Source of the DNA: a virus
Taxonomy: Duplodnaviria; Caudoviricetes
Virus record (IMG/VR): IMGVR_UViG_3300002168_000002
Coordinates: 1 to 64,000 of that record
Length of the DNA stretch: 64,000 nucleotides
Reading direction: 5' to 3' (one strand)
In this document: piece after piece, positions 1 through 64,000 of the stretch
Position numbering within the stretch: position 1 is the stretch's first letter
Layout of the letters: the number at the start of each line of letters is the position of its first letter
The notes under the pieces: model-generated
The model's database searches: none
The model's input: only the letters and a program-made list of their open reading frames with translations
Told to the model about the DNA's origin: nothing
Program-made: the position numbers and the translations under genes

Positions 1-88
1 CTGTAGATATATATTCATTTAAAGTTTCTTTTAAATATTGTTCTTGTTCTTTAGTCGGAAGTATTTTAAATTTTACTGTTACTTGCAT
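1..88 (-). CDS. N-terminal fragment of a TnpB/IS200-IS605-like RNA-guided endonuclease (runs off the window)
   Basis: RBS AGGTGG then ATG at 88; translates MQVTVKFKILPTKEQEQYLKETLNEYIST, typical of a TnpB N-terminus; only 29 codons visible. Confidence 0.5.
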   Translation of the reverse strand, partial: MQVTVKFKILPTKEQEQYLKETLNEYIST

Positions 89-300
89 AACTCACCACCT
101 TTCTATACGTTTTTTTGATTTTCTATATATTTTTGTATTGTTTCTTCTGAAATATATCCTATAGTGCAATAAAAATAACTTCGTGTCCAAAGAGAAGGTA
201 TTCTACTTCTTAACTCTGGATATTTATTTCTTAATATTCTACTACTTGTTCCTTTAATTACGCCAACTCGCCCTCTGTTAAATCAATTTCTCTATAACCT

Positions 301-525
301 TTATAAATCAGATGAAGCACCCGCCTTATCTAAATACTTTGCGTATATTTTTGGAACAAAATATTTTTTATTTTTCTTTCTTTTTCTTATCACTATAAGA
401 TCGGGATACTTACCACCTCTCATTTTAAGATATTTGTTTTTAATGAGGTATTCTTTTTCTTCTTTTGTAATTCTAATCAAGTCATATATTGCTCCTTTGT
501 AAAAAATGTCATTTCTTCTATTCAT
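301..525 (-). CDS. hypothetical basic protein
   Basis: 74-aa ORF co-oriented with the RNAP operon. Confidence 0.5.
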   Translation of the reverse strand: MNRRNDIFYKGAIYDLIRITKEEKEYLIKNKYLKMRGGKYPDLIVIRKRKKNKKYFVPKIYAKYLDKAGASSDL

Positions 526-587
526 TAGTAATACTCATGTAAATTTTTAAAAATGAACTTCGATATTATCGTCATTTACAAGATTTT

Positions 588-1334
588 CTAATTGTCGGAT
601 TTTCTATTTATTCTATCCCATTCTCTTTGTTGTTCTCTTCTAATCTCTTTCCAGCACTCCCTACAATACATCTTTCTATTAGACGTAAGTTTTATTGGTG
701 CGCTACATTGTTTGCAATAATTGTATTTTTCTGGTTCGGATAAAGCTAAATAGTAATAAATTAAGTTTCTATAATTACCAATTTTAATTACTACCTTTCC
801 TTCTTCTTTTATATTTACAACATAATAATCTTTGTTTCTATATTGCTTCATACTAAGCATACCAGATTGAGTTAATAGAAAAATATTATCCCAAAACGCT
901 TTATTGTATAACTTTGTTTTTGCTAAATCCATTAAATCTTTATTAGTAATCCTAAAACTTTTTGCCCCACGGAACTTCCACACTACTAATAAAACAAACA
1001 TCATTTTTCTTTGTTCAATAGTTTCTAGCTGATTAATTAACTCTATCTCTTTATCAAATATTTCTACAATTTTATCTGTAACTAATTCATATTTCATTCC
1101 TACATTCATTGCTCTTTTTATTTTACTCTCTAATATCTTGCTATTATATAGATATTGAAATTTATCCATAAGTTTATTTAATTTTTTTTTAATTTCTTTT
1201 TCATTTAAACCTTTATATTTCCAGTATTTAACCAAAATTATATTATCGCCAGTTATGTATTTTTCATTTTTATAACCATTAGCAATAATATCTTCCGCAT
1301 ATTTTTTTTCATCAAATATTATCAATTTCAACAC
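588..1334 (-). CDS. hypothetical protein with C-terminal CxxC/CxxC zinc ribbon, coupled to the phage RNAP
   Basis: 248 aa; overlaps the RNAP stop; CKQC...CREC. Confidence 0.75.
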   Translation of the reverse strand: MLKLIIFDEKKYAEDIIANGYKNEKYITGDNIILVKYWKYKGLNEKEIKKKLNKLMDKFQYLYNSKILESKIKRAMNVGMKYELVTDKIVEIFDKEIELINQLETIEQRKMMFVLLVVWKFRGAKSFRITNKDLMDLAKTKLYNKAFWDNIFLLTQSGMLSMKQYRNKDYYVVNIKEEGKVVIKIGNYRNLIYYYLALSEPEKYNYCKQCSAPIKLTSNRKMYCRECWKEIRREQQREWDRINRKSDN

Positions 1335-4116
1335 CCTTTAATTCATAATATTTATCAAGATATTTAATTCCATTTTTACTATTAGATTCTACTGGAAAAT
1401 AAGCTATTTTATATTTGCGTTTTAAATTATCTACAATTTCTTTACCACAAATACTCCACATAATTCCTTTAGATTTTCTCTTAAAATAATTATACATAAT
1501 ATAAATCACATAGTTACATAATTCATATTTATTAAAGCAAATAGCAAATAATTCATTTTCAATTTCTTTGAATAAAATAGAGTATTCTTCGTCTATATTT
1601 TCTTCGATATCTTCATAGTAATCTTCATAATTTTCTAATGTATCTATTTCATTAGCATTAAGTTCATAAACATAATGATATTTTTTTAATACTTTTAATA
1701 TATCATTAAACATATTGCTATTTGTATCAATAACTATATCATCATTCATTAAAATACGATAATCAAATTCATATTTTTGTTTATAAAATTTTAAATCAAA
1801 ATCTATATCTTCTACATACCAACATAATTGATTCATTATAGATTTATTTACTAAAACAGGCATATATTTAAAATAGTTATTTAAAAATCTTTTTTCTTCT
1901 TTAGTTTTATTTTTCTTCTTAAATAATTCATGTAATTTACATCCGAACATAGCTCTACATATTCTTCCTGAACTTTCCTTATGTTCTTTATATTTTTTCA
2001 TTAATATTGGATAAATATAACACATAAAATAACTTTTCTTTTTCCCAGATAATCTATTTATAAACATCTTTCTTTGTTTTTCTTTACTAGAATCATTTTT
2101 CCAATTTATCTTTTCTATTCCATACCAATAAGAGGGAGGAGATATGTATAAATTTCCTTTACCTGCATCAATAGCAGATCCCTGATGAAATCTAAGTAAA
2201 TTTATTCTATAAGTTAATTCTTTATATTCTTCACTATTTTTAGAAAAACTATCCCTCAAACATATAAATGTGGTGGCGAGATTAGTAATAAAACCTATTT
2301 TTGTATTAAAACTTCTTGTATCCATAATAACTAAATTATTATAAGTTAAATTTTGTTCTTTTGTCATTGATGGTTTATATGTAATTGGTTTTAAGCTTCT
2401 ATCTACCGATTCCAGAATATAAGGATTATCTGTTGTCATTAATAAATCTCCATCTACATCACCATCTGATGCCCTCATAAGTGTTGTATCCCAACCGTTA
2501 AGAATAACTCCACTTGTAATTGTAGAATACCAATCGTTACATTTTTCATCAGAATAAACTTGAAGGACATTGTTCTCATGCGGAGAAACTAAAGGACTTC
2601 TAAATAATGCAACTTCTTTTGTGTCCTTATCAACCCATCGTTTTTGCCACAACTGTCCCTCCTTTAATAATCCTTTTGGAGTTTGTCCAAAAATATATTC
2701 ACAATATAAATATGGGTCTACCATAGCAAACTCATACGAGCCCTCTACTAAAAGTTTACCTATTTTAATTTGGTTAATCTTTTTTTGTATTGATCTATAA
2801 ATCCTATCTCTCACATATGAGTCTTTCAAAATATCTTCGCAATACATTAATGCTTTTACCATATCTATACTGGCATGATTTTCTATTTCTTTAATATCTT
2901 TATCTACTTCATGGCAACCAAGCAAATAGAGCAATACATAAATCCTTTCACCCAAACAAACATCTTTAATCCAGTCTATAGAAAAATCAGCAAGCTTCTT
3001 AATTTTTTCAGGAGTAAAAAAATTTGATTGTATATATTGATAATTTAATGCCGTTAAATTATTGTCTTTCTTTTTGTTTACCCTACTGCAACCCCAAATA
3101 TGCCCGTATTTTTCATGGTACTTTAAATACTCTTCCCATGAATCATACTTCTTCCACATCTTAAATTGTGATACGGAAAGAAGAACGTCAATATCGTCAA
3201 TATGCTTTTCGTTTCCCCACACATCTTTTATGTATTCCTTTTTAGCAACTTCTCTTGCATATCTCTTCCAATCAAAAACTACACAAAGACCCTTTATCCA
3301 GGCACTACGGATAATATAAGCAGATGGAGAATAATCGCTAATACCTAAATCCTCATTCCAGAGTTTTGCCATTTCCGTAGAAACCAAACCACTACCATCA
3401 AATACGTTTTGTTTAACGTCTATTGTACGTCTTTCAATATACCTTTCACCTTTATCATCAACATCAATCCATTCAACTTCCTGATCTGGAAGCACACATT
3501 CATAATCAGGAATTATACAAACTCTTGGAGTTCTGATGTAATTGGTTGAAGATGAATAAAGTGAAAAGTATGCTGAAAACTTGGATAGGTTTATTTTACC
3601 TATTCTCTTTTTAGTTAGACCACACATCATTATTTCTTCTAACGCATCATACAACTTTTCATTTACAAATAAAACCGTATTACGACGAAGTTGACCTGCT
3701 CCCGCACATAATCTTTTAAATGTAATCCCGTTTACTTCAAATAAATTCTTAGCAATATGTATGTAATCTTTTTTACTTGTGTTGGCATGGACAGATATTA
3801 AATCTGGAATGAAAAGAATACCATCAATTTGTTTTTGATATTGATAAATTTTTTTGCTATTCTCTAAAGATTTTTGTAAAGATTTTAAATTATTTCGATC
3901 TCTAATAATTTGTTCTAATTTATATTTTTGTTTTTCAAAATCAATCTGTTTTATATCTCTAATAAACTTTAATAACTGGTTATCTCCAATACTTACAACC
4001 CAACCTCTTTTTTTTGCTTCGTTAAGAGATATATTTATCTTTAAATTATTTTCAAGAATCGTATTGACATTAAGTTTTAGTATGTAAAATAAATCCATTT
4101 TTTTAGCCAATATCAA
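1312..4116 (-). CDS. yonO: YonO-like single-subunit RNA polymerase (two-barrel, eukaryotic RdRP-like)
   Basis: 934 aa; catalytic DxDGD motif (ASDGDVDGD), FRSP upstream, FDGSG, IGFITN, QGSAIDAGKG. Confidence 0.88.
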   Translation of the reverse strand: MILAKKMDLFYILKLNVNTILENNLKINISLNEAKKRGWVVSIGDNQLLKFIRDIKQIDFEKQKYKLEQIIRDRNNLKSLQKSLENSKKIYQYQKQIDGILFIPDLISVHANTSKKDYIHIAKNLFEVNGITFKRLCAGAGQLRRNTVLFVNEKLYDALEEIMMCGLTKKRIGKINLSKFSAYFSLYSSSTNYIRTPRVCIIPDYECVLPDQEVEWIDVDDKGERYIERRTIDVKQNVFDGSGLVSTEMAKLWNEDLGISDYSPSAYIIRSAWIKGLCVVFDWKRYAREVAKKEYIKDVWGNEKHIDDIDVLLSVSQFKMWKKYDSWEEYLKYHEKYGHIWGCSRVNKKKDNNLTALNYQYIQSNFFTPEKIKKLADFSIDWIKDVCLGERIYVLLYLLGCHEVDKDIKEIENHASIDMVKALMYCEDILKDSYVRDRIYRSIQKKINQIKIGKLLVEGSYEFAMVDPYLYCEYIFGQTPKGLLKEGQLWQKRWVDKDTKEVALFRSPLVSPHENNVLQVYSDEKCNDWYSTITSGVILNGWDTTLMRASDGDVDGDLLMTTDNPYILESVDRSLKPITYKPSMTKEQNLTYNNLVIMDTRSFNTKIGFITNLATTFICLRDSFSKNSEEYKELTYRINLLRFHQGSAIDAGKGNLYISPPSYWYGIEKINWKNDSSKEKQRKMFINRLSGKKKSYFMCYIYPILMKKYKEHKESSGRICRAMFGCKLHELFKKKNKTKEEKRFLNNYFKYMPVLVNKSIMNQLCWYVEDIDFDLKFYKQKYEFDYRILMNDDIVIDTNSNMFNDILKVLKKYHYVYELNANEIDTLENYEDYYEDIEENIDEEYSILFKEIENELFAICFNKYELCNYVIYIMYNYFKRKSKGIMWSICGKEIVDNLKRKYKIAYFPVESNSKNGIKYLDKYYELKGVEIDNI

Positions 4117-4201
4117 ACATCACACTCCTTTTATATTTGTAATTTATTAATTCTTTCTTCAGCAATTTTACAATATTCTTTGCTGATATGTAATTATTTT
4201 A

Positions 4202-4399
4202 TCACTCCTCCATAATCCATTCTTTATATCTACAATCCATTTCTTTTCTTATTTCCGCATAGAAATCTCTTCTACAACCAACACTACAAAATTTTCTCCC
4301 CACACTATCCCGCACCACTTTATCACCCAACACAGACAAACATTTGCTACAATGCTGTATAGAATTGTTCATAATCTCTTCCACCCATTGTTTCGACAT
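4202..4399 (-). CDS. small zinc-binding protein (CxxC...FCSxxC)
   Basis: CSKC and FCSVGC motifs. Confidence 0.5.
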   Translation of the reverse strand: MSKQWVEEIMNNSIQHCSKCLSVLGDKVVRDSVGRKFCSVGCRRDFYAEIRKEMDCRYKEWIMEE

Positions 4400-4721
4400 A
4401 TAGTGTAAATTCTAAATTATTTTCAGTATTATCAAAAAGTTTTTTTTCTAAATTATTACCAAGAATATGATAGGAAATAATTCCATCGCTATCTATTCTC
4501 TTATATAAACCGCCTTCTTCATTGAAAATAACTTTACAACCTTTCATTATGCAAAGATTGATGTAATGGGATTTAGGGGAGTAATATATTTTATCAAGCA
4601 ATTTAGATAGGTTAAATTTTTCTTTTGAAGTATGTATTTCATAATGTCCGTTATCATTATACTTTAATGTTCCTTTTATTGTTTTTATTATTTTTCTCAA
4701 ACTTATCACTTTCCTTTCCAT
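4347..4721 (-). CDS. hypothetical protein
   Basis: 124-aa ORF in the minus-strand gene run. Confidence 0.65.
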   Translation of the reverse strand: MERKVISLRKIIKTIKGTLKYNDNGHYEIHTSKEKFNLSKLLDKIYYSPKSHYINLCIMKGCKVIFNEEGGLYKRIDSDGIISYHILGNNLEKKLFDNTENNLEFTLYVETMGGRDYEQFYTAL

Positions 4722-4786
4722 ATTTTAAAATCAACCAACCAATAGGCGTAATTTTATTTTTGTAAACTAAATATTTTTTCATCATA

Positions 4787-5089
4787 TTATTCACCCTTTT
4801 TACGTTTGATTTTTTTCATACGCTCGCCGACAGCCTGTTTTTGTTCTTCAGTTAACTTACGTGAGCTTGGTTTTCTTATTGTTACAAGTTTTTTAGGAAA
4901 CTCATATTCACGCCCTTCCAAAATACCATCAATATAAATGTCGTTGACCCTTTTATATTCTTTGGGATAATCTTTACAATACTTATCCAACTGCTTTATT
5001 AAAGTTTTGTTATAAGTTATTAATTCACAAATTTGTGTGCTGTTATTCCAGCCCATACAAGTCTCTCTTTCAAATGATTCTAATGCCAT
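4787..5089 (-). CDS. hypothetical phage protein
   Basis: 100 aa; RBS AAAGGA; own sigmaA promoter. Confidence 0.75.
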   Translation of the reverse strand: MALESFERETCMGWNNSTQICELITYNKTLIKQLDKYCKDYPKEYKRVNDIYIDGILEGREYEFPKKLVTIRKPSSRKLTEEQKQAVGERMKKIKRKKGE

Positions 5090-5123
5090 AAGATCATCCT
5101 TTCGCTATTATTTTTGTAATTTG

Positions 5124-5152
5124 ATTATACCATAAAAGGCAAGAATTGTCAA
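5124..5152 (-). promoter_or_regulatory. sigmaA promoter
   Basis: TTGACA-N17-TATAAT with extended TG. Confidence 0.8.
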
Positions 5153-5194
5153 TAATAATTAGGTTAGTAATCTATATATTCCTATTACTATATA

Positions 5195-6664
5195 TTACAA
5201 ATTCTCTATCTTTATTTTACTTTCATCAAAATCAATAACTAATTTATATGTACGTCTTATTTTGTTAATAATTCCTCTATTAGTTTCTATAGTATAACCC
5301 AATGTATTTTCCATTAAGTTAATAACTTTTTGAAATGTTATTCTTGACGGATATAATTTTAATAACTTGCATTTTATTACCATATCAATAATTTCTTTTT
5401 TATGTTCATCTTTATATATCTTGTATTTATTTAATTCATCCAGATGAGTTCCTTTTGGCACAAGCCATTTACTGTTTATGTAGTTTATAAATTTTTTTTC
5501 ATCATGTGTTAATATAAACCTAATAGTTTTATATACATCATGTTCTATTAAGAAAGAAATGCTATCAAACCATGATATATTTTCTTTATTTTTCATATAT
5601 GTTTTAAAATTTTTTCTACATTGGTTAAGATAACTTTTATTAATGTTATCAGCATTTATGTATGTATCAGCTACAATTAAATTATCAATACTATATCTAC
5701 ATCTTCCAACAAACTGAATAATATGTAATTCGTCCGAAAAACAAGATACTATATTTCTAACACCACTATTTTTTCTTAAATTAACTCCTTCTCTTAAAGT
5801 GCTTGTTACTATAAGCACATTTAGTTCCTTTTCTACGCCATCATCATCCATAAAAGTATCTGGCAAGGATTCATATTTAATTATATGCTGTCTTACTTTA
5901 TTCATTTCTTTGGTAAACTTTTTATTACTTTTGCTGGTAAGAATAAATGAATTAGGTATTCTTTCTTTTAATTTTAAACATTGGTTATAAGAATAACACA
6001 TTATCATAGTTTTGCCTTCAATTTGAGTAGTTACTATATAAGGAATTGTATCAAAATCCGTACAATGTAACTGCTTAACTTTATAATTAACCAAAACTTC
6101 ATCATTAAGTTTATTTATACTTACTCCCCATTCTTTTTGGTAATATTCAATAATGTTCGGAGTAGCGGTTAAACCAATAAATATTTTATTACCAATATAT
6201 AAATTATCTCTAATCCATACTTTAAGCATTTCCATATCTTTAATAAAATTGGCATCACTAAATAAAGTGTGGCATTCATCAAATATAATAACTTTTACTT
6301 TATTTAAAGTTTCTAATCCTTCAATATTTTTCTTTAATAATATATTTATAATTTTATCATACGTCATTATTTGAATACCTTTTTTTTCAAGTATATATGT
6401 AGAATCTATTTGCCCATTCCAATACTTAATAAAAAGTGAATTTTTAGTATCATATTTAGAAATTCCTTCTACTTTACTTTGTTGTTCCACTATAAGAGAA
6501 CGAGATGCTACAAAAAGTATCTCATATGATTTAATATGTGGCAATTGGTTTTTAAATTCATTAGCTATAAACCAAGTCTTGCCTGTTCCTGTTCCAGAAC
6601 TAATAATATTAAAATTTCTTTTATTAATCAAAGATAAATCCACATACTTTGAAATATATTCCAT
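5195..6664 (-). CDS. superfamily 2 helicase (DExH)
   Basis: Walker A SGTGTGKT, FDECH, LTAT, REGVN, QFVGRCR. Confidence 0.85.
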   Translation of the reverse strand: MEYISKYVDLSLINKRNFNIISSGTGTGKTWFIANEFKNQLPHIKSYEILFVASRSLIVEQQSKVEGISKYDTKNSLFIKYWNGQIDSTYILEKKGIQIMTYDKIINILLKKNIEGLETLNKVKVIIFDECHTLFSDANFIKDMEMLKVWIRDNLYIGNKIFIGLTATPNIIEYYQKEWGVSINKLNDEVLVNYKVKQLHCTDFDTIPYIVTTQIEGKTMIMCYSYNQCLKLKERIPNSFILTSKSNKKFTKEMNKVRQHIIKYESLPDTFMDDDGVEKELNVLIVTSTLREGVNLRKNSGVRNIVSCFSDELHIIQFVGRCRYSIDNLIVADTYINADNINKSYLNQCRKNFKTYMKNKENISWFDSISFLIEHDVYKTIRFILTHDEKKFINYINSKWLVPKGTHLDELNKYKIYKDEHKKEIIDMVIKCKLLKLYPSRITFQKVINLMENTLGYTIETNRGIINKIRRTYKLVIDFDESKIKIENL

Positions 6665-6808
6665 AAATTACCTCCTCTGAAATTCCTTGCACTGCATAAA
6701 TAAGATATTGCATTTTTTCATGTGCCAAAAACCTGAATTCCCATCTATTGGGACTGTCAACTTTTTGGCTAGTAAAATCACCTCCAAAAATATTATTATC
6801 CACTTTTA

Positions 6809-6837
6809 ATTATATCACATAATATATTATTTGTCAA
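6809..6837 (-). promoter_or_regulatory. sigmaA promoter
   Basis: TTGACA-N17-TATAAT with TG. Confidence 0.8.
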
Positions 6838-6877
6838 TATTTTTATATTAGTAATCTAATTAAAAAAAAAGAAGAAG

Positions 6878-7714
6878 CTAGCAAAAACAAGCTTCTTTCA
6901 TATTCAATTTTTCCCGCATAGCGTCTCTCGTAGGATGTGTATAAACTAGCACAGTATTTAAATTACTATGCCCCAACTGTTCCTGTAATTGCCTTATATT
7001 TAAAATACCTTTTTCCAAAGCGTTAGTAGCAAATAAATGTCGTAAACTATGGGGGGTTATATCGCTACTATATTTATTAAATACACTTTCTATTGCCCTT
7101 GGCACAAGTTTTTCGCCTTTATTGCTAACAAAAAGATATTCAGATATACCGGCATATTTATATTTATCTCTATGATTTTTTAAATATTCCTCAATCGCAT
7201 TAATTGCAGGTTGATTTACAGTTATTTCACGTTGCTTGCTACCTTTTCCTCTAGAAACAATAATTTCTCCTCTGGTTAAATTTTTTAAGTCCTTTAATTT
7301 AATTGATAGTGCTTCGCTAATTCTTAAGCCAGTATTAGCAATAAGTACAACTATAGCATAATTACGAAAAGGTTCATTGCGTTTGATTTTATTGATAAAT
7401 TGCTTGAGGTCTTTTTTGGTTATAGTAGTAGGAGAAGAAAAAGATTTTTGAATAGAAATATAGTCTTGTGATTTAATTATATTACCAACTCCAAGAAAGT
7501 TACTATATTGTTTTAAAGAAGATAACGTACGGTTTATAGTTTTAGCATTAATATTTTTAGATTCTAACTGAGACTTATAAGACAGTACATTTTTCCTGTT
7601 AAATTCACCAAAACATACAAAAAAGTTTTTTAAATCATTGGTATAATTTTTAATTGTGTTGTCAGACTTTCCTTCATCTTTGAGATAATTGATAAAATCC
7701 TGCATTGTGAACAC
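6878..7714 (-). CDS. tyrosine recombinase (XerC/D-like)
   Basis: SAM-like N-terminus; TGLRISE, GKGSKQR, HSLRH, LGHS, catalytic Tyr in VYTH. Confidence 0.92.
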   Translation of the reverse strand: MFTMQDFINYLKDEGKSDNTIKNYTNDLKNFFVCFGEFNRKNVLSYKSQLESKNINAKTINRTLSSLKQYSNFLGVGNIIKSQDYISIQKSFSSPTTITKKDLKQFINKIKRNEPFRNYAIVVLIANTGLRISEALSIKLKDLKNLTRGEIIVSRGKGSKQREITVNQPAINAIEEYLKNHRDKYKYAGISEYLFVSNKGEKLVPRAIESVFNKYSSDITPHSLRHLFATNALEKGILNIRQLQEQLGHSNLNTVLVYTHPTRDAMREKLNMKEACFC

Positions 7715-7736
7715 TCCTTATAAGATTGATAATATA

Positions 7737-7765
7737 ATTATACGATATAATTTAGAATTTGTCAA
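7737..7765 (-). promoter_or_regulatory. sigmaA promoter of the recombinase
   Basis: TTGACA-N17-TATAAT. Confidence 0.75.
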
Positions 7766-8474
7766 GCACTTCTTTTATATCATAAACTTTAAACTCCAGT
7801 CCATACTTATTTTCCACAATAATTTTATTTCTAACCGTCGTGATCCTATGAGTAAGGATTAAAACTTCAGGGAATCTATCAGCTATTTTATACCAATCTT
7901 TTGTTGTATATAGCTCATTAGCATATAACTGATTATATTTTTTAATCTTATCAAAAGCATTATTGGACAAATCAGTTTCAATAAATATAAATCTATATTT
8001 ATTAGTAAAAGGATTCTTTATAGTGACAAATCCATCAGAACGTAAAATGCCGTAATCGTCCTCAACGGAAAATCCAACAATCTGTTCAAATTTGTCTAAG
8101 AGATAAAGTTTAATAAAAATATATCCCCAATTGGTCATTATTCTATGTTCAACAAATTTGAGTTTCTTATCTATATAATAAACGTAAGGCGAATCTTTAA
8201 TAACTTTAACCTTTTTTCTTTTAACCAAAGACTTCATTCTTCTTTGAACAATCCTGTACCCTGAAGTTTGGTGCAATGCTATTAAAGCATAAATCTGTTT
8301 AGTGTTCAAGACACCAAAATAATCAATATACTCAATTATAGTATTATCTCGGAGGAAGCATTTTTTTTGGTTGTTCAAGGACGACTTCTCGTCTCCCATA
8401 CACACCACCTTCCTCCAACAAATTATTAATCTTTTCCAATTTAACATACATAGTTTGAACTTCAGCCTCAACAT
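7752..8474 (-). CDS. replication-relaxation (Replic_Relax) family protein; true start probably near 8399
   Basis: RD...LNTKQI, EH, LRSDG, FIETD, KIKKY, FP motifs; directly downstream of FtsK. Confidence 0.75.
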   Translation of the reverse strand: MLRLKFKLCMLNWKRLIICWRKVVCMGDEKSSLNNQKKCFLRDNTIIEYIDYFGVLNTKQIYALIALHQTSGYRIVQRRMKSLVKRKKVKVIKDSPYVYYIDKKLKFVEHRIMTNWGYIFIKLYLLDKFEQIVGFSVEDDYGILRSDGFVTIKNPFTNKYRFIFIETDLSNNAFDKIKKYNQLYANELYTTKDWYKIADRFPEVLILTHRITTVRNKIIVENKYGLEFKVYDIKEVLDKF

Positions 8475-9537
8475 CCCATTGAAATATACATCTGCCTTGT
8501 ATTTTTGGTAAATCTAAACCCCTGGTATTGTTTAATATCATTTGTGAATCATCCCCACTACGCACATTAAAACATATCCTTGCATCCATAAGAGATCTAA
8601 GCTCCGTAAAGTTACCAGACCTGAAAGTTTTAGAAGAAGGTTTTTGAGTAGCAATAATAGTAATAAATCCAAAACCTCCCCCAAGTCTGGGGATTCTATT
8701 GAGAAGATATTGAATATCTTTATTCTGAATTTCTGTAACTTCATCAGCAAATACAATAATAAAAGGAGGGCGTATAGTAGTTGGCATATCATGAATTTTA
8801 ACATATTTACCCCTAATTAATTTTTTTCTTCTATCTAATTCATGATTCAATTTTTGAAGAACAAACATAGTTTCATCATCATTAGTAGCGAGAATACCAT
8901 ATTTATTCAAATACATGGCATATTCAGATTCTTTATAGTCAATACCAACTACTATACAACTATCATTTCTGGCAAGCAGTAAAGAAGTAATTATATTATG
9001 AATCATATTGGACTTGCCACTTCTAGGAATACCGCCTATGAGAATAGAATACATTCTGGCTAAATCTTTAACAATTAATTCTTTAGTAGAATAACCAATA
9101 GGAATCGGCAGAAGCATATCGCCATATTCACCATAATTAAAACGGTATGGGTAATTAGATTCTAACCTTTTAGAAAACACTTCCAGAGTAAAAGAATTGC
9201 CTCTCCTATTAATAATAACTTCACCATTTATGGCATCCTTAAAATACATTTCTTTTTCTTTAAAATCCCTGTAAGAGATTACTCCAGGCGGTAAGTGGAT
9301 GACAAAAACAAATTCAGTATTTTCCTTATTTCGCTCAACTTTAACTATTAGAGGTTTTAATTCATAATCACTCCACAAATTATCAATAACGTACTTAACT
9401 ATATTGGGGATTTTATTCTTGTTAGGAATAGTAAAATTTGTAAAGGGTAATGGAATATCATCTCTAAGTTTTATGAGTTGGGATAATGATTTAATTAAAT
9501 CACTATAGTCTTCTTTCTTTTTAGGCAACAAAATCAC
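8344..9537 (-). CDS. FtsK/SpoIIIE-family ATPase
   Basis: GIPRSGKS Walker A, IDYK, ELDRR, FADEV Walker B, ATQKP, GR. Confidence 0.88.
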   Translation of the reverse strand: MILLPKKKEDYSDLIKSLSQLIKLRDDIPLPFTNFTIPNKNKIPNIVKYVIDNLWSDYELKPLIVKVERNKENTEFVFVIHLPPGVISYRDFKEKEMYFKDAINGEVIINRRGNSFTLEVFSKRLESNYPYRFNYGEYGDMLLPIPIGYSTKELIVKDLARMYSILIGGIPRSGKSNMIHNIITSLLLARNDSCIVVGIDYKESEYAMYLNKYGILATNDDETMFVLQKLNHELDRRKKLIRGKYVKIHDMPTTIRPPFIIVFADEVTEIQNKDIQYLLNRIPRLGGGFGFITIIATQKPSSKTFRSGNFTELRSLMDARICFNVRSGDDSQMILNNTRGLDLPKIQGRCIFQWDVEAEVQTMYVKLEKINNLLEEGGVYGRREVVLEQPKKMLPPR

Positions 9538-9540
9538 CCT

Positions 9541-9744
9541 CTATTTAGGAATAGAATTAAGAACATTTATTGCTGTTTGAATACCCCTGATAATTAAAGT
9601 GCCAATTGATATAAAAACAGTAACCGCCACAGCTAAATCTATTATTGGCTTATATCTGGCTTGGTTAAACCATTCTAACATCATTTTAGCAACAAACCCC
9701 GTAGCCACAGCTCCAATAATAGTCCAGAGTAAAGGTTGAGACAT
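9541..9744 (-). CDS. small two-TM membrane protein (SpoIIIAC-like size and topology)
   Basis: 67 aa, two hydrophobic stretches. Confidence 0.65.
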   Translation of the reverse strand: MSQPLLWTIIGAVATGFVAKMMLEWFNQARYKPIIDLAVAVTVFISIGTLIIRGIQTAINVLNSIPK

Positions 9745-9758
9745 TTTTATATACCCCC

Positions 9759-10169
9759 TTAATTTCCAAACAATTTAAATTTAGAAATTCTATCTAACGC
9801 ATCGGTAAACTTAATAAGAATTGCCCATAAATTAATACCAAAAATAACCAATATTGATATTCCGTTAAGATAAGCAACTTTTTTAAGCAGAGAACCTACT
9901 TGAGAATCAAAGAATGATACGAACATACTGAGAACATAAAGAGTTAAGCAGGAATAAATAAGCTCTTTTAAAGTTTGGTCAAAATCATCTCCCGATTGGC
10001 ATCCAGTAGATAATACTAATAATGAGATTAATAATATAATAATAACCCTATTTCTTTTTGATATATTTGCTGTAAAAGTCTTTGAGTTTTTCATTGACGG
10101 TATTATTTTTCTTGTGGAATTTGTTAATGCTGTCAAATATTTTGTCCAGATACCTTTGATCAACTTCAC
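9759..10169 (-). CDS. membrane protein / possible lipoprotein
   Basis: hydrophobic stretch ending LSTGC plus two further TM segments. Confidence 0.65.
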   Translation of the reverse strand: MKLIKGIWTKYLTALTNSTRKIIPSMKNSKTFTANISKRNRVIIILLISLLVLSTGCQSGDDFDQTLKELIYSCLTLYVLSMFVSFFDSQVGSLLKKVAYLNGISILVIFGINLWAILIKFTDALDRISKFKLFGN

Positions 10170-10557
10170 TTATTTCACCACCATTCATGTTTCGCTCATA
10201 GATAAGTGTAGTACCTTTAGTTTTATCATCTTTAAAAATAATTTTAATTTTACCGGGTTTTGGGTTCTCAGGAGTGGTATATTCAGTAACCAATTCAGAT
10301 TCAGTAAGATTATCTTTATTCTTTTGTTTTTTATACTCTTTTTGTTTAGTAATAATATTTTCATTTTCCATTTCAAATATAATATAAGCTTCCTTATTAT
10401 CTATTTTGGCAATATAAACTCTTTCCTTATCCCATGACTTAATTTCTACACCAGAATTGTTTACCAGGAATGGGTTATATAGAGAAAGCGTAAAAATTGC
10501 TAAAATTATTATTTGAGTAGTAACTCTTACAACAATAACCAACGGCATAAAACTCAC
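10048..10557 (-). CDS. membrane-anchored hypothetical protein
   Basis: N-terminal hydrophobic segment, 169 aa. Confidence 0.6.
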   Translation of the reverse strand: MSFMPLVIVVRVTTQIIILAIFTLSLYNPFLVNNSGVEIKSWDKERVYIAKIDNKEAYIIFEMENENIITKQKEYKKQKNKDNLTESELVTEYTTPENPKPGKIKIIFKDDKTKGTTLIYERNMNGGEISEVDQRYLDKIFDSINKFHKKNNTVNEKLKDFYSKYIKKK

Positions 10558-10790
10558 TCTCCTTTGAGGATATTATTAATTGAATTTGAAAAATCATTTA
10601 CATTTTCTTGGTGATGGGACAGATATTCTTTAATTAACCTTATAACATCTTCTTTAGTTAGGACTGTAAAGTTTTTAATATCTCTCCTTATTAACTCATT
10701 AATATAATAAGATTTGTTTGGTTGTTTAGATAAATGGGGAAGAACATCTTGTGCAATATAAAAGTTTTTACGTTTGTTGCCGGAAGACAT
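10554..10790 (-). CDS. ParR-like ribbon-helix-helix adaptor
   Basis: RKNFYI...NKSYYINELIRRD RHH pattern; overlaps the end of parM. Confidence 0.7.
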   Translation of the reverse strand: MSSGNKRKNFYIAQDVLPHLSKQPNKSYYINELIRRDIKNFTVLTKEDVIRLIKEYLSHHQENVNDFSNSINNILKGE

Positions 10791-11691
10791 TATTGCTCAC
10801 CACCTTTAAACCTAAAACATTATCCCATAGAGGATTGTTAGAAAAAGTTGAGTTGGGGAAATGCTGGAGTAAATAGTCTTTTAGCAGTAAAGCACCACCT
10901 CCTGTAAACATAATTTCCAGGTTTTCGATGTTCCAATTGTTGAGTTTCAAATGATTAATGATTTCCAAGATGTGAAAATTGATAATGTCAGAGATTATTG
11001 GCTTAAACTTGGACAATCCATTATTAATTATATTGGGAATTTCATACTCTTGGAAGTTAGTAGAAAATCTAGAGTTTAAAGATTTGCGAATTTGATTGTA
11101 GAGAATAATTGAACCTAAGTTTTCAGTGAATTTAGTGTTGGGGACGGGGTTAAAATTGTCTAAAATAATACCCTGACAGGTTAAGCCTCCAATATCAATA
11201 AGAGCTTTAACGGAGTTTTGGAAAAAATGAGGATTAACGTATGCTACAGGGACAGTTTGGGGAAATGCTATACATTTATTAATGTGAAAAATAAAGCGTT
11301 GGTTGTTAACCAAAATGTTAATGAAATCAGTTGTGGAGATAAATTTTTCAAATTCTGTTTTAGTTTTAGTGTTGTAGATGTTTAGAGGATAGTTAATTAC
11401 CAAGTTAATGTGGTTTGGAGTATTAGGTTGGATTATTTTAGAAATAAGGGTATAGGCAAGAATACGGTAGGCTTCATTACGTGTTTTATCTAATTCTAAG
11501 GAGTGTTGAGATGCAGATTCGCCTATTATGGCTTTAAGATTGTTGTGTTGGTACTGGATGGTATCAGGGTTCAGAGATGGAAGATATTCAGAAGTTATTT
11601 CAACTTTGGAGCGTATGCGTTGTTTGGTTGAAAGGCAGGCATAATAGTAGCCTAAATCAATTTGTGTGTTAATTGACATAAAAGAACACAT
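10768..11691 (-). CDS. parM: ParM/StbA actin-like ATPase
   Basis: IDLGY, FPQ, IDIGGLT, TGGGA actin-fold motifs. Confidence 0.85.
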   Translation of the reverse strand: MCSFMSINTQIDLGYYYACLSTKQRIRSKVEITSEYLPSLNPDTIQYQHNNLKAIIGESASQHSLELDKTRNEAYRILAYTLISKIIQPNTPNHINLVINYPLNIYNTKTKTEFEKFISTTDFINILVNNQRFIFHINKCIAFPQTVPVAYVNPHFFQNSVKALIDIGGLTCQGIILDNFNPVPNTKFTENLGSIILYNQIRKSLNSRFSTNFQEYEIPNIINNGLSKFKPIISDIINFHILEIINHLKLNNWNIENLEIMFTGGGALLLKDYLLQHFPNSTFSNNPLWDNVLGLKVVSNNVFRQQT

Positions 11692-11713
11692 CCTTTCTTG
11701 GTTAATTGGTACA

Positions 11714-11742
11714 ATATTATGCTATAGTGTGAGGAAATATTA
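11714..11742 (-). promoter_or_regulatory. sigmaE-like sporulation promoter upstream of parM
   Basis: TAATATT-N14-CATAATAT on the minus strand, matching the sigmaE pattern ATA..-N14-CATAnanT. Confidence 0.45.
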
Positions 11743-11743
11743 C

Positions 11744-11785
11744 TTGTTCGTAAATTGTTCGTTTGGTTATTCATTTGGTTGTTCG
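11744..11785. repeat. helically phased TTGTTCG direct repeats (parC-like)
   Basis: TTGTTCG at 11744, 11755, 11779 and TTATTCA at 11767; 11-12 bp period, abutting the parM promoter. Confidence 0.5.
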
Positions 11786-12146
11786 TCTAGGCGTATAAAG
11801 GACAGGCTAAAAAGTGTGAAAAATGGGGGTTTGCGATTTGGAATAGTATTGGAGTTGCTACGACAACAACAACATAAAATTGAAGGTGTGAAAATTTTGC
11901 GATGAGAGATTGAGAGAGAAAAGGAGTAGGGAATAAAAAATGGTGAGTGAAAAGACTAGCGTCGGCTCTCAGTTACTGGAAAAACTGGAAGATTTTTGTA
12001 AAGTATGGGGTATAATATATAGATATGACGTAAATGACGATATAATCAAATACGACACTATATAATAATCTCGTATAATGTATCTTATACGTGATTCTTG
12101 ATTGGCAAAAAGAATTTTTAAATAGTTATGCACACTCTATATTTTA

Positions 12147-12220
12147 AATATTACCAAATTAGTAATATTACCAAATTAGTAATATTACCAAATTAGTAAT
12201 ATTACCAAATTAGTAATATT
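12147..12220. repeat. perfect 17-bp tandem repeat AATATTACCAAATTAGT x4.3
   Basis: units start at 12147, 12164, 12181, 12198. Confidence 0.95.
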
Positions 12221-12558
12221 TCGAGTTTTAACACTGATAAATATCTCTGAGTATTCTACTTCCAAAAAAGAAATACAAAAATAATAAATTACCAGTTCAA
12301 AAATCAATTTTAAGACGTTTTTTTGCTCTATCTAATATAAAAGTATTCGTTTTTAATTTTTATTCTAAGGCTATTATTTTACGTTTTAAGACGTTTTACC
12401 ATTTTTTAGGTTGCTTTGTTCGATACTTTTAGCCTTTTGTTCGGTACTTTTTTATACAAAAAATCTATTTCCATTTATGGAAAAAAATAACTATAGATAA
12501 GATATGCTGTAACTATAGAAAAAAACTATAGAAAAATATTAAAATACAAATATAAAAA

Positions 12559-12586
12559 GAAGGATATTTTAAGGGTAATGGCGAAT
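12559..12586 (+). promoter_or_regulatory. sigmaH-like promoter for the plus-strand early region
   Basis: GAAGGATAT...GGCGAAT; AGGA-N18-GAAT matches RNAGGAWWW-N12-RNNGAAT. Confidence 0.55.
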
Positions 12587-12718
12587 AATATATATACAAT
12601 TAAATATTGATAAGCAAGGAGACGGCTTGCCCGGTGCCACGTGTAGGGATGGGGAAAGGAGGCGAAAATGACCCACAAACCTGAACTGGGAATTCTTGCC
12701 AAAAGATATTTAATTATT

Positions 12719-12732
12719 TGTTCTTTGACAAT
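12719..12732 (+). promoter_or_regulatory. boxA-like antitermination element
   Basis: TGTTCTTTGACAAT resembles rrn boxA; lies in a long untranslated leader. Confidence 0.5.
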
Positions 12733-12889
12733 TTAATATAACCTATCTTTTAATAATAATTATTATCTAATTATATTTCCGGGGAAGTACGCCACGATAT
12801 GAGCGTGCCAAGAAAATATAAATTTAATAATTATTATTAATTAAGATAGATTTTTATTATTCTTTTTTAAGTACATAATAATTATTATT

Positions 12890-13123
12890 ATGTACTTAAA
12901 ATTAAATAATAAAAAGGAGAATGTAAAAATGACAAAAGCAAAAGTAAAATTTATTATTAAAGGACTTGTATCTCACGCAAGGGAAAAATCCTGTGTGTTG
13001 GGAAATGAAGCAATGCCGGAAATATTACAGCTAAAAGCAATTGCAGAAGATCTTGCAATTTTTTGGGGACATGAAGATCTGGAAAGCTTATTTGCTGATA
13101 ATATGGAGTATATATTTAAATAA
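12890..13123 (+). CDS. hypothetical protein (likely start 12929)
   Basis: AAGGAG RBS before the second ATG. Confidence 0.7.
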   Translation: MYLKLNNKKENVKMTKAKVKFIIKGLVSHAREKSCVLGNEAMPEILQLKAIAEDLAIFWGHEDLESLFADNMEYIFK

Positions 13124-13126
13124 CAA

Positions 13127-13200
13127 TTTAATTCTTGCTAGAGGGGAATATTAAATAGTAATGATTATTATTTAATATTCCCTTTTGTGGAAGAATTAAA
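13127..13200 (+). promoter_or_regulatory. stem-internal loop-stem hairpin, putative RNase III processing site (copy 1 of 5)
   Basis: TTTAATTCTT/AAGAATTAAA lower stem, GCT/GTGG internal loop, long upper stem. Confidence 0.5.
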
Positions 13201-13217
13201 TAAAAAATAAAAAGGAG

Positions 13218-13550
13218 TTGTTTTTAATGTTAAATAATTCTTATCTTAAATTCAGTTGGTATACTTCGGGTGCTGGTGACTATGAAGATACCTACAAAGA
13301 AAGAACCGTTGCCCCTGTTAGTTTTGAATCTGTCGAAACAGAAAAAGAGATGAAAGAATACATTGCTCAAATTATAGCAGCAATAATAATAAAAAATGAT
13401 GATTATATCCATACTCTTAACACTGTTAAAGCAATTACAGAAGGAAAAACAATATTATACATTCAGGATTATAAAGAAGCGGAAGAATTAAAACAATTAA
13501 TTGACAAGTATATATCAGCAATATACATTTATAATAACATTAATCTCTAA
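13218..13550 (+). CDS. hypothetical protein
   Basis: 110 aa, RBS AAGGAG. Confidence 0.75.
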   Translation: MFLMLNNSYLKFSWYTSGAGDYEDTYKERTVAPVSFESVETEKEMKEYIAQIIAAIIIKNDDYIHTLNTVKAITEGKTILYIQDYKEAEELKQLIDKYISAIYIYNNINL

Positions 13551-13703
13551 CCTTTAGTACATGTTCAAAATGAAGAACTGTATAATATTTAATCCTTGCT
13601 AGAAGGGATAATTAATTAATAATAATTATCCCTTTTATGGAAGGATTAAATTACTAAAATAAAAATGTTTCACGTGAAACATAAAAAAAAAGGAGAGTAA
13701 AAA

Positions 13704-14861
13704 ATGGAAAAATGTTTTAACTGTGAAGAAAATTTTAAGAGTGACAAATTAACAGAGGCTAACGGGGAATTATATTGTTCTGAATGCATGGATGAAAATT
13801 TTATATCCTGTGAAAAATGCGGGGAACTAATTCATGTTGACGATTATATTGAAGCAGGTAATGGTGACGTTATCTGTGAATATTGCTTAAATAATCATTA
13901 TACTGAATGTGACGATTGTGGTAAATATTTTCCAAATAATGAAGTTCATTATGATGGAAATATTCACCTGTGTGAAAACTGTATGCAAGACTATTACATT
14001 TGCCAAAATTGTGGCGAATACGTTCACGAAAATGACACATATTGCTATGATGGCGAAGTATATTGTCAATATTGTTATGAAAGAATTAAACCAGATTTTA
14101 TTCATGACTATGATTACAAACCAAATCCAATTTTTTACGGGGATGGCAAAAAATTTTTTGGAATAGAGCTAGAAATTGATGGAGGAGGAGAGGACGGAGA
14201 AAAAGCCGAAAATATAACATGGAATATAAATTATCCTGAAGATCACGTGTATTGTAAACATGATGGATCACTTGACGAAGGCTTTGAAATTGTAACTCAT
14301 CCCATGAGTTACAATTATATTACTAAAATAAAAGAGGATTTTAAAAAAATGATAGAAAGGGCTATAGATGAAGGATATACTTCGCATGATACAGGATCTT
14401 GCGGTTTGCATATCCATATATCAAGAGAATTTTTTGGCGAATGCGAAGAGCAACAGGATCTTCATATTGCTAAAATTCTATATTTGGTTGAGAAACACTG
14501 GAAGAAAATGGTAATTTTCTCCCGGAGGACAGAAGCACAATTAAACCGTTGGGCATCTCGATACTGTGAAGAAGGAGAAAGTTTAAATTCAAACAACATA
14601 CTAGAAAAAGCAAAAATTTCCGGTCGCTATCATGCTATCAATCTTAAAAATAAACACACTATAGAATTTAGACTTTTCCGTGGCACTCTTAAATTTAATA
14701 CATTTATAGCAACAATACAATTTGTTCATCATTTAACAGACTTAGCAAAAAAATTATCCCTGCAGGAAATACAATCCTTGCAATGGAATAAAATTGTCAA
14801 AATAAATGAAAATGAATATCCAGAACTTATACAGTATTTAAGAGAAAGAAAACTGGTTTAA
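13704..14861 (+). CDS. amidoligase (COOH-NH2 ligase type 2) with N-terminal CxxC repeats
   Basis: GIELE, HDGSL, FEIVTHP, CGLHIH, RYHAIN, TIEFRLF; 8 CxxC motifs in the N-terminal third. Confidence 0.85.
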   Translation: MEKCFNCEENFKSDKLTEANGELYCSECMDENFISCEKCGELIHVDDYIEAGNGDVICEYCLNNHYTECDDCGKYFPNNEVHYDGNIHLCENCMQDYYICQNCGEYVHENDTYCYDGEVYCQYCYERIKPDFIHDYDYKPNPIFYGDGKKFFGIELEIDGGGEDGEKAENITWNINYPEDHVYCKHDGSLDEGFEIVTHPMSYNYITKIKEDFKKMIERAIDEGYTSHDTGSCGLHIHISREFFGECEEQQDLHIAKILYLVEKHWKKMVIFSRRTEAQLNRWASRYCEEGESLNSNNILEKAKISGRYHAINLKNKHTIEFRLFRGTLKFNTFIATIQFVHHLTDLAKKLSLQEIQSLQWNKIVKINENEYPELIQYLRERKLV

Positions 14862-14947
14862 AACAGGTTATTCCTTCTTGCTATGGCGTACTCAAGTACG
14901 CCATATATTGAAGGAATAAACTAAAAAAAGAAAGAAGGAATGCGTTA

Positions 14948-15640
14948 ATGTGTATCATTATTTACAAACCTAAAGGTAAAGATTTGTCTAGAGATCATCT
15001 GATAACATCTTTTGAAAACAATTTTGATGGAGCAGGTTTTATGTATCAAGAAAAAGGGAAGGTTATTATTGATAAGGGATTTATGTATATCGAAGAACTT
15101 TTCCACGCATTGAAAAAACTCGATGCAAAAAATAAGGATATTGTTCTTCATTTTAGATTTGCAACTCATGGAGAGATATCACCGGAGAATTGCCATCCTT
15201 TCCCAATAACAGATAAAGAAAAAGAATTAACATTGCTTGAAACAGTATGTGAAGCAGGAATAGCGCATAATGGCATTATTCCTTTTTGTAATGACAAAAA
15301 AAGTCATTTATCGGACACGCAAATATTTATAAAAAAATATCTGTCTAAACTCAATAACAGTTTAAACAATCCTGCTTTGCATGAATTAATATTGCAAAGT
15401 ACCGAATCAAAATTCGCCATAATGACAAATAATAATGTTTATCTTTTAGGAGACTTTATAAAGGAAAAAGGAATATTTTATAGTAACAGTAGTTACAAAA
15501 AATTAAAATTTTATAGTTTAAAAAAATCTTTTCTGCAATGCGAATGCTGCGGAAAATATATAACGGAAAAAGAAGAAGCTTTTTATAATTATGATATTGT
15601 AATTTGTGAGTATTGTAATAATCTTTTTGCAGGTATTTAA
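14948..15640 (+). CDS. class II (Ntn) glutamine amidotransferase
   Basis: N-terminal Cys2, DGAG, HFRFATHG, NCHPF, HNG, SDT. Confidence 0.88.
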   Translation: MCIIIYKPKGKDLSRDHLITSFENNFDGAGFMYQEKGKVIIDKGFMYIEELFHALKKLDAKNKDIVLHFRFATHGEISPENCHPFPITDKEKELTLLETVCEAGIAHNGIIPFCNDKKSHLSDTQIFIKKYLSKLNNSLNNPALHELILQSTESKFAIMTNNNVYLLGDFIKEKGIFYSNSSYKKLKFYSLKKSFLQCECCGKYITEKEEAFYNYDIVICEYCNNLFAGI

Positions 15641-15713
15641 TTCTTGCAATATAGGCAGGATATTCCTGTCTATCATGGAAGGATTAAATTTAAAAAAAAA
15701 GGAGATGGAAGGA

Positions 15714-16349
15714 ATGAAAAGTAACAAAGAACAATTATTACTTACCAGTGCCGACAATATGGAAATAACTGCTAACAGGTGGATTGAACATTATAACAAC
15801 AACAAAGGATTATATAATTACATTTTTAACCAAAATGTAATTATAGCAAAAAATGGAAAATATACAATTTCCCAGGAACTGGAAGCAATAACAACCACAA
15901 AAAATTACATGATTAGCTTCCAGGAACTGGAAGACTTGAAGCAGGAGTCAATCCTGCTTATGATGGAATTTATTTCCAGGAGAGGGACGATACTTTACAG
16001 ATATAAATATACTATCTGGAAACAATGCGTACAAAGGGCCATTGTAAAGCACGTCAGACAACAAAGGAGATTCTTTTTACAACCTGAAAACCTTGATCAA
16101 AAAATAGCCTGGGATAAAGGCGAACGTGTGCAGGTCGATCCTGGCGAATATTCTCAAATTGACTTTAAAATTGACGTTAAAAACCTTGATACACTAAACA
16201 AGAAAGAGAAGCAAATAATAATGTTTCTTTTTCAGAAATACAAGCAAAAGGAAATTGCCGATATGTTAAAAATATCGTCGCAAATGATAAGCAAATATAT
16301 TCGTCAGATAAGGAAAAAATTATCTGCTGCTGAATTAATGAACGCATAA
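15714..16349 (+). CDS. phage sigma70-family factor (ECF/TcdR-like size)
   Basis: region 2-like EDLKQE...RQQRR and region 4 LNKKEKQII...KQKEIADMLKISSQMISKYIRQIRKKL; RBS supports start at 15714. Confidence 0.75.
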   Translation: MKSNKEQLLLTSADNMEITANRWIEHYNNNKGLYNYIFNQNVIIAKNGKYTISQELEAITTTKNYMISFQELEDLKQESILLMMEFISRRGTILYRYKYTIWKQCVQRAIVKHVRQQRRFFLQPENLDQKIAWDKGERVQVDPGEYSQIDFKIDVKNLDTLNKKEKQIIMFLFQKYKQKEIADMLKISSQMISKYIRQIRKKLSAAELMNA

Positions 16350-16360
16350 ATTATTAATAT

Positions 16361-16395
16361 AATAACCTGCCATAATAGGCAGGTTATTTTTTTTT
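16361..16395 (+). terminator. intrinsic terminator after the sigma gene
   Basis: AATAACCTGCC/GGCAGGTTATT stem plus T-run. Confidence 0.85.
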
Positions 16396-16423
16396 ATACT
16401 TTTTTAAAATATTTTTTGTAATA

Positions 16424-16460
16424 GGTTTACTTTTTAGTTATTTAGAAGTTAGTATTATAT
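16424..16460 (+). promoter_or_regulatory. phage promoter class 1 (RGTTDAY-N15-AAGTTAGTAT), first of 12 full copies
   Basis: other copies at 16888, 17374, 17855, 19619, 19982, 20976, 23404, 25816, 26721, 29045, 34775, all with a 15-nt spacer. Confidence 0.85.
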
Positions 16461-16486
16461 ATAACAATAAAAGGAGTTGGAAAATA

Positions 16487-16846
16487 ATGCAAAAAGTAAA
16501 AATAAATGGCCAAAATATGTTTTTAGTCCGTCAAGGTGTGGTTTATAACCCGAAAAAAGCAGAATTTATGACAATAACAGGATACCAAGCAAAAAAAGCA
16601 AAAGTAGAACCAATTACTGAAGAAGAATTTTTAAATCTTTGGGACTGTACTTCAAAACCAACAAAAAAAGATATTGAAAATAGGAATATGATTTTTAAAA
16701 GTGAATACCTCCCCTTAGATCACGATTGGTGGACATTTGGCATTAACTATAAAAAAGAATTTTTTAAATCAATTATTGAAACTTTTGTTAGTTCCCCAGA
16801 TTTTGAAAAAGTATTTGATAAGACTTCAATCCAGGCGTTATTTTAG
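16487..16846 (+). CDS. hypothetical protein
   Basis: 119 aa between class-1 promoter and terminator. Confidence 0.8.
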   Translation: MQKVKINGQNMFLVRQGVVYNPKKAEFMTITGYQAKKAKVEPITEEEFLNLWDCTSKPTKKDIENRNMIFKSEYLPLDHDWWTFGINYKKEFFKSIIETFVSSPDFEKVFDKTSIQALF

Positions 16847-16992
16847 CAGGGAGACTAAAATGTTTCCCTGCTATTTTTTTATTTGAAGGTTTACTTTTTA
16901 TATAGTGATAAGTTAGTATTATATATAACAAATAAGATGATTGGTTAATAACCTAATCATCAATAAAAATAAATAAACAGGAGGAATTATAT

Positions 16993-17325
16993 ATGAAAAA
17001 AGTTCTATGGTTTTCAAGACACGAATTGAACGAAGATCAAGTGTGTGATCTTCGGAGAATTTTTGGAGAAATAACAATTAGTCAAGTTAACAAGACCATT
17101 AATAGTGCTTATGAAGTTCAAAAAGAAATTTCCGAATCAGACATTATTGCAATTGTAGCTCCTATTAACTTACAAGAACAATTTTTAAAACTGGCAGGAG
17201 AAAAACCAGTTATTTCCTGCCGTAACAAGAGAATTATTGATCCAACCGATAACACAAAAGTTAATTTTGTGTTTGATGGTTGGTATCAAATAAAGAAAAT
17301 TGAAGTTATAACAGAAGATCTTTAA
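16993..17325 (+). CDS. small Rossmann-like protein, possible Csx15/16/20-like ring nuclease
   Basis: VLWFSRHEL..DQ N-terminus, DIIAIVAP; family call from recall only. Confidence 0.35.
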   Translation: MKKVLWFSRHELNEDQVCDLRRIFGEITISQVNKTINSAYEVQKEISESDIIAIVAPINLQEQFLKLAGEKPVISCRNKRIIDPTDNTKVNFVFDGWYQIKKIEVITEDL

Positions 17326-17432
17326 ATTTGGATGCAGGAAGGTTTTATACTTTCCTGCTATTTTTTATTTAGTGGTTGATTTTTTTATTATTAGCAAGTT
17401 AGTATTATATTGAAAAGCTAAAATAAAAAGGA

Positions 17433-17699
17433 GTGTTAACAATGACAGAGATCAAAAAGAAAGAATTATTAAAATTAGCTAAAGGACATTGGCAGGAAAA
17501 TATACTATTTGACTTATTAACACAAAAAACAATAGTAAGTCCAATAGGAAAACAATTAAAAGCAAGAAACTATATAGGAAGATATGAAGAGTCTTTTTAT
17601 AACCTTCTTTCTAGACTTAACAGTGCAGGGATAACAGTTCAGCGAACTCCTGGCCCTAGAGGAGGTGAATACTCTGCAACATATAAAATTATTTTTTAA
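17433..17699 (+). CDS. hypothetical protein
   Basis: RBS, class-1 promoter and terminator flank it. Confidence 0.75.
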   Translation: MLTMTEIKKKELLKLAKGHWQENILFDLLTQKTIVSPIGKQLKARNYIGRYEESFYNLLSRLNSAGITVQRTPGPRGGEYSATYKIIF

Positions 17700-17889
17700 T
17701 TTAATTAACAACCGGAAAGGGTTAAAGTCCTTTTCCGGTATATTTTTTTTGTACAAGAATTATTAAAATTAAAAAAAGGAGTGAAAAAAATGACAAGAAA
17801 AAAAATTGAAAAAATATCTTTCTAAACAAGAAAGAAGATTATTAAAAATTGAAGGGTTTATTTTTTACCCTTTGAAAAGTTAGTATTAT

Positions 17890-18162
17890 ATGACTAAAAT
17901 AAAAAAGGAGTTGTTCATAATGACAAAAAGAATGACAAAAAGAAGTTTGTTAGAATCTTTTATCAATGGCGCAACAAAGGGGAAGGGATCAAATTTAATT
18001 ATCAAAGACAATGAATTAATTAACTATAACACAGTTATCGCCAAAAGGGAAGGAAATAAAATTCTCCTGAATAACAGAAAATACAGCAAAACTACAACCG
18101 TCAATCAAAACATTATCAGACAAATAACTCCTAAAAATATACTTCAAGAAATACCATTTTAA
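17890..18162 (+). CDS. hypothetical protein (likely start 17920)
   Basis: RBS AAGGAG; class-1 promoter upstream. Confidence 0.75.
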   Translation: MTKIKKELFIMTKRMTKRSLLESFINGATKGKGSNLIIKDNELINYNTVIAKREGNKILLNNRKYSKTTTVNQNIIRQITPKNILQEIPF

Positions 18163-18175
18163 TTTAAGGTAACAA

Positions 18176-18214
18176 TAGCAGGAAGAGGATAAAACCTTTT
18201 CCTGCTAATTTTTT
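18176..18214 (+). terminator. GCAGG/CCTGC-family terminator, identical to 19571-19602
   Basis: TAGCAGGAAGAGGATAAAACCTTTTCCTGCTA occurs twice. Confidence 0.85.
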
Positions 18215-18257
18215 ATTTGTTGGTTGATTATATAACAATAAAAAGGAGTGCTTTTCA

Positions 18258-18626
18258 ATGAAAACTAAGAAAGACTTACAAGAATTAATTATCAAAAAAG
18301 GGGGATTAATTTTTAGCGAAGGGACATTAAGTCTAGTACATCTTTTACCTGCTGCTTATGATTTAATTGTTGAATTTAATCTTAATAGCAATCTTGAAAA
18401 AGACATTAAAAAAGTATTCTCCAATACAGACACAGAACCGACATATCATAACCAATATTATGGTTATATTACCATACCAGAAGACAAAGAAGAAGAAGCA
18501 TCATATATCTTCAATGAAGATATATTTAATTTGTTTAATGATATTGCGCCAGAGGGATTTTATTTTGGAAATCTAGAAGGCGACGGTGCTTGCTTTGGTT
18601 GGTTTATGATAGAAGAAGAAGAATAA
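18258..18626 (+). CDS. hypothetical acidic protein
   Basis: 122 aa, RBS. Confidence 0.8.
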   Translation: MKTKKDLQELIIKKGGLIFSEGTLSLVHLLPAAYDLIVEFNLNSNLEKDIKKVFSNTDTEPTYHNQYYGYITIPEDKEEEASYIFNEDIFNLFNDIAPEGFYFGNLEGDGACFGWFMIEEEE

Positions 18627-18775
18627 GTGTATTAATATAAAAAATAGGGCTAGAATAGCCGAATTGCCTTTACTTCAATGGGTATAGTTATTCATTGCTT
18701 CAGCGCATTATTAATATAATAGTGCGCTGTATGGAGTGAATAACACTTCAATAATATAATAGGAGGTTGTAAAAA

Positions 18776-19069
18776 ATGGAAAAGGTAAAAATTGAATATG
18801 AGAAATTAACGGAAATTGAACTACTCAAAATATGGAAAGATGACGAGTGTGAATTTGATGAATTTTTATACAAAACAGGACTAACAGCAAAGGAAGTTAA
18901 TAAAGCAATAGAAAATGAGGATGCAATAAATATATTAAAACAAATAATTCAATATGCTAGAGGTTGCGGTCTGGAATTTTGCTATCAATGTAACTGTTTT
19001 GTAGACGATAACGCATATATTTATAGTGCGCAACAGTGCATTGAATGTGCAATCGGAAATGGTGTTTAG
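18776..19069 (+). CDS. hypothetical protein with C-terminal CxxC pair
   Basis: 97 aa, RBS AGGAGG. Confidence 0.75.
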   Translation: MEKVKIEYEKLTEIELLKIWKDDECEFDEFLYKTGLTAKEVNKAIENEDAINILKQIIQYARGCGLEFCYQCNCFVDDNAYIYSAQQCIECAIGNGV

Positions 19070-19071
19070 TA

Positions 19072-19143
19072 AGCCGTCCAGGCGGCTATAAACAGTGCAT
19101 TAAACCTGGAGCGTTTACGGGGAATAATCCCCGTAAGGTTGCA
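19072..19143 (+). ncRNA. pistol self-cleaving ribozyme
   Basis: P1 AGCCG/CGGCT; loop TCCAGG pairs with CCTGGA (pseudoknot); UAAA linker; P2 TGCA/TGCA; UUAAA; GCG; P3 TTTACGGGGA/TCCCCGTAAG; G-U cleavage site at 19138/19139. Confidence 0.88.
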
Positions 19144-19178
19144 AAAAAATTAATATAAATTAATTAGGAGGTTTTAAA

Positions 19179-19439
19179 ATGTTAAAATGCAGGTTTAAAA
19201 ATCAGTTTGATTTTACTATTAACACAGACGCAAAAATTATTCAATGGGGAAATATAGAGGGAGAATTAAAGCAGTTTTTTGACGGTATAACAGGTGAAAT
19301 ATCATCAATTGCAGGGGTAAAAGGTTACAGCGAATACCTAAAAGCATATAGTTATATTACTCCAAATATTTACAAAAAAGACATAACAGAATGTAACGAC
19401 TGGGACAAGCTAAACCAATTATTTACAGTATTAATATAA
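19179..19439 (+). CDS. hypothetical protein directly downstream of the ribozyme
   Basis: 86 aa, RBS GGAGG. Confidence 0.75.
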   Translation: MLKCRFKNQFDFTINTDAKIIQWGNIEGELKQFFDGITGEISSIAGVKGYSEYLKAYSYITPNIYKKDITECNDWDKLNQLFTVLI

Positions 19440-19502
19440 AAAAAGGAGGTTTTAAAATGGCAAGTTCTGTTAGCTATGTTATGTTAGCTAACAAAAAATA
19501 CA

Positions 19503-19552
19503 GGAGGTAAATTCCTTTGAAACATATATTAGTAAACATTTACAAGCTTGGT
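19503..19552 (+). repeat. 50-bp duplicate of the RBS and start of the 20691 gene (gene remnant)
   Basis: GGAGGTAAATTCCTTTGAAACATATATTAGTAAACATTTACAAGCTTGGT also occurs at about 20678. Confidence 0.9.
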
Positions 19553-19671
19553 AATGGTAACAGATAAAAATAGCAGGAAGAGGATAAAACCTTTTCCTGC
19601 TATTTTTTTTATTTAACAGGTTGATTTTTATACCTGTTAGAAGTTAGTATTATATATAACGATTAAAGGAG

Positions 19672-19923
19672 ATGTTAATAATGGCAAATATAGGGAATAT
19701 CAAAAAAGAGAATAACGGCAAATATCCTTCTTTTGTTTGGCCTGGCGGATATCCTTTATTTTATTTAGACGAAGAAAACAATTGTTTGTGTCCTGATTGT
19801 GCAAATAAAGAAGATGAGTATAGCAGTCCTATTGTAGCATATGATATAAACTGGGAAGATGATTTACTTTATTGTGATGATTGTGGTAAAAGAATTGAAT
19901 CAGCATATGGAGAAAATGAATAA
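19672..19923 (+). CDS. small zinc-binding phage protein (WPGGYP motif)
   Basis: CPDC...CDDC. Confidence 0.8.
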   Translation: MLIMANIGNIKKENNGKYPSFVWPGGYPLFYLDEENNCLCPDCANKEDEYSSPIVAYDINWEDDLLYCDDCGKRIESAYGENE

Positions 19924-20157
19924 CAGAAAATCTTACTGCCTGTTGAGTTCTATACTTAACAGGCAAATTTTTTTATTTGAAGGTTTATTTTTTAATCCTT
20001 CAAAAGTTAGTATTATATATAACAGAAAAGGAGTTGTTTTTAATGAAAACAAATTAAAGGCTATAATTGAAGAATCAGAAACAGGAAGGTTTTATAACTT
20101 TCCTGCTAATTTTTTATTTATAAGTTAGTAAAAAAAAACAGAAAGGATGTTTTATTT

Positions 20158-20505
20158 ATGTTTTTAAGAGCTAACAGGAATAATTTAAGGAAATATGCAA
20201 AAGAAATTTTAGGAGTAGAATATACTCCCGAAAAAGAAAAAGAATTAATTAATATTTGTACAAAAGATTCTTATAAAAACTATCGTGGTGGTTATGAGCA
20301 TAAGTCTTTTGCTATCACAAAATACATGAAAAAAATTGATAAAATTATTGGAACTTTTGGAGTAGAAAATTTATTTCCCGAAATCCCTGATCTTTTCTAT
20401 TGCAATGCGGGAGATACTTACAGCACAACAATTTTACATTATAAAGATAAATTATATATAGGTTGTTGGGGCGATATTGCAGAAAAATATTTAAAAAATA
20501 TTTAG
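20158..20505 (+). CDS. hypothetical phage protein
   Basis: 115 aa, RBS. Confidence 0.8.
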   Translation: MFLRANRNNLRKYAKEILGVEYTPEKEKELINICTKDSYKNYRGGYEHKSFAITKYMKKIDKIIGTFGVENLFPEIPDLFYCNAGDTYSTTILHYKDKLYIGCWGDIAEKYLKNI

Positions 20506-20517
20506 CTTCATAGCTAC

Positions 20518-20544
20518 TTTACATTTTAACCTTCTGTATTACTA
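20518..20544 (+). promoter_or_regulatory. phage promoter class 2 (TTTACR-N13-YATTACTA), first of 6 copies
   Basis: other copies at 20936, 21648, 23785, 35461, 36429, all with a 13-nt spacer. Confidence 0.75.
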
Positions 20545-21040
20545 ACATAATATAGGAGGTTTTCTGCTATTTAAACAGTAGCTAACAAAATTTTTTAATC
20601 CTTCAAAAGTTAGTATTATATATAATTGCCCGGCAGCCTTATATCCCGGGCAAAAACAAATATAAAATTAATGAAAGGAGGTAAATTCCTTTGAAACATA
20701 TATTAGTAAACATTTACAAGCTTGGTTTGACAAATACCAAGCTTGAAAATGGAACAAAAATAAAAAATTTAAAAGTAAGTGTAGGAAATTTCCCCAACAA
20801 GTGTTGGGGAAAAATAGAGGCGGAAGTTAATGGCAGGGTTGTGAAATATCAGTATGTGTTACCTTGCCAAAATTGCCGTGGTTGCGACTAACTATATCTG
20901 TGAAAAAAGAGATTGTGAAAATTGCAATGAATAGCTTTACGTTCCCTTTCCCTGCATTACTATATAGTAGTGCGTAGTTTACTTTTTAGCAAGTTGTAAG
21001 TTAGTATTAAATAACAGAAAATAACAAAGGAGGAATAAAA

Positions 21041-21535
21041 ATGCAAGGGAAATTTTTTGGACATCAACAAATGGGTCGTCCTTGTCCCCACTGCGGGACG
21101 CCATTAATAATGGCAGATTATGACGATAGTTGTTATGTTTTCCCCGGCAGGTTACATAAGCCCTGCCAGTGGGGTCAAAACGGAAAGGTGGTCGTCTCTG
21201 TTTACGCAAGGAACCCAATTTGGGTTCATGTCATTGTGCGGGGAGTCAAGAAAAAGGATGGCATCACTTCAATAGATGCCACCCTCGACAAATTTAATTT
21301 TCATATTGAGTCCCCGTCCCCCAAAGAGGAATTTAAAAAGCATTTGAAGGGCTGGGAGCGTTGCCCTGATTGTGGGGCAATGTTAGAGTTTGACATCGAG
21401 AGAAAATTAGGCAATGTAACTACATATGTAGGATATTGCCCAGAAAGAAATACCAGGGAAAAAATAGAAAGATTACCTGGATGTAAAAAGTGTAACGATA
21501 CTATCCACGGCGGGCATTTTATGGATTTAGATTAG
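21041..21535 (+). CDS. zinc-ribbon hypothetical protein, GC-richer than its surroundings
   Basis: CPHC, CPDC, CKKC; RBS AGGAGG. Confidence 0.75.
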   Translation: MQGKFFGHQQMGRPCPHCGTPLIMADYDDSCYVFPGRLHKPCQWGQNGKVVVSVYARNPIWVHVIVRGVKKKDGITSIDATLDKFNFHIESPSPKEEFKKHLKGWERCPDCGAMLEFDIERKLGNVTTYVGYCPERNTREKIERLPGCKKCNDTIHGGHFMDLD

Positions 21536-21715
21536 GTTAAACAGAGATAATCTGATTATGCAAAAAATCATAACTCGCATCCTGAGCTATTAGAAGATAT
21601 TGCAATTAATACACTACTATATTAAGTTTATATTTTGACATCCTAGCTTTACATTTCCTTGCTATGTATTACTATATATATAACAGCAGGGAATAAAGAA
21701 AGGAAGTGTTAAAAA

Positions 21716-22129
21716 ATGATATTTTATCATACAACAAGCAAGAAAGAAATTAACAGCGTTATTCCTTCTGTTTCCTCCCGTTTTTCTTCAAAGAAATACG
21801 CCTGCCTGTCCACCTCTGTCAAGCAAGCAGAGTTTTGGGCAACAATGATTGCCCGGAGCAGGTGCTTTGATGAAGAGACAGTCGCTTGGGAAAAAGGGGA
21901 ATTCTATATTTACAGCATAGAAGTCCCCGACAATGAACTTGTTGAGAATTGCCCGGGCCATTATCATTTTGAAAAGCCGGGACAATTCATGAAAGCAATC
22001 GATGTAACAGAACACATCGACTGTGACGGAGAGGTCAATATTTATAAAGAAGTGCCAATTATTGCTTTGATTAAAAAAGTAACAACTGGAGATTTCGGAA
22101 AAATTATGCAGAAAGGAGTGAATGTATAA
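21716..22129 (+). CDS. possible ADP-ribosyltransferase-fold protein
   Basis: FYHTT...ACLSTS...YIYSIE...GEV pattern. Confidence 0.35.
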   Translation: MIFYHTTSKKEINSVIPSVSSRFSSKKYACLSTSVKQAEFWATMIARSRCFDEETVAWEKGEFYIYSIEVPDNELVENCPGHYHFEKPGQFMKAIDVTEHIDCDGEVNIYKEVPIIALIKKVTTGDFGKIMQKGVNV

Positions 22130-23031
22130 TGCCCGGATTCAGGACAAAATTATCACAAAAATTAGCCACACGTTTTCCTGATTGTGATGAAGGATACTTT
22201 TCAAACAAGAAAGGTTTTATTCTACTCTATTGCAAAAAATGCTCTAAACCACGTTATGATCGAAGTACCAAACCAATATCAGTCGGCTTCGATCATACTG
22301 ATACTATTTGGGTGAGACGTGATCACTCAATAGATCAGTGTAATTGTGAGTAATATAAGCACTAGTGCATATAACAAGCTGGTTATGAGTATTTTTTACC
22401 TTCCCTGAATTGAATGCAGGGAAAGGGTTTTAGGAACGTGTTCCGGCTTAACAAAAACCGTTGCAAAAACTAAAAAAAATAAAGAAAAACAAGCCAGCCC
22501 GGGGCTGGATAATACCGGGCAAAGAAAGGGGTTATTAATGAGTACAAAAATTACTGAAGAACAATTTAAAGAAGCACAAAGTGTTCTGCCCTATACATGT
22601 CCGGGCAGAACTAAGATATCCTTTATTAAAAAAGGATACCTTGAAGACCAGGAACTTTTAAAAGAGCTGAGAACGTTTAAGCTCTTTGAGGGAAGGTATA
22701 GATACCTTCTTAAAGCGCTAAAAGACATTATTTACGAAGGTGAGGTTACCTATAAAGATATACAAGAAATCTTAGGTAACCTTAGGTAACGTGCCCTTCG
22801 GTTAAGAAAAAAGCCGTCCCTGTGAGTGTCCTTTTGAATAGAGGGGTTTGTCCCCTCTATTTTTTTTATCTAAATTTTAAGGAGTTAGAAATAAAAAATA
22901 TAAAAAATGCTTTACATTATTTCTGCCAAAATTTTTTTTGGCTATTATTATTGTAGAAAAAAAGGAGTTGATTTTAAACTATAGCAAGAGAATTCCAGGT
23001 GTTTTCGGATTTTTAACAAGGAGGGTTTAAT

Positions 23032-23172
23032 ATGAAGTATAAAATAAAAGTAGAAGTTAATATTGCAGATGTAATGAAAAGCAGAGGAGGAAGGAGTACG
23101 ACAATTTACAAAGATAAAAAGAAATATACCAGAAAAAAGAAGCATAAAAATAAAGATTTTGATTTTGATTAA
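23032..23172 (+). CDS. 46-aa basic peptide with ArfA-like tail
   Basis: not in ORF track; RBS AAGGAGG; ...KDKKKYTRKKKHK... Confidence 0.55.
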   Translation: MKYKIKVEVNIADVMKSRGGRSTTIYKDKKKYTRKKKHKNKDFDFD

Positions 23173-23468
23173 CAGAAAAGGAGGTATATTTTTATGCTTT
23201 TAAAAGACATAAAGGCAAGTATTTTTAATAGAGATGCAGTAACAGCTAATATACACAAAAGGTGAAACAATAGTTTTACCCTATTTACCAGAAATGAAAA
23301 CAGCAAAGAACATAACAATTTATGTAAATGATGATGAAGAGATAGTGGATATAGTAATAAACTTATAGGCAGGATTAATTTTCTGCCTATTTTTTTATTT
23401 AATAGTTGATTTTTTGTTTATTTGCAAGTTAGTATTATATATAACAAAATGAAAAGGAGTGTTAATTT

Positions 23469-23780
23469 ATGGAAACAATTAAGTTATACCATGCAACATC
23501 TTCAATTGATATAGCTTTTGAAATTGAAAAAAATGGATTTAGAGGTAACAATATTTGGGAATATAAAGATGTAGTATTTTTTGCGGATAAACCTTTAAAA
23601 GGATTTGGACGTTGGCAAGATGTCTGGGTTGAAATAGAAATTCCTAAAGAATTTCTTAATCTGGGAGTTTACGATGAAAAATTTTGGGATGATGATCAAT
23701 ACAATGCATCTTGTTACTGCTTCAAATCTGATTTTGTCAATCAATTTAATAGAAAAGTATATTTCAATAAAGAATATTAA
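23469..23780 (+). CDS. hypothetical protein, weak ART-like fold
   Basis: KLYHATS...IEKNGF...VFFAD. Confidence 0.3.
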   Translation: METIKLYHATSSIDIAFEIEKNGFRGNNIWEYKDVVFFADKPLKGFGRWQDVWVEIEIPKEFLNLGVYDEKFWDDDQYNASCYCFKSDFVNQFNRKVYFNKEY

Positions 23781-24047
23781 CAAGTTTACATTTTTGGTTT
23801 ATGCATTACTATATAAGTATAGACAATTATTTTTTAAGGAGAAATAAAAATAAGCAAGAAATGTTTTTGATTTTGGGTATTACAGTTTTCCAAAAAGAGT
23901 AGAAGGGACTGATAAAATATTTGAATGTGAAAATTGGCACGATGAAGAGAAAAAGGCTTGTTTTTGGGTAGACGAATTTGGAGAAATGGAAACAGGAATT
24001 AGAATGTAATTTAATAAAATGACTATTTTATAAGGAGGTTTAACAAA

Positions 24048-24437
24048 ATGCCAAAAGGAAATGTTTACCAGTGGAATTATAAGAAACTGGACAGATTAAC
24101 AGGAGGTATTAAAGAGTTTGTAAGTAAACCAGAAAATTACAAAAAGATTAAAAATGAACCATTTATGGATTTAGTTATTGAATGTATTGGAGAAAATATT
24201 ATTTCCCTTGCTCATTATTATGAGCAAGGCGGTGATCTAATACCAGATCCAGATATGGAAATTAAAGTAATGCCTGAATTTGAAGCAGTTGAAGTCTTAG
24301 CATATCAAGACAATTTTAAATATCAAAAAGTATATACAGAAGACGGTAAAAGCTATTACCCAAAATTGAGAAAAGAATTAAATTCATTCTTAAATTTTTG
24401 GCTTAACAATTTGAAAAAGCAAGGGTTTTATAAATAA
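24048..24437 (+). CDS. DUF1249/DUF6908-like protein
   Basis: SLAHYYEQGGDLIPDPDME, YQD, FLNFWL. Confidence 0.7.
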   Translation: MPKGNVYQWNYKKLDRLTGGIKEFVSKPENYKKIKNEPFMDLVIECIGENIISLAHYYEQGGDLIPDPDMEIKVMPEFEAVEVLAYQDNFKYQKVYTEDGKSYYPKLRKELNSFLNFWLNNLKKQGFYK

Positions 24438-24455
24438 ATAACAGGAGGTAATACA

Positions 24456-24584
24456 TTGACATTACAAGAATATTTTTTTGGTTGGTATGTAACATTTGTT
24501 TGCATGTATAGATTTTTACCTTATCTACTCCTTGCAATTCCTTTTAGTATTCTTTTAACGAAAATAATCAAAATAGAAATATAA
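24456..24584 (+). CDS. 42-aa hydrophobic peptide, paralog of 28818-28946
   Basis: RBS AGGAGG, TTG start; ungapped similarity to its paralog. Confidence 0.6.
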   Translation: MTLQEYFFGWYVTFVCMYRFLPYLLLAIPFSILLTKIIKIEI

Positions 24585-24644
24585 AAATGCAAAAGAAAGT
24601 ATAATATAAAAAAAAATAATAATATAAAATTAGGAGGTATAACT

Positions 24645-25313
24645 ATGAGTAAAAAAATAATTGCTAGAGAAGTACGTCCAGAATGTATTGATTTTAGTTA
24701 TTACTTTGACGATGATGGATTAACTAATGCTGGAGGAGAAAATTGTGCAGTATATATTATTCCAGGAGACAGGAGGTATTATGACGGTTTTAATATGCAA
24801 GAATATAAAGAAATAGAAGAACAAGCAAAAGAAATTATTAGTGGTTTTGAAGATGTTTTAGATGGTTATGATTTAACATACAAACAGGTTATGGAAGATA
24901 ATGGAATTGTTTATAACAGCAGAAGGTGTCATCTACTTAAAAAGTGGGTTGAAAATGCAAACATAGCCTATATAGATTGTATAGCAGAATTTTTAACTAT
25001 TATAACAGGCGAAAAATGGAATGTAAAAGCGTTTACAGGATTTTCACAAGGTGATTATTGTGAAGTGGTATATTGTGAAAAACATTATACAGAAGAACAC
25101 ATAGTAGAAATTGGAAAGTTTTGGTTAGGTTGTGGCACAGAATTTTGCATTGATGGTATTTACGGTTATTATGTTATTGATAATATAAGATGGGCAGAAG
25201 ATGAAAAATTGGTTAATTATTTAGCTGAATGTTATGGTTGTAAGCCGGAAAATTTGGAAGTGTATCTTTATAAAAGTGAACATGAAGATTATGAATTATT
25301 AAGGAGTGTGTAA
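24645..25313 (+). CDS. hypothetical acidic phage protein
   Basis: 222 aa, GFSQGDY motif. Confidence 0.8.
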   Translation: MSKKIIAREVRPECIDFSYYFDDDGLTNAGGENCAVYIIPGDRRYYDGFNMQEYKEIEEQAKEIISGFEDVLDGYDLTYKQVMEDNGIVYNSRRCHLLKKWVENANIAYIDCIAEFLTIITGEKWNVKAFTGFSQGDYCEVVYCEKHYTEEHIVEIGKFWLGCGTEFCIDGIYGYYVIDNIRWAEDEKLVNYLAECYGCKPENLEVYLYKSEHEDYELLRSV

Positions 25314-26776
25314 TTAATGCAATATAAAAAACAACATTATCAAAAATGTCCTAGGTGTAATAAAGAGGGATGGAAAAATGATTATATTTGCCATAAACAT
25401 AAACCAGCAACAAAAGATTCTGTAAAAAAAAAGAGGGTGAAATAATTGAAACAACGTATCAGTGATAAAAATTTATTTTATATAATGTTATTTATTCAAA
25501 AGGGAATATCAGAAATTACACTAAGAAATATTTTAAAAAGAAATAAGTCATTAAAATAAAAATATAAAAAAAGGAGTTGATAAAATGGAATTAACAAAAA
25601 CAGAAATAAGAGTTTTAAGGAATTTGCACCTAACTGGCGGAACAGGAAAGATGGGAAGCATGAGTTTAAAACAAAGAAGGGAATTAATTAGAGGGTTATT
25701 AGCAAAAGGATTGATAGATGAAAGAGCAAAGTTAACAAAAAAAGGAATTGAAGCAAGTTTACCGTCAAATATCAAAAGGCAGGATTAATTTCTCCTGCCT
25801 ATTTTTTTATTTAGTGGTTGATTTTTATATCTATTAGAAGTTAGTATTATATAAGGAGATGATCAAATGGAAAACAAGGAACAAATTCTTTCAGTTGGCG
25901 AAGTTGTAAAAAGCAATAGTTCTTATGGAAATTGGGTTGTACCGTATGATATTTACATCCCTATTGGCAATAGAAGAATAACAAATTTAAGGTTTTTCTT
26001 TAAGAAAAAAGATGCTACAAAATGGGTTGAAGAACAGAAGAAATTATTAACTGAGGAGGATTAACAAAATGAAAAAATTTGTTGAAATGGAAAGGGAAAA
26101 ATTTGGGGAAATGTTAAAAGATACAGAATTTGATTGGTTGCTTTACCATTTCCCTATCCTGAATCAGTTTTTGAATAATATTGTTATAACAGGATTTTCT
26201 CCTGGTGGAGATAATTACAATAACGATCAGGCGATTATACTTGACATAAACGACCCAAAGATAAGGTACATAATAAAATATTTAGGGGATGATGGAATAG
26301 GAGATATGATAATATATGAGAAGAAAGAAATATTTTGTTCTTATTGAAACTTCAGCGATAAAGAATATAACTTAATTACTTACAAAGAAGAGACTTTTTT
26401 AGTCTTAACAGCAGGAGATTAATTTCTCCTGCTAATTTTTATTTAGTAACAAAAATTTTAAGGAGGCTATAATAGAATGATATACAGCGATGTAATAAAA
26501 AATAATTGGCATTTATTATTACCTAAAAAGAAAAAATATACAAAAACAGATATCAAAAAAATACTTAAAAAAATTAATGTATCAGAACAAATTGCAAGGT
26601 TTATTGTTTTGTGTACTGCAATATATTATGATACAACTTGTAGTATATATATTTATAATTATAACAACACTAAAAATCAAATTAAAAGAATGATATAAAA
26701 TCACGATTCAGTTAAAATTAGGTTTACTTTTTTGTGGTTAGTAAGTTAGTATTATATGAGATTAAAATAAAAGGAG

Positions 26777-27292
26777 TTGATCAAAATGAAAGAATGTAAG
26801 AGATGTAATGGACAAAAACAAATTGAAAATTTAAGTGGAGGGTATAGGATTTGCTATGCTTGTAATGGAGAAGGTTATTTCCCTAAACCAGATTATAAAC
26901 AAATTCTTATTGACATAACAGGAACAAAAGGGAAAACAAAAGGAACATTGCGAAAAAGCCCTCCATTTAAAACAAGAGAAAGGAACAATATAAGAGCAAA
27001 AAGAGCTTATTATGTTTGGAGATTAGCGAGGTTTCATGGTGGAGCAGATGTAACAATGCCTATGAATGCAGAATTTGACATTGCAGGAGATCCTTATGCA
27101 GATGAACTTGATAAATTTTCAGGATTGGTTGCGGAAAAGGTTTTTGGAAGTCAAATGGCAGCAGCATATAGATGGGGATCAGTTTTAGGATATGTTAAAA
27201 ATGTACCATTAGGTCAACCAAATTCAGCATATGAAAGTGGAAGGGTTGCAGATAACAATAAACCATTAGAAGAACTTGCAGAAATGTTTTAA
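26777..27292 (+). CDS. hypothetical protein with DnaJ-like CxxCxGxG zinc finger
   Basis: CKRCNG...CYACNGEG. Confidence 0.75.
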   Translation: MIKMKECKRCNGQKQIENLSGGYRICYACNGEGYFPKPDYKQILIDITGTKGKTKGTLRKSPPFKTRERNNIRAKRAYYVWRLARFHGGADVTMPMNAEFDIAGDPYADELDKFSGLVAEKVFGSQMAAAYRWGSVLGYVKNVPLGQPNSAYESGRVADNNKPLEELAEMF

Positions 27293-27369
27293 CCTATATT
27301 AACAAAATAAAAGGAGTTGTTAAAAATGAATATTAAAAGGCAGGATTAATTTCCTGCCTAAATTTTTAT

Positions 27370-27398
27370 TTGACAGGATTTTATTAAAGTGCTAAAAT
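27370..27398 (+). promoter_or_regulatory. sigmaA promoter
   Basis: TTGACA-N17-TAAAAT with TG. Confidence 0.75.
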
Positions 27399-27427
27399 AA
27401 AAATATCAATTTAAAGGAGGATTTTCA

Positions 27428-28528
27428 ATGGAGAGATTTAACAAAACAGTAACGGCAAAGAGGATCTCTCGTGATGTAACGGAGGACAAAATTAATCTTA
27501 ACTGTATCATTCAAAGAGGTGAAGCATGGAATAATTATCAGAAGTCTTTACTTATTCATTCTATGCTTAGTGATTTTCCTGTACCGCCTCTTTTTGCACA
27601 GGAACAGGAAGGAGATTCAATACTTCATGTGCTTGATGGCAAACAGCGAATTTTAACTATTAGCCAATATTTAACAGATGGATTTATCCTGCATGACAAT
27701 ACGCCAAAATTTAATGGGCAAAAAATTGCAGGATTAAAATTTTCCGAACTAGAAGAAGAAATGCAAGATAAAATCAAGGATTTTAATTTACTAATATATT
27801 ATTTTAGGAATATGTCAGAGCAAGAACGTGATGAAATGTTTTTGCGCTTGAATAACGGAAAATCTCTTTCTAGAATTGAGTTAACCAGAGTAGAAGCAGG
27901 ACAGGAATTTATGGAATACGTTAGAGAACTTGCACAAAATTCTTTCTTTCAAAATTGCAATTTTACGGCATCTGCATTAAACAAGTTTGCAGATGAAGAA
28001 GTAATTTTACATTGTATAAATATGTTACTTTATGATGGTATGGATGGTTTGTCAGGAAAGGTTATTTCTGACATGGTAAAAGATTTAAAAGTAAATGGAT
28101 TAACAGAAGTAGACAAGAAAAATTTAACAGATACAGTTGAATTTCTGAATATAGCATTCACGGAAAAAGAAAAATTTTTAAAGAAAGTTAACATTCCTAT
28201 TATTTTCTATGTTGCTATGCAGGTAAAGGATGATATACCTGCAACAGAATTTTACTTGAAGGTTAGGGAGTTTTTCAAATCTCCAACAGAAGAATATAAA
28301 GAAGCAGCACAGACAGCTAGCGCAAAGGCTGAAAATGTGCAGACAAGAATTGAAGAACTTTCTAACTATATAGAGCAGTTTTTAACAAGCGAACAAGAAC
28401 AAGAAGAAGAACCAGAAGAAGAATTTCAAGAGGAAAAACAAGAAGAAAATTTTATTGATGAAGAACAGGATGCAATACATGAACTTGAACAACAATACGG
28501 CACAGAGTTTGCACAGCTAGGAATCTGA
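27428..28528 (+). CDS. DUF262 (ParB/GmrSD-like) protein with acidic tail
   Basis: IQR...W, LIHS, VLDGKQR, FLRLNNG. Confidence 0.85.
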   Translation: MERFNKTVTAKRISRDVTEDKINLNCIIQRGEAWNNYQKSLLIHSMLSDFPVPPLFAQEQEGDSILHVLDGKQRILTISQYLTDGFILHDNTPKFNGQKIAGLKFSELEEEMQDKIKDFNLLIYYFRNMSEQERDEMFLRLNNGKSLSRIELTRVEAGQEFMEYVRELAQNSFFQNCNFTASALNKFADEEVILHCINMLLYDGMDGLSGKVISDMVKDLKVNGLTEVDKKNLTDTVEFLNIAFTEKEKFLKKVNIPIIFYVAMQVKDDIPATEFYLKVREFFKSPTEEYKEAAQTASAKAENVQTRIEELSNYIEQFLTSEQEQEEEPEEEFQEEKQEENFIDEEQDAIHELEQQYGTEFAQLGI

Positions 28529-28817
28529 GCTAACAAGGCAAATATAAGGGCAAAAACATGATTATTTAATTAGGTTTTTGCCCTTAATTGCCTTCAAATT
28601 TTAAAACGAATACTCTAACCTTGCTTATTATTTTTAAAGCCCAAAATGGGGCAAATTTTACGTTATAATAGGAGGGTTTTTATATGTTAAATTGCCAAAG
28701 ACAAAATTATAATCATTCAAAGTTGCCTGTTCCTGGTGCTATTGGATATATGTCAATTACCCCTCCTAAACCACAAGCGGCTATAGAAGGGGTCTTTTTG
28801 CCAAAGGAGAGATAAAA

Positions 28818-28946
28818 TTGACTATAATAGAATACTTAACAGCAATACAAGTCATGTTTTTGGTTGTTTGGCGCATGTTGCCTTTTATGCTAATTGCTCT
28901 TCCTTTAACAATTTTAACATTAAAAATATTTAAATTGCAAATATAA
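28818..28946 (+). CDS. 42-aa hydrophobic peptide, paralog of 24456-24584
   Basis: RBS AAGGAG, TTG start. Confidence 0.6.
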   Translation: MTIIEYLTAIQVMFLVVWRMLPFMLIALPLTILTLKIFKLQI

Positions 28947-29235
28947 ATAATAAGAAAGAAATGTGTATAAAAGAACTACTTTATATTATATTGTTTATTA
29001 GAGGTATGATAACAGAAAAATATTTGAGGAAAATTTTAAAAAGGGGTTAACTTTTTGGAGTATGGAAAGTTAGTATTATATAGAACAACAAAAGGAGTGA
29101 TTAAAACAAAATAAAAGTTAGTTTTATCCAATGAAAAACTTAAAAATTTTTGAAAATTAGTATTGACAGGATAAAGGAACATATGGCTGGACTGAATTAA
29201 TGTTTAAATAATAAAATAATAGGAGGTTAACAACA

Positions 29236-29967
29236 ATGAAAACTTTGATTTTTGAAGGTGCAGGATGGGCAGATGCAGACACAAGCAAAGCAACAGATGT
29301 TGGTAATTGTAGAATTAGAACACGTTTAAGAAATAACAGCGGAAGGGTAATATATCTAGAAATGGGATGTTGTCATTTTGAAAATCCAAAATTTACTCCT
29401 GAATATGCGAAAGGCTTAAATTATGCTACACATATTGACCATTTATTCTATTGTGATTCAAAATGGGACGATAGAAGAAACTTTTCAAGAGAATTGCAGC
29501 CATTAACCAACATACATTTTGAATATAACAAAGACAATATTTTAAAATTTGTGAATGACAATTTAAACTGTTCATTTAATAATATGATAGTTTACAATAA
29601 TGGTGAAGTACGAGTGCATAACAGCGAAGAGCCATTATGCGATTCCAGTGATGGAAATTATATACCATACAAAGATATTGAAGTAAATATAAGCGAACTG
29701 GACGGAGTAAAGCCTATTCATGCTAAAGATTGGTATGCTGTATATAAAATCAGCTATAACAGTTTATCAAAATTACCATACATGAAAAAATATTTTGAAA
29801 ACCAATCAAAATGGGGACAAATTCCGAAAGAAGATTGTAAAGCATATTTTAGATGGGATAAAAACGGTATTATAACAGATTTGGAGTTACATGCAGGTGT
29901 TTGCATGGGAGTAAGTGCTGAAGATATAAAAACAATTATTGATTTAATAAAAAAAGATAACGCATAG
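29236..29967 (+). CDS. hypothetical phage protein
   Basis: 243 aa, RBS AGGAGG. Confidence 0.85.
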   Translation: MKTLIFEGAGWADADTSKATDVGNCRIRTRLRNNSGRVIYLEMGCCHFENPKFTPEYAKGLNYATHIDHLFYCDSKWDDRRNFSRELQPLTNIHFEYNKDNILKFVNDNLNCSFNNMIVYNNGEVRVHNSEEPLCDSSDGNYIPYKDIEVNISELDGVKPIHAKDWYAVYKISYNSLSKLPYMKKYFENQSKWGQIPKEDCKAYFRWDKNGIITDLELHAGVCMGVSAEDIKTIIDLIKKDNA

Positions 29968-30034
29968 TTTAATATTGATAGTGTAAATTATTTAAAGTAA
30001 AATATTACTATACCAGAATAACAGAGGTGATATA

Positions 30035-30289
30035 ATGGAATATACACAAGCAGAATTTTTGCAATTGATACAGCAGTATAACAGCACAGACCGTAAAATT
30101 ATAAAGGCTAATCTGAAACACATTATGGACATATATGGGATAAAACCTGCCGATATTATAGCATTAGGCTATAGTTCACGCAACGTATATGCATGGACTA
30201 ATCGAAGTACGAGTAATATACCGCTTTTTGAACAAGCATTAAATATTGCAGTAAAATTTAATTTCAGCATAACAGAATTCATAAAATAA
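30035..30289 (+). CDS. XRE-like HTH regulator
   Basis: NLKHIMD...LGYSSRNVYAW...P...IA. Confidence 0.6.
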   Translation: MEYTQAEFLQLIQQYNSTDRKIIKANLKHIMDIYGIKPADIIALGYSSRNVYAWTNRSTSNIPLFEQALNIAVKFNFSITEFIK

Positions 30290-30650
30290 TGTACAAAAAT
30301 TTCTAAATTAATATTGACAGTATAAAATTTGTGTGTTAGAATATAATATGTAAGGATAAAAAATTATATTAATATTTTAAATGAAAATTACATTTTATTG
30401 TAAAGGGTTCAAGTCATGGTAAGTGGATTCATATTTGCAAACTAGAAGAATATAGAAGTAAAATACTGCCGACAAAAACAAGTAATATTAATTCAAGTTT
30501 TTATTATCACAATGATTTTAATTACTTAACAGAATACATGACAAGAAATGATGTGTTAACTTTATGTGAAGTTTTGCCTGAATTTATCCAAAACATGACA
30601 TCAAAAATATTTTAAATAAATTTACAAATATTGAATAAGTAATAACAGGT

Positions 30651-31709
30651 TTGCGGTTATCCTGCACCAAAACCGCAAAATATAATAAAAAGGAGTATAG
30701 AACAATGAAAACTTTTGAATTTGAAAAACAAGGTATAAAATTTTCTTTTAGAAATCCCAAACTTAATGAATATGGGAAGTTAGTTATGGAATATAAAATA
30801 CCAGGTATAAAAGAGAATAAAGATAATTCAGAAGGTTATTTCTATAATTCTGAATTTTTGCCAGATAAAAACGTTATGACTTTCTATAATGTAAAGATAA
30901 AAGGTAAAACTTTTGGAGGTGTTGGATTACCTGAAGATATTTTAAAAGAAATAAAAACTCTTTTTGAAGAATTAAAAGCAGAAAGAGAAAGAAACATTAA
31001 TCAGGTTGTTACCGAACTGGTAGAAGGCAAAAGAAATATTCATTTTAGTATTGTTGGCTGTGATTATCCGCACTACCAAGCATGGATTAGAAATTTACCA
31101 GAAGATTTGCAGGGACTTGAACAAAACATTATGGAAAGAGCGATTAAAAAAATCATGGGTGAAAATGAGTTTGTGTCTAACCCTTGTGATTATATCCAAA
31201 GAATAGTTAAAAAATCTATAGGTACTATTGAAGACCTCGGAGAAGTTTTAAACCATGAATATAACAGCGAAGTTCAAAAATATCATGGGTTTAAGGAAAC
31301 AATTGTGACTGGCTTTGAAATGAATTTGAAATCTATATTACAACCATTTATTGAAAAGAAAGTAGATAAACAAAAAGAAAAACAATCTATGAAAGTTGAA
31401 ATTTTAAAACAAGGTTACACTCAAGGCGAAGAAAAAGACCCTTACGCAATAGTTAAAATAACAGACATACAAACTGGAGAATCAGCACAGTTTGTTTGTA
31501 GAAATATTTTTGATGTTGGGTATGTGATTAACCCTAATTTTTCTATAATAGAAGGATTAGAACCAGGTGGACTGCTTCATGATGGTAAATGGGAAACTTT
31601 TGAAGCAGGAAAAGGCTGGTATCCTGTGAGAGAAGCAACAGAATTTGAAAAAAAAGCTGTTGAATATTTGCATAAATTTCCACCTATTTTTTCTGGTATT
31701 AGGTTATAA
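30651..31709 (+). CDS. hypothetical protein (likely start 30705)
   Basis: long ORF, RBS before MKTF. Confidence 0.85.
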   Translation: MRLSCTKTAKYNKKEYRTMKTFEFEKQGIKFSFRNPKLNEYGKLVMEYKIPGIKENKDNSEGYFYNSEFLPDKNVMTFYNVKIKGKTFGGVGLPEDILKEIKTLFEELKAERERNINQVVTELVEGKRNIHFSIVGCDYPHYQAWIRNLPEDLQGLEQNIMERAIKKIMGENEFVSNPCDYIQRIVKKSIGTIEDLGEVLNHEYNSEVQKYHGFKETIVTGFEMNLKSILQPFIEKKVDKQKEKQSMKVEILKQGYTQGEEKDPYAIVKITDIQTGESAQFVCRNIFDVGYVINPNFSIIEGLEPGGLLHDGKWETFEAGKGWYPVREATEFEKKAVEYLHKFPPIFSGIRL

Positions 31710-32973
31710 CCAAAGTATAATTTGATTGAAAGTGAGTGTTTATAATGCTAAACGAGAAAAATAATTTAACGATCTTTGAATATCTTAGTCAATATTATGT
31801 ACTTCCTCAAAAAGATAAATCAAACGAAACAATCCTTAGAAGGATTCTTTTTAACAACTGCAATGTTATAAACTGGGATAATGTAAAACAAATTATAGAT
31901 GAACAGCATCCAGAAATGGCAGGGTATAAATGGAATGAAGATTGTATGTATAGATTACCATATGACCCGGCAACAAAAGAGAAGGTATAACAGAAAGGAG
32001 TATAACAGCATGACAAACAAACAAAAGAATCGTAAAGAACTAGAAGAAATTGCAGAGCGTATTGGAGATATGTATCTTATGGAAATGTTTTGGGATATGT
32101 TTGATATGTTGCCTGAATCAAAGCAAAAAATATTTATTAAACAGGCAAAAGAGATTGAGAAGAACAATAAGTTTTATTTTTATATTTTTTAATCTTGCTA
32201 AATGATGGAACTGAATTAGTAAGAATAACGAGAGCATAATTTTATATCAATATAAGGAGGTTTAAATTTATGAATAATTATATAACAGAACGTTGTTTAA
32301 AATTCAAGGTATATGGCGATATAACGACAAGCATTGTTTGTAAAATTGCTAACTTATTTATTGATAATGATATTGATTTTGTTGGATATTTTAGCGATGG
32401 TTATCATCCAGCAGAATTTACAGTAAGGCGAAGTGGTAAGAAATGGGATGATATAATTGACTTGATTAACAGTATTAAATCATGTAAGTATGAATATAAA
32501 AAAGAAACTTTTTATTTAACAAATGATAAAAGAAATGGTGTAATTGGAAATATGCAAATGGTTTGCAAATGTTAATATAAAAGGAGGCTATAATTAATAT
32601 GATTGGTTCATCAATAAATAGTTTTCCAAATATGCAATATCAATGTTGCAAATGTGGAAAAGATTTAGGTGATAAATATTCAAGGCTTAAAGGTAAAAAA
32701 CAACCTGATGTAAACATTATAAACGGTAAACAATATTGTAATAAATGTGCTGATAAGTATTGGAATGATTAATATAGGAGGTTATAATATGGGTTTTAAA
32801 ATAGGCGATAGAGTTGAAGTAAATTATCCTGTAGATGATTTTCAAGGACATGTAGGGATAGTAAAAAAAATTATAACAGACACAGAACTAATTCCTGGAA
32901 AAACGGTTGTTATGTGTTATTGGGCATTTTTAGACAAGGAAATAGCCTTTTATGAAAGTAGTCTTGATTTGAT

Positions 32974-32991
32974 ATAAAATAACAATTTTAT
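32974..32991. repeat. ATAAAA-N6-TTTKAT gene-boundary element (representative of about 20 copies)
   Basis: ATAAAA TAACAA TTTTAT overlapping the stop of 32747-32977; see findings for the list. Confidence 0.65.
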
Positions 32992-33269
32992 TTTATAACA
33001 GGAAGTGAAAAAAATGGATAATTATTTTGATGAATCTTATCAGTCTAAAAATAGCAGATGGAATATTGATATAAAAAAAGAAAACGGACATATAACAGTT
33101 TGTATATGGAACAATTCATTAACAAGTAGTAAATATTGAACAATATGTTTATAATCTTCTGTTTTGGTGGAAATTCAATAGAAAAAACATGGAAAGTGCT
33201 TATGATCATACTTAAAAAGGAGAAATTATTGAATTAAAAACAATTTAATCAAAGTGAAAGGAGTATGTT

Positions 33270-33614
33270 ATGTGTAAGTTTTGTGATAATTTAGAATATA
33301 AGGAGATAACAATTCCTAGTCGTACTACAGGAGCAGACCATAATGTATGTGAAATAGCGTCACCACAAGTTATTGAAATAGATGGTGAAATATATAAATC
33401 TGGTTCAGAATGTGAAGGTTGTTATGGCTGTGCTAAAGAAAACAATTATTGGCAAATTACTATATGTAATAATGATATTGTAGATTTACATTATTATAAT
33501 AAAGTAAGGGATTTGATTATTGATCAATATAGTGCTAGGTTTTGTATTAATTTCTGCCCTATGTGCGGTAAAAGGATATCTAAAGAACTGCACGAAGATT
33601 TAAAATTTTGGTAG
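33270..33614 (+). CDS. zinc-ribbon phage protein
   Basis: MCKFC...INFCPMCG. Confidence 0.75.
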   Translation: MCKFCDNLEYKEITIPSRTTGADHNVCEIASPQVIEIDGEIYKSGSECEGCYGCAKENNYWQITICNNDIVDLHYYNKVRDLIIDQYSARFCINFCPMCGKRISKELHEDLKFW

Positions 33615-34315
33615 TTGAGATAAAACAATTATTTGATCACATTAACAGAAAGGAGTTTGATTTTAATGTATGGTAAAATGGTAATAATAGAAATCAATAA
33701 TACAAAATTTTGCTATTAGCAAACTGGAAAGAAAAGAAAAATAAAACAGAAGAAGGCTTTTATAAAACTATAAAGGAGTTAATTAAAATGGCAGATGATT
33801 TTGTAACAAAGTTTTATTTATATTCTCCTGGTGATCCTAGTGTTGGCATACATTCTATTGAGACAGAAATGGATCTATGTTTTGATGTTGGGGAAGGAGA
33901 AGAAAGGGAAGAATTGAGAAAACAGTTAAAAGAATTTTTTAGTGATTTGTATGACGATAATGTTAATATTGAATTTGAAGATGAAAGGCAGAGATGGATT
34001 AAATAAGAAAACAAGTGTGTTTAGAAGTAAAACATATAATAGATAATTTTACCTTTTAACAAATTAGCTGGAATAGCCCGGCAGAAAGGAGAAAAATATG
34101 ATTATTATTAAGAAAAAACCTGTATATATTAATAATCATAAGGTTAAATTCAACACTTATGATAGGTTTTTTCGTGGCAAATGGGACAACGATAATCCAA
34201 TTATGGATTATTGTATTCAAGTAAATAAATATGAAATAATCGAATTGTATAATAAAAACATGTTAGCAGGTGAAGTTAAAGAATATGTTGAAAATAAATT
34301 ATTGAAAGGAATAAA

Positions 34316-34660
34316 GTGAAATCAATATTAAGGAGGAAAAAAATGACAAAACAAGAACAAATGGTAGAAGTTGCGAAGCGGTTTGTAGAATATAACGAAG
34401 AGAATTTGGTTGCTGAATTTGAGAGAATTGCTGATCTCTTAAAAAGAACAACAAGAGATGTGGAAAGATATATAGAAAAAATCAAAAATGGGGATGATGA
34501 AATTATTGGAACAACACAAGAAGATCAGGCGGGATGGGCAATAAATGCATTAGAAAACATGATAAGAAATCTAAATTTTAGCAGAGTAACAGCAAAAATA
34601 TTGGGTTTGGGGATGGCAAAACAGTCGCTTAAAAGACAGAGGATGAAGTGTAATGATTAA
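34316..34660 (+). CDS. hypothetical protein
   Basis: RBS before MTKQ. Confidence 0.7.
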   Translation: MKSILRRKKMTKQEQMVEVAKRFVEYNEENLVAEFERIADLLKRTTRDVERYIEKIKNGDDEIIGTTQEDQAGWAINALENMIRNLNFSRVTAKILGLGMAKQSLKRQRMKCND

Positions 34661-35536
34661 CAGAAAAATAACAATAACAGAATTTATAAAAAAATTGGTA
34701 TTTAATTTTAAAATATTAAATAGATAGAAATTGAATGACTCTTTGAATCTTTCCCGCCTAATTTTTTATTTGTTGGTTGATTTTTTGAAAACTTAGAAGT
34801 TAGTATATAATAAGAAAGAGAAAGGAGTATAAAGGAGGGAAAAATGAAGAAAAGATTGGAAATACAGCTTAAAACAATTCGTGGAGGTAAAATTGTTCAT
34901 ACTTTTTATCAGAATATTGAAGATTGCAGAAAAGATAATAAAGATAACTGGTTAATTGATAAAAATCTACATAATAATAGCAGATATGTTTATGTTGTAT
35001 TTATACGGTCAGGTAAAGAATTTTTTTCTTGTATCCCTTACATCACTTTTAAGATTCTTAGGCATACAGATTTTACAATTTTAGATGATGTTTATGAGAT
35101 TGCTATATATTAATAAAAACCGAAACTAAATATGAGATATTTGAACCGTATAATAAAAACATAACAATTTAGAATTATTATAAAAGGTATAATATAAATA
35201 TATAAAGAAACTAAAAAAGGAGGGAAATGATGCCTAGAATTATTGCAGTTTGTCCTTCATGTAATAAAGACGATAACTTTGATAAAACTTTATCACCAGA
35301 CTATTACTATTGTAATAATTGTAAAGTAGCTTTTCATTATACAGAAATGAATTTAAAGATGGAGGGTGAAAATGATATTACTACAAAAGGTGTAACAATA
35401 GAATTTGGAAGTGTAACAAGAAATGGTAAGGCTATAGGATTTCCATTTGTATAATATAACTTTACATTTAGTGTATTTGCATTACTATCATAAACAGACA
35501 GCAAAATAATGCCAGCAAACAGGCTATAAAATATGT

Positions 35537-36028
35537 TTGCCAGCACAAAAAAGTGTTGAAAAAGGAGGACATAAGTTGAATAAAAAGTTTATGTTTAAGG
35601 ATGGTAATGGAGAATTAAGAGTGTTTTATGATCAAAAACCTGATGTAGATTGTCCGATTTTTGAGTGGTCAAATGGTAGTTATGGAAGACATAAGATCCA
35701 CAATTCAAAATGGCATCTAGAAAATAGTTTTGTAATGAATCCTATACTTATCGATCCATTGGGCGAAGCACATTCTATTGATGGGGGAGATTATCATGAT
35801 GCCGTGAACTTTTCAAGTTGGAAAGAATATTTAACAGACAAGAAAATAAAAGAATTAGAACGTAAAATTGAAAGTCTAAATTATTTTAATGAAAAAGATA
35901 ATAAAAAACTTAATAGCATTTATCAGACTATAAATGATGTTATGGCACTGATGGTTAAAGGTCATAAGGAAATAGGTTACAATGAGCATTATCGAAATGC
36001 TTATTTGTTATTGAGAAGTATTATTTAA
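35537..36028 (+). CDS. hypothetical protein
   Basis: follows a class-2 promoter; terminator downstream. Confidence 0.7.
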   Translation: MPAQKSVEKGGHKLNKKFMFKDGNGELRVFYDQKPDVDCPIFEWSNGSYGRHKIHNSKWHLENSFVMNPILIDPLGEAHSIDGGDYHDAVNFSSWKEYLTDKKIKELERKIESLNYFNEKDNKKLNSIYQTINDVMALMVKGHKEIGYNEHYRNAYLLLRSII

Positions 36029-36700
36029 GAAGGGAGGAGGTAACTCCTCCCCTTCTATTTAAAAAATAAAAAGGAGATGATCGTAGAAAATATTGCAGAT
36101 ACTTTTTTGTCCAAAAGAGGTAAGGAATATAAGAATTTAAAATATTTCTAATAGGGAGTGTATAAAATGGAAAAGTTTTATATTATGAGAAATAATCAGT
36201 TTATTATTTACCCTGGAACAGTAAGGGAATGTAACATAACAGAAGAAGAAAAAGAATGCAAATATTGTATTCGTAAACCTAAAACAAAATGTGGTCATTA
36301 TAATCCTAAAGTTGATTATCCTGCTTGTGATTGGTTTACTTTTAATAATAAGTGGAGAGAGATTAAAGAAGAAGATATAATGACTTACTTATAAAAGGGC
36401 GTATAAAATAAAAAAGTTCTATACTATGTTTACATTTAGTTTGTTTATATTACTATCATATATAGGAAAGAAGGTGAGATTATGAATTGGCGGGAGTATA
36501 AACAAGAATTAATTGCAGAAGGTTTATATGAATCTTTTGTTAATCCTATTGATGAAGAAGTAATTATAAATACTAAATGTGATGAATGTGATTATGAATC
36601 TCTACATCCTGTAGTTTTCAGGGGTGATGGACGATATCTTGTTTTCGGTATTTGTTTAAATTGTGGGTATTATATAGAAGTTTAAATAAAAAACGAAAGG

Positions 36701-36913
36701 ATGTTATTAATGACAATTAAAGTGTCGAAAAGAGTTTTAGATGGTATTAAGTTTGTACGGGATACTGGGAGAACAAATATGCTCGATTTCCATATGGTGC
36801 AGAGAATAGCATATGAAAATGAATATTATGATACTGTTATTTGGATGGAAAAGAATAAAAATCTATATACAAGGGGAATTTTTGAAGGTTTTGAAATAGA
36901 AGATATTTTATAA
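36701..36913 (+). CDS. DUF5049-like protein
   Basis: VRDTGRTNMLD..VQRIA. Confidence 0.65.
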   Translation: MLLMTIKVSKRVLDGIKFVRDTGRTNMLDFHMVQRIAYENEYYDTVIWMEKNKNLYTRGIFEGFEIEDIL

Positions 36914-37077
36914 TTTAAAGCAATGCAAGAAAGAGTCATACTCAAGCTAAAAGCTAAACTGTATGACTTGCAAAATCCAGTAGGAGGATGGTCATATTAT
37001 TTATTATTGGACAAAGCCAGCATGTAGCTGGATGTTAAATAAACTGCATGTAGCAGTAAAAAAAAGGAGTGTTTTAA

Positions 37078-37392
37078 ATGAAAAAAATTATTAATGGAAA
37101 GGTGTATAACACCGAAACGGCAGAGTTGGTAGTTGATTGGACAAATGGAAAGTATCCTAGTGATTTTAATTATCGTAGCAAAGATCTTTATCTTACAAAG
37201 AAAGGTAATTGGTTTATTCATCATGTGGGTGGTGCTATGACAGACATGCAAAAACCTTGTGGAAGCAATTCCTTTAGCGGATCTGAAGACATTGAACCTA
37301 TTTCTTCAGAAGATGCTTTTAGATTTTTATGTTCTCATGGTGGAACAGAAGAAGCTGAAAAACATTTTCCTGATAAAATCGAAGAAGCATAA
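37078..37392 (+). CDS. hypothetical phage protein
   Basis: MKKIINGKVYNTETA; RBS. Confidence 0.8.
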   Translation: MKKIINGKVYNTETAELVVDWTNGKYPSDFNYRSKDLYLTKKGNWFIHHVGGAMTDMQKPCGSNSFSGSEDIEPISSEDAFRFLCSHGGTEEAEKHFPDKIEEA

Positions 37393-39196
37393 TTTTAAAA
37401 TGAAGCGGAGAGGGGTATAGTTATACCTCTCTCCGTTACATATGAAAGGAGGAATGTAAAATGACAGCAAGGCAATTTTTAGAGTGGGCAGGAGTAGAAT
37501 TTAACGAACATAACCTTTGGTTGTTAGGTGATTATGTCGGAAAATGGGGTGGCTATTTTGCTCAATTCCCCGATATGACGGTTTACACTGAGGATGGAAC
37601 GTATTTAGAAGAATGTGATGGAGAACCAGCAAATTTTCAAGAATATGTAGATGAAAGACAAGAAGATAATTTTTAAAAGGAGGGTGTGTTAAATGTACTA
37701 TCTTAAAAGTTCAATGTCAGATAGAATTAACTTTGATCAAATGGTTTATAATGTTCTCCAAGAAGTAAAATTTAATAGCTTACCGGAAGATGCAGAAATA
37801 TATTTTGATTTAACGGAAGAAAATTTTGTTGACGATATAGAAGAAGCAAAAGCAAGAATTGAATCAGTAGCGAGAAAAATTATAGCTGAAAATATTGAAG
37901 AAGTTTGATAATAAAATAAGGAGTTGTTTTAAAAATGATTAAAACTTTTAAAAATGGTAGTTACCAAGCGTTTTGTCCAAGGTGCAATGGGGAATTATTT
38001 TTTGTGTATGACGGAAAATATAGCGTTCATCATTGTAATTCTGGCATTAATTTACATGACAGAGATATGTTTAATGCTGGAGCAAGAGTAGAATATCCTT
38101 CTATAACCCATGCAAGAAACTTAATAAAAAGAATGATTGAACGACAAGAAGAGAATCATGATTATTTTGATTGTCATGAGAGGAGTATGCAAAAATGCAA
38201 GTAACAACGTAAAAGATGATTTGGTTTTGCATAGAATACAGGTATATTAATCTCAATGATCTGCTATACCTTTATGCAGTTAGAGAAAATAAGGGTTTTA
38301 TGCTATAATAAAAAAAAACAAAAGGAGATATAATTGATATGAAAAAAAATAAAACGAAATGGTATCTAGAAATAACGCCCGAAGAGTTATGGAATGAGTA
38401 TGTGCCTAATTCGGTTGAACTGTTTATCTCTAATTTTAATTATGATAATCCTCCTGTAACAGACATAAATAAAATGTGTAAAATTTACTCAAGAGAAATT
38501 TGTAATTCATTAGGAAAACCTTATACTGAAGAACAGAGAGAACATTTTGAAAATTTGCTGAAAGAATATATTTGTGGTTATATAAAAAAAGTGGGAGGAT
38601 ATGATAAATTAAGACTATATACAGAGGAACAAGTTGATGCCATAGATGAAGAAGATGTTAGATCATTATTTAATGATTTGTATAAACTTGAAAGAAAGTA
38701 TGAACAGGAATAAAATTTTAATAACAGGTTATATTACAACAGAAAGGAGATGATACTCAATGTCTAAAGCAAAAATTATAATAACAATTGAAAAAGAGTT
38801 TTCTTTTGACGAAAAAGAAGTAAATGGAGAAGAGGTTATAAAAAATTGTAAAAAAGCATTAAGAGAATTTCCTTATGATTTTTTAACAAAATGGGGAGAA
38901 AATACAGTTTTAGATGTAAGGGGAATTATATGTTGACAAAATTTTAATGTATAGTATAATTAAATCACTAAAATAAAATTATAGTATAACTAACATAAGA
39001 AAGGAAGGTTTGAGCAGTATATCAATAGTTATATTGAACAACAAAAGGGGGATTGAAAATTTAAAACTTCTCACTAAAGAGGAATTAGAAGAAATATGGG
39101 ATAATGAATGTAGTGCATTAATGAATATTTTAAGAAGGTATTAATAAAGAAATATAGATAACAGCAATAAATTTTTATTGACAGGAGGGTGTAATT

Positions 39197-40246
39197 ATGA
39201 GTCATTTTACAGTAGCAGTATTTACAAAGGAAGGTCAAACAATAGATGAATTACTTGCGCCATTTCATGAGTTTGAATGTACTGGTCATGTAGATGAATA
39301 TGTTAAAACTATTAGTATATTGGATAGGGCAAAAGATGAATATGATAATTATACATTTATCAAACTACAATCACCAGATGGTAAACTATACAATCCTGAC
39401 GAAGATCAATTTTATCGTGAACCAACAGAAAAAGAAACAATTGGAATGGGTTTTGGTTTTGGAAAAGGAATTAGTTGGTTTTCCAAAGATTGGAAGGATG
39501 GCAAAGGGTATAGAGCAAAAGTAAAGTTTATACCGAATGATTATAAAGAAATTGAAGTAAAGGCAACTGATGTTATGTCTTTTAAAGAATTTGTTGAATA
39601 TTATTATGGGATAAATTTTATATCAGAAAATGAAGAACCAGATTTGTATAATGAACAAAAATATGGATGGGGTAAAGTTAATAATAATGGAGAAGTAATT
39701 GAATTAGTAACACGTACTAATCCTAATGCAAAATGGGATTGGTATCAAATTGGAGGAAGATGGAGTGGTTTATTGAAATTAAAACCTGGAGCAAATTCAG
39801 GAGACTATGGTGAAAGAAGCTGGACGAATAAAAATGAAATTATTCCCGAATATAAGGTAGATACAGCAAAAGTAAAAGATATTGATTTTTCAATAGATGA
39901 AAAAGAATATAATAAGGCAATTAGATTTTGGGAATTAAAAATTGAAGAAGATATGCCAAAGAATAAAGAAGAAGAAGACTTACTTAAATCTGATTGGTAT
40001 AAAAAAGAATATTATACTAGAAGATATAATTCTAAAGAACAGTACGCACAATTAACAGCAGAATTTGGAACGTATGCGGTGATTACTCCCGATGGTGTAT
40101 GGCATTCTAAAGGCAATATGGGTTGGTGGGGATGTAGTTCTGAATCTGATGACGAAGCAAAACAATGGTATATGTCTTTTAAGGAAAAGTTTATTGATAC
40201 AGCAGATCCAGAATGGACATTAACAGTGGTTGATTGTCATATTTAG
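39197..40246 (+). CDS. hypothetical phage protein
   Basis: MSHF...NPNAKWDWYQIGGRW...VDCHI. Confidence 0.85.
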   Translation: MSHFTVAVFTKEGQTIDELLAPFHEFECTGHVDEYVKTISILDRAKDEYDNYTFIKLQSPDGKLYNPDEDQFYREPTEKETIGMGFGFGKGISWFSKDWKDGKGYRAKVKFIPNDYKEIEVKATDVMSFKEFVEYYYGINFISENEEPDLYNEQKYGWGKVNNNGEVIELVTRTNPNAKWDWYQIGGRWSGLLKLKPGANSGDYGERSWTNKNEIIPEYKVDTAKVKDIDFSIDEKEYNKAIRFWELKIEEDMPKNKEEEDLLKSDWYKKEYYTRRYNSKEQYAQLTAEFGTYAVITPDGVWHSKGNMGWWGCSSESDDEAKQWYMSFKEKFIDTADPEWTLTVVDCHI

Positions 40247-40574
40247 ATTAAATAGAGGAGTTTCATACTGAGGCTCATTTAAAATAAAAATGAAAGAAGT
40301 GATTATATAATGGAAGAAAGTATTTATCAACAAAATGGATATGAAAACAGGAAAGATTATTTGGAATGTTTAGCAGCAGATTATTGTGTGCCTTTTGATA
40401 TTGTTTATGAACTTGCTATTATGTTGGGCGAAAATGAGGATTTTGATGGATTAATTTCATCGTTAGAGGATGCGGAAGGAATGTTTAATGAATAAGGGAA
40501 GGGGTTAAATCCTCTTCCCTTATAAAATAAATTAATAGAATGGTTAATTTATTAAAATAAAAGGAGAGGTAATT

Positions 40575-41159
40575 ATGAATAAGAAATACGAAGAGGTTGA
40601 ATTTTTCGGACAGAATATTGAAAGTGCAGTATATGAATTGTTAAGATATAAAGATAAAGGGATGTTAGCATATGGAGATTTTAACGGCACTATGCTATAC
40701 TCTGACACTGTAACAATGGATGGAGCATATAAACAAATTACTGGTAAAACAAAGGCAGAATTTGATAGAGCAGAACAAGAATGGCGGGACAATCTTAAAA
40801 GAGAAGAGGAAGAACATAAAAAACAAATACCTCATTTAAGTAAAGAATGGATGGAAGAAGGAAGAAAGATTCTAACAGAAGATAAATGGGAGTATTGGGA
40901 TAGAATTGTTCCTATTAGATTAAATGATTTATATCATGGAATGGAATTGGGATGCTGTTTAGATATAATAAAGATATTAAATAACAACGGCACACTTGAT
41001 GAAGCAAAGGCAACGATAGAAAGTCAAGGCCATTCAGGAATGTCATATGGTTTAGTTTGTGCTATGGTCAAAGAATTTTGCGATAGAGGGGAAGAGTTTG
41101 TTGAATATGTAATGGGAAAAATTTACAATAGAAAAAGGCAAAAGAAAAGCCATATATAA
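40575..41159 (+). CDS. hypothetical phage protein
   Basis: 194 aa, QGHSGMS motif. Confidence 0.85.
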   Translation: MNKKYEEVEFFGQNIESAVYELLRYKDKGMLAYGDFNGTMLYSDTVTMDGAYKQITGKTKAEFDRAEQEWRDNLKREEEEHKKQIPHLSKEWMEEGRKILTEDKWEYWDRIVPIRLNDLYHGMELGCCLDIIKILNNNGTLDEAKATIESQGHSGMSYGLVCAMVKEFCDRGEEFVEYVMGKIYNRKRQKKSHI

Positions 41160-41260
41160 GATAATTAATAGTGTTAATTTTGAAGGCGTTTATGCACTTT
41201 ACTTTTGTTTTAATGCAATAAAATGTGATTTTGATCTAAAATAAAAAGGAGTGAGTAATA

Positions 41261-42169
41261 ATGGCAAAACTTATAAAACCACTTTTTATTAATGGAATGT
41301 ATAACAAAGAAGGTAAACGCATTCGGGTAAATTACTTTAAAACGGTTGGGGAATATCCTCTATGGATTGAGGACGGAAAACCGAACAAAGATTATGCCAG
41401 AAATCCACAAGATAAATATTATATTTATATTCAAGTTGGCGAATATATTTTTACAAATGGAGAAACAGAATATGACATTATACAACAAGCTGGATATACA
41501 AAACTCAACAAAGAATGGTATGGTGATATTGAAGGAAGAAATAAGTTTTTTAATGAATTGCGTAAAGGTAAAACATATGAAGAATATAGTCCCTTAATCA
41601 AAGAACAAATTGACAAAGAGCAGGCATTTATTGATGAATATGGACAAAAGGAAGATGTTCAATTTGCATATTTAAAAGAAACGTATATTGACCGCCATAT
41701 TCAAAACTGGATAGATGCAAGAGATAACGGAGGAAAATTTGCAGATTTTATTGGAGCATTGTGTCTTGATGAATTAGATAAATGTCAAGAAATTGCAAAG
41801 GTATTAAAAATAAAAAGGCAAGAAAAGGAAAAAATATGGAAGGCAGAAATTGCAAAACAAAGAGCGAAAGAAGCTGAAGAAAAGGCAAAAGCTGAAAGAT
41901 TACTTATTGAAAAAACAGAAAAGATTTTTATAAATGGAGGTACAATAAAAGGTGGAGATATTATTGTTAAATTAGCAGACAAATATAATATAAATATTCC
42001 AATAAGAACGAAAGGATGGATATATGATTGTTTAGCTGAATGTACTATAACAGAAAATGGTGGAGCAAGCTATAGGTATTGGAAGAAGAAAAAAGGGACA
42101 AAAGGAAGTCAGAAGGTATATGATATCTTGTTTGATATTCGTAAAGCTATACAAAATAAAGTAACTTAA
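41261..42169 (+). CDS. hypothetical protein bounded by two 18-bp boundary elements
   Basis: 302 aa; elements at 41218 and 42171. Confidence 0.85.
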   Translation: MAKLIKPLFINGMYNKEGKRIRVNYFKTVGEYPLWIEDGKPNKDYARNPQDKYYIYIQVGEYIFTNGETEYDIIQQAGYTKLNKEWYGDIEGRNKFFNELRKGKTYEEYSPLIKEQIDKEQAFIDEYGQKEDVQFAYLKETYIDRHIQNWIDARDNGGKFADFIGALCLDELDKCQEIAKVLKIKRQEKEKIWKAEIAKQRAKEAEEKAKAERLLIEKTEKIFINGGTIKGGDIIVKLADKYNINIPIRTKGWIYDCLAECTITENGGASYRYWKKKKGTKGSQKVYDILFDIRKAIQNKVT

Positions 42170-42436
42170 TACAAAATACGGATTTCATGACAAAGAGATC
42201 AAAGACAAAGGGGTATGTAAAAATGAAATTTCAAACCGATGTTTTTACTTTATATGATGGGTTTAATAAAGTGTTGAAGGTGTTGCCAAGAGGAATAATA
42301 TTTTGTCTTTAAAATCCATAGAAACACTTGATAAACTAATAGGAAATGAAGATTTTATATTGCCAATAAAAGATGTTGATTAATTTATAATTTTATAATA
42401 TAGTAATAAAAAACAACAAAAATATAGGAGTTAATT

Positions 42437-42730
42437 ATGTTACCAAAAGGTTTTGAGTATCGTGGCGTACCTAAAAGATGTGAATATTGTGGAGAACAGT
42501 ATATGCCCAATACTATTCGTCAAGTTTATTGCACTATACAATGTAACGAAAAAGCTAAGTATAAAAGAAGAAGAAATATCAGACAGAAGAAAGGATTATG
42601 TTTACAATGTGGCGGTAAAATGGATTATCCATTACGAATTAAAAAATCTAAAGAAGGGAAGAAAACAATTTCATATTGTTCTAAATGCAGAGAAAAATTT
42701 AGAGAAATAAAAAAGAGGAGAGTTAATTAA
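42437..42730 (+). CDS. basic zinc-finger protein
   Basis: CEYC, CTIQC, CLQC, CSKC. Confidence 0.75.
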   Translation: MLPKGFEYRGVPKRCEYCGEQYMPNTIRQVYCTIQCNEKAKYKRRRNIRQKKGLCLQCGGKMDYPLRIKKSKEGKKTISYCSKCREKFREIKKRRVN

Positions 42731-42732
42731 GA

Positions 42733-43260
42733 ATGAATTTTCATAAAGTTGGAGTTGGTGAAGCGTTTAATCTTTTTACAAGCAGAGTAAATACGGATTG
42801 TTGTATCATGGAAGTTATGGAAGATGGGATTTTTACAATAGTTATATTTTTAAATAATATGACAACAGAAGAGAAAAGGTTATTAAGGTTTGGGAAAATT
42901 AGAACAAGAATTATTGAAGAAGATAATTTCATCTTGCCTATATTGCAATTTGGTAATAATCTTATTTTTGAGATTGAATTTAATCCATTTTTATATGACG
43001 ATGAACGTAGAACTTTATCGGGTAAAAGTAATTTAGTTAATATTATAGGTGTAGAATTAACAGATTATACTGTACAAACAATTAGGTTAGCCAATATGCC
43101 TAAAAAGTTGTATGGTAAATATATTACTAGTTGGAATATAGCAGACCCTTTGAATTTTAGTGAAAAATATACTAAATGGATAGATAGTTTACGTAATAAA
43201 TATAGTGTTTATGATTTGTGGAATATGGGGGTTTATGTTGGTTATTTTGGAGAAAAATGA
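42733..43260 (+). CDS. hypothetical protein
   Basis: 175 aa, coupled to the zinc-finger gene. Confidence 0.8.
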   Translation: MNFHKVGVGEAFNLFTSRVNTDCCIMEVMEDGIFTIVIFLNNMTTEEKRLLRFGKIRTRIIEEDNFILPILQFGNNLIFEIEFNPFLYDDERRTLSGKSNLVNIIGVELTDYTVQTIRLANMPKKLYGKYITSWNIADPLNFSEKYTKWIDSLRNKYSVYDLWNMGVYVGYFGEK

Positions 43261-43393
43261 AAAAGTTTGAAAAATCTTAACCTGTGTTAAATATTAATTT
43301 ATCACGTTTTTTTAAATTTTGTCAGGTTAATACTTGACAAAGTAAAGAAATATAAATATAATAGTATTAAAATAAAAAGGAGGTAATTTAATA

Positions 43394-44329
43394 ATGGCGC
43401 ACATGGTAGAAACCATGTTTAGTTATCGGCAAGTACCTTGGCATGGACTAGGGAGGATTGTGGAAGAAGCACCAGATAGTAAAACAGCGATAAAATTGGC
43501 TGAGTTAGATTGGACAGTAGAGCAAGAACAAATACAATTAGTAAAAAATGGTGTGATAATTAAGGATTTTTATGCAAATGTTAGGAGTGCAGATGATTCG
43601 GTATTAGGAATAGTAAGTGGTAAATATAAAATTGTTCAAAATTATGAAGCGTTTGAGTTTACAGATGTTTTGTTGGGAGAAGGGACTAAGTACGAAGCGG
43701 CAGGTAGTTTATGTAATGGTAAAAAAGTTTGGCTATTAGCAAAATTAGAGGATCGTTTTAAACTTGTTGGAGATGATACAGAAGTGTATCTTGGATTTTT
43801 TAATAACCATGATGGAAAAGGAAGCGTTAGAGCATTTATAACTCCTGTAAGGGTAGTATGTTGGAATACATTAAATATGGCTTTAAAAAATGCAAGCAGA
43901 AGTTGGTCAACAATACACGCTGGAAGTATGCAAGAAAAATTAAAGGAGGCACAAAGAACATTAGAATTAACACATATTTATATGAACAAACTTTCTGAGA
44001 CAGCAGAAATACTTGCAGATAAGAAAATTACAAATAATGATGTAACAGAATTTACTGAAATGCTTTTCCCTATTGGCGATGATATGTCTGACAGGAAGAA
44101 AAACAATATAATTGATATTAGACAAGAATTACTTTATCGTTATAATAAAGCACCAGACTTGAAAAAATTTAACGGAACAGCGTGGGGATTAGTTGGAGCA
44201 GTATCAGATTTAGTTAGTCATTCTGCACCTAGAAGGAACACAAAAACATTTGCTGAAAATCGTTTTGATAAAGTAGTGACAGGGCATCCGATTTTTGATA
44301 AAGCAACAGAATTACTTTTGGTGGCATAA
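43394..44329 (+). CDS. DUF932 / TIGR03299-like phage-plasmid protein
   Basis: VETMFS...PWHGLG, YKIVQN, NNHDG, PVRVVCWNTL, GTAWG. Confidence 0.85.
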   Translation: MAHMVETMFSYRQVPWHGLGRIVEEAPDSKTAIKLAELDWTVEQEQIQLVKNGVIIKDFYANVRSADDSVLGIVSGKYKIVQNYEAFEFTDVLLGEGTKYEAAGSLCNGKKVWLLAKLEDRFKLVGDDTEVYLGFFNNHDGKGSVRAFITPVRVVCWNTLNMALKNASRSWSTIHAGSMQEKLKEAQRTLELTHIYMNKLSETAEILADKKITNNDVTEFTEMLFPIGDDMSDRKKNNIIDIRQELLYRYNKAPDLKKFNGTAWGLVGAVSDLVSHSAPRRNTKTFAENRFDKVVTGHPIFDKATELLLVA

Positions 44330-44393
44330 TAGGGGAGATATTATAAAATTGTGATTTGATGACATTAAAAAAATAAAAAGGAGGTATAAATAT

Positions 44394-46445
44394 ATGACAG
44401 ATTTTGTAAAATTTAAAAAAGCATTACAAGAAAACTTTAAAGAAATATCAGAAGATGTAAATCATTTATTTGAAATAGAATTAGACAAAGATGAATTATG
44501 GAGTTTATATCTAGATAGTTTTCCTGAAGGTACTAATAAAATTTTTAGACAAAGAAGAGAACATGATTGTAGTTGTTGTAGACAATTCATAAAAAATTTT
44601 GGTAATGTAGTTGTTATTAAAAATAATGAAATTAAAACTATTTGGGATTTTGAAATTGATAGTAAAACATATCAACCAGTAATTAATGCTTTGTCTAATT
44701 ATATTAAATCTAAAAATATTTCTAATATATATGTTACTAAATTTAAAAAAATAGGTACAGATAAAAATTATGAAAAAACAGAAAGTGAAAAAATAATTGA
44801 GTGGCAACATTTTTATTTAGAGTTGCCCGATAGGTTTATCTATAAAGGTAATCAATCAATAGGAGAAATAAAAGGTAGTTATAGAGATACAAGAAACGTA
44901 TTTAAGAGATCTCTGGAAGAAATAACAGAAGATAGTTTGTTAACAGTACTGGAACTTATATCTCAGAATTCATTGTATAAAGGCGAAGAATGGGAAAATA
45001 CATTAAAAGAATTTCTTAAATACAAAAAAGAATATGATAAACTAAGAACAAAAAAAGAAAAAAATAATTATACATGGGAAAAATCTGTAAAAGTTGGAAG
45101 CGTTATTGGAAAAATAAGAAATCATAGTATGGGAACATTACTTGTTAATATAAGTGAGGGTATGGAATTAGATATAGCAGTAAGAAAATATGAAGCAATG
45201 GTTGCTCCTACTAATTATAAACGTCCTAAACCAATATTTACCAAAAAAATGTTGGAAGACGCTAAGAAAACAATAGAAGAACTTGGTTATTTAGATTCTC
45301 TTAGTAGGAGATTTGCAAGACTAGATGATATAACAGTTAATAATATATTATTTTCTAATAAAGATGTTGTTAAAAGAATTAGTGGCGCAGATATTTTTGA
45401 AGAAATGTCAAGAGATGCCGTAATAAATCCTAAAAGATTTTCTAGAGTAGAAGAAATTTCTATTGATAACTTTATTAATAACGTATTGCCAATAACAAAA
45501 GAAGTTGAAATATTCCTGGAAAATAAACATGCGGGTAACATGGTTTCATTAATAGCACCCAAAAATAAAAATGCTAAAAGTATGTTTAAATGGAATAACG
45601 GATTTAGTTGGGCGTATTCAGGGAATATAACAGATAGTCTTATAAAAGAGAGGGTTAAATATGCTGGTGGTAACGTAGATGGCGTTTTAAGGTTTTCAAT
45701 ACAATGGAATGATGATAATTATAATCCAAACGATTTTGATGCACATTGTATTGAACCTTCGAGATATGAAATATTTTATATAAATAGAGGTAAAAAATCA
45801 CCAACTGGAGGGATGCTTGATGTAGATATAATAACACCTATTAATAATGTTCCAGCAGTTGAAAATATTACTTGGACAAGCAAAAATAAAATAGAAGAAG
45901 GCATATATAAATTCTTTGTTCATAATTATTCACATAATGGTGGGCGTAATGGTTTTAAAGCGGAAATTGAATTTGATGGACAGATATATTATTTTGAATA
46001 TAATAAAGAACTAAGGCATAAAGAAGATGTACATGTGGCAGAAGTTAGTTATAGTAAGAAAGATGGTTTTAGTATTAAAGAGAAATTACCTTCAAATATT
46101 TCATCAAAAGAAATATGGGAATTAAAAACTAACCAATTTATTCCCGTAACAGTTATAATGTATTCGCCTAACTATTGGGATGGACAGTATGAAATTGGAC
46201 ATAGACATTATTTCTTTATGCTTAAAAATTGTATTAATCCAGAGAGACCTAATGGATTTTTTAATGAATTTTTAAAAGAAGATTTAATGAAACATAGAAA
46301 AGTATTTGAAGCGTTAGCAAGTAAAATGGCGGTAGAAGATAGTGAAGAACAATTGAGTGGTTTAGGCTTTAGTTCAACTAAAAGAAATGAATTAGTGGTT
46401 AAAGTTAAAGGACAAACAGAAAGGATTCTCAAAATAAAATTTTAG
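44394..46445 (+). CDS. large phage protein with YfaP/TerD-like C-terminal domain
   Basis: HDCSCC; FSIQWN...DFDAH...LDVD...VENI...YKFFVHNY. Confidence 0.6.
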   Translation: MTDFVKFKKALQENFKEISEDVNHLFEIELDKDELWSLYLDSFPEGTNKIFRQRREHDCSCCRQFIKNFGNVVVIKNNEIKTIWDFEIDSKTYQPVINALSNYIKSKNISNIYVTKFKKIGTDKNYEKTESEKIIEWQHFYLELPDRFIYKGNQSIGEIKGSYRDTRNVFKRSLEEITEDSLLTVLELISQNSLYKGEEWENTLKEFLKYKKEYDKLRTKKEKNNYTWEKSVKVGSVIGKIRNHSMGTLLVNISEGMELDIAVRKYEAMVAPTNYKRPKPIFTKKMLEDAKKTIEELGYLDSLSRRFARLDDITVNNILFSNKDVVKRISGADIFEEMSRDAVINPKRFSRVEEISIDNFINNVLPITKEVEIFLENKHAGNMVSLIAPKNKNAKSMFKWNNGFSWAYSGNITDSLIKERVKYAGGNVDGVLRFSIQWNDDNYNPNDFDAHCIEPSRYEIFYINRGKKSPTGGMLDVDIITPINNVPAVENITWTSKNKIEEGIYKFFVHNYSHNGGRNGFKAEIEFDGQIYYFEYNKELRHKEDVHVAEVSYSKKDGFSIKEKLPSNISSKEIWELKTNQFIPVTVIMYSPNYWDGQYEIGHRHYFFMLKNCINPERPNGFFNEFLKEDLMKHRKVFEALASKMAVEDSEEQLSGLGFSSTKRNELVVKVKGQTERILKIKF

Positions 46446-46464
46446 AATAAAGGAGAGATTTATT

Positions 46465-46845
46465 ATGGAAAAAATGTTTGAAAGAGCAACAAGAGAAAAG
46501 ATGAGGTTTTCGTTTAAAGGACAAATTAGTGTGGAGGATCTTTGGGATTTATCAGTTGAAGATTTAGATTCAATTTTTAAAACTCTTAACAGACAAGCAA
46601 AACAAGTTAAAGAAGAAAGTTTGCTTCAAGTAAAAACTAAACAAGACGAAGAAGTTGATTTAAAAATTGAGATTGTAAAGTATATAGTTAAAGTTAAACT
46701 AGAAGAACAAGAACAAAAACAAAAAGAAAAAGAGAGAAAACAACAAAGGCAAAAAATATTAGAGATATTGTCTATGAAAGAAAATGAAAGTTTGCAGAAT
46801 AAATCAATTGATGAACTAAAAGCAATGCTTAACGAATTAGAATAA
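46465..46845 (+). CDS. coiled-coil partner of the 683-aa protein
   Basis: RF...SVEDLWDL, charged helix. Confidence 0.75.
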   Translation: MEKMFERATREKMRFSFKGQISVEDLWDLSVEDLDSIFKTLNRQAKQVKEESLLQVKTKQDEEVDLKIEIVKYIVKVKLEEQEQKQKEKERKQQRQKILEILSMKENESLQNKSIDELKAMLNELE

Positions 46846-46854
46846 TAATAGAAA

Positions 46855-46886
46855 TATAGGCAGAAAGTTTGTCTTTCTGCCTATTA
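46855..46886 (+). terminator. hairpin/terminator before mazF
   Basis: TAGGCAGAAAG/CTTTCTGCCTA. Confidence 0.7.
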
Positions 46887-47037
46887 TTAAATATGTTTAT
46901 TGGAGGTATTATTATTGAGTAAAAAAGACATTTTAATAAAATAAAAAAATAAAGTTTATAATGTATGAATAAAACAATGTTGGGCAGAATAGTTATATAG
47001 TAATAAAATAACTATATAACTATCAGGAGTGATTTAG

Positions 47038-47442
47038 ATGATTCAAGCCCAAATTGTTAATAATGATATTCAAGTATGGCAAACGTGGTTTCCTAAAAGA
47101 GGAGATGTTTATTACTGTAATTTGGATGGAATTGATAGTGAGCAGCAAGGAATAAGACCTGTTGTGATTCTATCAAATAATAAAGGTAATTTTTACGGTA
47201 GTATTGTAGTAGTTGCTCCAATTACAAGTAAGAAAAAACATCTTCCTCAAATTCATGTTTCTGTTGGGAAAGAGATAGGATTAAAAATTGATAGTTATGT
47301 TCTTACTGAACATATTAGAACTATTAGTAAAAGAAGGTTTTTTATTAACGGTAACTATCCTACTAAAATAACAACATTCTCTAAATATAAAATGATAGAA
47401 ATAGAGGATGCTATAAAATGTGAATTAGGCTTTACAAACTGA
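47038..47442 (+). CDS. mazF: PemK/MazF-family endoribonuclease, no obvious antitoxin
   Basis: KRGDVY, SEQQGIRPVVILSNN, VAPITSK, EHIRTISK. Confidence 0.9.
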   Translation: MIQAQIVNNDIQVWQTWFPKRGDVYYCNLDGIDSEQQGIRPVVILSNNKGNFYGSIVVVAPITSKKKHLPQIHVSVGKEIGLKIDSYVLTEHIRTISKRRFFINGNYPTKITTFSKYKMIEIEDAIKCELGFTN

Positions 47443-47580
47443 ATATGTCGAAATGTTTATATTGTAAAATAATTTATATATTATAAAATTAATAGAGATG
47501 TATTGATTTATATTTAATTTAATGTATAATTATATACAAACAACTGTTTGTATAAATAAATTTAAAATGGAGGAAGAGTA

Positions 47581-47871
47581 ATGGTAAATAAGATGGTTTA
47601 TGTAATACTAGATAGAGATGGTAACTACATTGCTCCAGGAAACTTTATTAACACTCGCCAAACAGAACAGGGATGGTATTTCTTTAAATTTACGGGTGAC
47701 TCTACAGGATTTGTTTTCTATACATCTAAAAAAACAGCAGAGTTTGAACTGAATGCACTTAGAGGATTAGGATATGATTTTGTTTTAGAGTGTGTGGATT
47801 TTAATTTAATACCTAAAGGCAAAAGAATAAAAAATAATTGCTTATATAAAAAAAAAGATAATACTTATTAA
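47581..47871 (+). CDS. hypothetical protein between mazF and the yopQ-like gene
   Basis: 96 aa, RBS GGAGG, sigmaA-like promoter upstream. Confidence 0.75.
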   Translation: MVNKMVYVILDRDGNYIAPGNFINTRQTEQGWYFFKFTGDSTGFVFYTSKKTAEFELNALRGLGYDFVLECVDFNLIPKGKRIKNNCLYKKKDNTY

Positions 47872-47955
47872 AAAATAATTTTATAATACATAATTTCATT
47901 GACTTTTACTTATAATTATAATAAAATACATAATTAAAGGAGGTACAATGAAATT

Positions 47956-49275
47956 ATGTTAAAAGAAAAACAAATTAAATTAAAAGAAAAACTTAAAAAT
48001 ATAATAGCGGAAGTAGGACATATTGTGGATATTAAACAAGAAATAGCAAATGAATTTCTTAGTAGAAATTTGCCAGCATATAGAGCTGCACAGGTTTTTA
48101 TGGGCAATGAATCACTAGATACTATTGGTGATTCTGAAGTTGATATTGGATTTTTATTTTTATTTTCTGTTGCCTTAAATAAAGCAGTAGAACAAAAAAC
48201 AAATCTAGGCATAAAAATAAATGTTGAAGATTATTTTACACAAATAGAAATTAAACAGTGGAGCAATTATAAAGAAGAAAAATTAAAAGATGATGTATAT
48301 CCTGTTATATTTGAAAATGTCCAACAAATTTCAGATCGAATTTGGCAAACCATTATAACAGCACAAGAGCTTGCAAAATTAGATGTTGAAAATTTGTTGC
48401 TATATAATTTTAAAACTCAACGATCTCCTAAAATAACTGTATCTGGTATAAAAATTGATTTTGATAAAAGAAAAATGATTGAGATTAAAAACAGAATATT
48501 AAATGGAGAACAATTTCCTGACCATATTAAGATAAATATCTTAAATAATTTTCAAGAAAAAATTCATTATGATCCTAAAAAACAAATCTTAACAATTGGC
48601 GAGGGTTCAACAATTAATATCTTTGACGGTTATCATAGAAAGGTAGCCAATTCCCTTGTTGTTGAAGAAAATCCCGAAATTAATTTTACTTGGGGACTTA
48701 TTATTACTAATCTATCTGAAAATGCAGCCAGGGATTATATGGTTCAGATTAATAAACAAAAACCAATTAAAAAGGAGCAAATAAAAGTATGGGATTTAAA
48801 CAAGAAGGAAAATCTTATTGTTAGTGTTATTGCTGATGATAAGATAAGCAAGCTTAATAAAGTAATGAAAGAACAAGATATAGAAATTAAATACGGTAGA
48901 GGACTAACTACAAAAAATATTATTGCAGAAGCCATAAAAGAAAATTATGTTTTGGACGATAATACTGATATAAGAGAGTTGGGTAGTTGGATTGTGACAT
49001 TTACTGATTATCTTTTTCATTTATATCCTAATGAATTTGTCGTTGGTAGAAATGAAAATTTTATGAACCATAAATATATTTTTTATGGGTATATTGCATT
49101 ATCCGCACAATTAAGAGGTAATAGTAATTGGAAAGAAGAAACTAAAAAAAAGATAGATAACATTAACTTTGATAAGAATAATATATTATGGAGAGATATT
49201 GGATTCACATCTAAAAAATTAAATAAAACATCACGTAATAAACTTTATAAGTTGTTTAGAAAGGAGGGTTTATAA
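47956..49275 (+). CDS. YopQ-like DndB/ParB-superfamily (DGxHR) protein
   Basis: YNFKTQR, IFDGYHR, QINKQKP; coupled to the MrpR-like gene. Confidence 0.7.
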   Translation: MLKEKQIKLKEKLKNIIAEVGHIVDIKQEIANEFLSRNLPAYRAAQVFMGNESLDTIGDSEVDIGFLFLFSVALNKAVEQKTNLGIKINVEDYFTQIEIKQWSNYKEEKLKDDVYPVIFENVQQISDRIWQTIITAQELAKLDVENLLLYNFKTQRSPKITVSGIKIDFDKRKMIEIKNRILNGEQFPDHIKINILNNFQEKIHYDPKKQILTIGEGSTINIFDGYHRKVANSLVVEENPEINFTWGLIITNLSENAARDYMVQINKQKPIKKEQIKVWDLNKKENLIVSVIADDKISKLNKVMKEQDIEIKYGRGLTTKNIIAEAIKENYVLDDNTDIRELGSWIVTFTDYLFHLYPNEFVVGRNENFMNHKYIFYGYIALSAQLRGNSNWKEETKKKIDNINFDKNNILWRDIGFTSKKLNKTSRNKLYKLFRKEGL

Positions 49276-50270
49276 TGGATATTATTTTTAAAAGAGATAA
49301 TGAACTTAAACAAGAATATTTAAGTACAAAACCAACAGCTACAGCAAAAGCAAATACGTTTGTTTTGCGTTTAGCTGATGAATATGAAAACTTAATTAAC
49401 AAATCAATTTATAACATGAATTATTCTGAGTTATATGAAATGCTTCTTGTACGATTTAAGAATTCTTCGGTAAGAACTATTATAAAAAACGTATCTATAC
49501 TAAAAAAATATATAGACTTTTGTTTGGATAAAAAAGTTGTAGAACATGGAGAAAACAGGTTATCTGTATTTACAAGAGAAGAAGCAAAAAGAATTGTGCA
49601 TAAACAAGCAATGTTAAATAAATATATTAGTAGAGAAAAACTTAGAGAGTATCAAAATATTTTATATAACGAACAAGATCAACTTTTGATTGAATTACCC
49701 TTCATAGGGGTTAGAGGTAGAACTGTAGAAAATGGAACATTGGAAGAAATAATTAATCTTACTATGCCTATAAAAAAAGATGAAGAAAATAACACTTTAA
49801 CTCTTGTACAAAACAATGGCAAAAGTAGAAGATTAGATGTAAAAACATCTACTATGGCATTAATAAGAAACACATATGAGCAAGAAGTGTATGTTGAAAA
49901 CAATAGTCAAGAAACAAATAATGTAAGATTATCATTTCAACCTAGAAAAATTCAAATTAACAAAGTAGAAAATTATGTACTAAGAGTGCCTGGGAAAAAT
50001 AAATACGAAAAATTTACTCCTAATTTACTTAATTCTAGAATGAAAAGAATCCAGAAGTATTTAGATAATCCTTATCTATCGTTTACTTCTTTGTATCAAT
50101 CAGGGATGATTCAGCTTGCGGTGGATAAGTATAAAGAAAATGGGGTTGTAACAAAAGAAGATTATATAGAAATTTGTATTAGGTTCAATTATGGATCGGG
50201 AAATCCAGAAAAGTATTGGTTTGAAGTAAAAGATTTGTTTAAACAGTATAAAAAGTTGTTGCATATGTAA
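49275..50270 (+). CDS. MrpR/YopR-like repressor (degenerate tyrosine recombinase fold)
   Basis: SAM-like N-terminus, FIGVRG...EEIINL, SLYQSGMI in place of HxLRH; synteny with the yopQ-like gene. Confidence 0.65.
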   Translation: MDIIFKRDNELKQEYLSTKPTATAKANTFVLRLADEYENLINKSIYNMNYSELYEMLLVRFKNSSVRTIIKNVSILKKYIDFCLDKKVVEHGENRLSVFTREEAKRIVHKQAMLNKYISREKLREYQNILYNEQDQLLIELPFIGVRGRTVENGTLEEIINLTMPIKKDEENNTLTLVQNNGKSRRLDVKTSTMALIRNTYEQEVYVENNSQETNNVRLSFQPRKIQINKVENYVLRVPGKNKYEKFTPNLLNSRMKRIQKYLDNPYLSFTSLYQSGMIQLAVDKYKENGVVTKEDYIEICIRFNYGSGNPEKYWFEVKDLFKQYKKLLHM

Positions 50271-51007
50271 TTTAACTATGCTATAATATATCTACAATTT
50301 TCGTCAAAAGTAGATGTATTATATTATGACATGAAATTTAAACAATTTAAAAGCCGTAAATATTATTGTACATGGGTAAGTACTAGAAGAATTAAAAATT
50401 GTAGGATATTTATATATAGATCGCCTATTTTAAAGTTATATCATTTTGTGGTTGAATATTGTAGTATAATTATATACACATCACTAGATGATAATCTAAG
50501 ATTCAATAATTTTGAATTATGTAGTAAATCTGCTGAATTGTGGATAAAAACAAATATTAAGTAAATAAAAAAGTTATTAAAATGCTAAAATAAAAAGGAG
50601 ATAAAAACGGAAATTTTTTAGAAAGAATAGAACTGGTTTATAAAGAAGGTGTAAAAAGAATATGGAATTATCTAAAATTACAACACTTAGACAAGTAAAA
50701 TTTTGGTTGCAAAAGGGAGAAGTTGTTGTAATTAAATTAGCAGCAGATTCAGAAGCATATCTTGAAAAGGAGAAAAATAAACTATTATTTACTATACAAC
50801 CAAAATTTGGTAGCTGTAAAGTTTATGAAAATAGTTGGAAAGCAATTGATAATTTATTTTCTAAATTAAAAGATATGGAAATACAGATGTTTGTTGTTCA
50901 GGGTGCTTATTTAATTGAAAAGAAATCAAGTTTATTTGATAAAATTGCGGATTATTTTAGAAATAATAAAACTAATTAATCACTAAAAAAGAACGGGACT
51001 GATTCTA

Positions 51008-51577
51008 ATGATTAAAATTATAAAGAACGAATCTCCTTATATTACCGATGAACAAATTGAACAGTGTATTGCGATTTTAAACAATAAATATAAAGTAATG
51101 GAATGTAATGTTTTTTTAACAGATCCTTCATTTATTGAAGAAAATGGCGTTTTTGGTAACAGTAAAACTGAAATATATAGATTAGGGCATTATTATTTTG
51201 ATGGACTCAGAGATGTTTTTAACCGAAAATTATTAAAAATAAATAAATCTGATATTTATATTTGTTTAGATGCGATTAGGAAAGTAAATAAAACAATTGA
51301 TGGTTATAAAATTGACGTTATCGGATCATTGTTTCATGAAATATTTCATTCTTATCAAGTATTTACAAATCAAGAATCAGATAAAGATAAATGTGAAGAT
51401 GAGGCATGTAAATTTGCAATAAAAAATATGATGCGTCTTAGAAAAAAAATAAATAAAATATTAAATATAGAAAGCCCTAATTGGATTTATTATGGAAAAG
51501 GAGAAATAATATTTAAAAATAAATGGTGTGACTTTTTTAAAAGGAGGAAGTTAAATGAACATCAAGTCAATTATTGA
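51008..51577 (+). CDS. HExxH metallopeptidase-like protein
   Basis: LFHEIFHSYQ...EDEA. Confidence 0.6.
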   Translation: MIKIIKNESPYITDEQIEQCIAILNNKYKVMECNVFLTDPSFIEENGVFGNSKTEIYRLGHYYFDGLRDVFNRKLLKINKSDIYICLDAIRKVNKTIDGYKIDVIGSLFHEIFHSYQVFTNQESDKDKCEDEACKFAIKNMMRLRKKINKILNIESPNWIYYGKGEIIFKNKWCDFFKRRKLNEHQVNY

Positions 51578-52121
51578 AAAATATTTTCCAAATACTGAAT
51601 GGTATAATGAAAATTGTATATGCCCATATTGCGGTAATATTAATTTTGATTATAAAGAAGAAACATAGCTATTATGAAATATGGACTTGTAAAAATTGTG
51701 GTAAAAAATTCGGTGTAAAAATAGAAATTAAGAAAGTATTTATATATAAAACAGAAAAATTGTAATCAAACATGAGTTTTATTTAGAGATATAATACTAA
51801 CCAAGTTAGTAATATTTAAGGAGATGATTTAATATGTTTGTTATTTGTCAAAATGATTATCCAATAGGGATAGCACAAACTGAAAAAATAGTTAACAAAC
51901 AAGTAAAAGAACTGCAAAGAAAATTTGATTTATTGGATAAAAAATTAAATAGGAATGTATTTGGTAGATTATGTTATTTTCATTACTATGAATGTAATGA
52001 AATTGATATTAATCAAGTGTTATTTAAATTGTTTAATGGTTGGGACAAAGAATATATAATAAATTTATTGAAGGAATAAAATGGCTGAATTTCATTAACT
52101 TTTTGTTTTTAAGGAGATTAA

Positions 52122-52550
52122 ATGATGATTATAAAAGAAGAAAAGAAAAATCTATTTGATGTTGAAGATAAATACTATCTGGCACATTGTATTAGTTCAG
52201 ATTGCAAAATGGGAGCAGGGATAGCAGTAGAATTCCAAAAACGATACAAACTTAAAAACATATTATTGGAGAAATATACCAAAGAAGAAAGAAAACATCC
52301 TACTTGTATATTTGAAAAAAATGTTTTTAATCTAATCACTAAAGAAAAATATTGGCACAAACCTACTTATCAAACGCTACAAGGGTCTTTAATTGTAATG
52401 AGAAGAGATATTATCACTAATAAAATTAAATATATAGCAATGCCGAAGATTGGATGTGGTCTTGATAGACTTCAATGGGGTAAAGTAAGGGAAATAATGT
52501 ATGAAACATTTAAAGATCTGGATATTGAAATTTTGGTGTGTTATATTTGA
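52122..52550 (+). CDS. macrodomain protein (TARG1/DarG-like)
   Basis: LAHCISSD..MGAGIA..F, NLITK, MPKIGCGLDRLQW. Confidence 0.9.
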   Translation: MMIIKEEKKNLFDVEDKYYLAHCISSDCKMGAGIAVEFQKRYKLKNILLEKYTKEERKHPTCIFEKNVFNLITKEKYWHKPTYQTLQGSLIVMRRDIITNKIKYIAMPKIGCGLDRLQWGKVREIMYETFKDLDIEILVCYI

Positions 52551-52638
52551 ATAAATCGTGAATTCTGTTAAAAGGGATTGATTTTATCCGTTGTTGATAG
52601 AAGTTTATACCATCATTATGAAGGAAGGAGAATATAAA

Positions 52639-53544
52639 ATGGAAATAATCTACTCAGACAAAATGGGAAGCCGGTCTCGTTCATCCTGGGCTATTATTGT
52701 TGGGCCTGGGGATGAGCTGGAGCTATTTACTGGGAAAAGCATCCCGGGCAAGGTTGCTATTGTTGGAGAGGACTATAAAAAGGCCGGTAAGTGGAGTCAT
52801 TCTACATACCGTCTTGTTCTTGCCGAAGGTATCCAGTTTATTTCTGGGCATATGGGATGGGAGACAGGTACGTTTGTGGAAGGACTGGCGTCCGCTACTG
52901 GGATGCCCGCCAATAGATGGCATGAAGTGGCAAACGCCCTGAATGTATCACTCCCTGTGTTGCAGGAATTTCTCCGGGGCTGGAGGCCTAAAGCTGCCGA
53001 AAAACTTGATCAGATTGAAGAAGATTTGGCGAGCTTGGACGAAACATCTGACTCGGGTGCTACCACTGTCTCAATTTCGTATGGTGCGCCTACCCAGAAG
53101 CTACGTGAACAAGGCTTTTGGGAGTGGCCCGTCCGTATTTTAAACAGAGACAGGGAAGAGGTTGGTCGGGTGTCTCCAGAAGGTAAAGCTTTTGGAGAGG
53201 TAAAAGTTTTGAAAAGGCAGGAGTCTTCTGGTTACGGTGGGGGATATGTTTCTCTTATGCTGGCTGTTCCTGAGAACTGTCAGGCTGTTCACGGCCCGGT
53301 ACCAGGAGAAAAAACACGTGCCGAGAGGGAAGCAAAGTGTCGCCTTACCGCCGCCGCTGAAAAATGGTTACGGCTGTACGGTCAAAAAGCCGCACAAATG
53401 GCAATTAAAGATTATCCGTATGGTCGGGCAAGAATCCTATCCTATGCGGAACAACAGGGTTGCCCGATCCCCTCCGAGTATTCGTATCGTGCAAGTGACT
53501 TATGGAAATTTTTGGACGAGGTAAAATACCTCTTGGGAAAATAA
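52639..53544 (+). CDS. hypothetical protein, markedly GC-rich
   Basis: RBS AGGAG before ATG at 52639; visibly higher G+C than flanks. Confidence 0.8.
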   Translation: MEIIYSDKMGSRSRSSWAIIVGPGDELELFTGKSIPGKVAIVGEDYKKAGKWSHSTYRLVLAEGIQFISGHMGWETGTFVEGLASATGMPANRWHEVANALNVSLPVLQEFLRGWRPKAAEKLDQIEEDLASLDETSDSGATTVSISYGAPTQKLREQGFWEWPVRILNRDREEVGRVSPEGKAFGEVKVLKRQESSGYGGGYVSLMLAVPENCQAVHGPVPGEKTRAEREAKCRLTAAAEKWLRLYGQKAAQMAIKDYPYGRARILSYAEQQGCPIPSEYSYRASDLWKFLDEVKYLLGK

Positions 53545-53584
53545 AAAAGATATAATCGGGTTATAATCCTGACAGAAAGGAGAG

Positions 53585-54139
53585 ATGGATATCCCGGCAG
53601 AAAACACTTATGGAGAAGAAAAAATGTACTATACAGGAATAGGTTCAAGAGAAACTCCTATAGAAATTCAAAAATTGTTTATTAATGTTGGTAGATATTT
53701 AGCCAAGAAAAAACTAATATTGCGTTCTGGAGGAGCGAATGGAGCAGACCAAGCATTTGAAAAAGGTTGTGATTTAGTAAGCGGTAAAAAAGAAATATAC
53801 TTACCTTGGGCTGGATTTGAAAACTCTAATTCTAAACTAATAGTTAAAGATAAAAAAGCATTTGAAATAGCAGAGCAATTTCATCCATATTGGCACAATT
53901 TATCAGAAGGTGCTAAGAAGTTACAAGCAAGAAATTCCCATCAAATATTAGGACAAGATTTAAAGACTCCTTCAAGATTTGTTATATGTTGGACAAAGAA
54001 GGGTAAGGGGCAAGGTGGAACGGGTCAGGCGATTAGAATTGCAAAATATTATGATGTACCTGTTTTTGATGCTGGAAATCATAAAGATATTGAAGAAGTT
54101 GGAATAGAGTTAAAAAAGTTTTTAAAAGAAATGATATAA
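53585..54139 (+). CDS. SLOG/DprA-like Rossmann-fold protein
   Basis: YTGIGSRETP, LRSGGANGAD, RN, GGTGQA. Confidence 0.75.
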   Translation: MDIPAENTYGEEKMYYTGIGSRETPIEIQKLFINVGRYLAKKKLILRSGGANGADQAFEKGCDLVSGKKEIYLPWAGFENSNSKLIVKDKKAFEIAEQFHPYWHNLSEGAKKLQARNSHQILGQDLKTPSRFVICWTKKGKGQGGTGQAIRIAKYYDVPVFDAGNHKDIEEVGIELKKFLKEMI

Positions 54140-54187
54140 TATTTATTTTAAAAGGATACTTTTATTAAAATATTAAAATAAAAAGGA

Positions 54188-55009
54188 GTGTTTTTATACA
54201 TATTGATTAAGTTAAATAATTTTTATATTGGTGAATCTGTGGAGTTTATGAGAGATAATATGTCAGATGAGTTTGTGGACTTAACAGTTACGTCTCCGCC
54301 TTATGACAGCATTAGAAAGTACAAAGGATTCAAGTTTGATTATAAATCTATGATTGAAGAGTTGTATAGAGTGACTAAGCAAGGTGGAGTTGTAGTGTGG
54401 GTGGTGGGTGATCAAACACATAAAGGTTCAGAGACAGGCACAAGTTTTAAGCAAGCATTGTATGCTATGAATGTCGGATTTAATTTGCATGATACTATGA
54501 TATATGAAAAATTAAACCCTATACCATTAACCCATAATAGATATGAGCAGTATTTTGAATATATGTTCGTATTTAGTAAAAATAAACCTAAAACATTTAA
54601 TCCAATAAAGGTTAATGTGAAAAATCCAAATAAACCTTATAAATGGAAATCTAAAGAGAAAGGTTCTTCTAAAAGAGATAGGAGTGAAATAACTTATTCA
54701 AAAAATAGTAAAATTAAATCTAATATTTGGATTTACGCTCTTGATGGAAATAGAGAACCTAAAAATCATCCTGCCCCATTCCCTGAACAATTAGCACATG
54801 ACCACATAATATCATGGAGCAACCCAGGTGATATTGTATTTGATCCTATGTGTGGCTCTGGAACAACATGCAAAATGGCATGGTTAAATAAAAGAAAATT
54901 CATAGGAATAGATATGAGTGAAGAATACATAAATGATATTTGTATCCCAAGGTTAGAAATGTATGGTTGGAAACAAGAAGAGAATAAGAATACTAATATA
55001 ATATTTTAA
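54188..55009 (+). CDS. DNA N4-C/N6-A methyltransferase (beta class)
   Basis: TSPPY, HPAPFP, DPMCGSGT. Confidence 0.92.
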   Translation: MFLYILIKLNNFYIGESVEFMRDNMSDEFVDLTVTSPPYDSIRKYKGFKFDYKSMIEELYRVTKQGGVVVWVVGDQTHKGSETGTSFKQALYAMNVGFNLHDTMIYEKLNPIPLTHNRYEQYFEYMFVFSKNKPKTFNPIKVNVKNPNKPYKWKSKEKGSSKRDRSEITYSKNSKIKSNIWIYALDGNREPKNHPAPFPEQLAHDHIISWSNPGDIVFDPMCGSGTTCKMAWLNKRKFIGIDMSEEYINDICIPRLEMYGWKQEENKNTNIIF

Positions 55010-55234
55010 TCAAATAATGCTTTGGCGCAGAAAGGAAAATAATAAATGAATAAAAAGAAGATAGAGAAAGAGTAGCTCTTGCTTTAGTTAACAGTGGTTA
55101 TGCCGTTAAAATTATACAAAGAAATAATTTATTGCGTAATGATTATTATATTCAAATACTTAATGAAAATATATTTGACAAATGTTAATTAAAATGCTAA
55201 TATAATAGCAATAAATAAGAAAAACTAAAAGGAT

Positions 55235-55885
55235 GTGGTAAAAATTAAATCTAAGGTTATAGTTATATTGTTAATAATATTAGTTACAATTTTGATTTAC
55301 CCTCGTCAAAAAGAAATAAAAGTAAAGCAAGATAATAAAGAAGATATTTATCTAGTTTTTGTTTCGGTTATGGATGATTTTGTAGAAGAAACGGAGTGTG
55401 AAAATATATACTATAATGTACCATTATCTTATGAATTACAAGATTTTATAAGAGATAAATGCGAGAAATATGAAGTTAATATGGAAACTATTTTATCTAT
55501 TATGTTTGTAGAAAGTAACTTTAACAAAGAAGCAAAATCAAAAAATAATATTGGTGGAAATTGTAGTGTAGGAATTATGCAATTAAACAATAATTATGTT
55601 AATTGGTTTGCTGAATTAACTGATATAAAAGATTTTAATATTAACAATGTTTATCATAACATTGAAGGAGGTATCGCTGTATATAAGAATTATAGAGATT
55701 ATTGGGAACAAAAAGGATATAAAGATAAAAAATTAGAAATATATACCTTAAATTCATTTAATATGGGTATTAGAGGATATCGTAACTACATAAGCAGAAC
55801 AAAAAATATAAGAAGAAGTTATGATAGAAAAATATTAAATTATAAAGAGGAAGAATTATGCGAAGCTACAAATATAAAGAATTAA
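55235..55885 (+). CDS. membrane-anchored lytic transglycosylase (SLT)
   Basis: N-terminal TM, VESNF, GIMQL, FNMG. Confidence 0.8.
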   Translation: MVKIKSKVIVILLIILVTILIYPRQKEIKVKQDNKEDIYLVFVSVMDDFVEETECENIYYNVPLSYELQDFIRDKCEKYEVNMETILSIMFVESNFNKEAKSKNNIGGNCSVGIMQLNNNYVNWFAELTDIKDFNINNVYHNIEGGIAVYKNYRDYWEQKGYKDKKLEIYTLNSFNMGIRGYRNYISRTKNIRRSYDRKILNYKEEELCEATNIKN

Positions 55886-56124
55886 TTATATATAAAAATA
55901 ATAATTCAAGATTTAAAAATTCTTCTTATTATAGTATATTTTTATCATTATAAAATTGTAGGTAAAAAGATTTGGTTATGATGATAATGGTATGTATAAA
56001 AGAATAAGAGAAAGATATCCTGAAATATATCATTTAAATAAAGGAGATTACAATATTTATTATATGCCAGATAATAGTATAAGAACAAATTTTTTAGTTT
56101 AATATTAACAGGAGGAATGTTAAA

Positions 56125-56712
56125 ATGCCCACAGGTTATACTTCTGATATTTATGAAGGTAAAAATGTAACTGGTAAAGAATTTTTAATGATATGTGCTA
56201 GAGCTTTTGGTATATATGAACCTTTTGATGCAGAAATACCAGAAGAGTTTCAACCGAATGATTATCATTTGAGAAGATTAGAAGAAGTAAAAAATGAATT
56301 GGAAAGATATCGAACAATGACAATAGAAGAAGCTAAAATAATTACTGAAAGAGAATATGAAAAAAATATAAAATATAATAAAGAGCAACATGAAATATAT
56401 AAAAATTTGAAGGAGAGATATTTAAATGTACTATCTGACGTATTACAATGGCAACCCCCAACAGAAGACCATGTTGAATTAAAGAATTTTGCTATTAAAC
56501 AATTAGAAAATAGCATTAAATTTGATTGTGATGGCAAGGAAAAGTTTTATCCTTTAGATGTTGAGAAGGAAACTCCCGAAGAATATATTAAAAGAAATAT
56601 TGATAGTTGTTTGAGAAATATTAAATATCATTCTGAAGAATATAAAAAAGAAGTTAAAAAGACTTTAAGCAGAAATAAATGGATCAAAGAATTAAGAGAG
56701 AGTTTAAAATAA
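56125..56712 (+). CDS. hypothetical phage protein
   Basis: MPTGYT...CARAFG. Confidence 0.85.
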   Translation: MPTGYTSDIYEGKNVTGKEFLMICARAFGIYEPFDAEIPEEFQPNDYHLRRLEEVKNELERYRTMTIEEAKIITEREYEKNIKYNKEQHEIYKNLKERYLNVLSDVLQWQPPTEDHVELKNFAIKQLENSIKFDCDGKEKFYPLDVEKETPEEYIKRNIDSCLRNIKYHSEEYKKEVKKTLSRNKWIKELRESLK

Positions 56713-56781
56713 TAAGAAAGGAGAGTTATAAAGTTGAAGAGGAATGAAGTGTGTAGTTGTTATGACAAGTATGGGGTATAG

Positions 56782-57179
56782 ATGTGGAAAATAAGGAGTG
56801 AAAACATGGTAAATTACACTTGGCAACGTTATGGTGGATATGAAGTGAGTAGTCGGGGAGATAAAAGATTTTCTGCATTTTATGCACGTTTAGCTGACGG
56901 TAGAACCATTGAAGAAGCGTATCAGCTAGATGTGAAAGGTTATCGTAAATTTGGTAATTCACCTATGCTCGGGAAAGGTAAGCCACCTCTTGATAAAAGT
57001 AAAAATCTGTGGAAAGAATACCTTGTATTATGGAAAACCTGGGCTAAAGAGAACCCTCTATACTTATTGAAGAATTAAAAAATAAAGTTAAAGCATATAA
57101 CAATGTTTTAAGCGATAGATTCGCTAATATACCTGTTAATCAGGCACATGCACTTGCTGATATATTAAATGATTTGTAG
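56782..57179 (+). pseudogene. frameshifted NADAR-like gene
   Basis: EVSSRGDKRFSAFYA...TIEEAYQ..K; reading continues in another frame after about 57060 as LIEELK...DRFA...QAHALADILNDL*. Confidence 0.55.
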
Positions 57180-57501
57180 AAGATTAATCGGTCTTTCTTT
57201 CGCTAAAAAAATGACCCGTTGGGAGCCATTAATCCCGACAGAAAGGAGTTGAAAAAAAATGAAAGGAAAATTTTTTGGATACGAAATAGTAGAATTAAAT
57301 GAATTAAAAAGAAGGTTGGTTTTTAATAAAGTAGAGAAAAATTGTAATACTTGTGATTATCAATGGAGAGGACAAGATAATTTTGCCACCCCATGTCAAT
57401 TATATCCTGGTGAAAAATATAAACAAGAAAGACAAGAATGTATTGAAAACAATTATAATAATTGGAAGTCTTATATAAAATAAAGATATATAATTACTTT
57501 T

Positions 57502-57945
57502 ATGAATATTAAAAATAAGAAAAATAAAAGGCGGGTAATTTATATGAAAAGATTTAAATGTACTGTTACAAGAGTTGATGAATACATTATTGAATTTGAC
57601 GAAAATAAAATTAACGAAAAATGGATGAAAGAGTTTAGAGATGAATTTTATAATTTCAATAATTTAAGAGAACATGCAGAACATATTGCACAACTAAGAG
57701 CAAGATTCGGAAGTAGTTTTTTGGAAGGATATGGTTATGTTTTAGTAGATAATAAAGTACCTTTGATGGCAACAGATAAAGATATAATTGAAGATGGTAT
57801 AAACATTCAAATAGTTAGTGAAGATGTAGATTGTAAAATTAAAGTAAAGAAATTAAATGAAAGAAGAATATTTCTTAAACTTATTTTTTGGTTAGGATTG
57901 ATTGGTGGTGGATTATGGTTATTTAAATATTTTGGAGTATTTTAA
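57502..57945 (+). CDS. hypothetical protein with C-terminal TM segment
   Basis: 147-aa ORF. Confidence 0.7.
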   Translation: MNIKNKKNKRRVIYMKRFKCTVTRVDEYIIEFDENKINEKWMKEFRDEFYNFNNLREHAEHIAQLRARFGSSFLEGYGYVLVDNKVPLMATDKDIIEDGINIQIVSEDVDCKIKVKKLNERRIFLKLIFWLGLIGGGLWLFKYFGVF

Positions 57946-58235
57946 TAAAAACTAGTTTGATTAAAATAATAAAAGGAGTTTTTAAATATGTTATATGAAA
58001 AAGAAGATATTGGTGAAAAAATTTATTTAATAGGTGCGTTTAATGATCTTTTTATAGTAACGAAACTCAATTTGAAGTAGTATTAACTCGACAAGTAGGT
58101 GATATATATAAAGATATTAAACTTGAAGAAGAAATCCAATAAAATAAGAGTTTAGATTACAAAAATAAAAGTATTGACAAAGTATAAAATATATGGTAAT
58201 ATATGAGATGAATAAATTAAAGAGGAGAATATTAA

Positions 58236-60428
58236 ATGCGTGTACTATTTTTAATGCGAGGCGCACCAGGAGTAGGCAAAAGTACATTTATAAAAGAAAA
58301 TAATCTTGAACAGTATTCTTTATGTGCCGACAACGTTAGATTATTAATTCAATCTCCTGTTTTAGATATAAATGGAAATTGGACTATCAGCCAAAAGAAC
58401 GATAAAAGAGTATGGGAATTATTGTTTACTATGCTTGAAGATAGAATGAAACGTGGAGAATTTACAATTATTGATGCAACAAATAGTAAAACAGTTGAAA
58501 TGAACAGATATAAAAAATTAGCTGATAAATATCGTTATAGAAAATATTTAATTGATTTTACAGATGTTCCTATTGAAGTAGTAAAAGAAAGAAATAGAAA
58601 TAGAAATAGTTACAAAATAGTTCCTGAAGAAGCTATTGATACAATGTATGCAAGATTCAAAACTCAAAAAGTTCCAAGTGGATTTATTGTAATTAAACCA
58701 GAAGAATTTAAAGAAACAATCAATAATATTTATTCTATTAGAGATTTTTCCAACTATAATAAGATACACCATATAGGAGATCTTCATGGTTGTTTTACTG
58801 TATTAAATGAGTATTTAAAGAATGGGTTAGAAGATGATGAATTGTATATTTTTGTTGGCGATTATCTTGATAGGGGTATAGAAAATGCCGATGTTCTTAA
58901 ACTTCTATTAGAAATTTATACAAAAGAAAATGTGATACTACTTACGGGTAATCATGAGCAATATCTATATAATTATGCTCATGATCTTCCTGGAGTAAGT
59001 AAAGAGTTTGAAATAAATACAAGACCACAACTAATAGAAGCTAATTTTGATAAAAAAGATGTTAGACAACTTTACAGGAAGTTTGCACAATTCGCTTATT
59101 ACAAATATTATAACAGGATTGTACTTGTAACTCATGGCGGGTTAAGTTGTATACCAGATAATTTTGTCTTTATTTCTACTGAACAATTAATTAAAGGTAT
59201 CGGAGATTATAAAGATATGGGAAAAATAAATGAATCGTTCCTAAAAAATACAAATAAAAATGTTTATCAAATTCATGGTCATAGGAATGAGTCAGGTTCC
59301 CCGATACAAATTAATGAAAGGTGTTTTAATTTGTGTGGTAAAGCAGAATTTGGAGGCACTTTAAGAATAGTTACATTGTCGAAGGAAGGATTTGAACGTA
59401 TTGAAATCCCTAATACAGTTTATAAACAAATAGAAAAAAGAAGTAATAGTATAGATGGTATTACTATAGAAAATCTAGTTCGTCTTTTAAGAGATAATAA
59501 ATATATTCGAGAAAAGAAATTTGGAAATATATCTTCTTTTAATTTTACCAGAGACGCATTTAACGATAAGATATGGGATAATATAACTACAAAAGCAAGA
59601 GGTTTATTCATTAACACAAACACCAATAAAATTGTGGCAAGAAGTTATAATAAATTTTTTAATATAAATGAAGTAGAAGAAACCAAAATGAAAAATTTGC
59701 AAAACTTACTTGCCTATCCTTTACGTATATATGTTAAATATAATGGATATTTAGGGATAATAGGTTATGATGAAGAAAATGATGATTTAGTAATTACATC
59801 TAAAACATCATTAACTGGTACTTTTTCAGATAATTTTAGAAGAATATTTAATAATAAAATAAAAAACAAAGATTTTATGAAAAAATATTTAAAAGAAAAT
59901 AATTTATCTTTTGTAGTTGAAGTAATTGATCCAATTAATGACCCCCATATTATTGAGTATGAAAATGAAGATATTATTTTGTTGGATGCTATATATAGAG
60001 ATATGAATTATAAGAAATTATCTTATGATGAATTATTATTTGTAAGTGAGTTGTTTAATTTGAGTATTAAAAAGCTTGCATTTATTATGTATAATTGGAA
60101 TGATTTTTATAATTGGTATGAAAGTGTTACAGTAGATGATTATAAATATAATAATAAATATATAGAAGGATTTGTAATAGAAGATGCCAATGAATTTATG
60201 TTTAAAATGAAATTAGCTTATTATAATAACTGGAAGTTTATGCGTAATGTAAAAGATAGTGTTGCAAAACATGGAGCAATTAGATATACAGGAGCTTTAA
60301 CTACAAAAAAACAAAATATGTTTTATGGTTGGTTAAAAGAATTACCAAAAGAAGAATTGGAATTAGATATCATTACTTTAAGAAAGAAATTTTTAGCTGA
60401 AAAAGAAAAAGTGTTAGAAGTAATATAA
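58236..60428 (+). CDS. polynucleotide kinase - metallophosphoesterase - RNA ligase fusion
   Basis: GAPGVGKS; GDLHG, GDYLDRG, GNHE, HGH; KYNG, EGFV, KMK ligase motifs. Confidence 0.88.
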   Translation: MRVLFLMRGAPGVGKSTFIKENNLEQYSLCADNVRLLIQSPVLDINGNWTISQKNDKRVWELLFTMLEDRMKRGEFTIIDATNSKTVEMNRYKKLADKYRYRKYLIDFTDVPIEVVKERNRNRNSYKIVPEEAIDTMYARFKTQKVPSGFIVIKPEEFKETINNIYSIRDFSNYNKIHHIGDLHGCFTVLNEYLKNGLEDDELYIFVGDYLDRGIENADVLKLLLEIYTKENVILLTGNHEQYLYNYAHDLPGVSKEFEINTRPQLIEANFDKKDVRQLYRKFAQFAYYKYYNRIVLVTHGGLSCIPDNFVFISTEQLIKGIGDYKDMGKINESFLKNTNKNVYQIHGHRNESGSPIQINERCFNLCGKAEFGGTLRIVTLSKEGFERIEIPNTVYKQIEKRSNSIDGITIENLVRLLRDNKYIREKKFGNISSFNFTRDAFNDKIWDNITTKARGLFINTNTNKIVARSYNKFFNINEVEETKMKNLQNLLAYPLRIYVKYNGYLGIIGYDEENDDLVITSKTSLTGTFSDNFRRIFNNKIKNKDFMKKYLKENNLSFVVEVIDPINDPHIIEYENEDIILLDAIYRDMNYKKLSYDELLFVSELFNLSIKKLAFIMYNWNDFYNWYESVTVDDYKYNNKYIEGFVIEDANEFMFKMKLAYYNNWKFMRNVKDSVAKHGAIRYTGALTTKKQNMFYGWLKELPKEELELDIITLRKKFLAEKEKVLEVI

Positions 60429-60520
60429 AAAGGAGTGTGATATTATTGAATCTTATTGAAGTTATTAAGACTATTCGGAGCGATATTTCTAAGCTAGAAA
60501 GAAAACGAAAGATTTAATTA

Positions 60521-60883
60521 TTGATTATAATAAAAATAAAAAGGAGGATGTGTAGCTTGAATAAAATTACATATAAACTTACAGATTTAAAAAATAAAAA
60601 AATCGTAAATATAGAAAAAATTTGTGCTGAATATGGAAGAACTTATGATTATTATCTTTGTTTTACATGTGATGATGGTAGTAGAGTTATATTATATGGT
60701 GGAGAACCTTATAATCCTAATCCTAGTCTTGAAGAAATGAGAAAAGTTGATTTCTTTACACCAGAAGAAATTGGGGAAAAGTTAGAACAAATTGAACGTG
60801 AAAAAAGACATAGAAAACAACAAGAATTAGAAGATAAAAAAAGACAATTACAAAAATTAAAAAAAGAACTTGGTGAAATTTAA
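60521..60883 (+). CDS. hypothetical protein
   Basis: RBS AGGAGG, coiled C-terminus. Confidence 0.7.
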   Translation: MIIIKIKRRMCSLNKITYKLTDLKNKKIVNIEKICAEYGRTYDYYLCFTCDDGSRVILYGGEPYNPNPSLEEMRKVDFFTPEEIGEKLEQIEREKRHRKQQELEDKKRQLQKLKKELGEI

Positions 60884-61444
60884 ACTGATAAATATCAAAA
60901 ATATAATAATTTTCCAGAAGTATTAAGGAGGATAAATATGAATAGCATTTCTGCTTCGGGGCAAGGTTTGTTGGTACTACAAATTAAATTGTAATCAAAT
61001 ATCGTTTTAAAAATTTGGGGAAAAGTTATTGAATAAAAAATAAAGGTAGGAAAATTAATTATGTGGGGAAAAATTAAAACTTATTTTCGCAAACATGATT
61101 TCGATTTGAATAATAATGAAATAGTAAGTATTGATTTTGACAATGGTAAGTCTTTTAAATTTCCAAGATATACATGTAAAAAGTGTGGTAAAAAATTGTG
61201 TCTTGATTTGTGGCAAATTAAACAATTACCTTGGGACATGGCAAGGGGTTGCCCAGGTAAAAAGTCTATATAATAAAAACTAAAGATTAGTAATATAATA
61301 ATATTAAGATTTCTTAACATGAAAAACAGAGAATAAAAGAGCATACGTGAGAATAAGAGAGTTTAATTTTCCAATATTTGAATAAAACAGCGATTTTATT
61401 TAAATATTAAATTATCAATATAAAAATAAGGGGGGGGGAAGTAA

Positions 61445-62551
61445 GTGTATAAAATTAATGATATAATAAATACAATTATACAGGGACATGTTTTAGATGT
61501 TCTAAAACAAATACCAGATGAATCAATACATATGTGTATTACATCCCCTCCATATTGGGGATTAAGGAATTATTCTACTAATCCGCAAATATGGGATGGG
61601 AATGAGAGCTGTAATCATAAATGGGGAAATAATATTAAAATAAAACAAAGTGGAGAAAAAGGACATAAGCAAGATACGAACAGGGGAAGTTGGTTTGAGT
61701 CATCAACATATTTTTGTGTTAATTGTGGCGCATGGAAAGGTGAGTTAGGAAATGAACCAACATATCAATTATACATAAATCACTTGATTCAAGTATTCGA
61801 TGAGATAAATCGAATACTTACAAAAGATGGAACGTGTTGGGTTAATCTTAGCGATAGTTATGCAGGAAGCAATCAGAGAGTAGGAATTAAAAATCCTACA
61901 CATAAACAAGCAAGTAATAGAGGAACTAATTATATGAGTAGTCCTAATCATAAAAGTATATTGAGTAAAACGAATATTAAAGCAAAATCATTAATAGGGA
62001 TTCCAGATAGATTTAAAATCGCAATGATTGATAATGGATGGATATGTCGTAATGAAATTATATGGCACAAACCAAATCAGATGCCGTCAAGTGTTAAGGA
62101 TAGGTTTACTGTAGATTATGAGAAATTGTATTTCTTTACCAAAAATAAAAAATATTATTTTGAACAGCAGTTGGAACCTTTAGCTGATGTAACTATAAAA
62201 AGGGATAAATACACAAGACAAACCAAAAAAGGAAAAACAGCACAAGAAACCCCATATGCTGTTAGTCATTTACACGATAGTAAAAGCAATCCTAAAGGTA
62301 GAAATAAACGTTCTGTTTGGTCAATTAATACTAAACCATTAAAAGATGCTCATTTTGCAGTATTCCCTCCTGATTTAGTTGAAATACCTATTAAAGCAGG
62401 ATGTGTTGAAGAAGGAATTGTAATTGATCCATTTATGGGTAGTGGTTCAACCGCTATAAAAGCAATGGAATTAAATAGAAATTATGTGGGTATTGAATTA
62501 AACCCAGAATACATAGAAATTGCGAACAATAGAATTAAAGAAATAATATAA
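61445..62551 (+). CDS. DNA N4-C/N6-A methyltransferase (beta class)
   Basis: TSPPYW, IIWHKPN, HFAVFP, DPFMGSGS. Confidence 0.92.
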   Translation: MYKINDIINTIIQGHVLDVLKQIPDESIHMCITSPPYWGLRNYSTNPQIWDGNESCNHKWGNNIKIKQSGEKGHKQDTNRGSWFESSTYFCVNCGAWKGELGNEPTYQLYINHLIQVFDEINRILTKDGTCWVNLSDSYAGSNQRVGIKNPTHKQASNRGTNYMSSPNHKSILSKTNIKAKSLIGIPDRFKIAMIDNGWICRNEIIWHKPNQMPSSVKDRFTVDYEKLYFFTKNKKYYFEQQLEPLADVTIKRDKYTRQTKKGKTAQETPYAVSHLHDSKSNPKGRNKRSVWSINTKPLKDAHFAVFPPDLVEIPIKAGCVEEGIVIDPFMGSGSTAIKAMELNRNYVGIELNPEYIEIANNRIKEII

Positions 62552-63002
62552 AAGTTGCTCTTTATATAATGCACACTGGCTAAAGGATATTGCAAGACAA
62601 GTGAGATAGCAGAAAAAAAGATTGTCAATGTAGTTTTAATATAGAACTTCGATTTTATTAAAATATATATTTAAGAAAATTTTATAATTGAATATAGGTT
62701 TGATAATTAGGAGGTAATAATAATGGGAAAACCAAAATGGTTAATGACAGAAGAAGAAAAGGCAGAAGAAGTTAAGAAAAGAATAAAGAGAGCAGCTACA
62801 GCTATGTATAATGCTTGTAAAATATCTTATGAAGAAAATAGGTGTAAAGGATGTCCGTTTAGTGTTTCAATAGGATGTAAACTATATGATCCTCCTATTA
62901 GTTGGAAGAATAAGATTAAAGAATTAAATACAAAATTAAAATAAAACAATAATATATTTGCTTTGGCAATGTCATTGCTTTAGCATAGAAAGGAGTTAGA
63001 CT

Positions 63003-63359
63003 ATGGGAGTAGATTGGTATCCTTGTAAGAGTTGTGGTAAAACATTTCCTGATAGTGGTCATTATGTAAGTTGCCCATATTGTAGAACCCATTGGTGTAA
63101 TTATAAGTGCGCAGAAAAAGATGGATATATGGAAGATCAATGTAAATTGGGATATGAAGTCATTGAAGGTTACGAACAAAATGAAGAATGTGAAGAATCG
63201 GATAAAAATAGTTGTTTTAAGTGTGATAACTATATAAAAGGTGGATGTAAATATTGCCGCCAAGAAGATTTTGAAGACGTTATATTGTTAGATTATTTAT
63301 TACAATCATTAAATAAGACTAGAGAAGAACTAATTACTGAATATAAAAAGACATTATAA
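63003..63359 (+). CDS. Cys-rich hypothetical protein
   Basis: multiple CxxC. Confidence 0.75.
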   Translation: MGVDWYPCKSCGKTFPDSGHYVSCPYCRTHWCNYKCAEKDGYMEDQCKLGYEVIEGYEQNEECEESDKNSCFKCDNYIKGGCKYCRQEDFEDVILLDYLLQSLNKTREELITEYKKTL

Positions 63360-63545
63360 AAAGAGTTTCTTGATTACTGTAAATATAGAAGTATTCCTGT
63401 AGTTGGGTACGTTAATTTTAGAAGAAGTAAAATACTAAAACCAATTCAATTTAAAAAAGAATATGAATGCACTTGGATTAAATAATATAACCAAACGTTA
63501 ACTTAACTTATAATATAAATATAAAAAAGAGATAAGGAGTAAAGT

Positions 63546-63821
63546 ATGACAAGAGGAGAATTGGAATATGCGGTTCGTCAAGCCCTTAATAACCTTGATA
63601 AATGGAATGATATAACTGGCTACCTTCAAAAAGGAACAAGTTATTATTATGAGATTCAAGGTATAATTGAAGATGCTGTAAAAATAGGTTCTAAAATTGC
63701 TATTGAAGGTATAAATGCTGATTTAAGTGATATTTTTGAACCTGATGAAGAGACAAAAGATACGGAGTTTAAAAACTTCAATGCATTCTTAATAGACAGA
63801 AAATTAACGGGTCACACTTAA
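63546..63821 (+). CDS. hypothetical protein
   Basis: RBS AAGGAG. Confidence 0.7.
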   Translation: MTRGELEYAVRQALNNLDKWNDITGYLQKGTSYYYEIQGIIEDAVKIGSKIAIEGINADLSDIFEPDEETKDTEFKNFNAFLIDRKLTGHT

Positions 63822-63877
63822 AATTAGCATCAATATTGTGTTTTATCACATTATTAAAATAATAGGAGGATGTTAAC

Positions 63878-64000
63878 TTGAAATGTTTTTACCATAATGA
63901 TTTAGATGGTAGATGTGCGGGATCAATAGTTGCTCAATATGAGAACAACTATAATCGTAAAAACTTCTTTGAAGTAGATTATATAATGCAATTACCATTA
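63878..64000 (+). CDS. DHH-family phosphoesterase, N-terminal fragment
   Basis: TTG start after AGGAG; KCFYHNDLDGRCAG (H-x-D-x-DG motif). Confidence 0.7.
   Translation, partial: MKCFYHNDLDGRCAGSIVAQYENNYNRKNFFEVDYIMQLPL

Follow-up and report, generated by a model that had tools for sequence, protein, structure and literature searches.

An operon joining ParM-like, FtsK/TcpA-type and Replic_Relax-like proteins in a large low-GC phage: a possible DNA-positioning and pumping module

Related systems and layout of the operon

Motors of the FtsK and TcpA types move double-stranded DNA, and TcpA-type conjugation is common among streptococci and enterococci. In the Tcp system of Clostridium perfringens plasmid pCW3 (TcpA, TcpK, TcpM, oriT), whose set includes a tyrosine-recombinase-like protein, a winged-helix protein binds direct GGAAC-type repeats at oriT, and these TcpK boxes have the form GGAACTTTA-CAG-GGAACTTTA with a 12-bp period (PMC6137059). 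PF13814 is the MOBC relaxase family, to which CloDF13 MobC and pAD1 TraX belong and whose members are paired with a dedicated coupling ATPase (PMC3424549, PMC5357655). In Bacillus and Geobacillus phages (Wbeta/Gamma, Andromedavirus, Page/Pony) and B. cereus-group plasmids, overlapping genes for an FtsK/SpoIIIE protein and a "replication-relaxation" protein lie next to small membrane proteins, and the function of this pair is putative in all of them (PMC4113786, PMC9658697, PMC11526630, PMC9476937). It is well established that forespores can trap phage genomes: in virospores, for example those of the virulent phages phi29 and SPO1, a non-integrated phage genome is taken into the forespore (PMC12991052).

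The locus analysed here comes from a large low-GC phage, record IMGVR_UViG_3300002168_000002 (Duplodnaviria; Caudoviricetes), whose host is probably a low-GC Clostridium-like organism; the window is positions 1 to 64,000 of that record, 64,000 nucleotides in length. Here the FtsK-RR pair, RR being the Replic_Relax-like protein, is fused into a single operon with a ParM gene and a gene in the ParR position. In contrast to the Bacillus/Geobacillus pair, the genes here stand, together with ParM, behind phased repeats and a CATA-type motif. Gene layout and sequence confirm the outline of the original prediction: seven minus-strand genes, each overlapping or abutting the next, run from 11691 to 7752, and a TAATATT-N14-CATAATAT motif and four phased CGAACAA units stand upstream of the first gene. 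The order is ParM-like, 78-aa, 169-aa, ~111-aa, 67-aa, FtsK-like and RR, then a tyrosine recombinase. The ParM and 78-aa genes overlap by 23 nt and the 78-aa and 169-aa genes by 4 nt, the ~111-aa gene overlaps the 169-aa gene, a gap of 3 nt separates the 67-aa gene from the FtsK-like ATPase gene, and the latter overlaps RR by 56 nt. The features are as follows.

12415 to 12451, minus: second pair of CGAACAAA units (repeat family D5), 21 nt apart, ~650 bp upstream of the first cluster
12147 to 12220, no strand assigned: perfect 17-bp tandem repeat, 4.4 copies (AATATTACCAAATTAGT), a candidate ParR centromere or iteron array
11744 to 11790, minus: four phased units with core CGAACAA, one degenerate, spacing 11, 12 and 12 nt
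11714 to 11742, minus: sigmaE-like promoter motif TAATATT-N14-CATAATAT, ~25 nt upstream of the ParM ribosome binding site
10768 to 11691, minus: ParM-like actin-type partition ATPase, probable start 11679
10554 to 10790, minus: 78-aa basic protein in the ParR position, possibly ribbon-helix-helix (phrog_14312, E 2.8e-8)
10048 to 10557, minus: 169-aa protein with an N-terminal membrane anchor (hydrophobicity scan)
9759 to 10094, minus: ~111-aa membrane protein with lipobox-like LLVLSTGC and further hydrophobic segments (hydrophobicity scan)
9541 to 9744, minus: 67-aa protein with two hydrophobic helices, in a slot held in relatives by small 2-3 TM proteins
8344 to 9537, minus: FtsK/TcpA-type hexameric-motor ATPase, 397 aa (PF01580; phrog_1358)
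7752 to 8399, minus: Replic_Relax (MOBC-family) protein RR (PF13814, 27.9 bits; start supported by alignment A3)
7737 to 7765, minus: sigmaA-type promoter TTGACA-17-TATAAT, 12/12 consensus, within the 3′ end of the RR gene
6878 to 7714, minus: Xer-like tyrosine recombinase, 278 aa (PF00589, E 6e-35; PF02899)

The encoded proteins and their relatives

The closest solved relative of the motor is TcpA, the pCW3 coupling protein, both by sequence profile (best PDB match 6o1z, E 3.6e-36) and by modelled fold (Foldseek E 5e-22, TM 0.69, with the FtsK motor next). It is soluble and consists of alpha and beta domains only, followed by a disordered C-terminal tail that ends in an invariant LPPR (alignment A1; model pLDDT 84). 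With SpoIIIE/FtsK it shares the RecA-like alpha-beta motor fold and the Walker motifs, but it has no membrane domain, linker or gamma (sequence-reading) domain and measures 397 aa against roughly 790-1330 aa; neither the sequence nor the model contains a membrane anchor or a gamma domain. TcpA itself has N-terminal transmembrane helices, whereas the phage motor has none. The score against the NCBIfam FtsK model is 23.7 bits (cut-off 1566), and identity to the ATPases of Bacillus/Geobacillus phages and B. cereus-group plasmids is only 22-29%. Thus, the motor originally labelled FtsK/SpoIIIE is indeed of the FtsK type (PF01580), but it stands nearest to TcpA and lacks the anchor and gamma domain of the namesakes. 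Nor is the proposed "nick-and-pump" machine implied, since FtsK and TcpA motors pump double-stranded DNA.

RR matches phrog_2190 and phrog_9996 along its full length and is modelled (pLDDT 92) as an N-terminal winged helix joined to a PD-(D/E)XK-like nuclease domain, the latter being absent from TcpK. Residues D122, E141, D143 and K151 are invariant in alignment A3 and form a D...ExD...K signature, and a fold search returned weak matches to the FokI, Can2, EndoMS and Shedu nucleases. RR resembles the MOBC relaxases in that it scores above the Pfam threshold, combines a PD-(D/E)XK-type fold with a helix-turn-helix at its N-terminus, and has a coupling ATPase as its dedicated partner. It differs from them in that the Pfam match is limited to the N-terminal 55 residues, the partner is of the FtsK/TcpA and not the VirD4 type, and nicking by RR is only putative. 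The earlier description as relaxase-like is therefore right as to family (MOBC/Replic_Relax, PF13814), but RR is better described as a wHTH plus PD-(D/E)XK protein.

The ParM-like protein carries an ALP_N domain (PF17989, E 6.5e-14) and matches the partition protein family phrog_691 (E 5e-39), both of which it has in common with ParMRC systems (R1, pSK41, Clostridium phage/plasmid Alps); also as in these systems, a small gene of DNA-binding size follows ParM and repeat arrays lie upstream. Unlike them, the operon holds five extra genes, its promoter-adjacent phased repeats belong to the FtsK-RR cassette, and the ParR role of the 78-aa protein is putative, being assigned by position alone; among other family models this protein gave only a faint MazE-like match. 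The arrangement ParM, ribbon-helix-helix protein, membrane protein, FtsK and RR recurs in two relatives (L007 and L052), and ParM adjoins FtsK-RR in Thermoanaerobacterium pMU3262 and B. mycoides pl36.

Profile searches gave no family match for the 169-aa and ~111-aa proteins; the former has a single relative, 189 aa long and encoded in the corresponding cassette of locus L013 (E 3.5e-5). The 67-aa protein shows no detectable homology to the 78-aa family of the relatives (hhalign probability 0.3%). Small 2-3 TM proteins always accompany the FtsK-RR pair in relatives, and ten of these additionally have a membrane-anchored M23 peptidase. Since the motor itself is unanchored, it would be tethered to the membrane by the small membrane proteins encoded alongside it.

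The cassette formed by FtsK-RR and small membrane proteins is widespread but uncharacterised. The FtsK-to-RR overlap is preserved in 33 of the 41 viral loci fetched and also in the genomic loci scanned. A search for homologs in non-sporulating hosts, proposed earlier as a check, found RR nearly confined to elements of endospore formers: among 50,697 phage records homologs occur in phages of Bacillus (97), Geobacillus (6) and Staphylococcus (2), so that 103 of the 105 cultured phages concerned infect Bacillus or Geobacillus. Genomic and plasmid relatives come from Clostridium, Thermoanaerobacterium, Desulfosporosinus, Desulfotomaculum, Pelosinus and Dethiobacter. This restriction is confounded by phylogeny, and the presence of SpoIVA in 9/9 RR-positive genomes is matched by its presence in 323/401 sampled genomes, which leaves that test without power. 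The first gene of the pMU3262 cassette is a true member of the SpoIIIAC/AD family (PF06686, E 3.9e-13), and a gene of the Spo0E family comes after the cassette.

Cis elements at the head of the operon

The TAATATT-N14-CATAATAT motif agrees with the sigmaE consensus at 13/15 positions, and this consensus (ATA at -35, CATA at -10) is valid in Clostridia too (PMC3789822). As a bare pattern the motif is not beyond chance in AT-rich DNA: ATATT-N14-CATA occurs 5 times in the window against 3.6 expected, and the full pattern KMATATT-N14-CATANNNT twice against 0.37 expected. Its weight comes from its location immediately before the first gene. The same bases may also be read as a weak sigmaA promoter (GTAATA-16-CATAAT, 8/12 positions), and the promoter could equally belong to the sigma factor or to the RdRP/YonO-like polymerase that the phage itself encodes. 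The motif search upstream of homologous modules suggested by the original prediction was run with an ATA core, 13-15 nt, a CATA core and at least 12/15 consensus positions. It revealed enrichment, with 16/42 regions upstream of FtsK-RR modules positive against 70/761 control gene starts of the same loci, or 9/17 sequence clusters, among them 5/11 singletons. In one clade of relatives both boxes are conserved and the spacer varies, and the motif is also found before Wbeta wp20 and in pMU3262.

CGAACAA is present in 11 copies in the window against 3.7 expected, a number reached in 0/100 shuffles, and 5 of the 11 fall between 11744 and 12443. In 795 kb of related loci, CGAAC-N6-7-CGAAC has 13 matches; 10 of these immediately precede an FtsK gene, share its strand and belong to clades that have no ParMR. 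This indicates that the repeats are a cis element of the cassette and not, as originally proposed, the ParR site. We regard them as a candidate RR binding site or oriT-like site, and the TcpK boxes of the pCW3 oriT have the same 12-bp period.

Proposed function and alternative explanations

We tentatively read the locus as a site-specific DNA-positioning and pumping operon for phage-genome inheritance. ParM and the small protein that follows would form an actin-type partition pair, the remainder being a conjugation-derived cassette. RR would recognise the phased CGAAC repeats as an oriT-like loading site and load the TcpA/FtsK-type hexameric motor, which would drive the phage's double-stranded DNA through a closing septum or clear of it, with direction and timing conjectural; multimers would be resolved by the Xer-like recombinase, which is transcribed separately. 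The phage would presumably be extrachromosomal, but a large serine recombinase and a second integrase are also in the record, and the genome may therefore integrate instead of persisting as a plasmid. Counted against this reading is the non-homology of the small membrane proteins to those of the relatives.

Sporulation is the likeliest setting, although as a separate claim it is held with low confidence. Expression from a sigmaE/sigmaK-type (CATA) promoter would bring the phage genome into the forespore and yield a "virospore", and because the cassette occurs almost only in phages and plasmids of spore formers, spore delivery of phage DNA is a serious, if unproven, idea. To our knowledge, no phage-encoded motor and adaptor for spore entrapment has been described. 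SigmaE becomes active only once the polar septum has formed, so that the DNA would have to take a new path through two membranes, which argues against this setting, as do the predicted absence of SpoIIIE's membrane and gamma domains from the motor and the lack of the motif in more than half of the relatives. The known virospores rely on host Spo0A boxes and host-type segregation functions, whereas the repeats here do not match the TGTCGAA 0A box. In short, motif enrichment and host range favour the sporulation reading of the original prediction, but in phage Fah the homologous FtsK gene is transcribed during vegetative lytic infection, as one of the delayed genes (PMC4113786).

A less probable alternative, and on the whole an unlikely one, is mobilisation: RR would act as a relaxase of the MOBC type or bind oriT, and the TcpA-like ATPase would be its dedicated coupling protein, the two handing phage or phage-plasmid DNA to the type IV secretion channel of a co-resident conjugative element, as in integrative mobilisable elements. 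The kinship of the motor with TcpA and of RR with MOBC fits this, as do the relatives that adjoin integrases at element edges or carry the M23 cell-wall hydrolase, and the typing of homolog-bearing plasmids as mobilisable (78) or conjugative (46). The pair is, however, not found in streptococcal/enterococcal phages, common as TcpA-type conjugation is there, and occurs in virulent sipho- and podophages (Andromedavirus, Page, Pony), to which conjugative mobilisation would be of no obvious use; ParM linkage and the sigmaE-like motif are left unexplained. Mobilisable elements ordered coupling protein, relaxase, integrase do exist (PMC5357655), the phased GAAC repeats are laid out at 12 bp like TcpK boxes (PMC6137059), and phage Novomoskovsk has a faint, sub-threshold T4SS-pilin-like match (PMC9658697). 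On the other hand, the locus differs from pCW3 in being a phage with ParMR upstream and no TcpF/VirB4, TcpH/VirB6 or TcpC/VirB8. The absence of mating-pair genes noted originally was upheld when the search was widened to the 108.6-kb record, estimated 66% complete, in which no VirB4-type ATPase (PF12846), VirB6, VirB8 or second FtsK-like gene was found.

Still less likely is a plasmid-state replicon in which RR would initiate replication by nicking or by binding the origin and the FtsK-like ring would be a loader or helicase at a repeat-rich origin at 11.7-12.9 kb, with ParMR and the Xer-like recombinase completing a replication, partition and resolution block. The PHROG names of the RR families ("replication initiation protein", "replication initiation by nicking"), the upstream iteron-like arrays, the position of the cassette, which adjoins ParM in several plasmids and sits ~3.3 kb into the records of many B. 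cereus-group plasmids, and its treatment as a plasmid replication or segregation helper in the literature (PMC9658697, PMC11526630) speak for it. However, a DnaB-like helicase, a primase, a polymerase and a ligase are encoded by the phage itself, a replicon would be oddly accompanied by membrane proteins and a cell-wall hydrolase, and the GC skew changes near 10-12 kb, where the coding strand changes too, so that it lends no separate support to an origin. Two B. subtilis phages with 96% identity differ mainly by a 2.5-kb FtsK-RR-HTH cassette (PMC9476937), which is therefore dispensable for replication in those phages.

The gamma domain contacts XerD and reads polarity signals. A vegetative helper that removes phage DNA from ordinary division septa and switches on the neighbouring Xer-like recombinase, in the way that FtsK acts on XerCD at dif, is suggested by the adjoining genes and by recombinases near the cassette in several relatives, but it is very improbable given a motor without that domain, a recombinase with its own promoter that accompanies the cassette in only 9/62 loci, and the lack of any role for RR and the repeats.

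Against the models for XerA, XerC and XerD the recombinase reaches E-values between 1e-47 and 1e-52, but scores under the equivalog cut-offs. It does follow RR, as originally described, but is no simple operon tail, the perfect sigmaA promoter at 7765-7737 being predicted to drive it. Another sigmaA promoter with 12/12 consensus positions lies at 6837-6809.

Layout of the operon and its surroundings

The original prediction described seven overlapping or abutting genes with a tyrosine recombinase after them; this arrangement was confirmed, the genes running on the minus strand from 11691 to 7752, and family searches showed that the names given to the parts were correct in outline. Its statement that VirB4 is absent also held: the record, which measures 108,575 bp, has an estimated completeness of 66% and begins with the 64 kb of the window (GC content ∼28%), contains no PF12846 match. 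Nor were any structural genes found in it.

Features of the operon region and of the record
11691-7752, minus strand: operon encoding, in order, a ParM-like protein, a 78-aa protein in the ParR position, proteins of 169, ∼111 and 67 aa, the ATPase and RR
9537-8344, minus strand: FtsK/TcpA-type motor gene (ATPase)
8399-7752, minus strand: Replic_Relax (MOBC-family) protein (RR)
7737-7765, minus strand: sigmaA promoter, 12/12 match to TTGACA-17-TATAAT, preceding the recombinase
7714-6878, minus strand: Xer-like tyrosine recombinase, 278 aa
6809-6837, minus strand: sigmaA promoter, 12/12 match to TTGACA-17-TATAAT, preceding the helicase block
Encoded in the record: DnaB-like helicase, primase, polymerase, NAD ligase and ribonucleotide reductase
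Encoded in the record: sigma factor
Encoded in the record: large serine recombinase and a further integrase

Gene orientation changes from minus (up to 11.7 kb) to plus (from 12.9 kb), leaving 1.2 kb in between as a divergent control region. A GC-skew switch was discounted as origin evidence because it coincides with this change of gene strand.

Family searches assigned none of the three small membrane proteins of the operon to a family, and the ESM Atlas gave no matches for the 169-aa protein. A megablast of region 6878-11900 against phage and plasmid collections gave no matches either, and single-protein scans of viral and metagenome contigs revealed no close relative with usable context, the sole match being a 1.3-kb fragment. 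ATPases that are 62-71% identical to the one in the window do exist. We tentatively read the region as an inheritance operon, in which an actin-type partition pair is joined to a conjugation-derived, site-specific DNA-pumping cassette; this is quite possible, if somewhat short of probable.

The motor, the relaxase-like protein and the partition genes

The ATPase, originally assigned to FtsK/SpoIIIE, does possess the motor domain with its Walker A and B motifs: it matches PF01580 with 36.7 bits, and the GKS and DE motifs are invariant in the alignment. A profile built from this protein and 16 relatives gave pCW3 TcpA as best match (6o1z; E 3.6e-36), with FtsK motors behind (7e-32). Similarly, a Foldseek search with the AlphaFold model (pLDDT 84; an alpha-beta motor, globular from residue 9) placed TcpA at the top (E 5e-22, TM 0.69), followed by the FtsK motor (E 2e-19). 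Neither a hydrophobicity scan nor the model revealed a membrane segment, an N-terminal membrane domain or a C-terminal gamma domain. Thus, the ATPase shares the alpha-beta Walker motor with FtsK/SpoIIIE translocases but lacks their membrane and gamma domains and, since TcpA ranks first by both profile and Foldseek, it is not a SpoIIIE ortholog; TcpA is its closest relative among solved structures.

TcpA-type coupling proteins resemble the ATPase in their motor but differ from it by having a transmembrane anchor and a co-resident channel of the VirB4/VirB6/VirB8 type; the ATPase showed no TM segment, and the search for a channel gave no PF12846 match in the 66% complete record. This likeness and these differences both bear on the view that the operon serves conjugative mobilisation through a helper channel, which we consider unlikely.

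The last residues of the ATPase, LPPR, are invariant or nearly so among 17 homologs. They are encoded in a stretch (8344-8403) that overlaps the start of the RR gene, sit behind a variable disordered linker, at the end of a tail of 20 residues that is disordered in the model, and may constitute a docking peptide.

RR matches PF13814 with its N-terminal part (27.9 bits, cut-off 25.3), and phrog_2190 and phrog_9996 over its full length. PF13814 is the MOBC relaxase family, which has been placed in the PD-(D/E)XK superfamily (PMC3424549, PMC5357655). In the RR model (pLDDT 92) a winged helix is followed by an alpha/beta domain whose best fold matches are restriction-type nucleases (E 1e-3 to 1e-2), and residues D122, E141, D143 and K151 are invariant across 17 aligned sequences. 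RR is a family member by sequence and has a PD-(D/E)XK core with conserved D/E/K residues, but the PF13814 match covers only the N-terminal part and the nuclease fold matches are weak.

The match of the ParM-like protein to PF17989 (ALP_N; 52.8 bits, cut-off 26.3) points to an actin-fold ATPase domain. ParM/MreB-like models match its C-terminal half below threshold, and it matches phrog_691 over its full length (E 5e-39). The 78-aa protein in the ParR position gave faint RHH or MazE-like matches. A perfect 17-bp tandem repeat of 4.4 copies (AATATTACCAAATTAGT), the units of which are partly palindromic with their neighbours, is present at 12147-12220; it could act as the centromere for ParR or else represent a set of iterons or operators.

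The operon might also be part of a plasmid-state replicon, an explanation that we judge improbable. The phage may integrate or invert DNA, besides or in place of plasmid persistence. A second integrase-family gene (phrog_5830) is located at 49275-50270 (plus strand), and the 566-aa large serine recombinase (phrog_95) at 99933-101633 of the record (G000; locus L068, 15933-17633).

The tyrosine recombinase contains a catalytic domain (PF00589, E 6e-35) and a SAM-like N-domain (PF02899, E 7e-11). It scored 178 bits with the XerA model (cut-off 220), 171 with XerC (335) and 160 with XerD (330), which indicates that it is Xer-like and not an equivalog of any of these, as judged from its sequence. 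The original picture needs one correction here: the perfect sigmaA promoter at 7765-7737 marks the recombinase as a separate transcription unit. One of the two 12/12 sigmaA matches (6809-6837, 7737-7765) has a TG extension. That an FtsK-like motor and an Xer-like recombinase would act together in clearing the vegetative septum, with Xer activation, is very improbable.

The phased CGAAC repeats and the cassette in relatives

The phased repeats noticed in front of the operon are real and comprise four units at 11744-11790 with spacings of 11, 12 and 12 nt; a second pair of units is located at 12415-12451. CGAACAA is present in 11 copies in the window versus 3.7 expected, a number reached in none of 100 shuffles. 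Related loci totalling 795 kb contain 13 copies of CGAAC-N6-7-CGAAC, of which ten immediately precede the ATPase gene and share its strand. All ten belong to two clades without ParMR (loci L013-L024 and the Pelosinus loci L046/L064). Hence the repeats track with the FtsK-RR pair, which argues against ParR, the binder originally proposed, and makes a cassette protein the more likely one. RR is the sole conserved DNA-binding candidate, and the repeats are a candidate site for nicking at an oriT. The TcpK boxes in the oriT of pCW3 are bound by a winged-helix protein, and are direct GAAC-core repeats with a 12-bp period, equal to the layout in the window (PMC6137059).

Two other identities were rejected: Spo0A boxes (TGTCGAA) are at odds with the C that is conserved behind CGAA and with the poor agreement of the 5′ half, and CGAAC is a LexA half-site but the copies are direct repeats and form no palindromes. 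GGACAA(A), one base off CGAACAA, recurs near the putative -35 of many cassettes (loci L013, L017, L005, L010, L060 and L058), among them those of the B. toyonensis plasmid and Wbeta.

Relatives were found on 41 viral contigs and in 11 bacterial genomes, with more from a one-phylum sample. In 33 of the 41 viral loci, the RR gene comes directly after the ATPase gene and slightly overlaps it, and the pair is also intact in the scanned genomic loci. It is accompanied by small proteins with 2-3 TM helices, mostly downstream; in ten loci the next gene product combines an M23 peptidase domain with two TM helices. The pair plus a small membrane protein is present in Wbeta/Gamma phages, Andromedavirus and B. 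cereus-group plasmids, and also in C. botulinum plasmids and Thermoanaerobacterium pMU3262. The order ParM, RHH, membrane protein, FtsK, RR, as in the window, recurs in loci L007 and L052, and a ParM is encoded near the cassette in pMU3262 and B. mycoides pl36. Downstream of RR, eight loci (L004, L005, L006, L029, L049, L051, L053 and L055) encode a conserved membrane protein of 78 aa that has two helices and the motif GVGSW...GKGQ; behind it comes a protein of ∼193 aa in which two TM helices are joined to an intact M23 peptidase domain. This 78-aa family gave faint SpoIIIAC matches, and the 67-aa protein of the window has no detectable relationship to it.

More than a hundred Bacillus/Geobacillus phages and many Bacillus/Clostridium plasmids carry an annotated pair of an FtsK/SpoIIIE gene and a "replication-relaxation" gene. 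The pair is often mentioned in the literature and its function has never been tested (PMC4113786, PMC9658697, PMC11526630). The main difference between two 96% identical B. subtilis phages, 268TH002 and 268TH007, is a 2.5-kb block with this pair (PMC9476937), so that it is accessory in these phages; they form a natural pair for testing cassette function. The cassette itself is already widely annotated; new are the finding that it shares a single operon with ParMR, the conservation of the phased CGAAC site, the promoter motif of CATA type, and an association almost exclusive to endospore formers.

The promoter motif and a possible link with sporulation

The predicted sigmaE-like motif, TAATATT-N14-CATAATAT, is present upstream of the operon at 11742-11714. 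It agrees with 13 of the 15 positions of the sigmaE consensus (PMC3789822), with an ATA-type -35, a spacer of 13-15 nt and a CATA-type -10. In the AT-rich window the core pattern occurs 5 times versus 3.6 expected and the full consensus twice versus 0.37; by pattern count alone the motif is unremarkable. We scored an ATA core -35, a 13-15 nt spacer and a CATA core -10 (at least 12/15 positions) upstream of homologous FtsK-RR modules, and found enrichment: 16/42 module regions (-400 to +130) contained a match versus 70/761 other gene starts of the same loci. Of 17 clusters, 9 contain a match, and among the 11 singleton clusters 5 do. In 120-nt windows with intergenic controls, a score of at least 13 was reached in 9/39 versus 31/488. 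The motif is missing in more than half of the relatives. Upstream of L013-L024 we found AATATGGACAAA, 9 variable nt, GCATAAACT, two CGAAC units and an RBS; the two boxes are kept in this clade while the spacer varies. A motif of this kind also stands before Wbeta wp20 and before the cassette of pMU3262. The motif bases could also serve as a weak sigmaA promoter or a promoter for one of the phage's own polymerases.

Homologs in non-sporulating hosts were sought among 50,697 phage records. RR was found in phages of Bacillus (97), Geobacillus (6) and Staphylococcus (2), its gene adjoining that of the ATPase in almost every row listed, and the closest relatives of the two Staphylococcus phages are Bacillus phages. 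Genomic relatives are present in Desulfosporosinus, Desulfotomaculum, Pelosinus, Dethiobacter and Peptococcaceae. All nine RR-positive genomes carry spoIVA, as do 323 of 401 sampled genomes, so that this co-occurrence has no discriminating power; the restriction of RR to spore formers is confounded by phylogeny. The first cassette gene of pMU3262 (locus L003) encodes a true SpoIIIAC/AD family member (E 3.9e-13). At 6212-8549 of L003 it is followed by a 120-aa gene, the FtsK-like gene and RR, and then by a Spo0E-family gene; a ParM and a tyrosine recombinase are encoded ∼3 kb from the cassette.

To our knowledge, how non-integrated phages and low-copy plasmids enter spores is poorly understood. 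In one scheme, the FtsK/TcpA-like protein, RR and small membrane proteins would form a conjugation-derived system for intracellular transfer in mobile elements of endospore formers, expressed in the mother cell under a sigmaE-type promoter. The genome would reach the septum by means of ParMR, the phased CGAAC repeats would be recognised as transfer origin, and DNA would be pumped into the forespore, perhaps by way of the septal pore or the SpoIIIA-SpoIIQ channel or alongside one of them. Phage genomes are known to become entrapped in forespores (PMC12991052). The claim of sporulation-coupled delivery gains comparative support from motif enrichment and host range, two checks that the original prediction proposed, but sigmaE is active only after septation, the FtsK gene of phage Fah belongs to the delayed class in vegetative infection (PMC4113786) and more than half of the relatives lack the motif; we regard such delivery as doubtful, and the complete scheme, in which a mother-cell-made cassette pumps phage or plasmid DNA into the forespore, as unlikely.

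The cassette now has a defined anatomy: its motor is TcpA-like, its adaptor is a wHTH-nuclease protein, and small membrane proteins and a conserved CGAAC site phased at 12 bp complete it. Combined with the conserved CATA-type motif and a host range almost confined to endospore formers, this allows what the literature had only vaguely suggested to be put as a testable model. Should the sporulation link fail, the cassette would still be an unusual conjugation-type module living in phages.

Several other genes of the record were noted. Downstream of the operon on the same strand, 1312-4116 encodes an RdRP-family protein of 934 aa (PF05183; phrog_8308) that contains the motif DGDVDGD and is probably a single-subunit RNA polymerase akin to YonO/QDE-1. 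On the plus strand, a pistol ribozyme (Rfam RF02679, 61 bits) is located at 19072-19143. A 683-aa protein without assigned function (44394-46445, plus strand; phrog_1735) shares 62-64% identity with proteins from Bastille-like myophages of Bacillus and from Clostridioides phage pCD1602_4; it is found in 552 phage records, many of them enterobacterial. Finally, 58236-60428 (plus strand) encodes a 730-aa polynucleotide kinase/phosphatase-RNA ligase fusion (phrog_8238), an RNA-repair enzyme.

Follow-up and report, generated by a model that had tools for sequence, protein, structure and literature searches.

A pistol-class ribozyme motif with an altered active-site position, flanked by two small genes in a large SPbeta/c-st-like Firmicutes phage

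Between two small co-directional genes of a phage lies a 72-nt element that raises three questions, namely whether it belongs to the pistol class of self-cleaving ribozymes, what a ribozyme would do at such a site, and whether this particular copy can be expected to cleave. To our knowledge, the biological role of pistol, as that of most bacterial self-cleaving ribozymes, is still not known. Weinberg et al. (2015) is reportedly the reference for the class, and the env25 structures 5K7C and 6UEY are taken here to represent the pistol ribozyme. The class was described by Harris et al. (2015), and its members sit near phage genes in Firmicutes (PMC4604425). The window, i.e., the whole stretch of 64,000 nucleotides that was analysed, belongs to an IMG/VR record of 108.6 kb with a GC content of 28% and an estimated completeness of 66%. 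This record encodes a 934-aa YonO-like single-subunit RNA polymerase (1312-4116, minus strand; Pfam RdRP PF05183, 3e-12), the best phage matches of which are a fecal phage (41.7%), Bacillus BUCT082, Clostridium c-st, and Enterocloster phages. The RNA polymerase, replication genes, a ribonucleotide reductase, a large serine recombinase, and the low GC content of the record indicate a large SPbeta/c-st-like Firmicutes phage. A plasmid-like segregation module was also found on the minus strand (6878-11691), consisting of a tyrosine recombinase, an FtsK/SpoIIIE-like ATPase, and an actin-like ParM/Alp protein. Possible defence or counter-defence cargo is encoded on the plus strand at 27428-28528, 43394-44329, and 47956-49275, as proteins carrying GmrSD N-terminal, DUF932, and DndB-like domains.

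The assignment of the element to the pistol class, made in the original prediction, was borne out by a scan of the whole window with the Rfam models. Pistol (RF02679) matched 19072-19143 on the plus strand over its full length (model positions 1-68 of 68), scoring 61.1 bits where the gathering threshold is 34.5. This was the single above-threshold Rfam match of the window and the sole pistol of the 108.6-kb record; neither the window nor the remaining record yielded another ribozyme family at E≤1 when scanned by E-value. The 5-bp hairpin P1 (19072-19076/19083-19087), the pairs of which are invariant across six related copies, carries in its loop UCCAGG (19077-19082), the 5' strand of the pseudoknot, which forms six Watson-Crick pairs with CCUGGA (19105-19110) that are all kept in the relatives. 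The AAA linker (19090-19092), the 4-bp P2 (UGCA/UGCA, 19096-19099/19140-19143), the G40-C41-G42 core (19111-19113, columns invariant in an alignment of 20 viral pistols), and the P3 stem-loop (19114-19137; stem 19114-19122/19129-19137, 9-10 bp by folding, loop AAUAAU) follow on the plus strand, and the Rfam alignment places the predicted scissile G/U at 19138/19139, in a 2-nt junction between P3 and P2. All invariant columns of the 20 viral pistols were found in the window copy, as were the linker and core nucleotides A19-A21, U29, U30, A31, purine 32, A39, G40, C41, G42, and U43. By family, and as judged from its sequence, 19072-19143 is a genuine pistol-class ribozyme motif. The original prediction had further stated that every pistol element was present with full pairing. 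This was right for P1, the pseudoknot, the AAA linker, P2, the GCG core, P3, and the G-U cleavage site, but position 33 (19104) is an A instead of the near-invariant G, as seen from the Rfam alignment and the relatives, and mispairs with its partner C41 (19112). The predicted placement held as well, the ribozyme starting 2 nt past the stop codon of an ORF that ends at 19069 and the cut falling 40 nt before the next ATG (19179). Cleavage by pistols falls at the 2-nt P3/P2 junction (PMC4604425), so the 3' product would begin at 19139 with a 5'-OH.

The upstream ORF (18776-19069, plus strand) encodes a 97-aa protein with a Cys-rich C-terminus, for which no relatives were found in viral contigs and which differs by one amino acid in a 99.1%-identical metagenome contig (L263). 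The downstream ORF (19179-19439, plus strand) encodes an 86-aa protein, with an 88% identical counterpart in a related contig (G001). Neither has a significant Pfam or PHROG family match. The two genes are connected by the ribozyme and an A/U-rich leader (19144-19178, plus strand) with the Shine-Dalgarno (SD) sequence AGGAGG at 19166-19171, which in an alignment of six copies is conserved with the ribozyme up to the ATG. No structure of the leader that would mask the SD sequence before cleavage was found, the leader folding no better than shuffled sequences (z = -0.25). A perfect 9-nt complement exists between 19100-19108, in the region of the 3' strand of the pseudoknot, and 19190-19198, covering codons 4-7 of the downstream ORF; it is fully Watson-Crick with A33, would contain a G-U pair with G33, and is missing from copies with a different downstream gene.

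From 12 kb onward the genes of the window lie on the plus strand, and small ORFs are separated by terminator-like hairpins (13 versus 2.7 expected). Twelve copies of a 15-nt motif, AAGTTAGTATTATAT, lie on the plus strand between 16446 and 29081 of the window, versus 1.2 expected; each copy follows a terminator-like hairpin and a GGTTGATT box, and the motif likely represents a phage promoter class. A protein with a sigma-70 region 4 is encoded at 15606-16349. The motif copies at 17877 and 19641 enclose one multi-gene unit, with no further copy in between. This unit holds, in order, an ORF, a terminator-like hairpin (18176-18207, plus strand) with no full promoter motif after it, an ORF (18258-18626), a second hairpin (18687-18744), the 97-aa ORF, the pistol, the 86-aa ORF, and a closing terminator-like hairpin (19566-19607, plus strand), the next promoter motif being located at 19641-19655. 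The pistol is hence co-oriented with its flanking genes and inside a multi-gene unit bounded by terminator-like hairpins. That these genes are early ones is plausible from the layout of promoters and terminators.

The second hairpin of this unit, named in the original prediction as bracketing the 97-aa ORF together with the pistol, is real. It is a conserved stem-internal loop-stem structure on the plus strand (18687-18744; -30 kcal/mol, z = -7.2 to -7.6), which is kept in L263, in a further metagenome contig (L264), and in G001, each time followed by a small gene and then by a pistol or a pistol remnant. Four further hairpins of the same kind occur on the plus strand (13127-13200, 13588-13650, 14868-14919, and 15636-15688), the z values of all five ranging from -6 to -10. 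Their lower stems are related and their upper stems variable; they lack a U-tract, each precede a ribosome-binding site, and are candidate processing sites for an endonuclease of the RNase III type.

What is conserved around the ribozyme was seen from five metagenome contigs (L263-L267, e.g. Ga0265294_10154148), which carry near-identical pistol modules. Core nucleotides 1-44 are the same in the window and in all five contigs, except for position 33, and the similarity to the window spans the region from ribozyme nucleotide 1 to the ATG (BLAST block 19066-19181). The flanks vary among these relatives, with three types of upstream genes and four types of downstream genes, the flanking genes of L263 being the same as those of the window. 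The shared block shows that the ribozyme, the leader, and the SD sequence move together as one module. In P3 of L266, four pairs are altered on both sides, i.e., in a compensatory way, and in the alignment of the window copy with its five close relatives 149 of the 150 pair cells are standard, a count matched by no shuffled or slid control; the sole non-standard cell is A33-C41 of the window. The compensatory changes and the standard pairs point to selection on the ribozyme fold. The window region 17500-21500 had no megablast match in the phage collection, and a lineage-specific pistol pattern gave no matches in viral contigs and none in genome contigs.

A further relative, G001, shows the other side of this conservation. 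The end of another gene stands in place of the 5' 44 nt of its ribozyme, leaving only the 3' third. P3, the cleavage junction, and the leader, as well as 28 nt at the beginning of the downstream ORF, are still there at 97.8% identity; Rfam no longer detects a pistol in this remnant. At least one lineage can thus do without the ribozyme. In G001 (L119, 2560-3020), an unrelated gene has been inserted behind the remnant, and past it lies a complete copy of the start of the 86-aa ORF; this layout is the footprint of a cassette insertion via recombination at the conserved leader. A 51-nt exact repeat is also present in the window (19502-19552 and 20676-20726, plus strand), the copies of which are collapsed in L263, where window position 19552 is immediately continued by about 20676, a sign that the intervening 1.1-kb segment was deleted or inserted.

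The same placement was found in other phages. A generic pistol pattern fetched 49 viral records, 38 of which contained pistols at the Rfam level, often two or three each, and many of the pistol-bearing records are proviruses of 60-220 kb. Across 31 viral loci, falling into nine sequence groups, a copy starting between -2 and +11 nt from the stop codon of an ORF on the same strand was present in eight groups and a copy followed by an SD-led start codon 25-60 nt past the cut in five, counts that are to be read as a pattern and not as a statistic because the loci are partly interrelated. This shows that a stop codon, a pistol, a short leader, and an SD-led start form the usual layout across several phage pistol lineages.

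These observations together favour, somewhat more than they leave in doubt, a co-transcriptional, protein-free module for processing and insulating mRNA between cistrons, of which the window copy is possibly impaired by its G33A substitution. Protein-free mRNA processing between two genes, as originally proposed for this locus, is indeed the reading that best fits its context, given the co-orientation, the terminator-bounded unit, the conserved block, and the recurring layout. The RNA of the ancestral G33 form would fold during transcription and cut itself between G19138 and U19139, splitting a polycistronic transcript between two small co-directional genes. At its 3' end, the upstream cistron would retain the compactly folded ribozyme with a 2',3'-cyclic phosphate, and the downstream cistron would begin with a 5'-OH, a fixed 40-nt A/U-rich leader, and a strong SD sequence. 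The module would be portable and supply the gene that follows with a defined 5' end, irrespective of the upstream sequence. In Firmicutes, RNase J1 acts on 5'-OH ends and ribosomes bound near the 5' end protect the RNA, and effects of cleavage on mRNA stability may be expected from this general knowledge of RNA decay.

Whether the window copy itself would perform such cleavage depends on position 33, which is an A in the window and a G in the other 19 of the 20 aligned viral pistols; Rfam marks the pair 33-41 of the window copy as non-standard. G33 was present in 43 of 43 pseudoknot-validated pistols, of which the viral (34/34) and genomic (4/4) ones were pattern matches with a perfect 6-bp pseudoknot and the metagenome ones (5/5) were contigs with the same P1 and pseudoknot, returned by a scan with no constraint on positions 32 and 33. 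A scan of viral contigs directed at A33 gave at least 80 matches, and one pistol-like sequence was found among the matches listed, namely the second copy of another viral record (G037). This copy is degenerate, scoring 45.9 bits and combining A33 with an imperfect pseudoknot. The observations on G037 concern L073 8197-8271 and 11864-11919 (both minus strand) and include a sub-threshold type I hammerhead match near this copy (25.5 bits, gathering score 34). Among the validated pistols A33 is, on present alignments, private to the window copy. It costs 8.3 bits, since the G33 copy of L263, which is otherwise identical, scores 69.4 bits versus 61.1 bits for the window.

G33 pairs with C41, closing the three-way junction, the general acid is a hydrated Mg2+ held by the N7 of G33, and 7-deaza-G33 cuts the rate more than 1000-fold (PMC7027511, PMC6795133, PMC10946891). 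A literature search found no rate data for a G33A pistol. The general base of the pistol ribozyme is G40, which the window copy has; adenine retains N7 and loses O6 and the Watson-Crick pair with C41. As G33A abolishes the pair with C41 and removes the Mg2+-holding guanine, the copy may be slowed or dead. Its cleavage cannot be assumed, because the motif is not intact at G33, and we infer from the sequence that it probably cleaves much more slowly or not at all. An impaired copy, whether attenuated or dead, is more likely than a normal one, near-normal activity being conceivable in view of the N7 that adenine keeps.

If catalysis was killed altogether, the element would now be an inactivated relic, serving as a structured spacer or as a 3' stabiliser of the upstream mRNA and heading for decay of the type seen in G001. 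This is not the likely outcome, although it deserves more weight than any other alternative. It agrees with the absence of A33 from all 43 validated pistols, including those of the five close relatives, with the N7-Mg2+ contribution of G33 being the largest one known in catalysis (PMC10946891), with the loss of the ribozyme within the lineage, and with the company of A33 and an imperfect pseudoknot in the degenerate copy of G037. However, all other core nucleotides and helices of the window copy are intact and the catalytically relevant N7 is still offered by adenine. Moreover, A33 stands as a single substitution at an overall divergence of 0.9%, and signs of accumulated decay are absent.

It is improbable that A33 reflects an error of assembly or a minority variant and that the phage population carries a fully active G33 ribozyme. 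The record is a metagenome assembly, and the contig L263, identical to window 18662-19552 for 99.1% over 891 nt, has a G at this position. Yet, the eight differences between the two, including 19104, are all transitions, and the seven others are spread across coding and non-coding DNA, as is the case for real divergence.

Similarly unlikely is that the block is kept mainly as a recombination linker or a translation leader at cassette junctions, with cleavage adding little to fitness. The connection of different gene pairs by the same block and the breakpoint inside the block of G001, accompanied by a duplicated start of the downstream ORF, are in line with this explanation. A pure linker, however, needs neither compensatory changes in P3 nor an invariant catalytic core. 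In addition, the same motif class occurs at the same type of site in unrelated phage lineages with differing leaders, which also speaks against a role as linker.

Extending the reading as an intercistronic processing module, the pistol, the fixed leader, and the SD sequence may tentatively be seen as a portable self-trimming 5'-UTR cassette, comparable to engineered insulators, that marks the points at which SPbeta/c-st-like phages exchange small early genes and that, together with the hairpin family, frees single-gene mRNAs. If this is true, the G33/A33 pair in phages that are 99% identical offers a ready-made test of the role of pistol cleavage. The locus leaves the knowledge of the pistol class as such unchanged, both the family and the setting being known ones. 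What it adds is a sharply bounded module, its use at points of gene exchange, and an active-site variant that occurs in nature alongside a wild-type twin. The notion of processing or insulation between cistrons can hence be tested with two short natural sequences, A33 and its G33 twin, and the A33 copy illustrates that a high Rfam score alone does not guarantee an active ribozyme.

The window also encodes a 730-aa protein (58236-60428, plus strand) with AAA_33 kinase, Metallophos, and RNA_lig_T4_1 (Rnl1-type ligase) domains, i.e., the architecture of bacterial Pnkp, which equips the phage with an end-healing kinase and phosphatase and a sealing ligase and probably repairs tRNA cut by host anticodon nucleases. 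The enzymology of T4 Pnkp/Rnl1 and bacterial Pnkp makes the end chemistry of ribozymes compatible with such enzymes in principle. The suggestion that this enzyme heals and seals the 2',3'-cyclic phosphate and 5'-OH ends left by the pistol, giving regulated re-ligation or circular RNAs, is nevertheless very improbable and was rejected, because the fusion gene lies 39 kb from the pistol, Pnkp/Rnl1-type fusions are usually read as tRNA repair against host anticodon nucleases, and no consistent co-occurrence was seen across the 38 other pistol-bearing viral records, 19 of which are at least 90% complete (Rnl1 domain 0/38, RtcB 0/38). An Rnl2-type ligase was present in 5 of these 38 records. These counts indicate that an RNA ligase of the phage is not a general requirement for pistol function.

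Compared with known systems, the window copy resembles the pistol class RF02679 in having P1, the 6-bp pseudoknot, P2, P3, and the 2-nt G-U junction, as well as the elements UAUAAA, UUA, purine 32, AGCGU, and GGU. Its setting is typical too, being intergenic, near phage genes, and in a low-GC Firmicutes background. Unlike the class, it has A33 and an A-C mismatch with C41, and the motif is known here from sequence. With the copies of L263-L267 it shares the cleavage junction and a 38-nt leader with an SD sequence, whereas these copies have G33 and vary among themselves in P3 and in their flanking genes. For the window pistol, layout and conservation point to intercistronic processing; we know of no natural pistol for which polycistronic processing has been proven. 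Processing of polycistronic mRNA has already been proposed for bacterial ribozymes such as hammerhead and twister (PMC6765202). The present locus is like these suggested cases in that its ribozyme has an intercistronic position and would provide the gene behind it with a fixed 5' leader independent of the upstream sequence. Among engineered systems, RiboJ is a ribozyme used as insulator. In the phages T7 and SP82/SPO1, hairpins between early genes are processed by RNase III. The hairpin at 18687-18744 and its four paralogues are like these hairpins, with long stems, an internal loop, no U-tract, and a location between early genes. Their putative processing by an RNase III-type enzyme would depend on a protein, unlike that by the pistol.

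Follow-up and report, generated by a model that had tools for sequence, protein, structure and literature searches.

Background

The XerC/XerD-associated pdif (dif) modules of Acinetobacter plasmids comprise many 28-bp sites per replicon, each with two 11-bp arms that differ between XerC and XerD around a variable 6-bp spacer; the sites bracket discrete gene modules in differing contexts, with alternating C and D modules, junctions at the sites and identical-spacer alleles recurring in different contexts (PMC13141974, PMC6449649, PMC9947245). Exchange between these modules needs matching spacers (PMC13141974). In integrons, co-oriented and mostly promoterless genes behind attI/Pc are each followed by attC, an imperfect inverted repeat of 57-141 bp that starts at or overlaps the stop codon and is recombined as a folded single strand with extrahelical bases, and the gene of a tyrosine recombinase of the IntI type, with its characteristic extra segment, lies on the same element. 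The targets of Tn916 have a T-run and then an A-run around about six variable bases. T4-type PeSL cassettes and lambdoid boundary sequences are short conserved sequences at gene borders which have been proposed to shuffle small accessory genes; PeSLs are promoters with stem-loops and the lambdoid boundaries are short homologies with no fixed bipartite geometry.

Two regulatory repeats of temperate phages are also comparable. The stoperators of the cluster A mycobacteriophages L5 and Bxb1 are short intergenic sites of 13 bp, asymmetric and in one orientation, present in at least 20-30 copies, conserved across a diverse group of temperate phages and bound by a known monomeric repressor (PMC9283540, PMC6550527). 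In SPbeta, MrpR, a protein with a tyrosine-recombinase fold, binds SPBRE, an AT-rich partial palindrome with a conserved spacer that occurs in about 10 intergenic copies at promoters, often adjoining a ribosome-binding site (PMC10516654).

Here, we report the analysis of an 18-bp element, ATAAAA-N6-TTTKAT, in a window of 64,000 nucleotides (positions 1 to 64,000 of IMG/VR record IMGVR_UViG_3300002168_000002). The contig of 108,575 bp is an SPbeta-like plasmid-prophage that codes for a YonO-like RNA polymerase and YopQ/MrpR-like genes. No description of the motif was found in the literature searched.

The element shares with pdif the many sites per replicon, the 28-bp layout (in SPbeta), the inner arm bases (TAAAA-N6-TTTTA against TATAA-N6-TTATG), the identical-spacer alleles in different contexts and the bracketing of modules that recur in differing surroundings and have their junctions at the motif, as seen in five Spbetavirus genomes. 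Its symmetric arms, which resemble those of single-recombinase Xer systems, show neither the XerC/XerD asymmetry nor the alternating C/D modules of pdif. Further differences are that the replicon is a phage carrying its own Xer-type genes, that conservation outside SPbeta covers only 6-7 bp per arm and that copies go together with stop codons and ribosome-binding sites.

The original prediction was of an integron-like cassette array, and the likeness to integrons extends to co-oriented genes, each followed by a repeat at or overlapping the stop, and to a tyrosine recombinase gene on the same element. However, the site measures 18-28 bp and has no single-strand fold or extrahelical bases, there is no IntI-type integrase and no attI/Pc or attI-like unique site was found; the integron reading was abandoned on these grounds. 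Many of the "cassettes" also have their own promoters. A Tn916-type site was rejected because the motif has an A-run and then a T-run, the opposite of the Tn916 order. The motif differs from PeSL and lambdoid boundaries in being a palindrome of strict spacing that contains neither a promoter nor a stable stem-loop, and from stoperators in being a palindrome located at mosaic breakpoints, with no repressor family that follows it. SPBRE, as derived here from SPbeta, is about ATACA-N7-TGTAT and differs in sequence from the motif; the ATAAAA palindrome is a second, separate SPbeta repeat (13-14 copies) that is not among the MrpR ChAP-seq peaks (PMC10516654).

Methods

The intergenic expectation was taken from dinucleotide shuffles of the same intergenic segments of the 108,575-bp contig, and the reversed pattern served as the control for copy numbers across the family. 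De novo EM on intergenic DNA returned as its first output a 34-nt class-1 promoter (13 copies) and terminators; EM seeded with the predicted sites gave small families only, until the pattern was handled as bipartite. A stop overlap was counted where motif bases 2-4 (TAA) or base 1 ended an ORF of at least 40 codons. The position of the laboratory hybrid junction N1 was obtained by coordinate conversion.

Results

Enrichment and placement of the motif

The intergenic segments hold 12 exact ATAAAA-N6-TTTKAT sites against an expected 0.34 ± 0.57, and 22 sites with up to one mismatch against 5.8 in dinucleotide shuffles, while coding DNA is not enriched (9 against 16.3 expected). In the window, 45 strand-matches with up to one mismatch were obtained, compared with 21.7 ± 5.7 in shuffles. 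The spacer is strictly six bases, with 29 matches at k=6 against 0-13 at other values of k in this genome and 127 against 1-11 in the relative G001. Over the whole contig, 17 of the 18 exact sites are intergenic, which bears out the predicted placement at gene boundaries.

All 20 sequences of the original prediction were present at their positions. About 12 of them are solid, with no more than one mismatch (30381, 32974, 33620, 38284, 41218, 44343, 51765, 54148, 61382, 62548, 62641 and 63829), and the other eight are weak: 29110 and 57944 fit with a 5-base spacer only, 31709 and 42171 have two mismatches each, and 55009, 58139, 60501 and 63357 are poor, with two to three mismatches in one arm. 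The array is present, and its span is wider than the predicted 29110-63846, running from the first good copy at 24014 to about 88100, past the window end. Copies in the window are as follows.

24014-24031: exact copy (ATAAAA-TGACTA-TTTTAT), adjoining the Shine-Dalgarno (SD) sequence of gene 24048
28967-28984: copy with one mismatch, 21 nt past a stop
30381-30398: copy with an ATGAAA arm, position 3 being degenerate
32974-32991: exact copy; the TAA stop of gene 32789-32977 is bases 2-4
33620-33637: exact copy with a TTTGAT arm, 5 nt past a stop
38284-38301: copy with one mismatch, overlapping a sigmaA-like promoter (TAGAGA-17-TATAAT)
41218-41235: exact copy (TTTGAT arm); gene 41261 begins 25 nt downstream
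42171-42188: weak copy (ACAAAA ... TTTCAT), immediately past the stop of gene 41261-42169
44343-44360: exact copy upstream of a 683-aa gene
47867-47884: copy with an ATTAAA arm, overlapping the stop of gene 47581-47871; a TTGACT -35 box lies 14 nt downstream
51765-51782: copy exact in the other orientation (ATCAAA ... TTTTAT)
54148-54165: copy with one mismatch, 9 nt past a stop, ahead of DNA methylase gene 54188
57945-57961: variant copy with a 5-base spacer (ATAAAA-ACTAG-TTTGAT), overlapping a stop
61382-61399: exact copy, palindromic over 12 bp per arm, ahead of methylase gene 61445
62548-62565: copy with one mismatch; the TAA stop of methylase gene 61445-62551 is bases 2-4
62641-62658: copy with one mismatch (ATAGAA arm)
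63829-63846: copy with one mismatch, 8 nt past a stop; gene 63878 begins 32 nt downstream

The motif lies just past the upstream stop and precedes the promoter or ribosome-binding site of the gene that follows. Family-wide, 38 of 87 perfect sites supply the stop themselves, in agreement with the predicted overlap. Many copies occupy short intergenic gaps in long co-directional operons of both early and late clusters; they precede sigmaA promoters at a variable distance of 11-31 nt, and in G001 and G002 the 3' arm adjoins the SD. The genes are co-oriented, and several gene junctions have their own TTGACA-N17-TATAAT promoters. The orthologues of the 683-aa gene in G001, G002 and G003 have kept the upstream copy, with a different N6 in each. 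A GC-rich island at 52.6-53.5 kb was considered as a motif-bounded cassette and rejected, its borders not coinciding with motif copies, which counts against an exchange site.

Spread across phages and hosts

The motif was found in SPbeta, phi3T, SPR, BUCT083, SPbetaL2, Clostridium phage c-st and several uncultured relatives, with about 12-57 copies per motif-bearing genome compared with 0-2 in controls. G001 has 53-57 copies (0 for the reversed pattern), c-st 13-15 (1-2) and SPbeta 13-14 (1); phi3T has 14, SPR 12, BUCT083 18, SPbetaL2 16, G006 and G013 16 each and G002 11. In 33 other related records there were 0-2 copies. The motif is a hallmark of SPbeta-like phages. Motif counts in five Clostridia genomes equalled those of the controls, with no enrichment, which rules out a host transcription-factor site for the five genomes tested, and a pattern scan of species genomes yielded scattered single matches only.

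Symmetry and folding

Positions 3 and 16 vary alike (14 and 18 variants) where they are free of the stop-codon constraint, and the arm variants are uncompensated. The folding of five of eight sites does not exceed that of shuffles; values of -4 to -5.4 kcal/mol are reached by a few copies whose arms are extended. Since the two arms vary in the same way, with no compensating changes, the element is a palindrome recognised by protein in double-stranded DNA; a hairpin, whether in RNA or as a cruciform or attC-like structure, is ruled out by the uncompensated variants and the weak folding. In SPbeta, conservation of the half-site, TYTRA-ATAAAA, extends to 11 bp, so that the whole site has a 28-bp, 11-6-11 layout like that of a Xer/dif site. 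Beyond the 6-bp core, conservation in the present genome is limited to T at -5/-4, and the 6-7 bp conserved per arm outside SPbeta are short for a tyrosine recombinase. The inverted arms and the spacer fixed at six match the tyrosine-recombinase geometry suggested by the original prediction, here of the Xer/dif-like kind.

Mosaic breakpoints in Bacillus relatives

No close relatives of the contig for indel mapping were present in the phage collection or IMG/VR; the nearest available had a best protein identity of 74% and only 2-3 genes in common per 22 kb. In close Bacillus relatives that carry the motif, breakpoints of gene gain and loss do fall exactly at the element, the point that the original prediction had made its decisive test; they lie at its arms or edges and not, as had been predicted, visibly in the 6-base core. 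SPbeta and phi3T share a 3.2-kb block of 99.97% identity that runs from motif base 1 to motif base 15; at yorT|mtbP their identity begins at motif base 1, and the yorZ end shows an identical 18-mer between flanks that are both unrelated. Across five Spbetavirus genomes, 13 of 23 shared motif alleles (57%) have an unrelated flank from the exact motif edge, compared with 5/184 and 2/180 control 18-mers (p = 5e-11 and 1e-12). Identity ends 0-2 bases beyond the left edge in 33/33 pairs and 0-3 bases beyond the right edge in 24/27. Frequently, an allele recurs with an identical N6 between flanks that are unrelated on both sides (six alleles, 17 distinct pairs), as expected if exchange needs matching spacers.

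Synteny is broken at 38 of 45 motif junctions and at 252 of 565 others, which speaks for an exchange site. Against one speak the size of this excess, only about twofold, and the location of some 90% of SPbeta/phi3T block boundaries elsewhere than at the motif. The crossovers map to shared arms or edges, none demonstrably inside N6, and several copies share a longer similar leader downstream. In phi3Ts-SPbeta laboratory hybrids, the sole non-homologous junction (N1) maps to the SPbeta copy at 116414, within its ATAAAA arm; on the phi3Ts side a nearby ATAAAA hexamer was used and not the phi3Ts motif itself, so that N1 looks like microhomology joining and not precise site-specific exchange.

Candidate binding proteins

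Two genes with a recombinase fold in the window were considered.

6878-7714, minus strand: Xer-type tyrosine recombinase of 278 aa, the enzyme put forward by the original prediction (Pfam PF00589, 6e-35)
49275-50270, plus strand: MrpR/YopR-like repressor with a recombinase fold, judged not to be the binder of the motif

The first is XerA/XerC-like. Its best solved relative is XerA 4A8E (1.5e-37, full-length match), and its match to IntI4 is limited to 46 residues around the active site. It adjoins ParM- and FtsK-like genes, which suggests a role in plasmid dimer resolution, and nothing ties it to the sites. The alternative of MrpR operators was rejected, as MrpR in SPbeta binds SPBRE only (PMC10516654) and the most motif-rich relative, G001, is without MrpR.

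Xer-type recombinases occur in every motif-bearing genome. A YomM-like recombinase is 56-60% identical among G001, G003 and G006, in which most proteins are below 35%, but it is close in these three only; YonO is absent from G003. In phylogenetic profiling for a motif binder, no protein family followed the motif cleanly. HU/IHF-like binders were rejected, HU-like genes being present in motif-positive and motif-negative phages alike. Against an exchange site, identity between the recombinases drops to only 21-27% in distant motif-bearing phages, although the motif stays the same. The N6 differs among sites of one genome, so that classical Xer exchange between those sites would be blocked.

Discussion

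The reading that we tentatively prefer is that the element may be a Xer/dif-like module-exchange site of SPbeta-like phages. Its two half-sites, of the ATAAAA type, are opposed with six free bases between them, an arrangement that would serve as the module joint of the family. A dimeric phage protein would bind the arms, the most plausible candidate being one of the Xer-type tyrosine recombinases, which in SPbeta would be YomM- or YopP-like and here ORF 6878-7714. If the DNA were then broken and rejoined where arm and spacer meet, co-resident SPbeta-like genomes could swap gene blocks, each gene retaining its stop and start signals. In this reading the exchange would be site-specific and not driven by microhomology, a recombinase would recognise the sites, and the copies in the window would behave like those of the Bacillus relatives. 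Somewhat less likely is a dedicated Xer-like exchange system reaching from Bacillus to Clostridium and gut relatives, in which 12-57 dif-like palindromes per genome, set precisely between a stop codon and the following gene, would be cut and rejoined by a YomM-/YopP-like recombinase.

It is rather unlikely that the copies form a stoperator-like operator array, in which a dimeric phage repressor or insulator would block or insulate transcription at junctions in the plasmid-prophage state; breakpoints would then gather there only through conserved-arm microhomology and the survival of exchanges at gene borders. The symmetry of the site suits a dimer, and its many copies in short gaps of long co-directional operons, in early and late clusters, would suit such an array. 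Precedents exist in the genome-scattered mycobacteriophage repressor sites that stop elongation (PMC9283540, PMC6550527) and in SPBRE/MrpR of SPbeta, where SPBRE copies likewise adjoin ribosome-binding sites. However, no regulator family follows the motif across genomes, MrpR is excluded as binder (PMC10516654), a position 11-31 nt upstream of sigmaA promoters, and variable, is poor for repression, and the YonO-driven late operon of SPbeta reads through four copies (PMC5467207). A passive role would hardly explain base-precise breaks at 57% of shared alleles. That read-through, together with the single SPbeta YonO promoter having no copy nearby, rules out a YonO promoter or terminator (PMC5467207). 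A broader role in expression is very improbable, whether as a promoter (for a phage sigma factor or the YonO-like polymerase), as a terminator or, between cistrons, as an RNA hairpin or processing site. The location just upstream of ribosome-binding sites and of the AU-rich leader (TAAAATAAAA-GGAG) and the few foldable extended-arm copies point that way; but in G001 and G002 the 3' arm adjoins the SD so closely that a start site would not fit, the class-1 promoter, a separate motif, is of quite another kind, and palindromic symmetry, uncompensated arm variants and the five of eight sites folding no better than shuffles do not fit such a role.

It is improbable, in our view, that the motif is a short conserved "boundary sequence" with another primary role, such as DNA bending, stop/leader context or the binding of a factor, at which relaxed homologous or microhomology recombination (e.g. 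by the phage Sak4/RecJ-like proteins) would join unrelated modules with no dedicated site-specific enzyme. Lambdoid boundary sequences and T4 PeSL cassettes are comparable ideas. The crossovers at shared arms or edges and not demonstrably inside N6, the longer similar leaders downstream of several copies, and N1 as a 6-bp ATAAAA microhomology join all agree with passive joining. On the other hand, a match of six base pairs is very short, breakpoints do not collect to a similar degree at the Shine-Dalgarno/leader motif, which is repeated as often (control 18-mers), and identical-N6 alleles in unrelated contexts exceed what two independent microhomology events would lead one to expect. The strict N6 spacing and the symmetric half-sites of 11 bp point to a protein dedicated to binding the motif.

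The clean swapping of gene modules by tailed phages is an old question, already raised with the "linker sequences" of the modular theory. The palindrome described here, strict in its layout, is conserved between the model phage SPbeta, uncultured relatives and a Clostridium phage that is botulinum-toxin-converting, and mosaic breakpoints match it to the base. Both SPbeta and phi3T are amenable to genetics, and the orphan tyrosine recombinases YomM and YopP are the obvious candidates. If an enzyme does act on the motif, accessory genes for defence, anti-defence, methylases and toxins would have a new route by which to move in large temperate phages and phage-plasmids; plasmid dif modules would then have a counterpart in phages, and phage mosaicism an enzymatic basis.

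Motif copies in the source contig

The palindrome ATAAAA-N6-TTTKAT, in which two arms enclose six free bases (N6), lies mainly between genes, with 17 of the 18 exact copies in the whole contig being intergenic. Within the intergenic segments, 12 exact copies were counted vs 0.34 ± 0.57 expected from dinucleotide shuffles of the same segments, and the enrichment over an AT-matched background therefore holds; copies with at most one mismatch numbered 22 in these segments vs 5.8 in shuffles, and coding DNA gave 9 matches vs 16.3. The spacing of the arms is strict, peaking at six bases only. All sequences quoted in the original prediction, which had listed 20 sites between 29110 and 63846, were found in place. 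Twelve of these sites fit the motif with at most one mismatch, two need a five-base spacer and six are weak; the copies are real, but the interval was too narrow, since copies extend from 24014 to about 88100.

Gene content of the contig

The source contig (108,575 bp, 28% GC, estimated 66% complete; the window is its first 64 kb) represents an SPbeta-like plasmid-prophage whose host is a low-GC Firmicute, and searches with its YonO-like protein matched gut Firmicute phages as well as SPbeta and Clostridium phage c-st. Up to about 12 kb the genes are encoded on the minus strand, and past about 12.9 kb on the plus strand. Protein identities were assigned using Pfam and structure-sequence searches.

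Protein features of the contig
588-1334, minus: 248-aa partner downstream of the YonO-like polymerase; matches a c-st ORF annotated as the YonO C-terminal part
1312-4116, minus: YonO-like single-chain RNA polymerase (PF05183)
6878-7714, minus: Xer-type tyrosine recombinase (best solved relative XerA, 1.5e-37)
47038-50270, plus: MazF-like toxin, YopQ-like protein, MrpR/YopR-like protein
54188-55009 and 61445-62551, plus: examples of several N6/N4 DNA methylases
58236-60428, plus: Pnkp-like RNA repair enzyme, 730 aa, a fusion of P-loop kinase, metallophosphatase and T4-type RNA ligase domains
Elsewhere in the window: helicase; FtsK/SpoIIIE-like and ParM-like proteins
Beyond the window: NAD ligase, DnaB, PolIII alpha subunit, ribonucleotide reductase, large serine recombinase

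The YonO-like protein and its partner are also paired in c-st and in the uncultured relatives G001, G006 and G013, as two separate ORFs in c-st and G006. The order of the 47038-50270 genes (MazF/PemK toxin, small ORF, YopQ-like, MrpR-like) matches that of CST027-CST030 in c-st, and the Pnkp-like fusion is suggestive of tRNA repair that counters anticodon nucleases of the host. This one phage has nine paralogous N6/N4 DNA methyltransferase genes, at 54188-55009 and 61445-62551 and, further along the contig, in loci L001 (64797-74825) and L002 (89537-90244); motif copies bracket most of them, and an SPbeta copy likewise lies between yorT and the methylase gene mtbP. Directly 5' of the GTG start of gene 61445, a nine-G run at about 61425-61440, which could be slippage-prone, replaces the normal SD. 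A GC-rich island at 52600-53550 (44-53% GC vs about 25% around it) holds one ORF of 301-317 aa that has no Pfam match and looks like a recent foreign gene; the borders of the island do not coincide with motif copies. A Pistol self-cleaving ribozyme (Rfam RF02679, 61.1 bits vs a gathering threshold of 34.5, full model length) is located at 19072-19143 between two small early genes.

Distribution across phages

Relatives were gathered via homologues of a 683-aa protein (44394-46445), giving 63 IMG/VR loci. Perfect palindromes were counted, with the same pattern read backwards as the control.

Perfect motif copies in motif-bearing phages (genome; size; motif; control)
G001; 138 kb, complete; 53; 0
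G006; 69 kb; 16; 0-1
G013; 167 kb; 16; 0
G002; 15.5 kb; 11; 0
G003; 154 kb; 7, plus 7 G-variants; 0-1
c-st; 186 kb; 13-15; 1-2
SPbeta; 134 kb; 13-14; 1
phi3T; 128 kb; 14; 1
SPR; 131 kb; 12; 0
BUCT083; 134 kb; 18; 1
SPbetaL2; 134 kb; 16; 0

The 33 other related records carry just 0-2 copies each, and five Clostridia genomes have no enrichment (5-14 copies vs 7-21 for the control). Based on these counts in phages, controls and Clostridia genomes, the motif is specific to phages and extends across the SPbeta family, from Bacillus phages to Clostridium phages. In the early region of G001, 41 of 67 junctions carry it at no more than one mismatch. The IMG/VR records L005 and L029, 154 kb and 349 kb long and from separate samples, show 100% identity across 13.6 kb at a contig end and represent either a single phage or an assembly concatemer.

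Breakpoints at the motif

As the contig has no close relative in the collections searched, breakpoints were analysed in the five Spbetavirus genomes with the same motif. When SPbeta is compared with phi3T, a 3.2-kb block of 99.97% identity, yopW-yoqD, starts at motif base 1 and stops at motif base 15, identity starts at the motif edge at yorT|mtbP and yotB|yotC, and at the end of yorZ an identical 18-mer including N6 stands between unrelated DNA on both sides. Of the 23 motif alleles that at least two of the five genomes share, 13 are bordered directly at an edge by a flank with ≤52% identity; the corresponding figures were 5 of 184 for 18-mers at stop codons (p = 5e-11) and 2 of 180 for 18-mers located 20 nt after stops (p = 1e-12). 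The expectation that gene gain and loss would have breakpoints at the element is thus borne out in these genomes. Identity stops 0-2 bases outside the motif at the left edge in 33/33 distinct pairs, and 0-3 bases outside it at the right edge in 24/27.

The excess shrinks when whole junctions are counted, with synteny breaks at 38 of 45 motif junctions vs 252 of 565 others, and is significant in three of the five genomes; most SPbeta/phi3T block ends are located away from motif copies. N6 moves with either flank, and alleles that share N6 but neither flank are frequent (17 pairs, 6 alleles). Junction N1, the sole non-homologous laboratory junction, was placed by converting the coordinates that the phi3Ts-SPbeta hybrid study lists in its Supplementary Table 1, with junctions 8 and 11 as calibration. 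In converted coordinates, its SPbeta side lies in the ATAAAA arm of copy 116414 and its phi3Ts side at a nearby ATAAAA hexamer, with an error of about 3 nt. Motif copies also bound several blocks termed 'homologous' in that study.

Anatomy of the site and its surroundings

N6 is unconstrained, and degeneracy is seen at motif positions 3 and 16. The symmetric half-site of SPbeta reaches 11 bp (TYTRA-ATAAAA), so that the layout there is 11-6-11. In copies whose 5' arm is not also a stop codon, variants are equally frequent on the two sides (14 vs 18) and are never compensated. Since such two-sided variants are uncompensated and five of the eight copies showed no folding advantage over shuffles, the motif is a symmetric double-stranded site and not a hairpin. 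Family-wide, the stop of the upstream ORF is the motif's own TAA or first A in 38 of 87 perfect copies, and in G001 and G002 the 3' arm leads directly into AAGGAG. Gaps with a sigmaA-type promoter, tRNA gene or terminator follow the order upstream unit end, motif, promoter, SD; the motif stands 11 to 31 nt from the -35 box, a spread that excludes any fixed role as activator or promoter.

The strongest repeat of the window is a 34-nt promoter-like sequence (class-1 promoter), GGTTKAYTTTTT-N12-AAGTTAGTATTATAT, with 13 copies at 16424-34808, all on the plus strand and mostly after a terminator T-run, about 30 nt 5' of a start codon. Just upstream of its first copy, a 247-aa ORF (15606-16349) with a C-terminal sigma-70 region 4 / LuxR-type HTH (about 2-3e-6) is likely a phage sigma factor. 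An AU-rich leader, TAAAATAAAAAGGAG, recurs before many start codons, 3' of class-1 promoters and motif copies alike (e.g. 41236-41260, 44361-44393, 54166-54187), and a similar TTAGAGTAAAAATAAAAT...GGAGG leader is found downstream of several SPbeta motif copies.

Candidate readers of the motif

MrpR, whose operators had been proposed as an alternative identity for the copies, is an unlikely reader: its SPbeta operator SPBRE, as derived here, is a different sequence, every published MrpR peak falls on SPBRE (PMC10516654), and MrpR was not found in G001 with its 53 copies. YonO is also unlikely, as it uses a single promoter, upstream of yonK (PMC5467207); the YonO promoter region of SPbeta has no motif copy, and four copies lie inside the late operon that YonO transcribes. 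Downstream of the YonO start site, SPbeta 59153-60833 (9153-10833 of locus L004) is a markedly GC-richer, gene-free stretch of 1.7 kb between yonN and yonK that looks like a large structured RNA. An HU-like reader was rejected, HU-like genes being present in phages both with and without the motif, and no regulator family tracks the motif across the genomes compared.

Xer-type tyrosine recombinases are encoded in every motif-bearing genome. The orthologue of YomM, a tyrosine recombinase of SPbeta, is located in the late tail cluster and keeps its catalytic residues; the tail module is missing from the contig. YomM-like proteins of G001, G003 and G006 share 56-60% identity, much more than most proteins these phages have in common; in c-st, G013 and the motif-free G005 the identity drops to 24-30%.

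Nature of the site

The geometry, the identical-spacer alleles in different contexts and the orphan Xer-type enzymes favour a Xer/dif-like site of module exchange, a reading that we adopt tentatively and rate somewhat short of an even chance. Among known systems, the pdif/dif modules of Acinetobacter plasmids (PMC13141974) come closest; the integron-like array first envisaged fails as an analogy, both site structure and enzyme type being unlike. Conserved arms that are short outside SPbeta, spacers that differ within one genome and the microhomology character of junction N1 leave some room for a stoperator-like operator, which we consider unlikely, or for a passive linker, which seems to us rather improbable. 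Exchange at the window's own copies would be expected from the family-wide conservation of the motif. Judged from these comparisons of sequence, the motif appears to be a conserved protein site that marks module borders, and very probably helps to create them.

Follow-up and report, generated by a model that had tools for sequence, protein, structure and literature searches.

A phage-encoded MazF linked to a YopQ-MrpR repressor module: a candidate lysis-lysogeny switch in SPbeta-like phages

A role of MazF in phage lysis-lysogeny decisions has been recognised only recently and is, to our knowledge, limited to Bacillus phages, which exploit the MazEF of their host. Phage phi3T uses host MazF, which is inhibited by AimX and YosL (PMC10769878). 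In SPbeta and phi3T, which combine arbitrium with host MazEF, the sro operon comprises sroA-F, equivalent to yopM-R (PMC10769878; bioRxiv 10.1101/2023.04.27.537455; PMC10516654). This operon is spared by MazF, and SroF is inactivated by the LexA-controlled small antirepressor Sar (bioRxiv 10.1101/2025.11.27.690993). According to work cited in bioRxiv 10.1101/2023.04.27.537455, B. subtilis MazF cleaves RNA at UACAU. Here we describe a phage locus in which a MazF gene and homologues of the last two sro genes lie side by side; our literature search found no paper on a phage-owned MazF together with such a module.

Organisation of the module and its phage

The window, a stretch of 64,000 nucleotides, is part of a contig of 108,575 bp with a CheckV completeness of 66%. 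The contig is SPbeta-like, with a YonO-type RNA polymerase (PF05183), homologues of YopQ and YopR arranged as in SPbeta, a large serine recombinase and ParM; an FtsK-like gene and a recombinase of the Xer type are also encoded. The base composition is 28% GC. The predicted host group is Clostridium-type, one relative (L008) being situated in a Clostridium MAG. A search of GenBank phage DNA gave a sole match, for the upstream gene (phrog_2018), which recurs in a phage-plasmid of C. difficile, and scans of viral contigs with single proteins (MazF, the 96-aa protein, YopQ and MrpR) returned nothing useful. The features considered are the following.

15606-16349: phage sigma factor gene
46465-46845: upstream gene, ended by a hairpin
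46856-46884, no strand assigned: terminator-like GC-containing hairpin with a 12-bp stem (terminator scan and sequence), setting mazF apart as its own transcription unit
46963-46991, + strand: putative sigmaF/G-like promoter GTATG-N15-GGCAGAATA, 47 nt 5' of mazF
46989-47021, + strand: inverted repeat of 13 bp within the mazF leader, immediately 5' of the RBS, RNA hairpin of -14.5 kcal/mol, not conserved among relatives
47038-47442, + strand: mazF, stand-alone PemK/MazF endoribonuclease of 134 aa (Pfam; Arg and Thr kept)
47503-47530, + strand: sigma-A-like promoter TTGATT-16-TATAAT of the 96-aa gene
47533-47554, no strand assigned: perfect 10+10 palindrome TATACAAACA-AC-TGTTTGTATA (core AAAC-N4-GTTT), located after the -10 and before the RBS of the 96-aa gene
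47581-47871, + strand: 96-aa gene (small gene), of the small-protein family heading yopQ-mrpR in this clade
47899-47931, + strand: own promoter of yopQ-mrpR, TTGACT-17-TAAAAT, with TACAT at 47927-47931 on the border of -10 and start site
47956-49275, + strand: yopQ/sroE-like gene, DGYHR, DndB-like, 439 aa
49275-50270, + strand: mrpR/sroF-like gene, integrase-fold repressor with MrpR_N_CB domain, 331 aa

An earlier sequence-only reading of this DNA had placed the four genes where we find them, all on the + strand, and had described an intact MazF preceded only by a terminator and a sigmaF-like site; indeed, no ORF of at least 20 aa lies between the hairpin and mazF. The signals suggest three transcription units, namely mazF alone under the sigmaF/G-like site, the 96-aa gene under a sigma-A promoter that a putative LexA-type operator overlaps, and yopQ-mrpR with its own strong promoter. 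That reading had recognised no aimR/aimP, and the same holds when the search is widened to the entire 108,575-bp contig, on which neither AimR (NF038310) nor MazE (PF04014) has a match, although their absence stays unproven since the contig is 66% complete. An aimR gene could reside in the missing part, yet the canonical site upstream of the operon is without aimR-aimP.

The mazF product matches PF02452 with an E of 1.2e-24 and 87 bits (cut-off 23.1) over profile positions 1-106 of 109, and in the PDB it comes closest to MazF/EndoA of B. anthracis, S. aureus and B. subtilis, with E values of 5e-17 to 1e-14. Both catalytic residues, Arg in GIRPV and Thr in APIT (which we take to correspond to R25 and T48 of B. 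subtilis), are kept, the two motifs pairing with GVRPV and AAIT in MazFs of solved structure, and Arg and Thr/Ser are retained in 10/10 members of the MazF clade. Close relatives are rare, amounting to 12 clusters at E <=1e-10 among 5.8 billion proteins, each on few contigs. From an identity of about 40% to the MazFs of B. subtilis and Firmicute relatives we infer a probable specificity for UACAU, and indirect support for cutting at U^ACAU comes from this pentamer being depleted more than any other in the linked repressor operon. No MazE/AbrB, RHH or similar antitoxin gene, the partner that defines a type II pair, was found beside mazF, nor do antitoxin families occur among the mazF neighbours of relatives, where a single VbhA-like match is unrelated.

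The 96-aa protein is without a match in Pfam, PHROG or PDB sequences, and none of the annotated phages has it. Among 1.8 billion proteins its family has about 48 representatives, and 2/400 sampled Clostridia genomes encode a member; the fused or longer forms (P0029, P0048 and P0014) are uninformative. The structural model (pLDDT 86) predicts a beta-beta-beta-alpha-beta fold for which Foldseek against the PDB gave E values above 0.5, the best alignment, to VIA, reaching Z 5.2 and rmsd 4.3 A over 68 residues.

The YopQ-like protein carries the motif FDGYHRK, shares 27% identity with SPBc2 yopQ in an alignment covering 86% of the length, and has a weak DndB match. The MrpR-like protein matches PF22822 (MrpR_N_CB, E 1.6e-11) and is 23% identical to yopR over 90%; it does not match PF00589, for which the single match on the contig (6929-7423) falls in gene 6878-7714, on the strand opposite to the module. 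TTGAC-N17-18-TATAAT precedes yopQ in all 14 loci read, with TACAT directly after the -10 in 12 of them. A repeat scan of the window revealed phage promoter families and no obvious MrpR-box family near the module.

Conservation of the linkage and depletion of UACAU

Related loci, labelled L0xx, were drawn from three collections, and the order small-yopQ-mrpR is present in 21/21 of those with upstream DNA. The linkage to mazF, on whose conservation the sequence-only reading had depended, is kept: mazF lies 0-5 kb upstream of small-yopQ-mrpR in every one of the 12 loci whose upstream DNA extends over 5 kb or more (the window, L010, L030, L034, L018, L033, L024, L005, L008, L015, L016 and L032). 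It is directly beside the small gene in the window, L010 and L030; elsewhere the two can be 1.6-4 kb apart, with ParMR/FtsK, AgrB, TPR or methylase genes between. The linked MazF proteins are only 33-52% identical across lineages. MazF, the small protein and MrpR co-diverge, their identity matrices being correlated with Spearman coefficients of 0.52-0.69 and YopQ being at about 0, and this co-variation does not separate a small-MrpR from a small-MazF pairing (rho 0.69 vs 0.64). Five relatives have MazF as a fusion with an XRE-type HTH domain, located among signalling genes (AgrB), the position of arbitrium in SPbeta; a fused MazF superimposes on S. aureus MazF with Z 17.6 and rmsd 1.8 A over 113 residues. 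No AgrD-like ORF follows agrB in L005 or L008. The p100, AgrB, 270-aa membrane protein, p130 and hth130 genes and the N- and C-terminal MazF extensions of relatives are absent from the contig of the window.

Depletion of the cleavage motif had been proposed as a check on the reading, and yopQ-mrpR proves to be selectively purged of UACAU while other phage genes are not. Against expectations from synonymous-codon shuffling, yopQ and mrpR of 18 loci contain 23 UACAU where 51 are expected (z -4.9; reached in 0/300 shuffles), counts that are not fully independent because the loci are related. UACAU ranks first among 642 pentamers for depletion in these genes. The effect is confined to the sense strand, the reverse complement having z +1.2 and single-base variants being near 0. 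By class, observed and expected numbers are 8/24 in yopQ, 15/29 in mrpR, 1/3 in p130, 10/10 in mazF, 20/11 in small genes and 124/104 in other genes. None of the 17 small genes is free of the site, and that of the window has two (47626-47630 and 47721-47725). In the window itself yopQ and mrpR have none (1.6 and 2.7 expected, together 0 vs 4.3) while the other 118 genes have 127 vs 111 expected; since the genes at 50.6-52.5 kb also lack UACAU, this window-only count is weak and the signal is clear only across the 18 loci. The sro operon of SPBc2, taken as a positive control, is not depleted (8 vs 6.1 expected), so that motif purging does not characterise the known system in general.

Candidate roles of MazF and the 96-aa protein

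We consider it an evenly balanced proposition that the module serves lysis-lysogeny control in a clostridial SPbeta-like phage as a self-contained, MazF-dependent lysogeny switch of the phi3T type in which the RNase would be owned by the phage. Active phage MazF would cut phage messages that bear UACAU, including the mRNA of the small gene, while the site-free yopQ-mrpR message would be spared and the cell pushed towards repression (lysogeny or dormancy), an outcome that phi3T reportedly owes to the MazF of its host. The 96-aa protein would be an SOS-induced switch protein, most likely directed against the YopQ/MrpR pair, thereby taking the role of Sar in phi3T with another fold. The stand-alone MazF might be restrained through its promoter, by host MazE or by a partner not yet recognised. 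As related phages share the layout and their repressor messages specifically lack the usual MazF cut site, this phage seems to bring along a control tool for which Bacillus phages turn to their host. Of the earlier proposal that MazF is the decision effector, this much stands: it would fit both the conserved linkage and a purge that spares the repressor messages. The alternative offered there was that MazF might titrate host MazE. More tentatively, one may speculate that this clade of large clostridial phages internalised the MazF arm, with an antitoxin-less MazF degrading UACAU-bearing messages (that of an SOS-induced switch protein among them) and a repressor operon purged of the site, and placed the RNase under a forespore-type promoter here, which would couple phage dormancy to host sporulation, and under Agr- or TPR-type peptide signalling in relatives.

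The sequence-only reading had suggested the 96-aa protein as the inhibitor of MazF. As a new downstream antitoxin it would join MazF in a pair acting as effector of the decision, a reading encouraged by the adjacency of the two genes in three loci, by their presence in every complete locus, by the correlation of their identity matrices and by the want of another conserved candidate partner beside stand-alone mazF genes; the UACAU sites in the small mRNA would then create a toxin-antitoxin feedback. We find no specific support for it and judge it unlikely. The small gene always abuts yopQ, even where mazF is 1.6-4 kb off with other genes between, the small protein correlates at least as well with MrpR, and a tandem small gene occurs in L006, a small temperate phage, with no MazF within 10 kb. 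By residue count of its translation the protein is net basic, and it displays neither an antitoxin-like fold nor MazE/AbrB, RHH or AimX-like features. Clostridial LexA boxes read GAAC-N4-GTTT/C (PMC4234289), and putative boxes precede the small gene as GAAC-N4-GTTC in 12 loci and as AAAC-N4-GTTC, with one mismatch, in 2; three relatives (L018, L020 and L029) have none. The palindrome of the window occupies the place of this box, although its AAAC-N4-GTTT differs from the GAAC-N4-GTTC of relatives. In most relatives the small gene would be under SOS control, and a gene boxed by LexA would be off in the lysogen. An SOS-induced switch protein appears to fit better than an antitoxin. What speaks against the switch that we prefer is that a toxin lacking its antitoxin would sit poorly with stable lysogeny unless kept under tight repression.

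An equally improbable account takes MazF as an accessory gene, either a stability (addiction) toxin of a plasmid-like prophage or an RNase for defence or superinfection exclusion, which host MazE or an antitoxin not yet recognised would keep in check, with the UACAU purge ascribed to host MazF, which could equally well drive such a loss. PemK/Kid toxins are classic plasmid addiction genes, the ParM, FtsK-like and Xer-type genes of the contig are in keeping with this, and PHROGs classes such genes as morons; moreover, lone MazFs are found in many unrelated large Firmicute phages, such as ORF37 of Perkons, 11 kb from a yopPQR-like trio. What weighs against it is that linkage to the repressor module has been kept while MazF diverged to 33-52% identity, that MazF co-diverges with MrpR, unlike a recently gained moron, that an antitoxin-like gene was found in no locus, and that the MazF-XRE fusions sit among AgrB genes in the arbitrium position. 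Least probable as an explanation in itself, and compatible with the lysogeny switch that we prefer, is a coupling to sporulation, in which forespore sigma F/G would read mazF, lytic messages would be silenced in the forespore and the phage would be carried into the spore. The B. subtilis sigmaF consensus is GYATA-N15-GGnnAnAHTR, to which the site upstream of mazF conforms. The sigmaF/G consensus sequences of C. difficile are reported to be very similar (PMC3789822). The site had been called weak, but is conserved in four lineages, being kept as GTATGAATA..TGG[GA][CT]AGAATA before the diverged unfused mazF genes of L018, L015 and L016 in addition to the window. It is also rare: G[TC]AT[AG]-N14-16-GGnnAnA[ACT]T[AG] has 2 matches in 108 kb, that of mazF included, both intergenic and facing a gene. 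Nevertheless, the class was called by eye from a low-information motif in DNA of 28% GC, spore formation by the host is assumed, sigma-A-like promoters are found instead at mazF of L030, L033, L024 and the fused forms, and the phage sigma factor could read the site.

If the proposed switch is real, MazF-based control would be a general and portable design with exchangeable sensors (SOS box, forespore-type promoter, AgrB, TPR protein). Since predicted motif, protected operon and sensitive message are all stated, the switch is testable from sequence. It also raises the question of how a toxin is tolerated without antitoxin, and is relevant to the biology of Clostridia phage-plasmids and large temperate phages.

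Comparison with known systems

With chromosomal type II MazEF (B. subtilis EndoA/YdcDE, S. aureus MazEF and B. anthracis MoxXT) the phage enzyme shares fold, catalytic residues and about 40% identity, and it departs from them in having no upstream MazE or antitoxin-like neighbour and in the 19-residue N-terminal extension and RRFFxNGxxP insertion of the phage clade. The small gene resembles Sar (phi3T_99, YopT) in its position beside an MrpR/SroF-type repressor and, in most relatives, in the putative LexA box between promoter and RBS. In contrast to Sar, which is encoded downstream of sroF, it lies upstream of yopQ, its operator in the window is the variant described above, and its model matches neither YopT (2DLB) nor any other PDB chain; being net basic, it is not an acidic DNA mimic like Sar.

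As in the sro operon, homologues of SroE (YopQ, DGQHR/DndB-like) and SroF (YopR/MrpR) are adjacent and in the same order. Whereas a yopP-like gene is present in Perkons, E3 and SPBc2, there is no YopP/SroD-like gene and no sroA-C here, and the 96-aa gene and mazF precede yopQ instead. No AimR/AimP was found on the contig and no AimX- or MazE-like inhibitor, unlike in SPbeta/phi3T, and the depletion of UACAU in the repressor genes is strong here as opposed to SPBc2. The SPbeta-like backbone, the YonO-type polymerase and the serine recombinase are shared with SPbeta/phi3T, as are a MazF RNase that would be tied to the decision and a repressor operon seemingly protected from it. The hosts of SPbeta and phi3T are Bacillus and those of the present phages appear to be Clostridium-type; and where the former rely on the MazF of the host, here it is encoded by the phage and adjoins the operon.

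A four-gene module on an SPbeta-like contig

The window covers positions 1-64,000 of an IMG/VR viral contig of 108,575 bp (28% GC, CheckV completeness 66%). Four genes lie on its + strand throughout between 46.9 and 50.3 kb, and their coordinates and domain matches bear out the arrangement described in an earlier sequence-only reading.

Features of the module, of the region upstream of mazF and of the contig backbone
46856-46884: hairpin upstream of mazF
46963-46991: sigmaF-like site, GTATG-N15-GGCAGAATA, upstream of mazF
47038-47442, +: mazF; PF02452, 87 bits; phrog_1936 'MazF-like growth inhibitor'
47581-47871, +: 96-aa ORF (the small gene) without Pfam or PHROG match
47956-49275, +: YopQ-like gene; motif FDGYHRK; phrog_5732; weak DndB match; 27% identity to SPBc2 yopQ
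49275-50270, +: MrpR-like gene; PF22822 MrpR_N_CB; 23% identity to yopR, 90% of length
1312-4116, -: YonO-type RNA polymerase, 934 aa; PF05183 (RdRP) match
10768-11691, -: ParM-like gene
99933-101633 of the contig: large serine recombinase

Over its full length MazF can be aligned with Firmicute MazFs of solved structure, and the catalytic Arg and Thr motifs are present. A domain search gave no PF00589 match for the MrpR-like gene, which is therefore a degenerate recombinase, as the earlier reading had held. The region upstream of mazF holds just the hairpin, the sigmaF-like site and a leader hairpin, and an ORF scan found no room there for any ORF of at least 20 aa. Domain searches of the 66%-complete contig found neither a MazE domain nor AimR; aimR had likewise gone unrecognised in the earlier inspection.

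Apart from the missing AimR the contig is SPbeta-like. The match to PF05183, to which SPbeta's single-subunit RNA polymerase YonO belongs, groups the phage with SPbeta-like viruses, and the contig also codes for ParM and a Xer-type recombinase. Upstream of the ParM-like gene a 17-nt unit (AATATTACCAAATTAGT) stands four times in tandem at 12147-12231, a candidate parC centromere or iteron array.

Conservation of the mazF linkage

About 25 related loci (given L numbers here) were obtained by alignment-based scans of IMG/VR, GTDB genomes and JGI metagenomes, and HMMs built from the window and two relatives were run against all of their ORFs. The order small gene-yopQ-mrpR was found in all 21 loci having upstream DNA, and a same-strand mazF lies upstream of it in 12/12 loci with at least 5 kb of upstream sequence, so that the linkage of mazF to the repressor genes, on which the proposal of a phage MazF as lysis-lysogeny effector had been staked, is conserved. 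The small gene is immediately 3' of mazF in the window, in its near-twin L010 and in L030, and is separated from it by 2-3 kb of other genes in L018 (ParMR, an FtsK-like gene and a relaxase-like gene) and L033 (a TPR protein and a methylase). Upstream of the trio, L033 encodes at 6015-8205 a tyrosine recombinase, a MazF of 191 aa whose C-terminal tail is helical, and a TPR protein of 199 aa. Insertions were also observed: L034 is of the L030 type with an IS605-type TnpB gene between mazF and the small gene (8189-9557) and a duplicated 3' piece of mazF after TnpB, and a homing-type endonuclease-like gene splits the small gene from yopQ in L009 (457-1182), L023, L027 and L032.

A longer module is present in L005, L008, L015, L016 and L032, where a multi-pass membrane protein of 270 aa, a fusion of XRE-HTH, MazF and a helical tail (~290 aa), p100 (100-160 aa) and AgrB precede the small gene, yopQ, mrpR, p130 (130 aa) and hth130 (a 130-aa HTH-like protein). 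In the model of the fusion (pLDDT 80) the MazF core matches S. aureus MazF with Z 17.6, the N-terminal domain matches XRE regulators with Z 8-9.6, and the tail is three-helix. The genes for the membrane protein, the fusion and AgrB lie at 222-3404 in L005 and at 5302-8126 in L008. AgrB (PF04647, E 3e-36) is followed by neither a kinase nor an AgrD-like ORF that we could find; this set is peptide-signalling hardware where SPbeta has arbitrium. L024 carries an unfused mazF followed by p100 and AgrB, and an additional unfused mazF lies ~4 kb farther upstream in L015 and L016. Every extra gene of the longer modules is absent from the window's contig, and its module is the minimal four-gene form.

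Between lineages MazF is 33-52% and the small protein 27-54% identical, and their identity matrices correlate with each other and with that of MrpR (rho 0.52-0.69); that of YopQ, whose history is mosaic, does not. Such similar divergence and correlated matrices indicate that MazF has long been inherited together with the module and is no recent moron.

Cut-site purge and promoters

UACAU is the RNA motif cut by B. subtilis MazF (bioRxiv 10.1101/2023.04.27.537455, citing Park et al. 2011). The window's mazF, yopQ and mrpR contain none, which is weak evidence by itself because several neighbouring genes have none either. Across 18 loci (42 kb), yopQ and mrpR together hold 23 UACAU where 51 are expected from synonymous-codon shuffling (z -4.9; 0/300 shuffles as low), which makes it the most strongly depleted among the 642 pentamers expected 15 times or more. 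Motif depletion, a check proposed in the earlier reading, is found in the repressor genes and is absent from the other genes of the loci as a class. Neither the reverse complement (z +1.2) nor the single-base variants are depleted, so the effect is motif-specific and acts on the RNA.

UACAU by gene class, observed/expected
yopQ: 8/24.1
mrpR: 15/28.6
p130: 1/3.0
hth130: 0/1.0
mazF: 10/9.6
small gene: 20/11.4
agrB, p100, membrane protein: ratio ~1
remaining genes of these loci: 124/103.5

All 17 small genes carry at least one UACAU in a mere 220-320 nt. In the window's own genome, the 118 non-module genes hold 127 UACAU (111 expected), and yopQ and mrpR 0 (4.3 expected). The SPBc2 sro operon is not depleted (8 observed, 6.1 expected), so the clade signature is not a mere restatement of the Bacillus case. 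A purge driven by host MazF would leave the same signature as one driven by a phage enzyme, and the motif counts cannot tell the two apart; the conserved, co-diverging phage mazF favours the phage's own enzyme, which is the simpler reading.

The weak sigmaF-like site reported before mazF is present and conserved as GTATGAATA-N11-12-TGG[GA][CT]AGAATA before the unfused mazF of the window, L018, L015 and L016, the MazF proteins of the latter three being 39-52% identical to the window's. A degenerate form of the pattern matches twice in 108 kb, each time between genes and facing one; the second match (contig 74023-74053, about 10023 in L035) is 29 nt upstream of a gene for an N6/N4 DNA methylase (74082-74825). 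By its match to the B. subtilis consensus, the mazF site may be a sigma F/G promoter. The C. difficile sigma F/G consensus is stated to be very similar to that of B. subtilis (PMC3789822). The mazF genes of other lineages have sigma-A-like promoters instead.

A strong promoter of their own, TTGAC-N17-18-TATAAT, precedes yopQ-mrpR in 14/14 loci read. In 12 of these (window, at 47927-47931, L005, L008, L016-L018, L020, L021, L024, L029, L030, L033) TACAT stands directly 3' of the -10 box, at the likely start site or immediately 5' of it. It is conserved there; elsewhere in the operon the motif is purged. Transcripts that read through from the small gene, under its presumed SOS control, would include this UACAU, and those begun at the yopQ-mrpR promoter probably would not. 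A MazF cut here may separate the read-through transcripts from the repressor message and insulate the latter; TACAT may also be a promoter or operator element acting at the DNA level.

The small protein, the proposed switch and known systems

The small-protein family is genuine but rare, with 48 representatives, mostly of 70-110 aa, in 1.8 billion proteins and a conserved core VYVIxDxxGNYIsP...GW.Y..YTG..TGF.FY. The 96-aa protein is modelled (pLDDT 86) as beta-beta-beta-alpha-beta, and neither its sequence nor the model had a PDB match. Between the -10 box and the RBS of the small gene, 12 related loci carry GAAC-N4-GTTC, by sequence a perfect Gram-positive LexA box; two have AAAC-N4-GTTC at this position and three no box. 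The window and L010 have there a perfect 10+10 palindrome with the core AAAC-N4-GTTT. Clostridial LexA boxes being GAAC-N4-GTTT or GAAC-N4-GTTC (PMC4234289), this palindrome is either a two-sided weak LexA variant or the operator of another protein.

It had been suggested that the 96-aa protein may inhibit MazF; this is the weaker reading. The small gene always abuts yopQ and lies at any distance from mazF, and a tandem form occurs in L006, a small temperate phage of ordinary type that has no MazF, YopQ or MrpR. Together with the LexA boxes of relatives, these observations lead us to consider an SOS-induced switch protein that targets the repressor pair more likely than a MazF antitoxin. The switch protein would match, by analogy, the role of Sar in phi3T/SPbeta: like sar, the small gene adjoins an MrpR/SroF-type repressor gene and in most relatives has a LexA box, and it differs from Sar in position, charge and fold.

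What the sequences show is the module with its gene order, the conservation of both, the purge of the motif and the LexA boxes of relatives; the most likely working of the switch, set out next, is an inference. In the lysogen, yopQ-mrpR would be expressed from their own promoter and the small gene held off by LexA, or in the window's phage perhaps by another protein. DNA damage would turn the small gene on and repression would be counteracted. MazF, once made or freed, would destroy UACAU-bearing messages, including that of the small gene, and spare the repressor message, biasing the cell back to repression. In the window's phage a forespore-type sigma factor may transcribe mazF; relatives have mazF fused to an XRE domain, with AgrB or TPR genes around it, at the position that SPbeta gives to arbitrium.

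The ends produced by MazF cleavage, 2',3'-cyclic phosphate and 5'-OH, are repaired by healing-and-sealing enzymes. At 58236-60428 (+) the window encodes a 730-aa fusion of an AAA_33 polynucleotide kinase, a Metallophos phosphoesterase and a T4 Rnl1-type RNA ligase, predicted from these domains to be an RNA healing-and-sealing enzyme; it may be connected with the MazF that the phage encodes, or with RNase toxins of the host.

A literature text search found no paper on a phage-encoded MazF in a lysis-lysogeny role. The cultured SPbeta-like Psychrobacillus phage Perkons (MT325768.1) has a lone PemK/MazF gene (15265-15627) preceded by an Spx-like gene, and ~11 kb downstream, on the same strand, a yopP-yopQ-yopR-like trio (25786-29219); it could be an experimental model. 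The comparative data give good support to the proposed reading of the module. Among known systems it comes nearest to the sro operon of phi3T/SPbeta with arbitrium and host MazEF (PMC10769878; PMC10516654); YopQ and MrpR as a pair, and a logic built on MazF, are common to both. The module differs in that its RNase is phage-encoded, in the absence of arbitrium and of SroA-D, and in its head gene.
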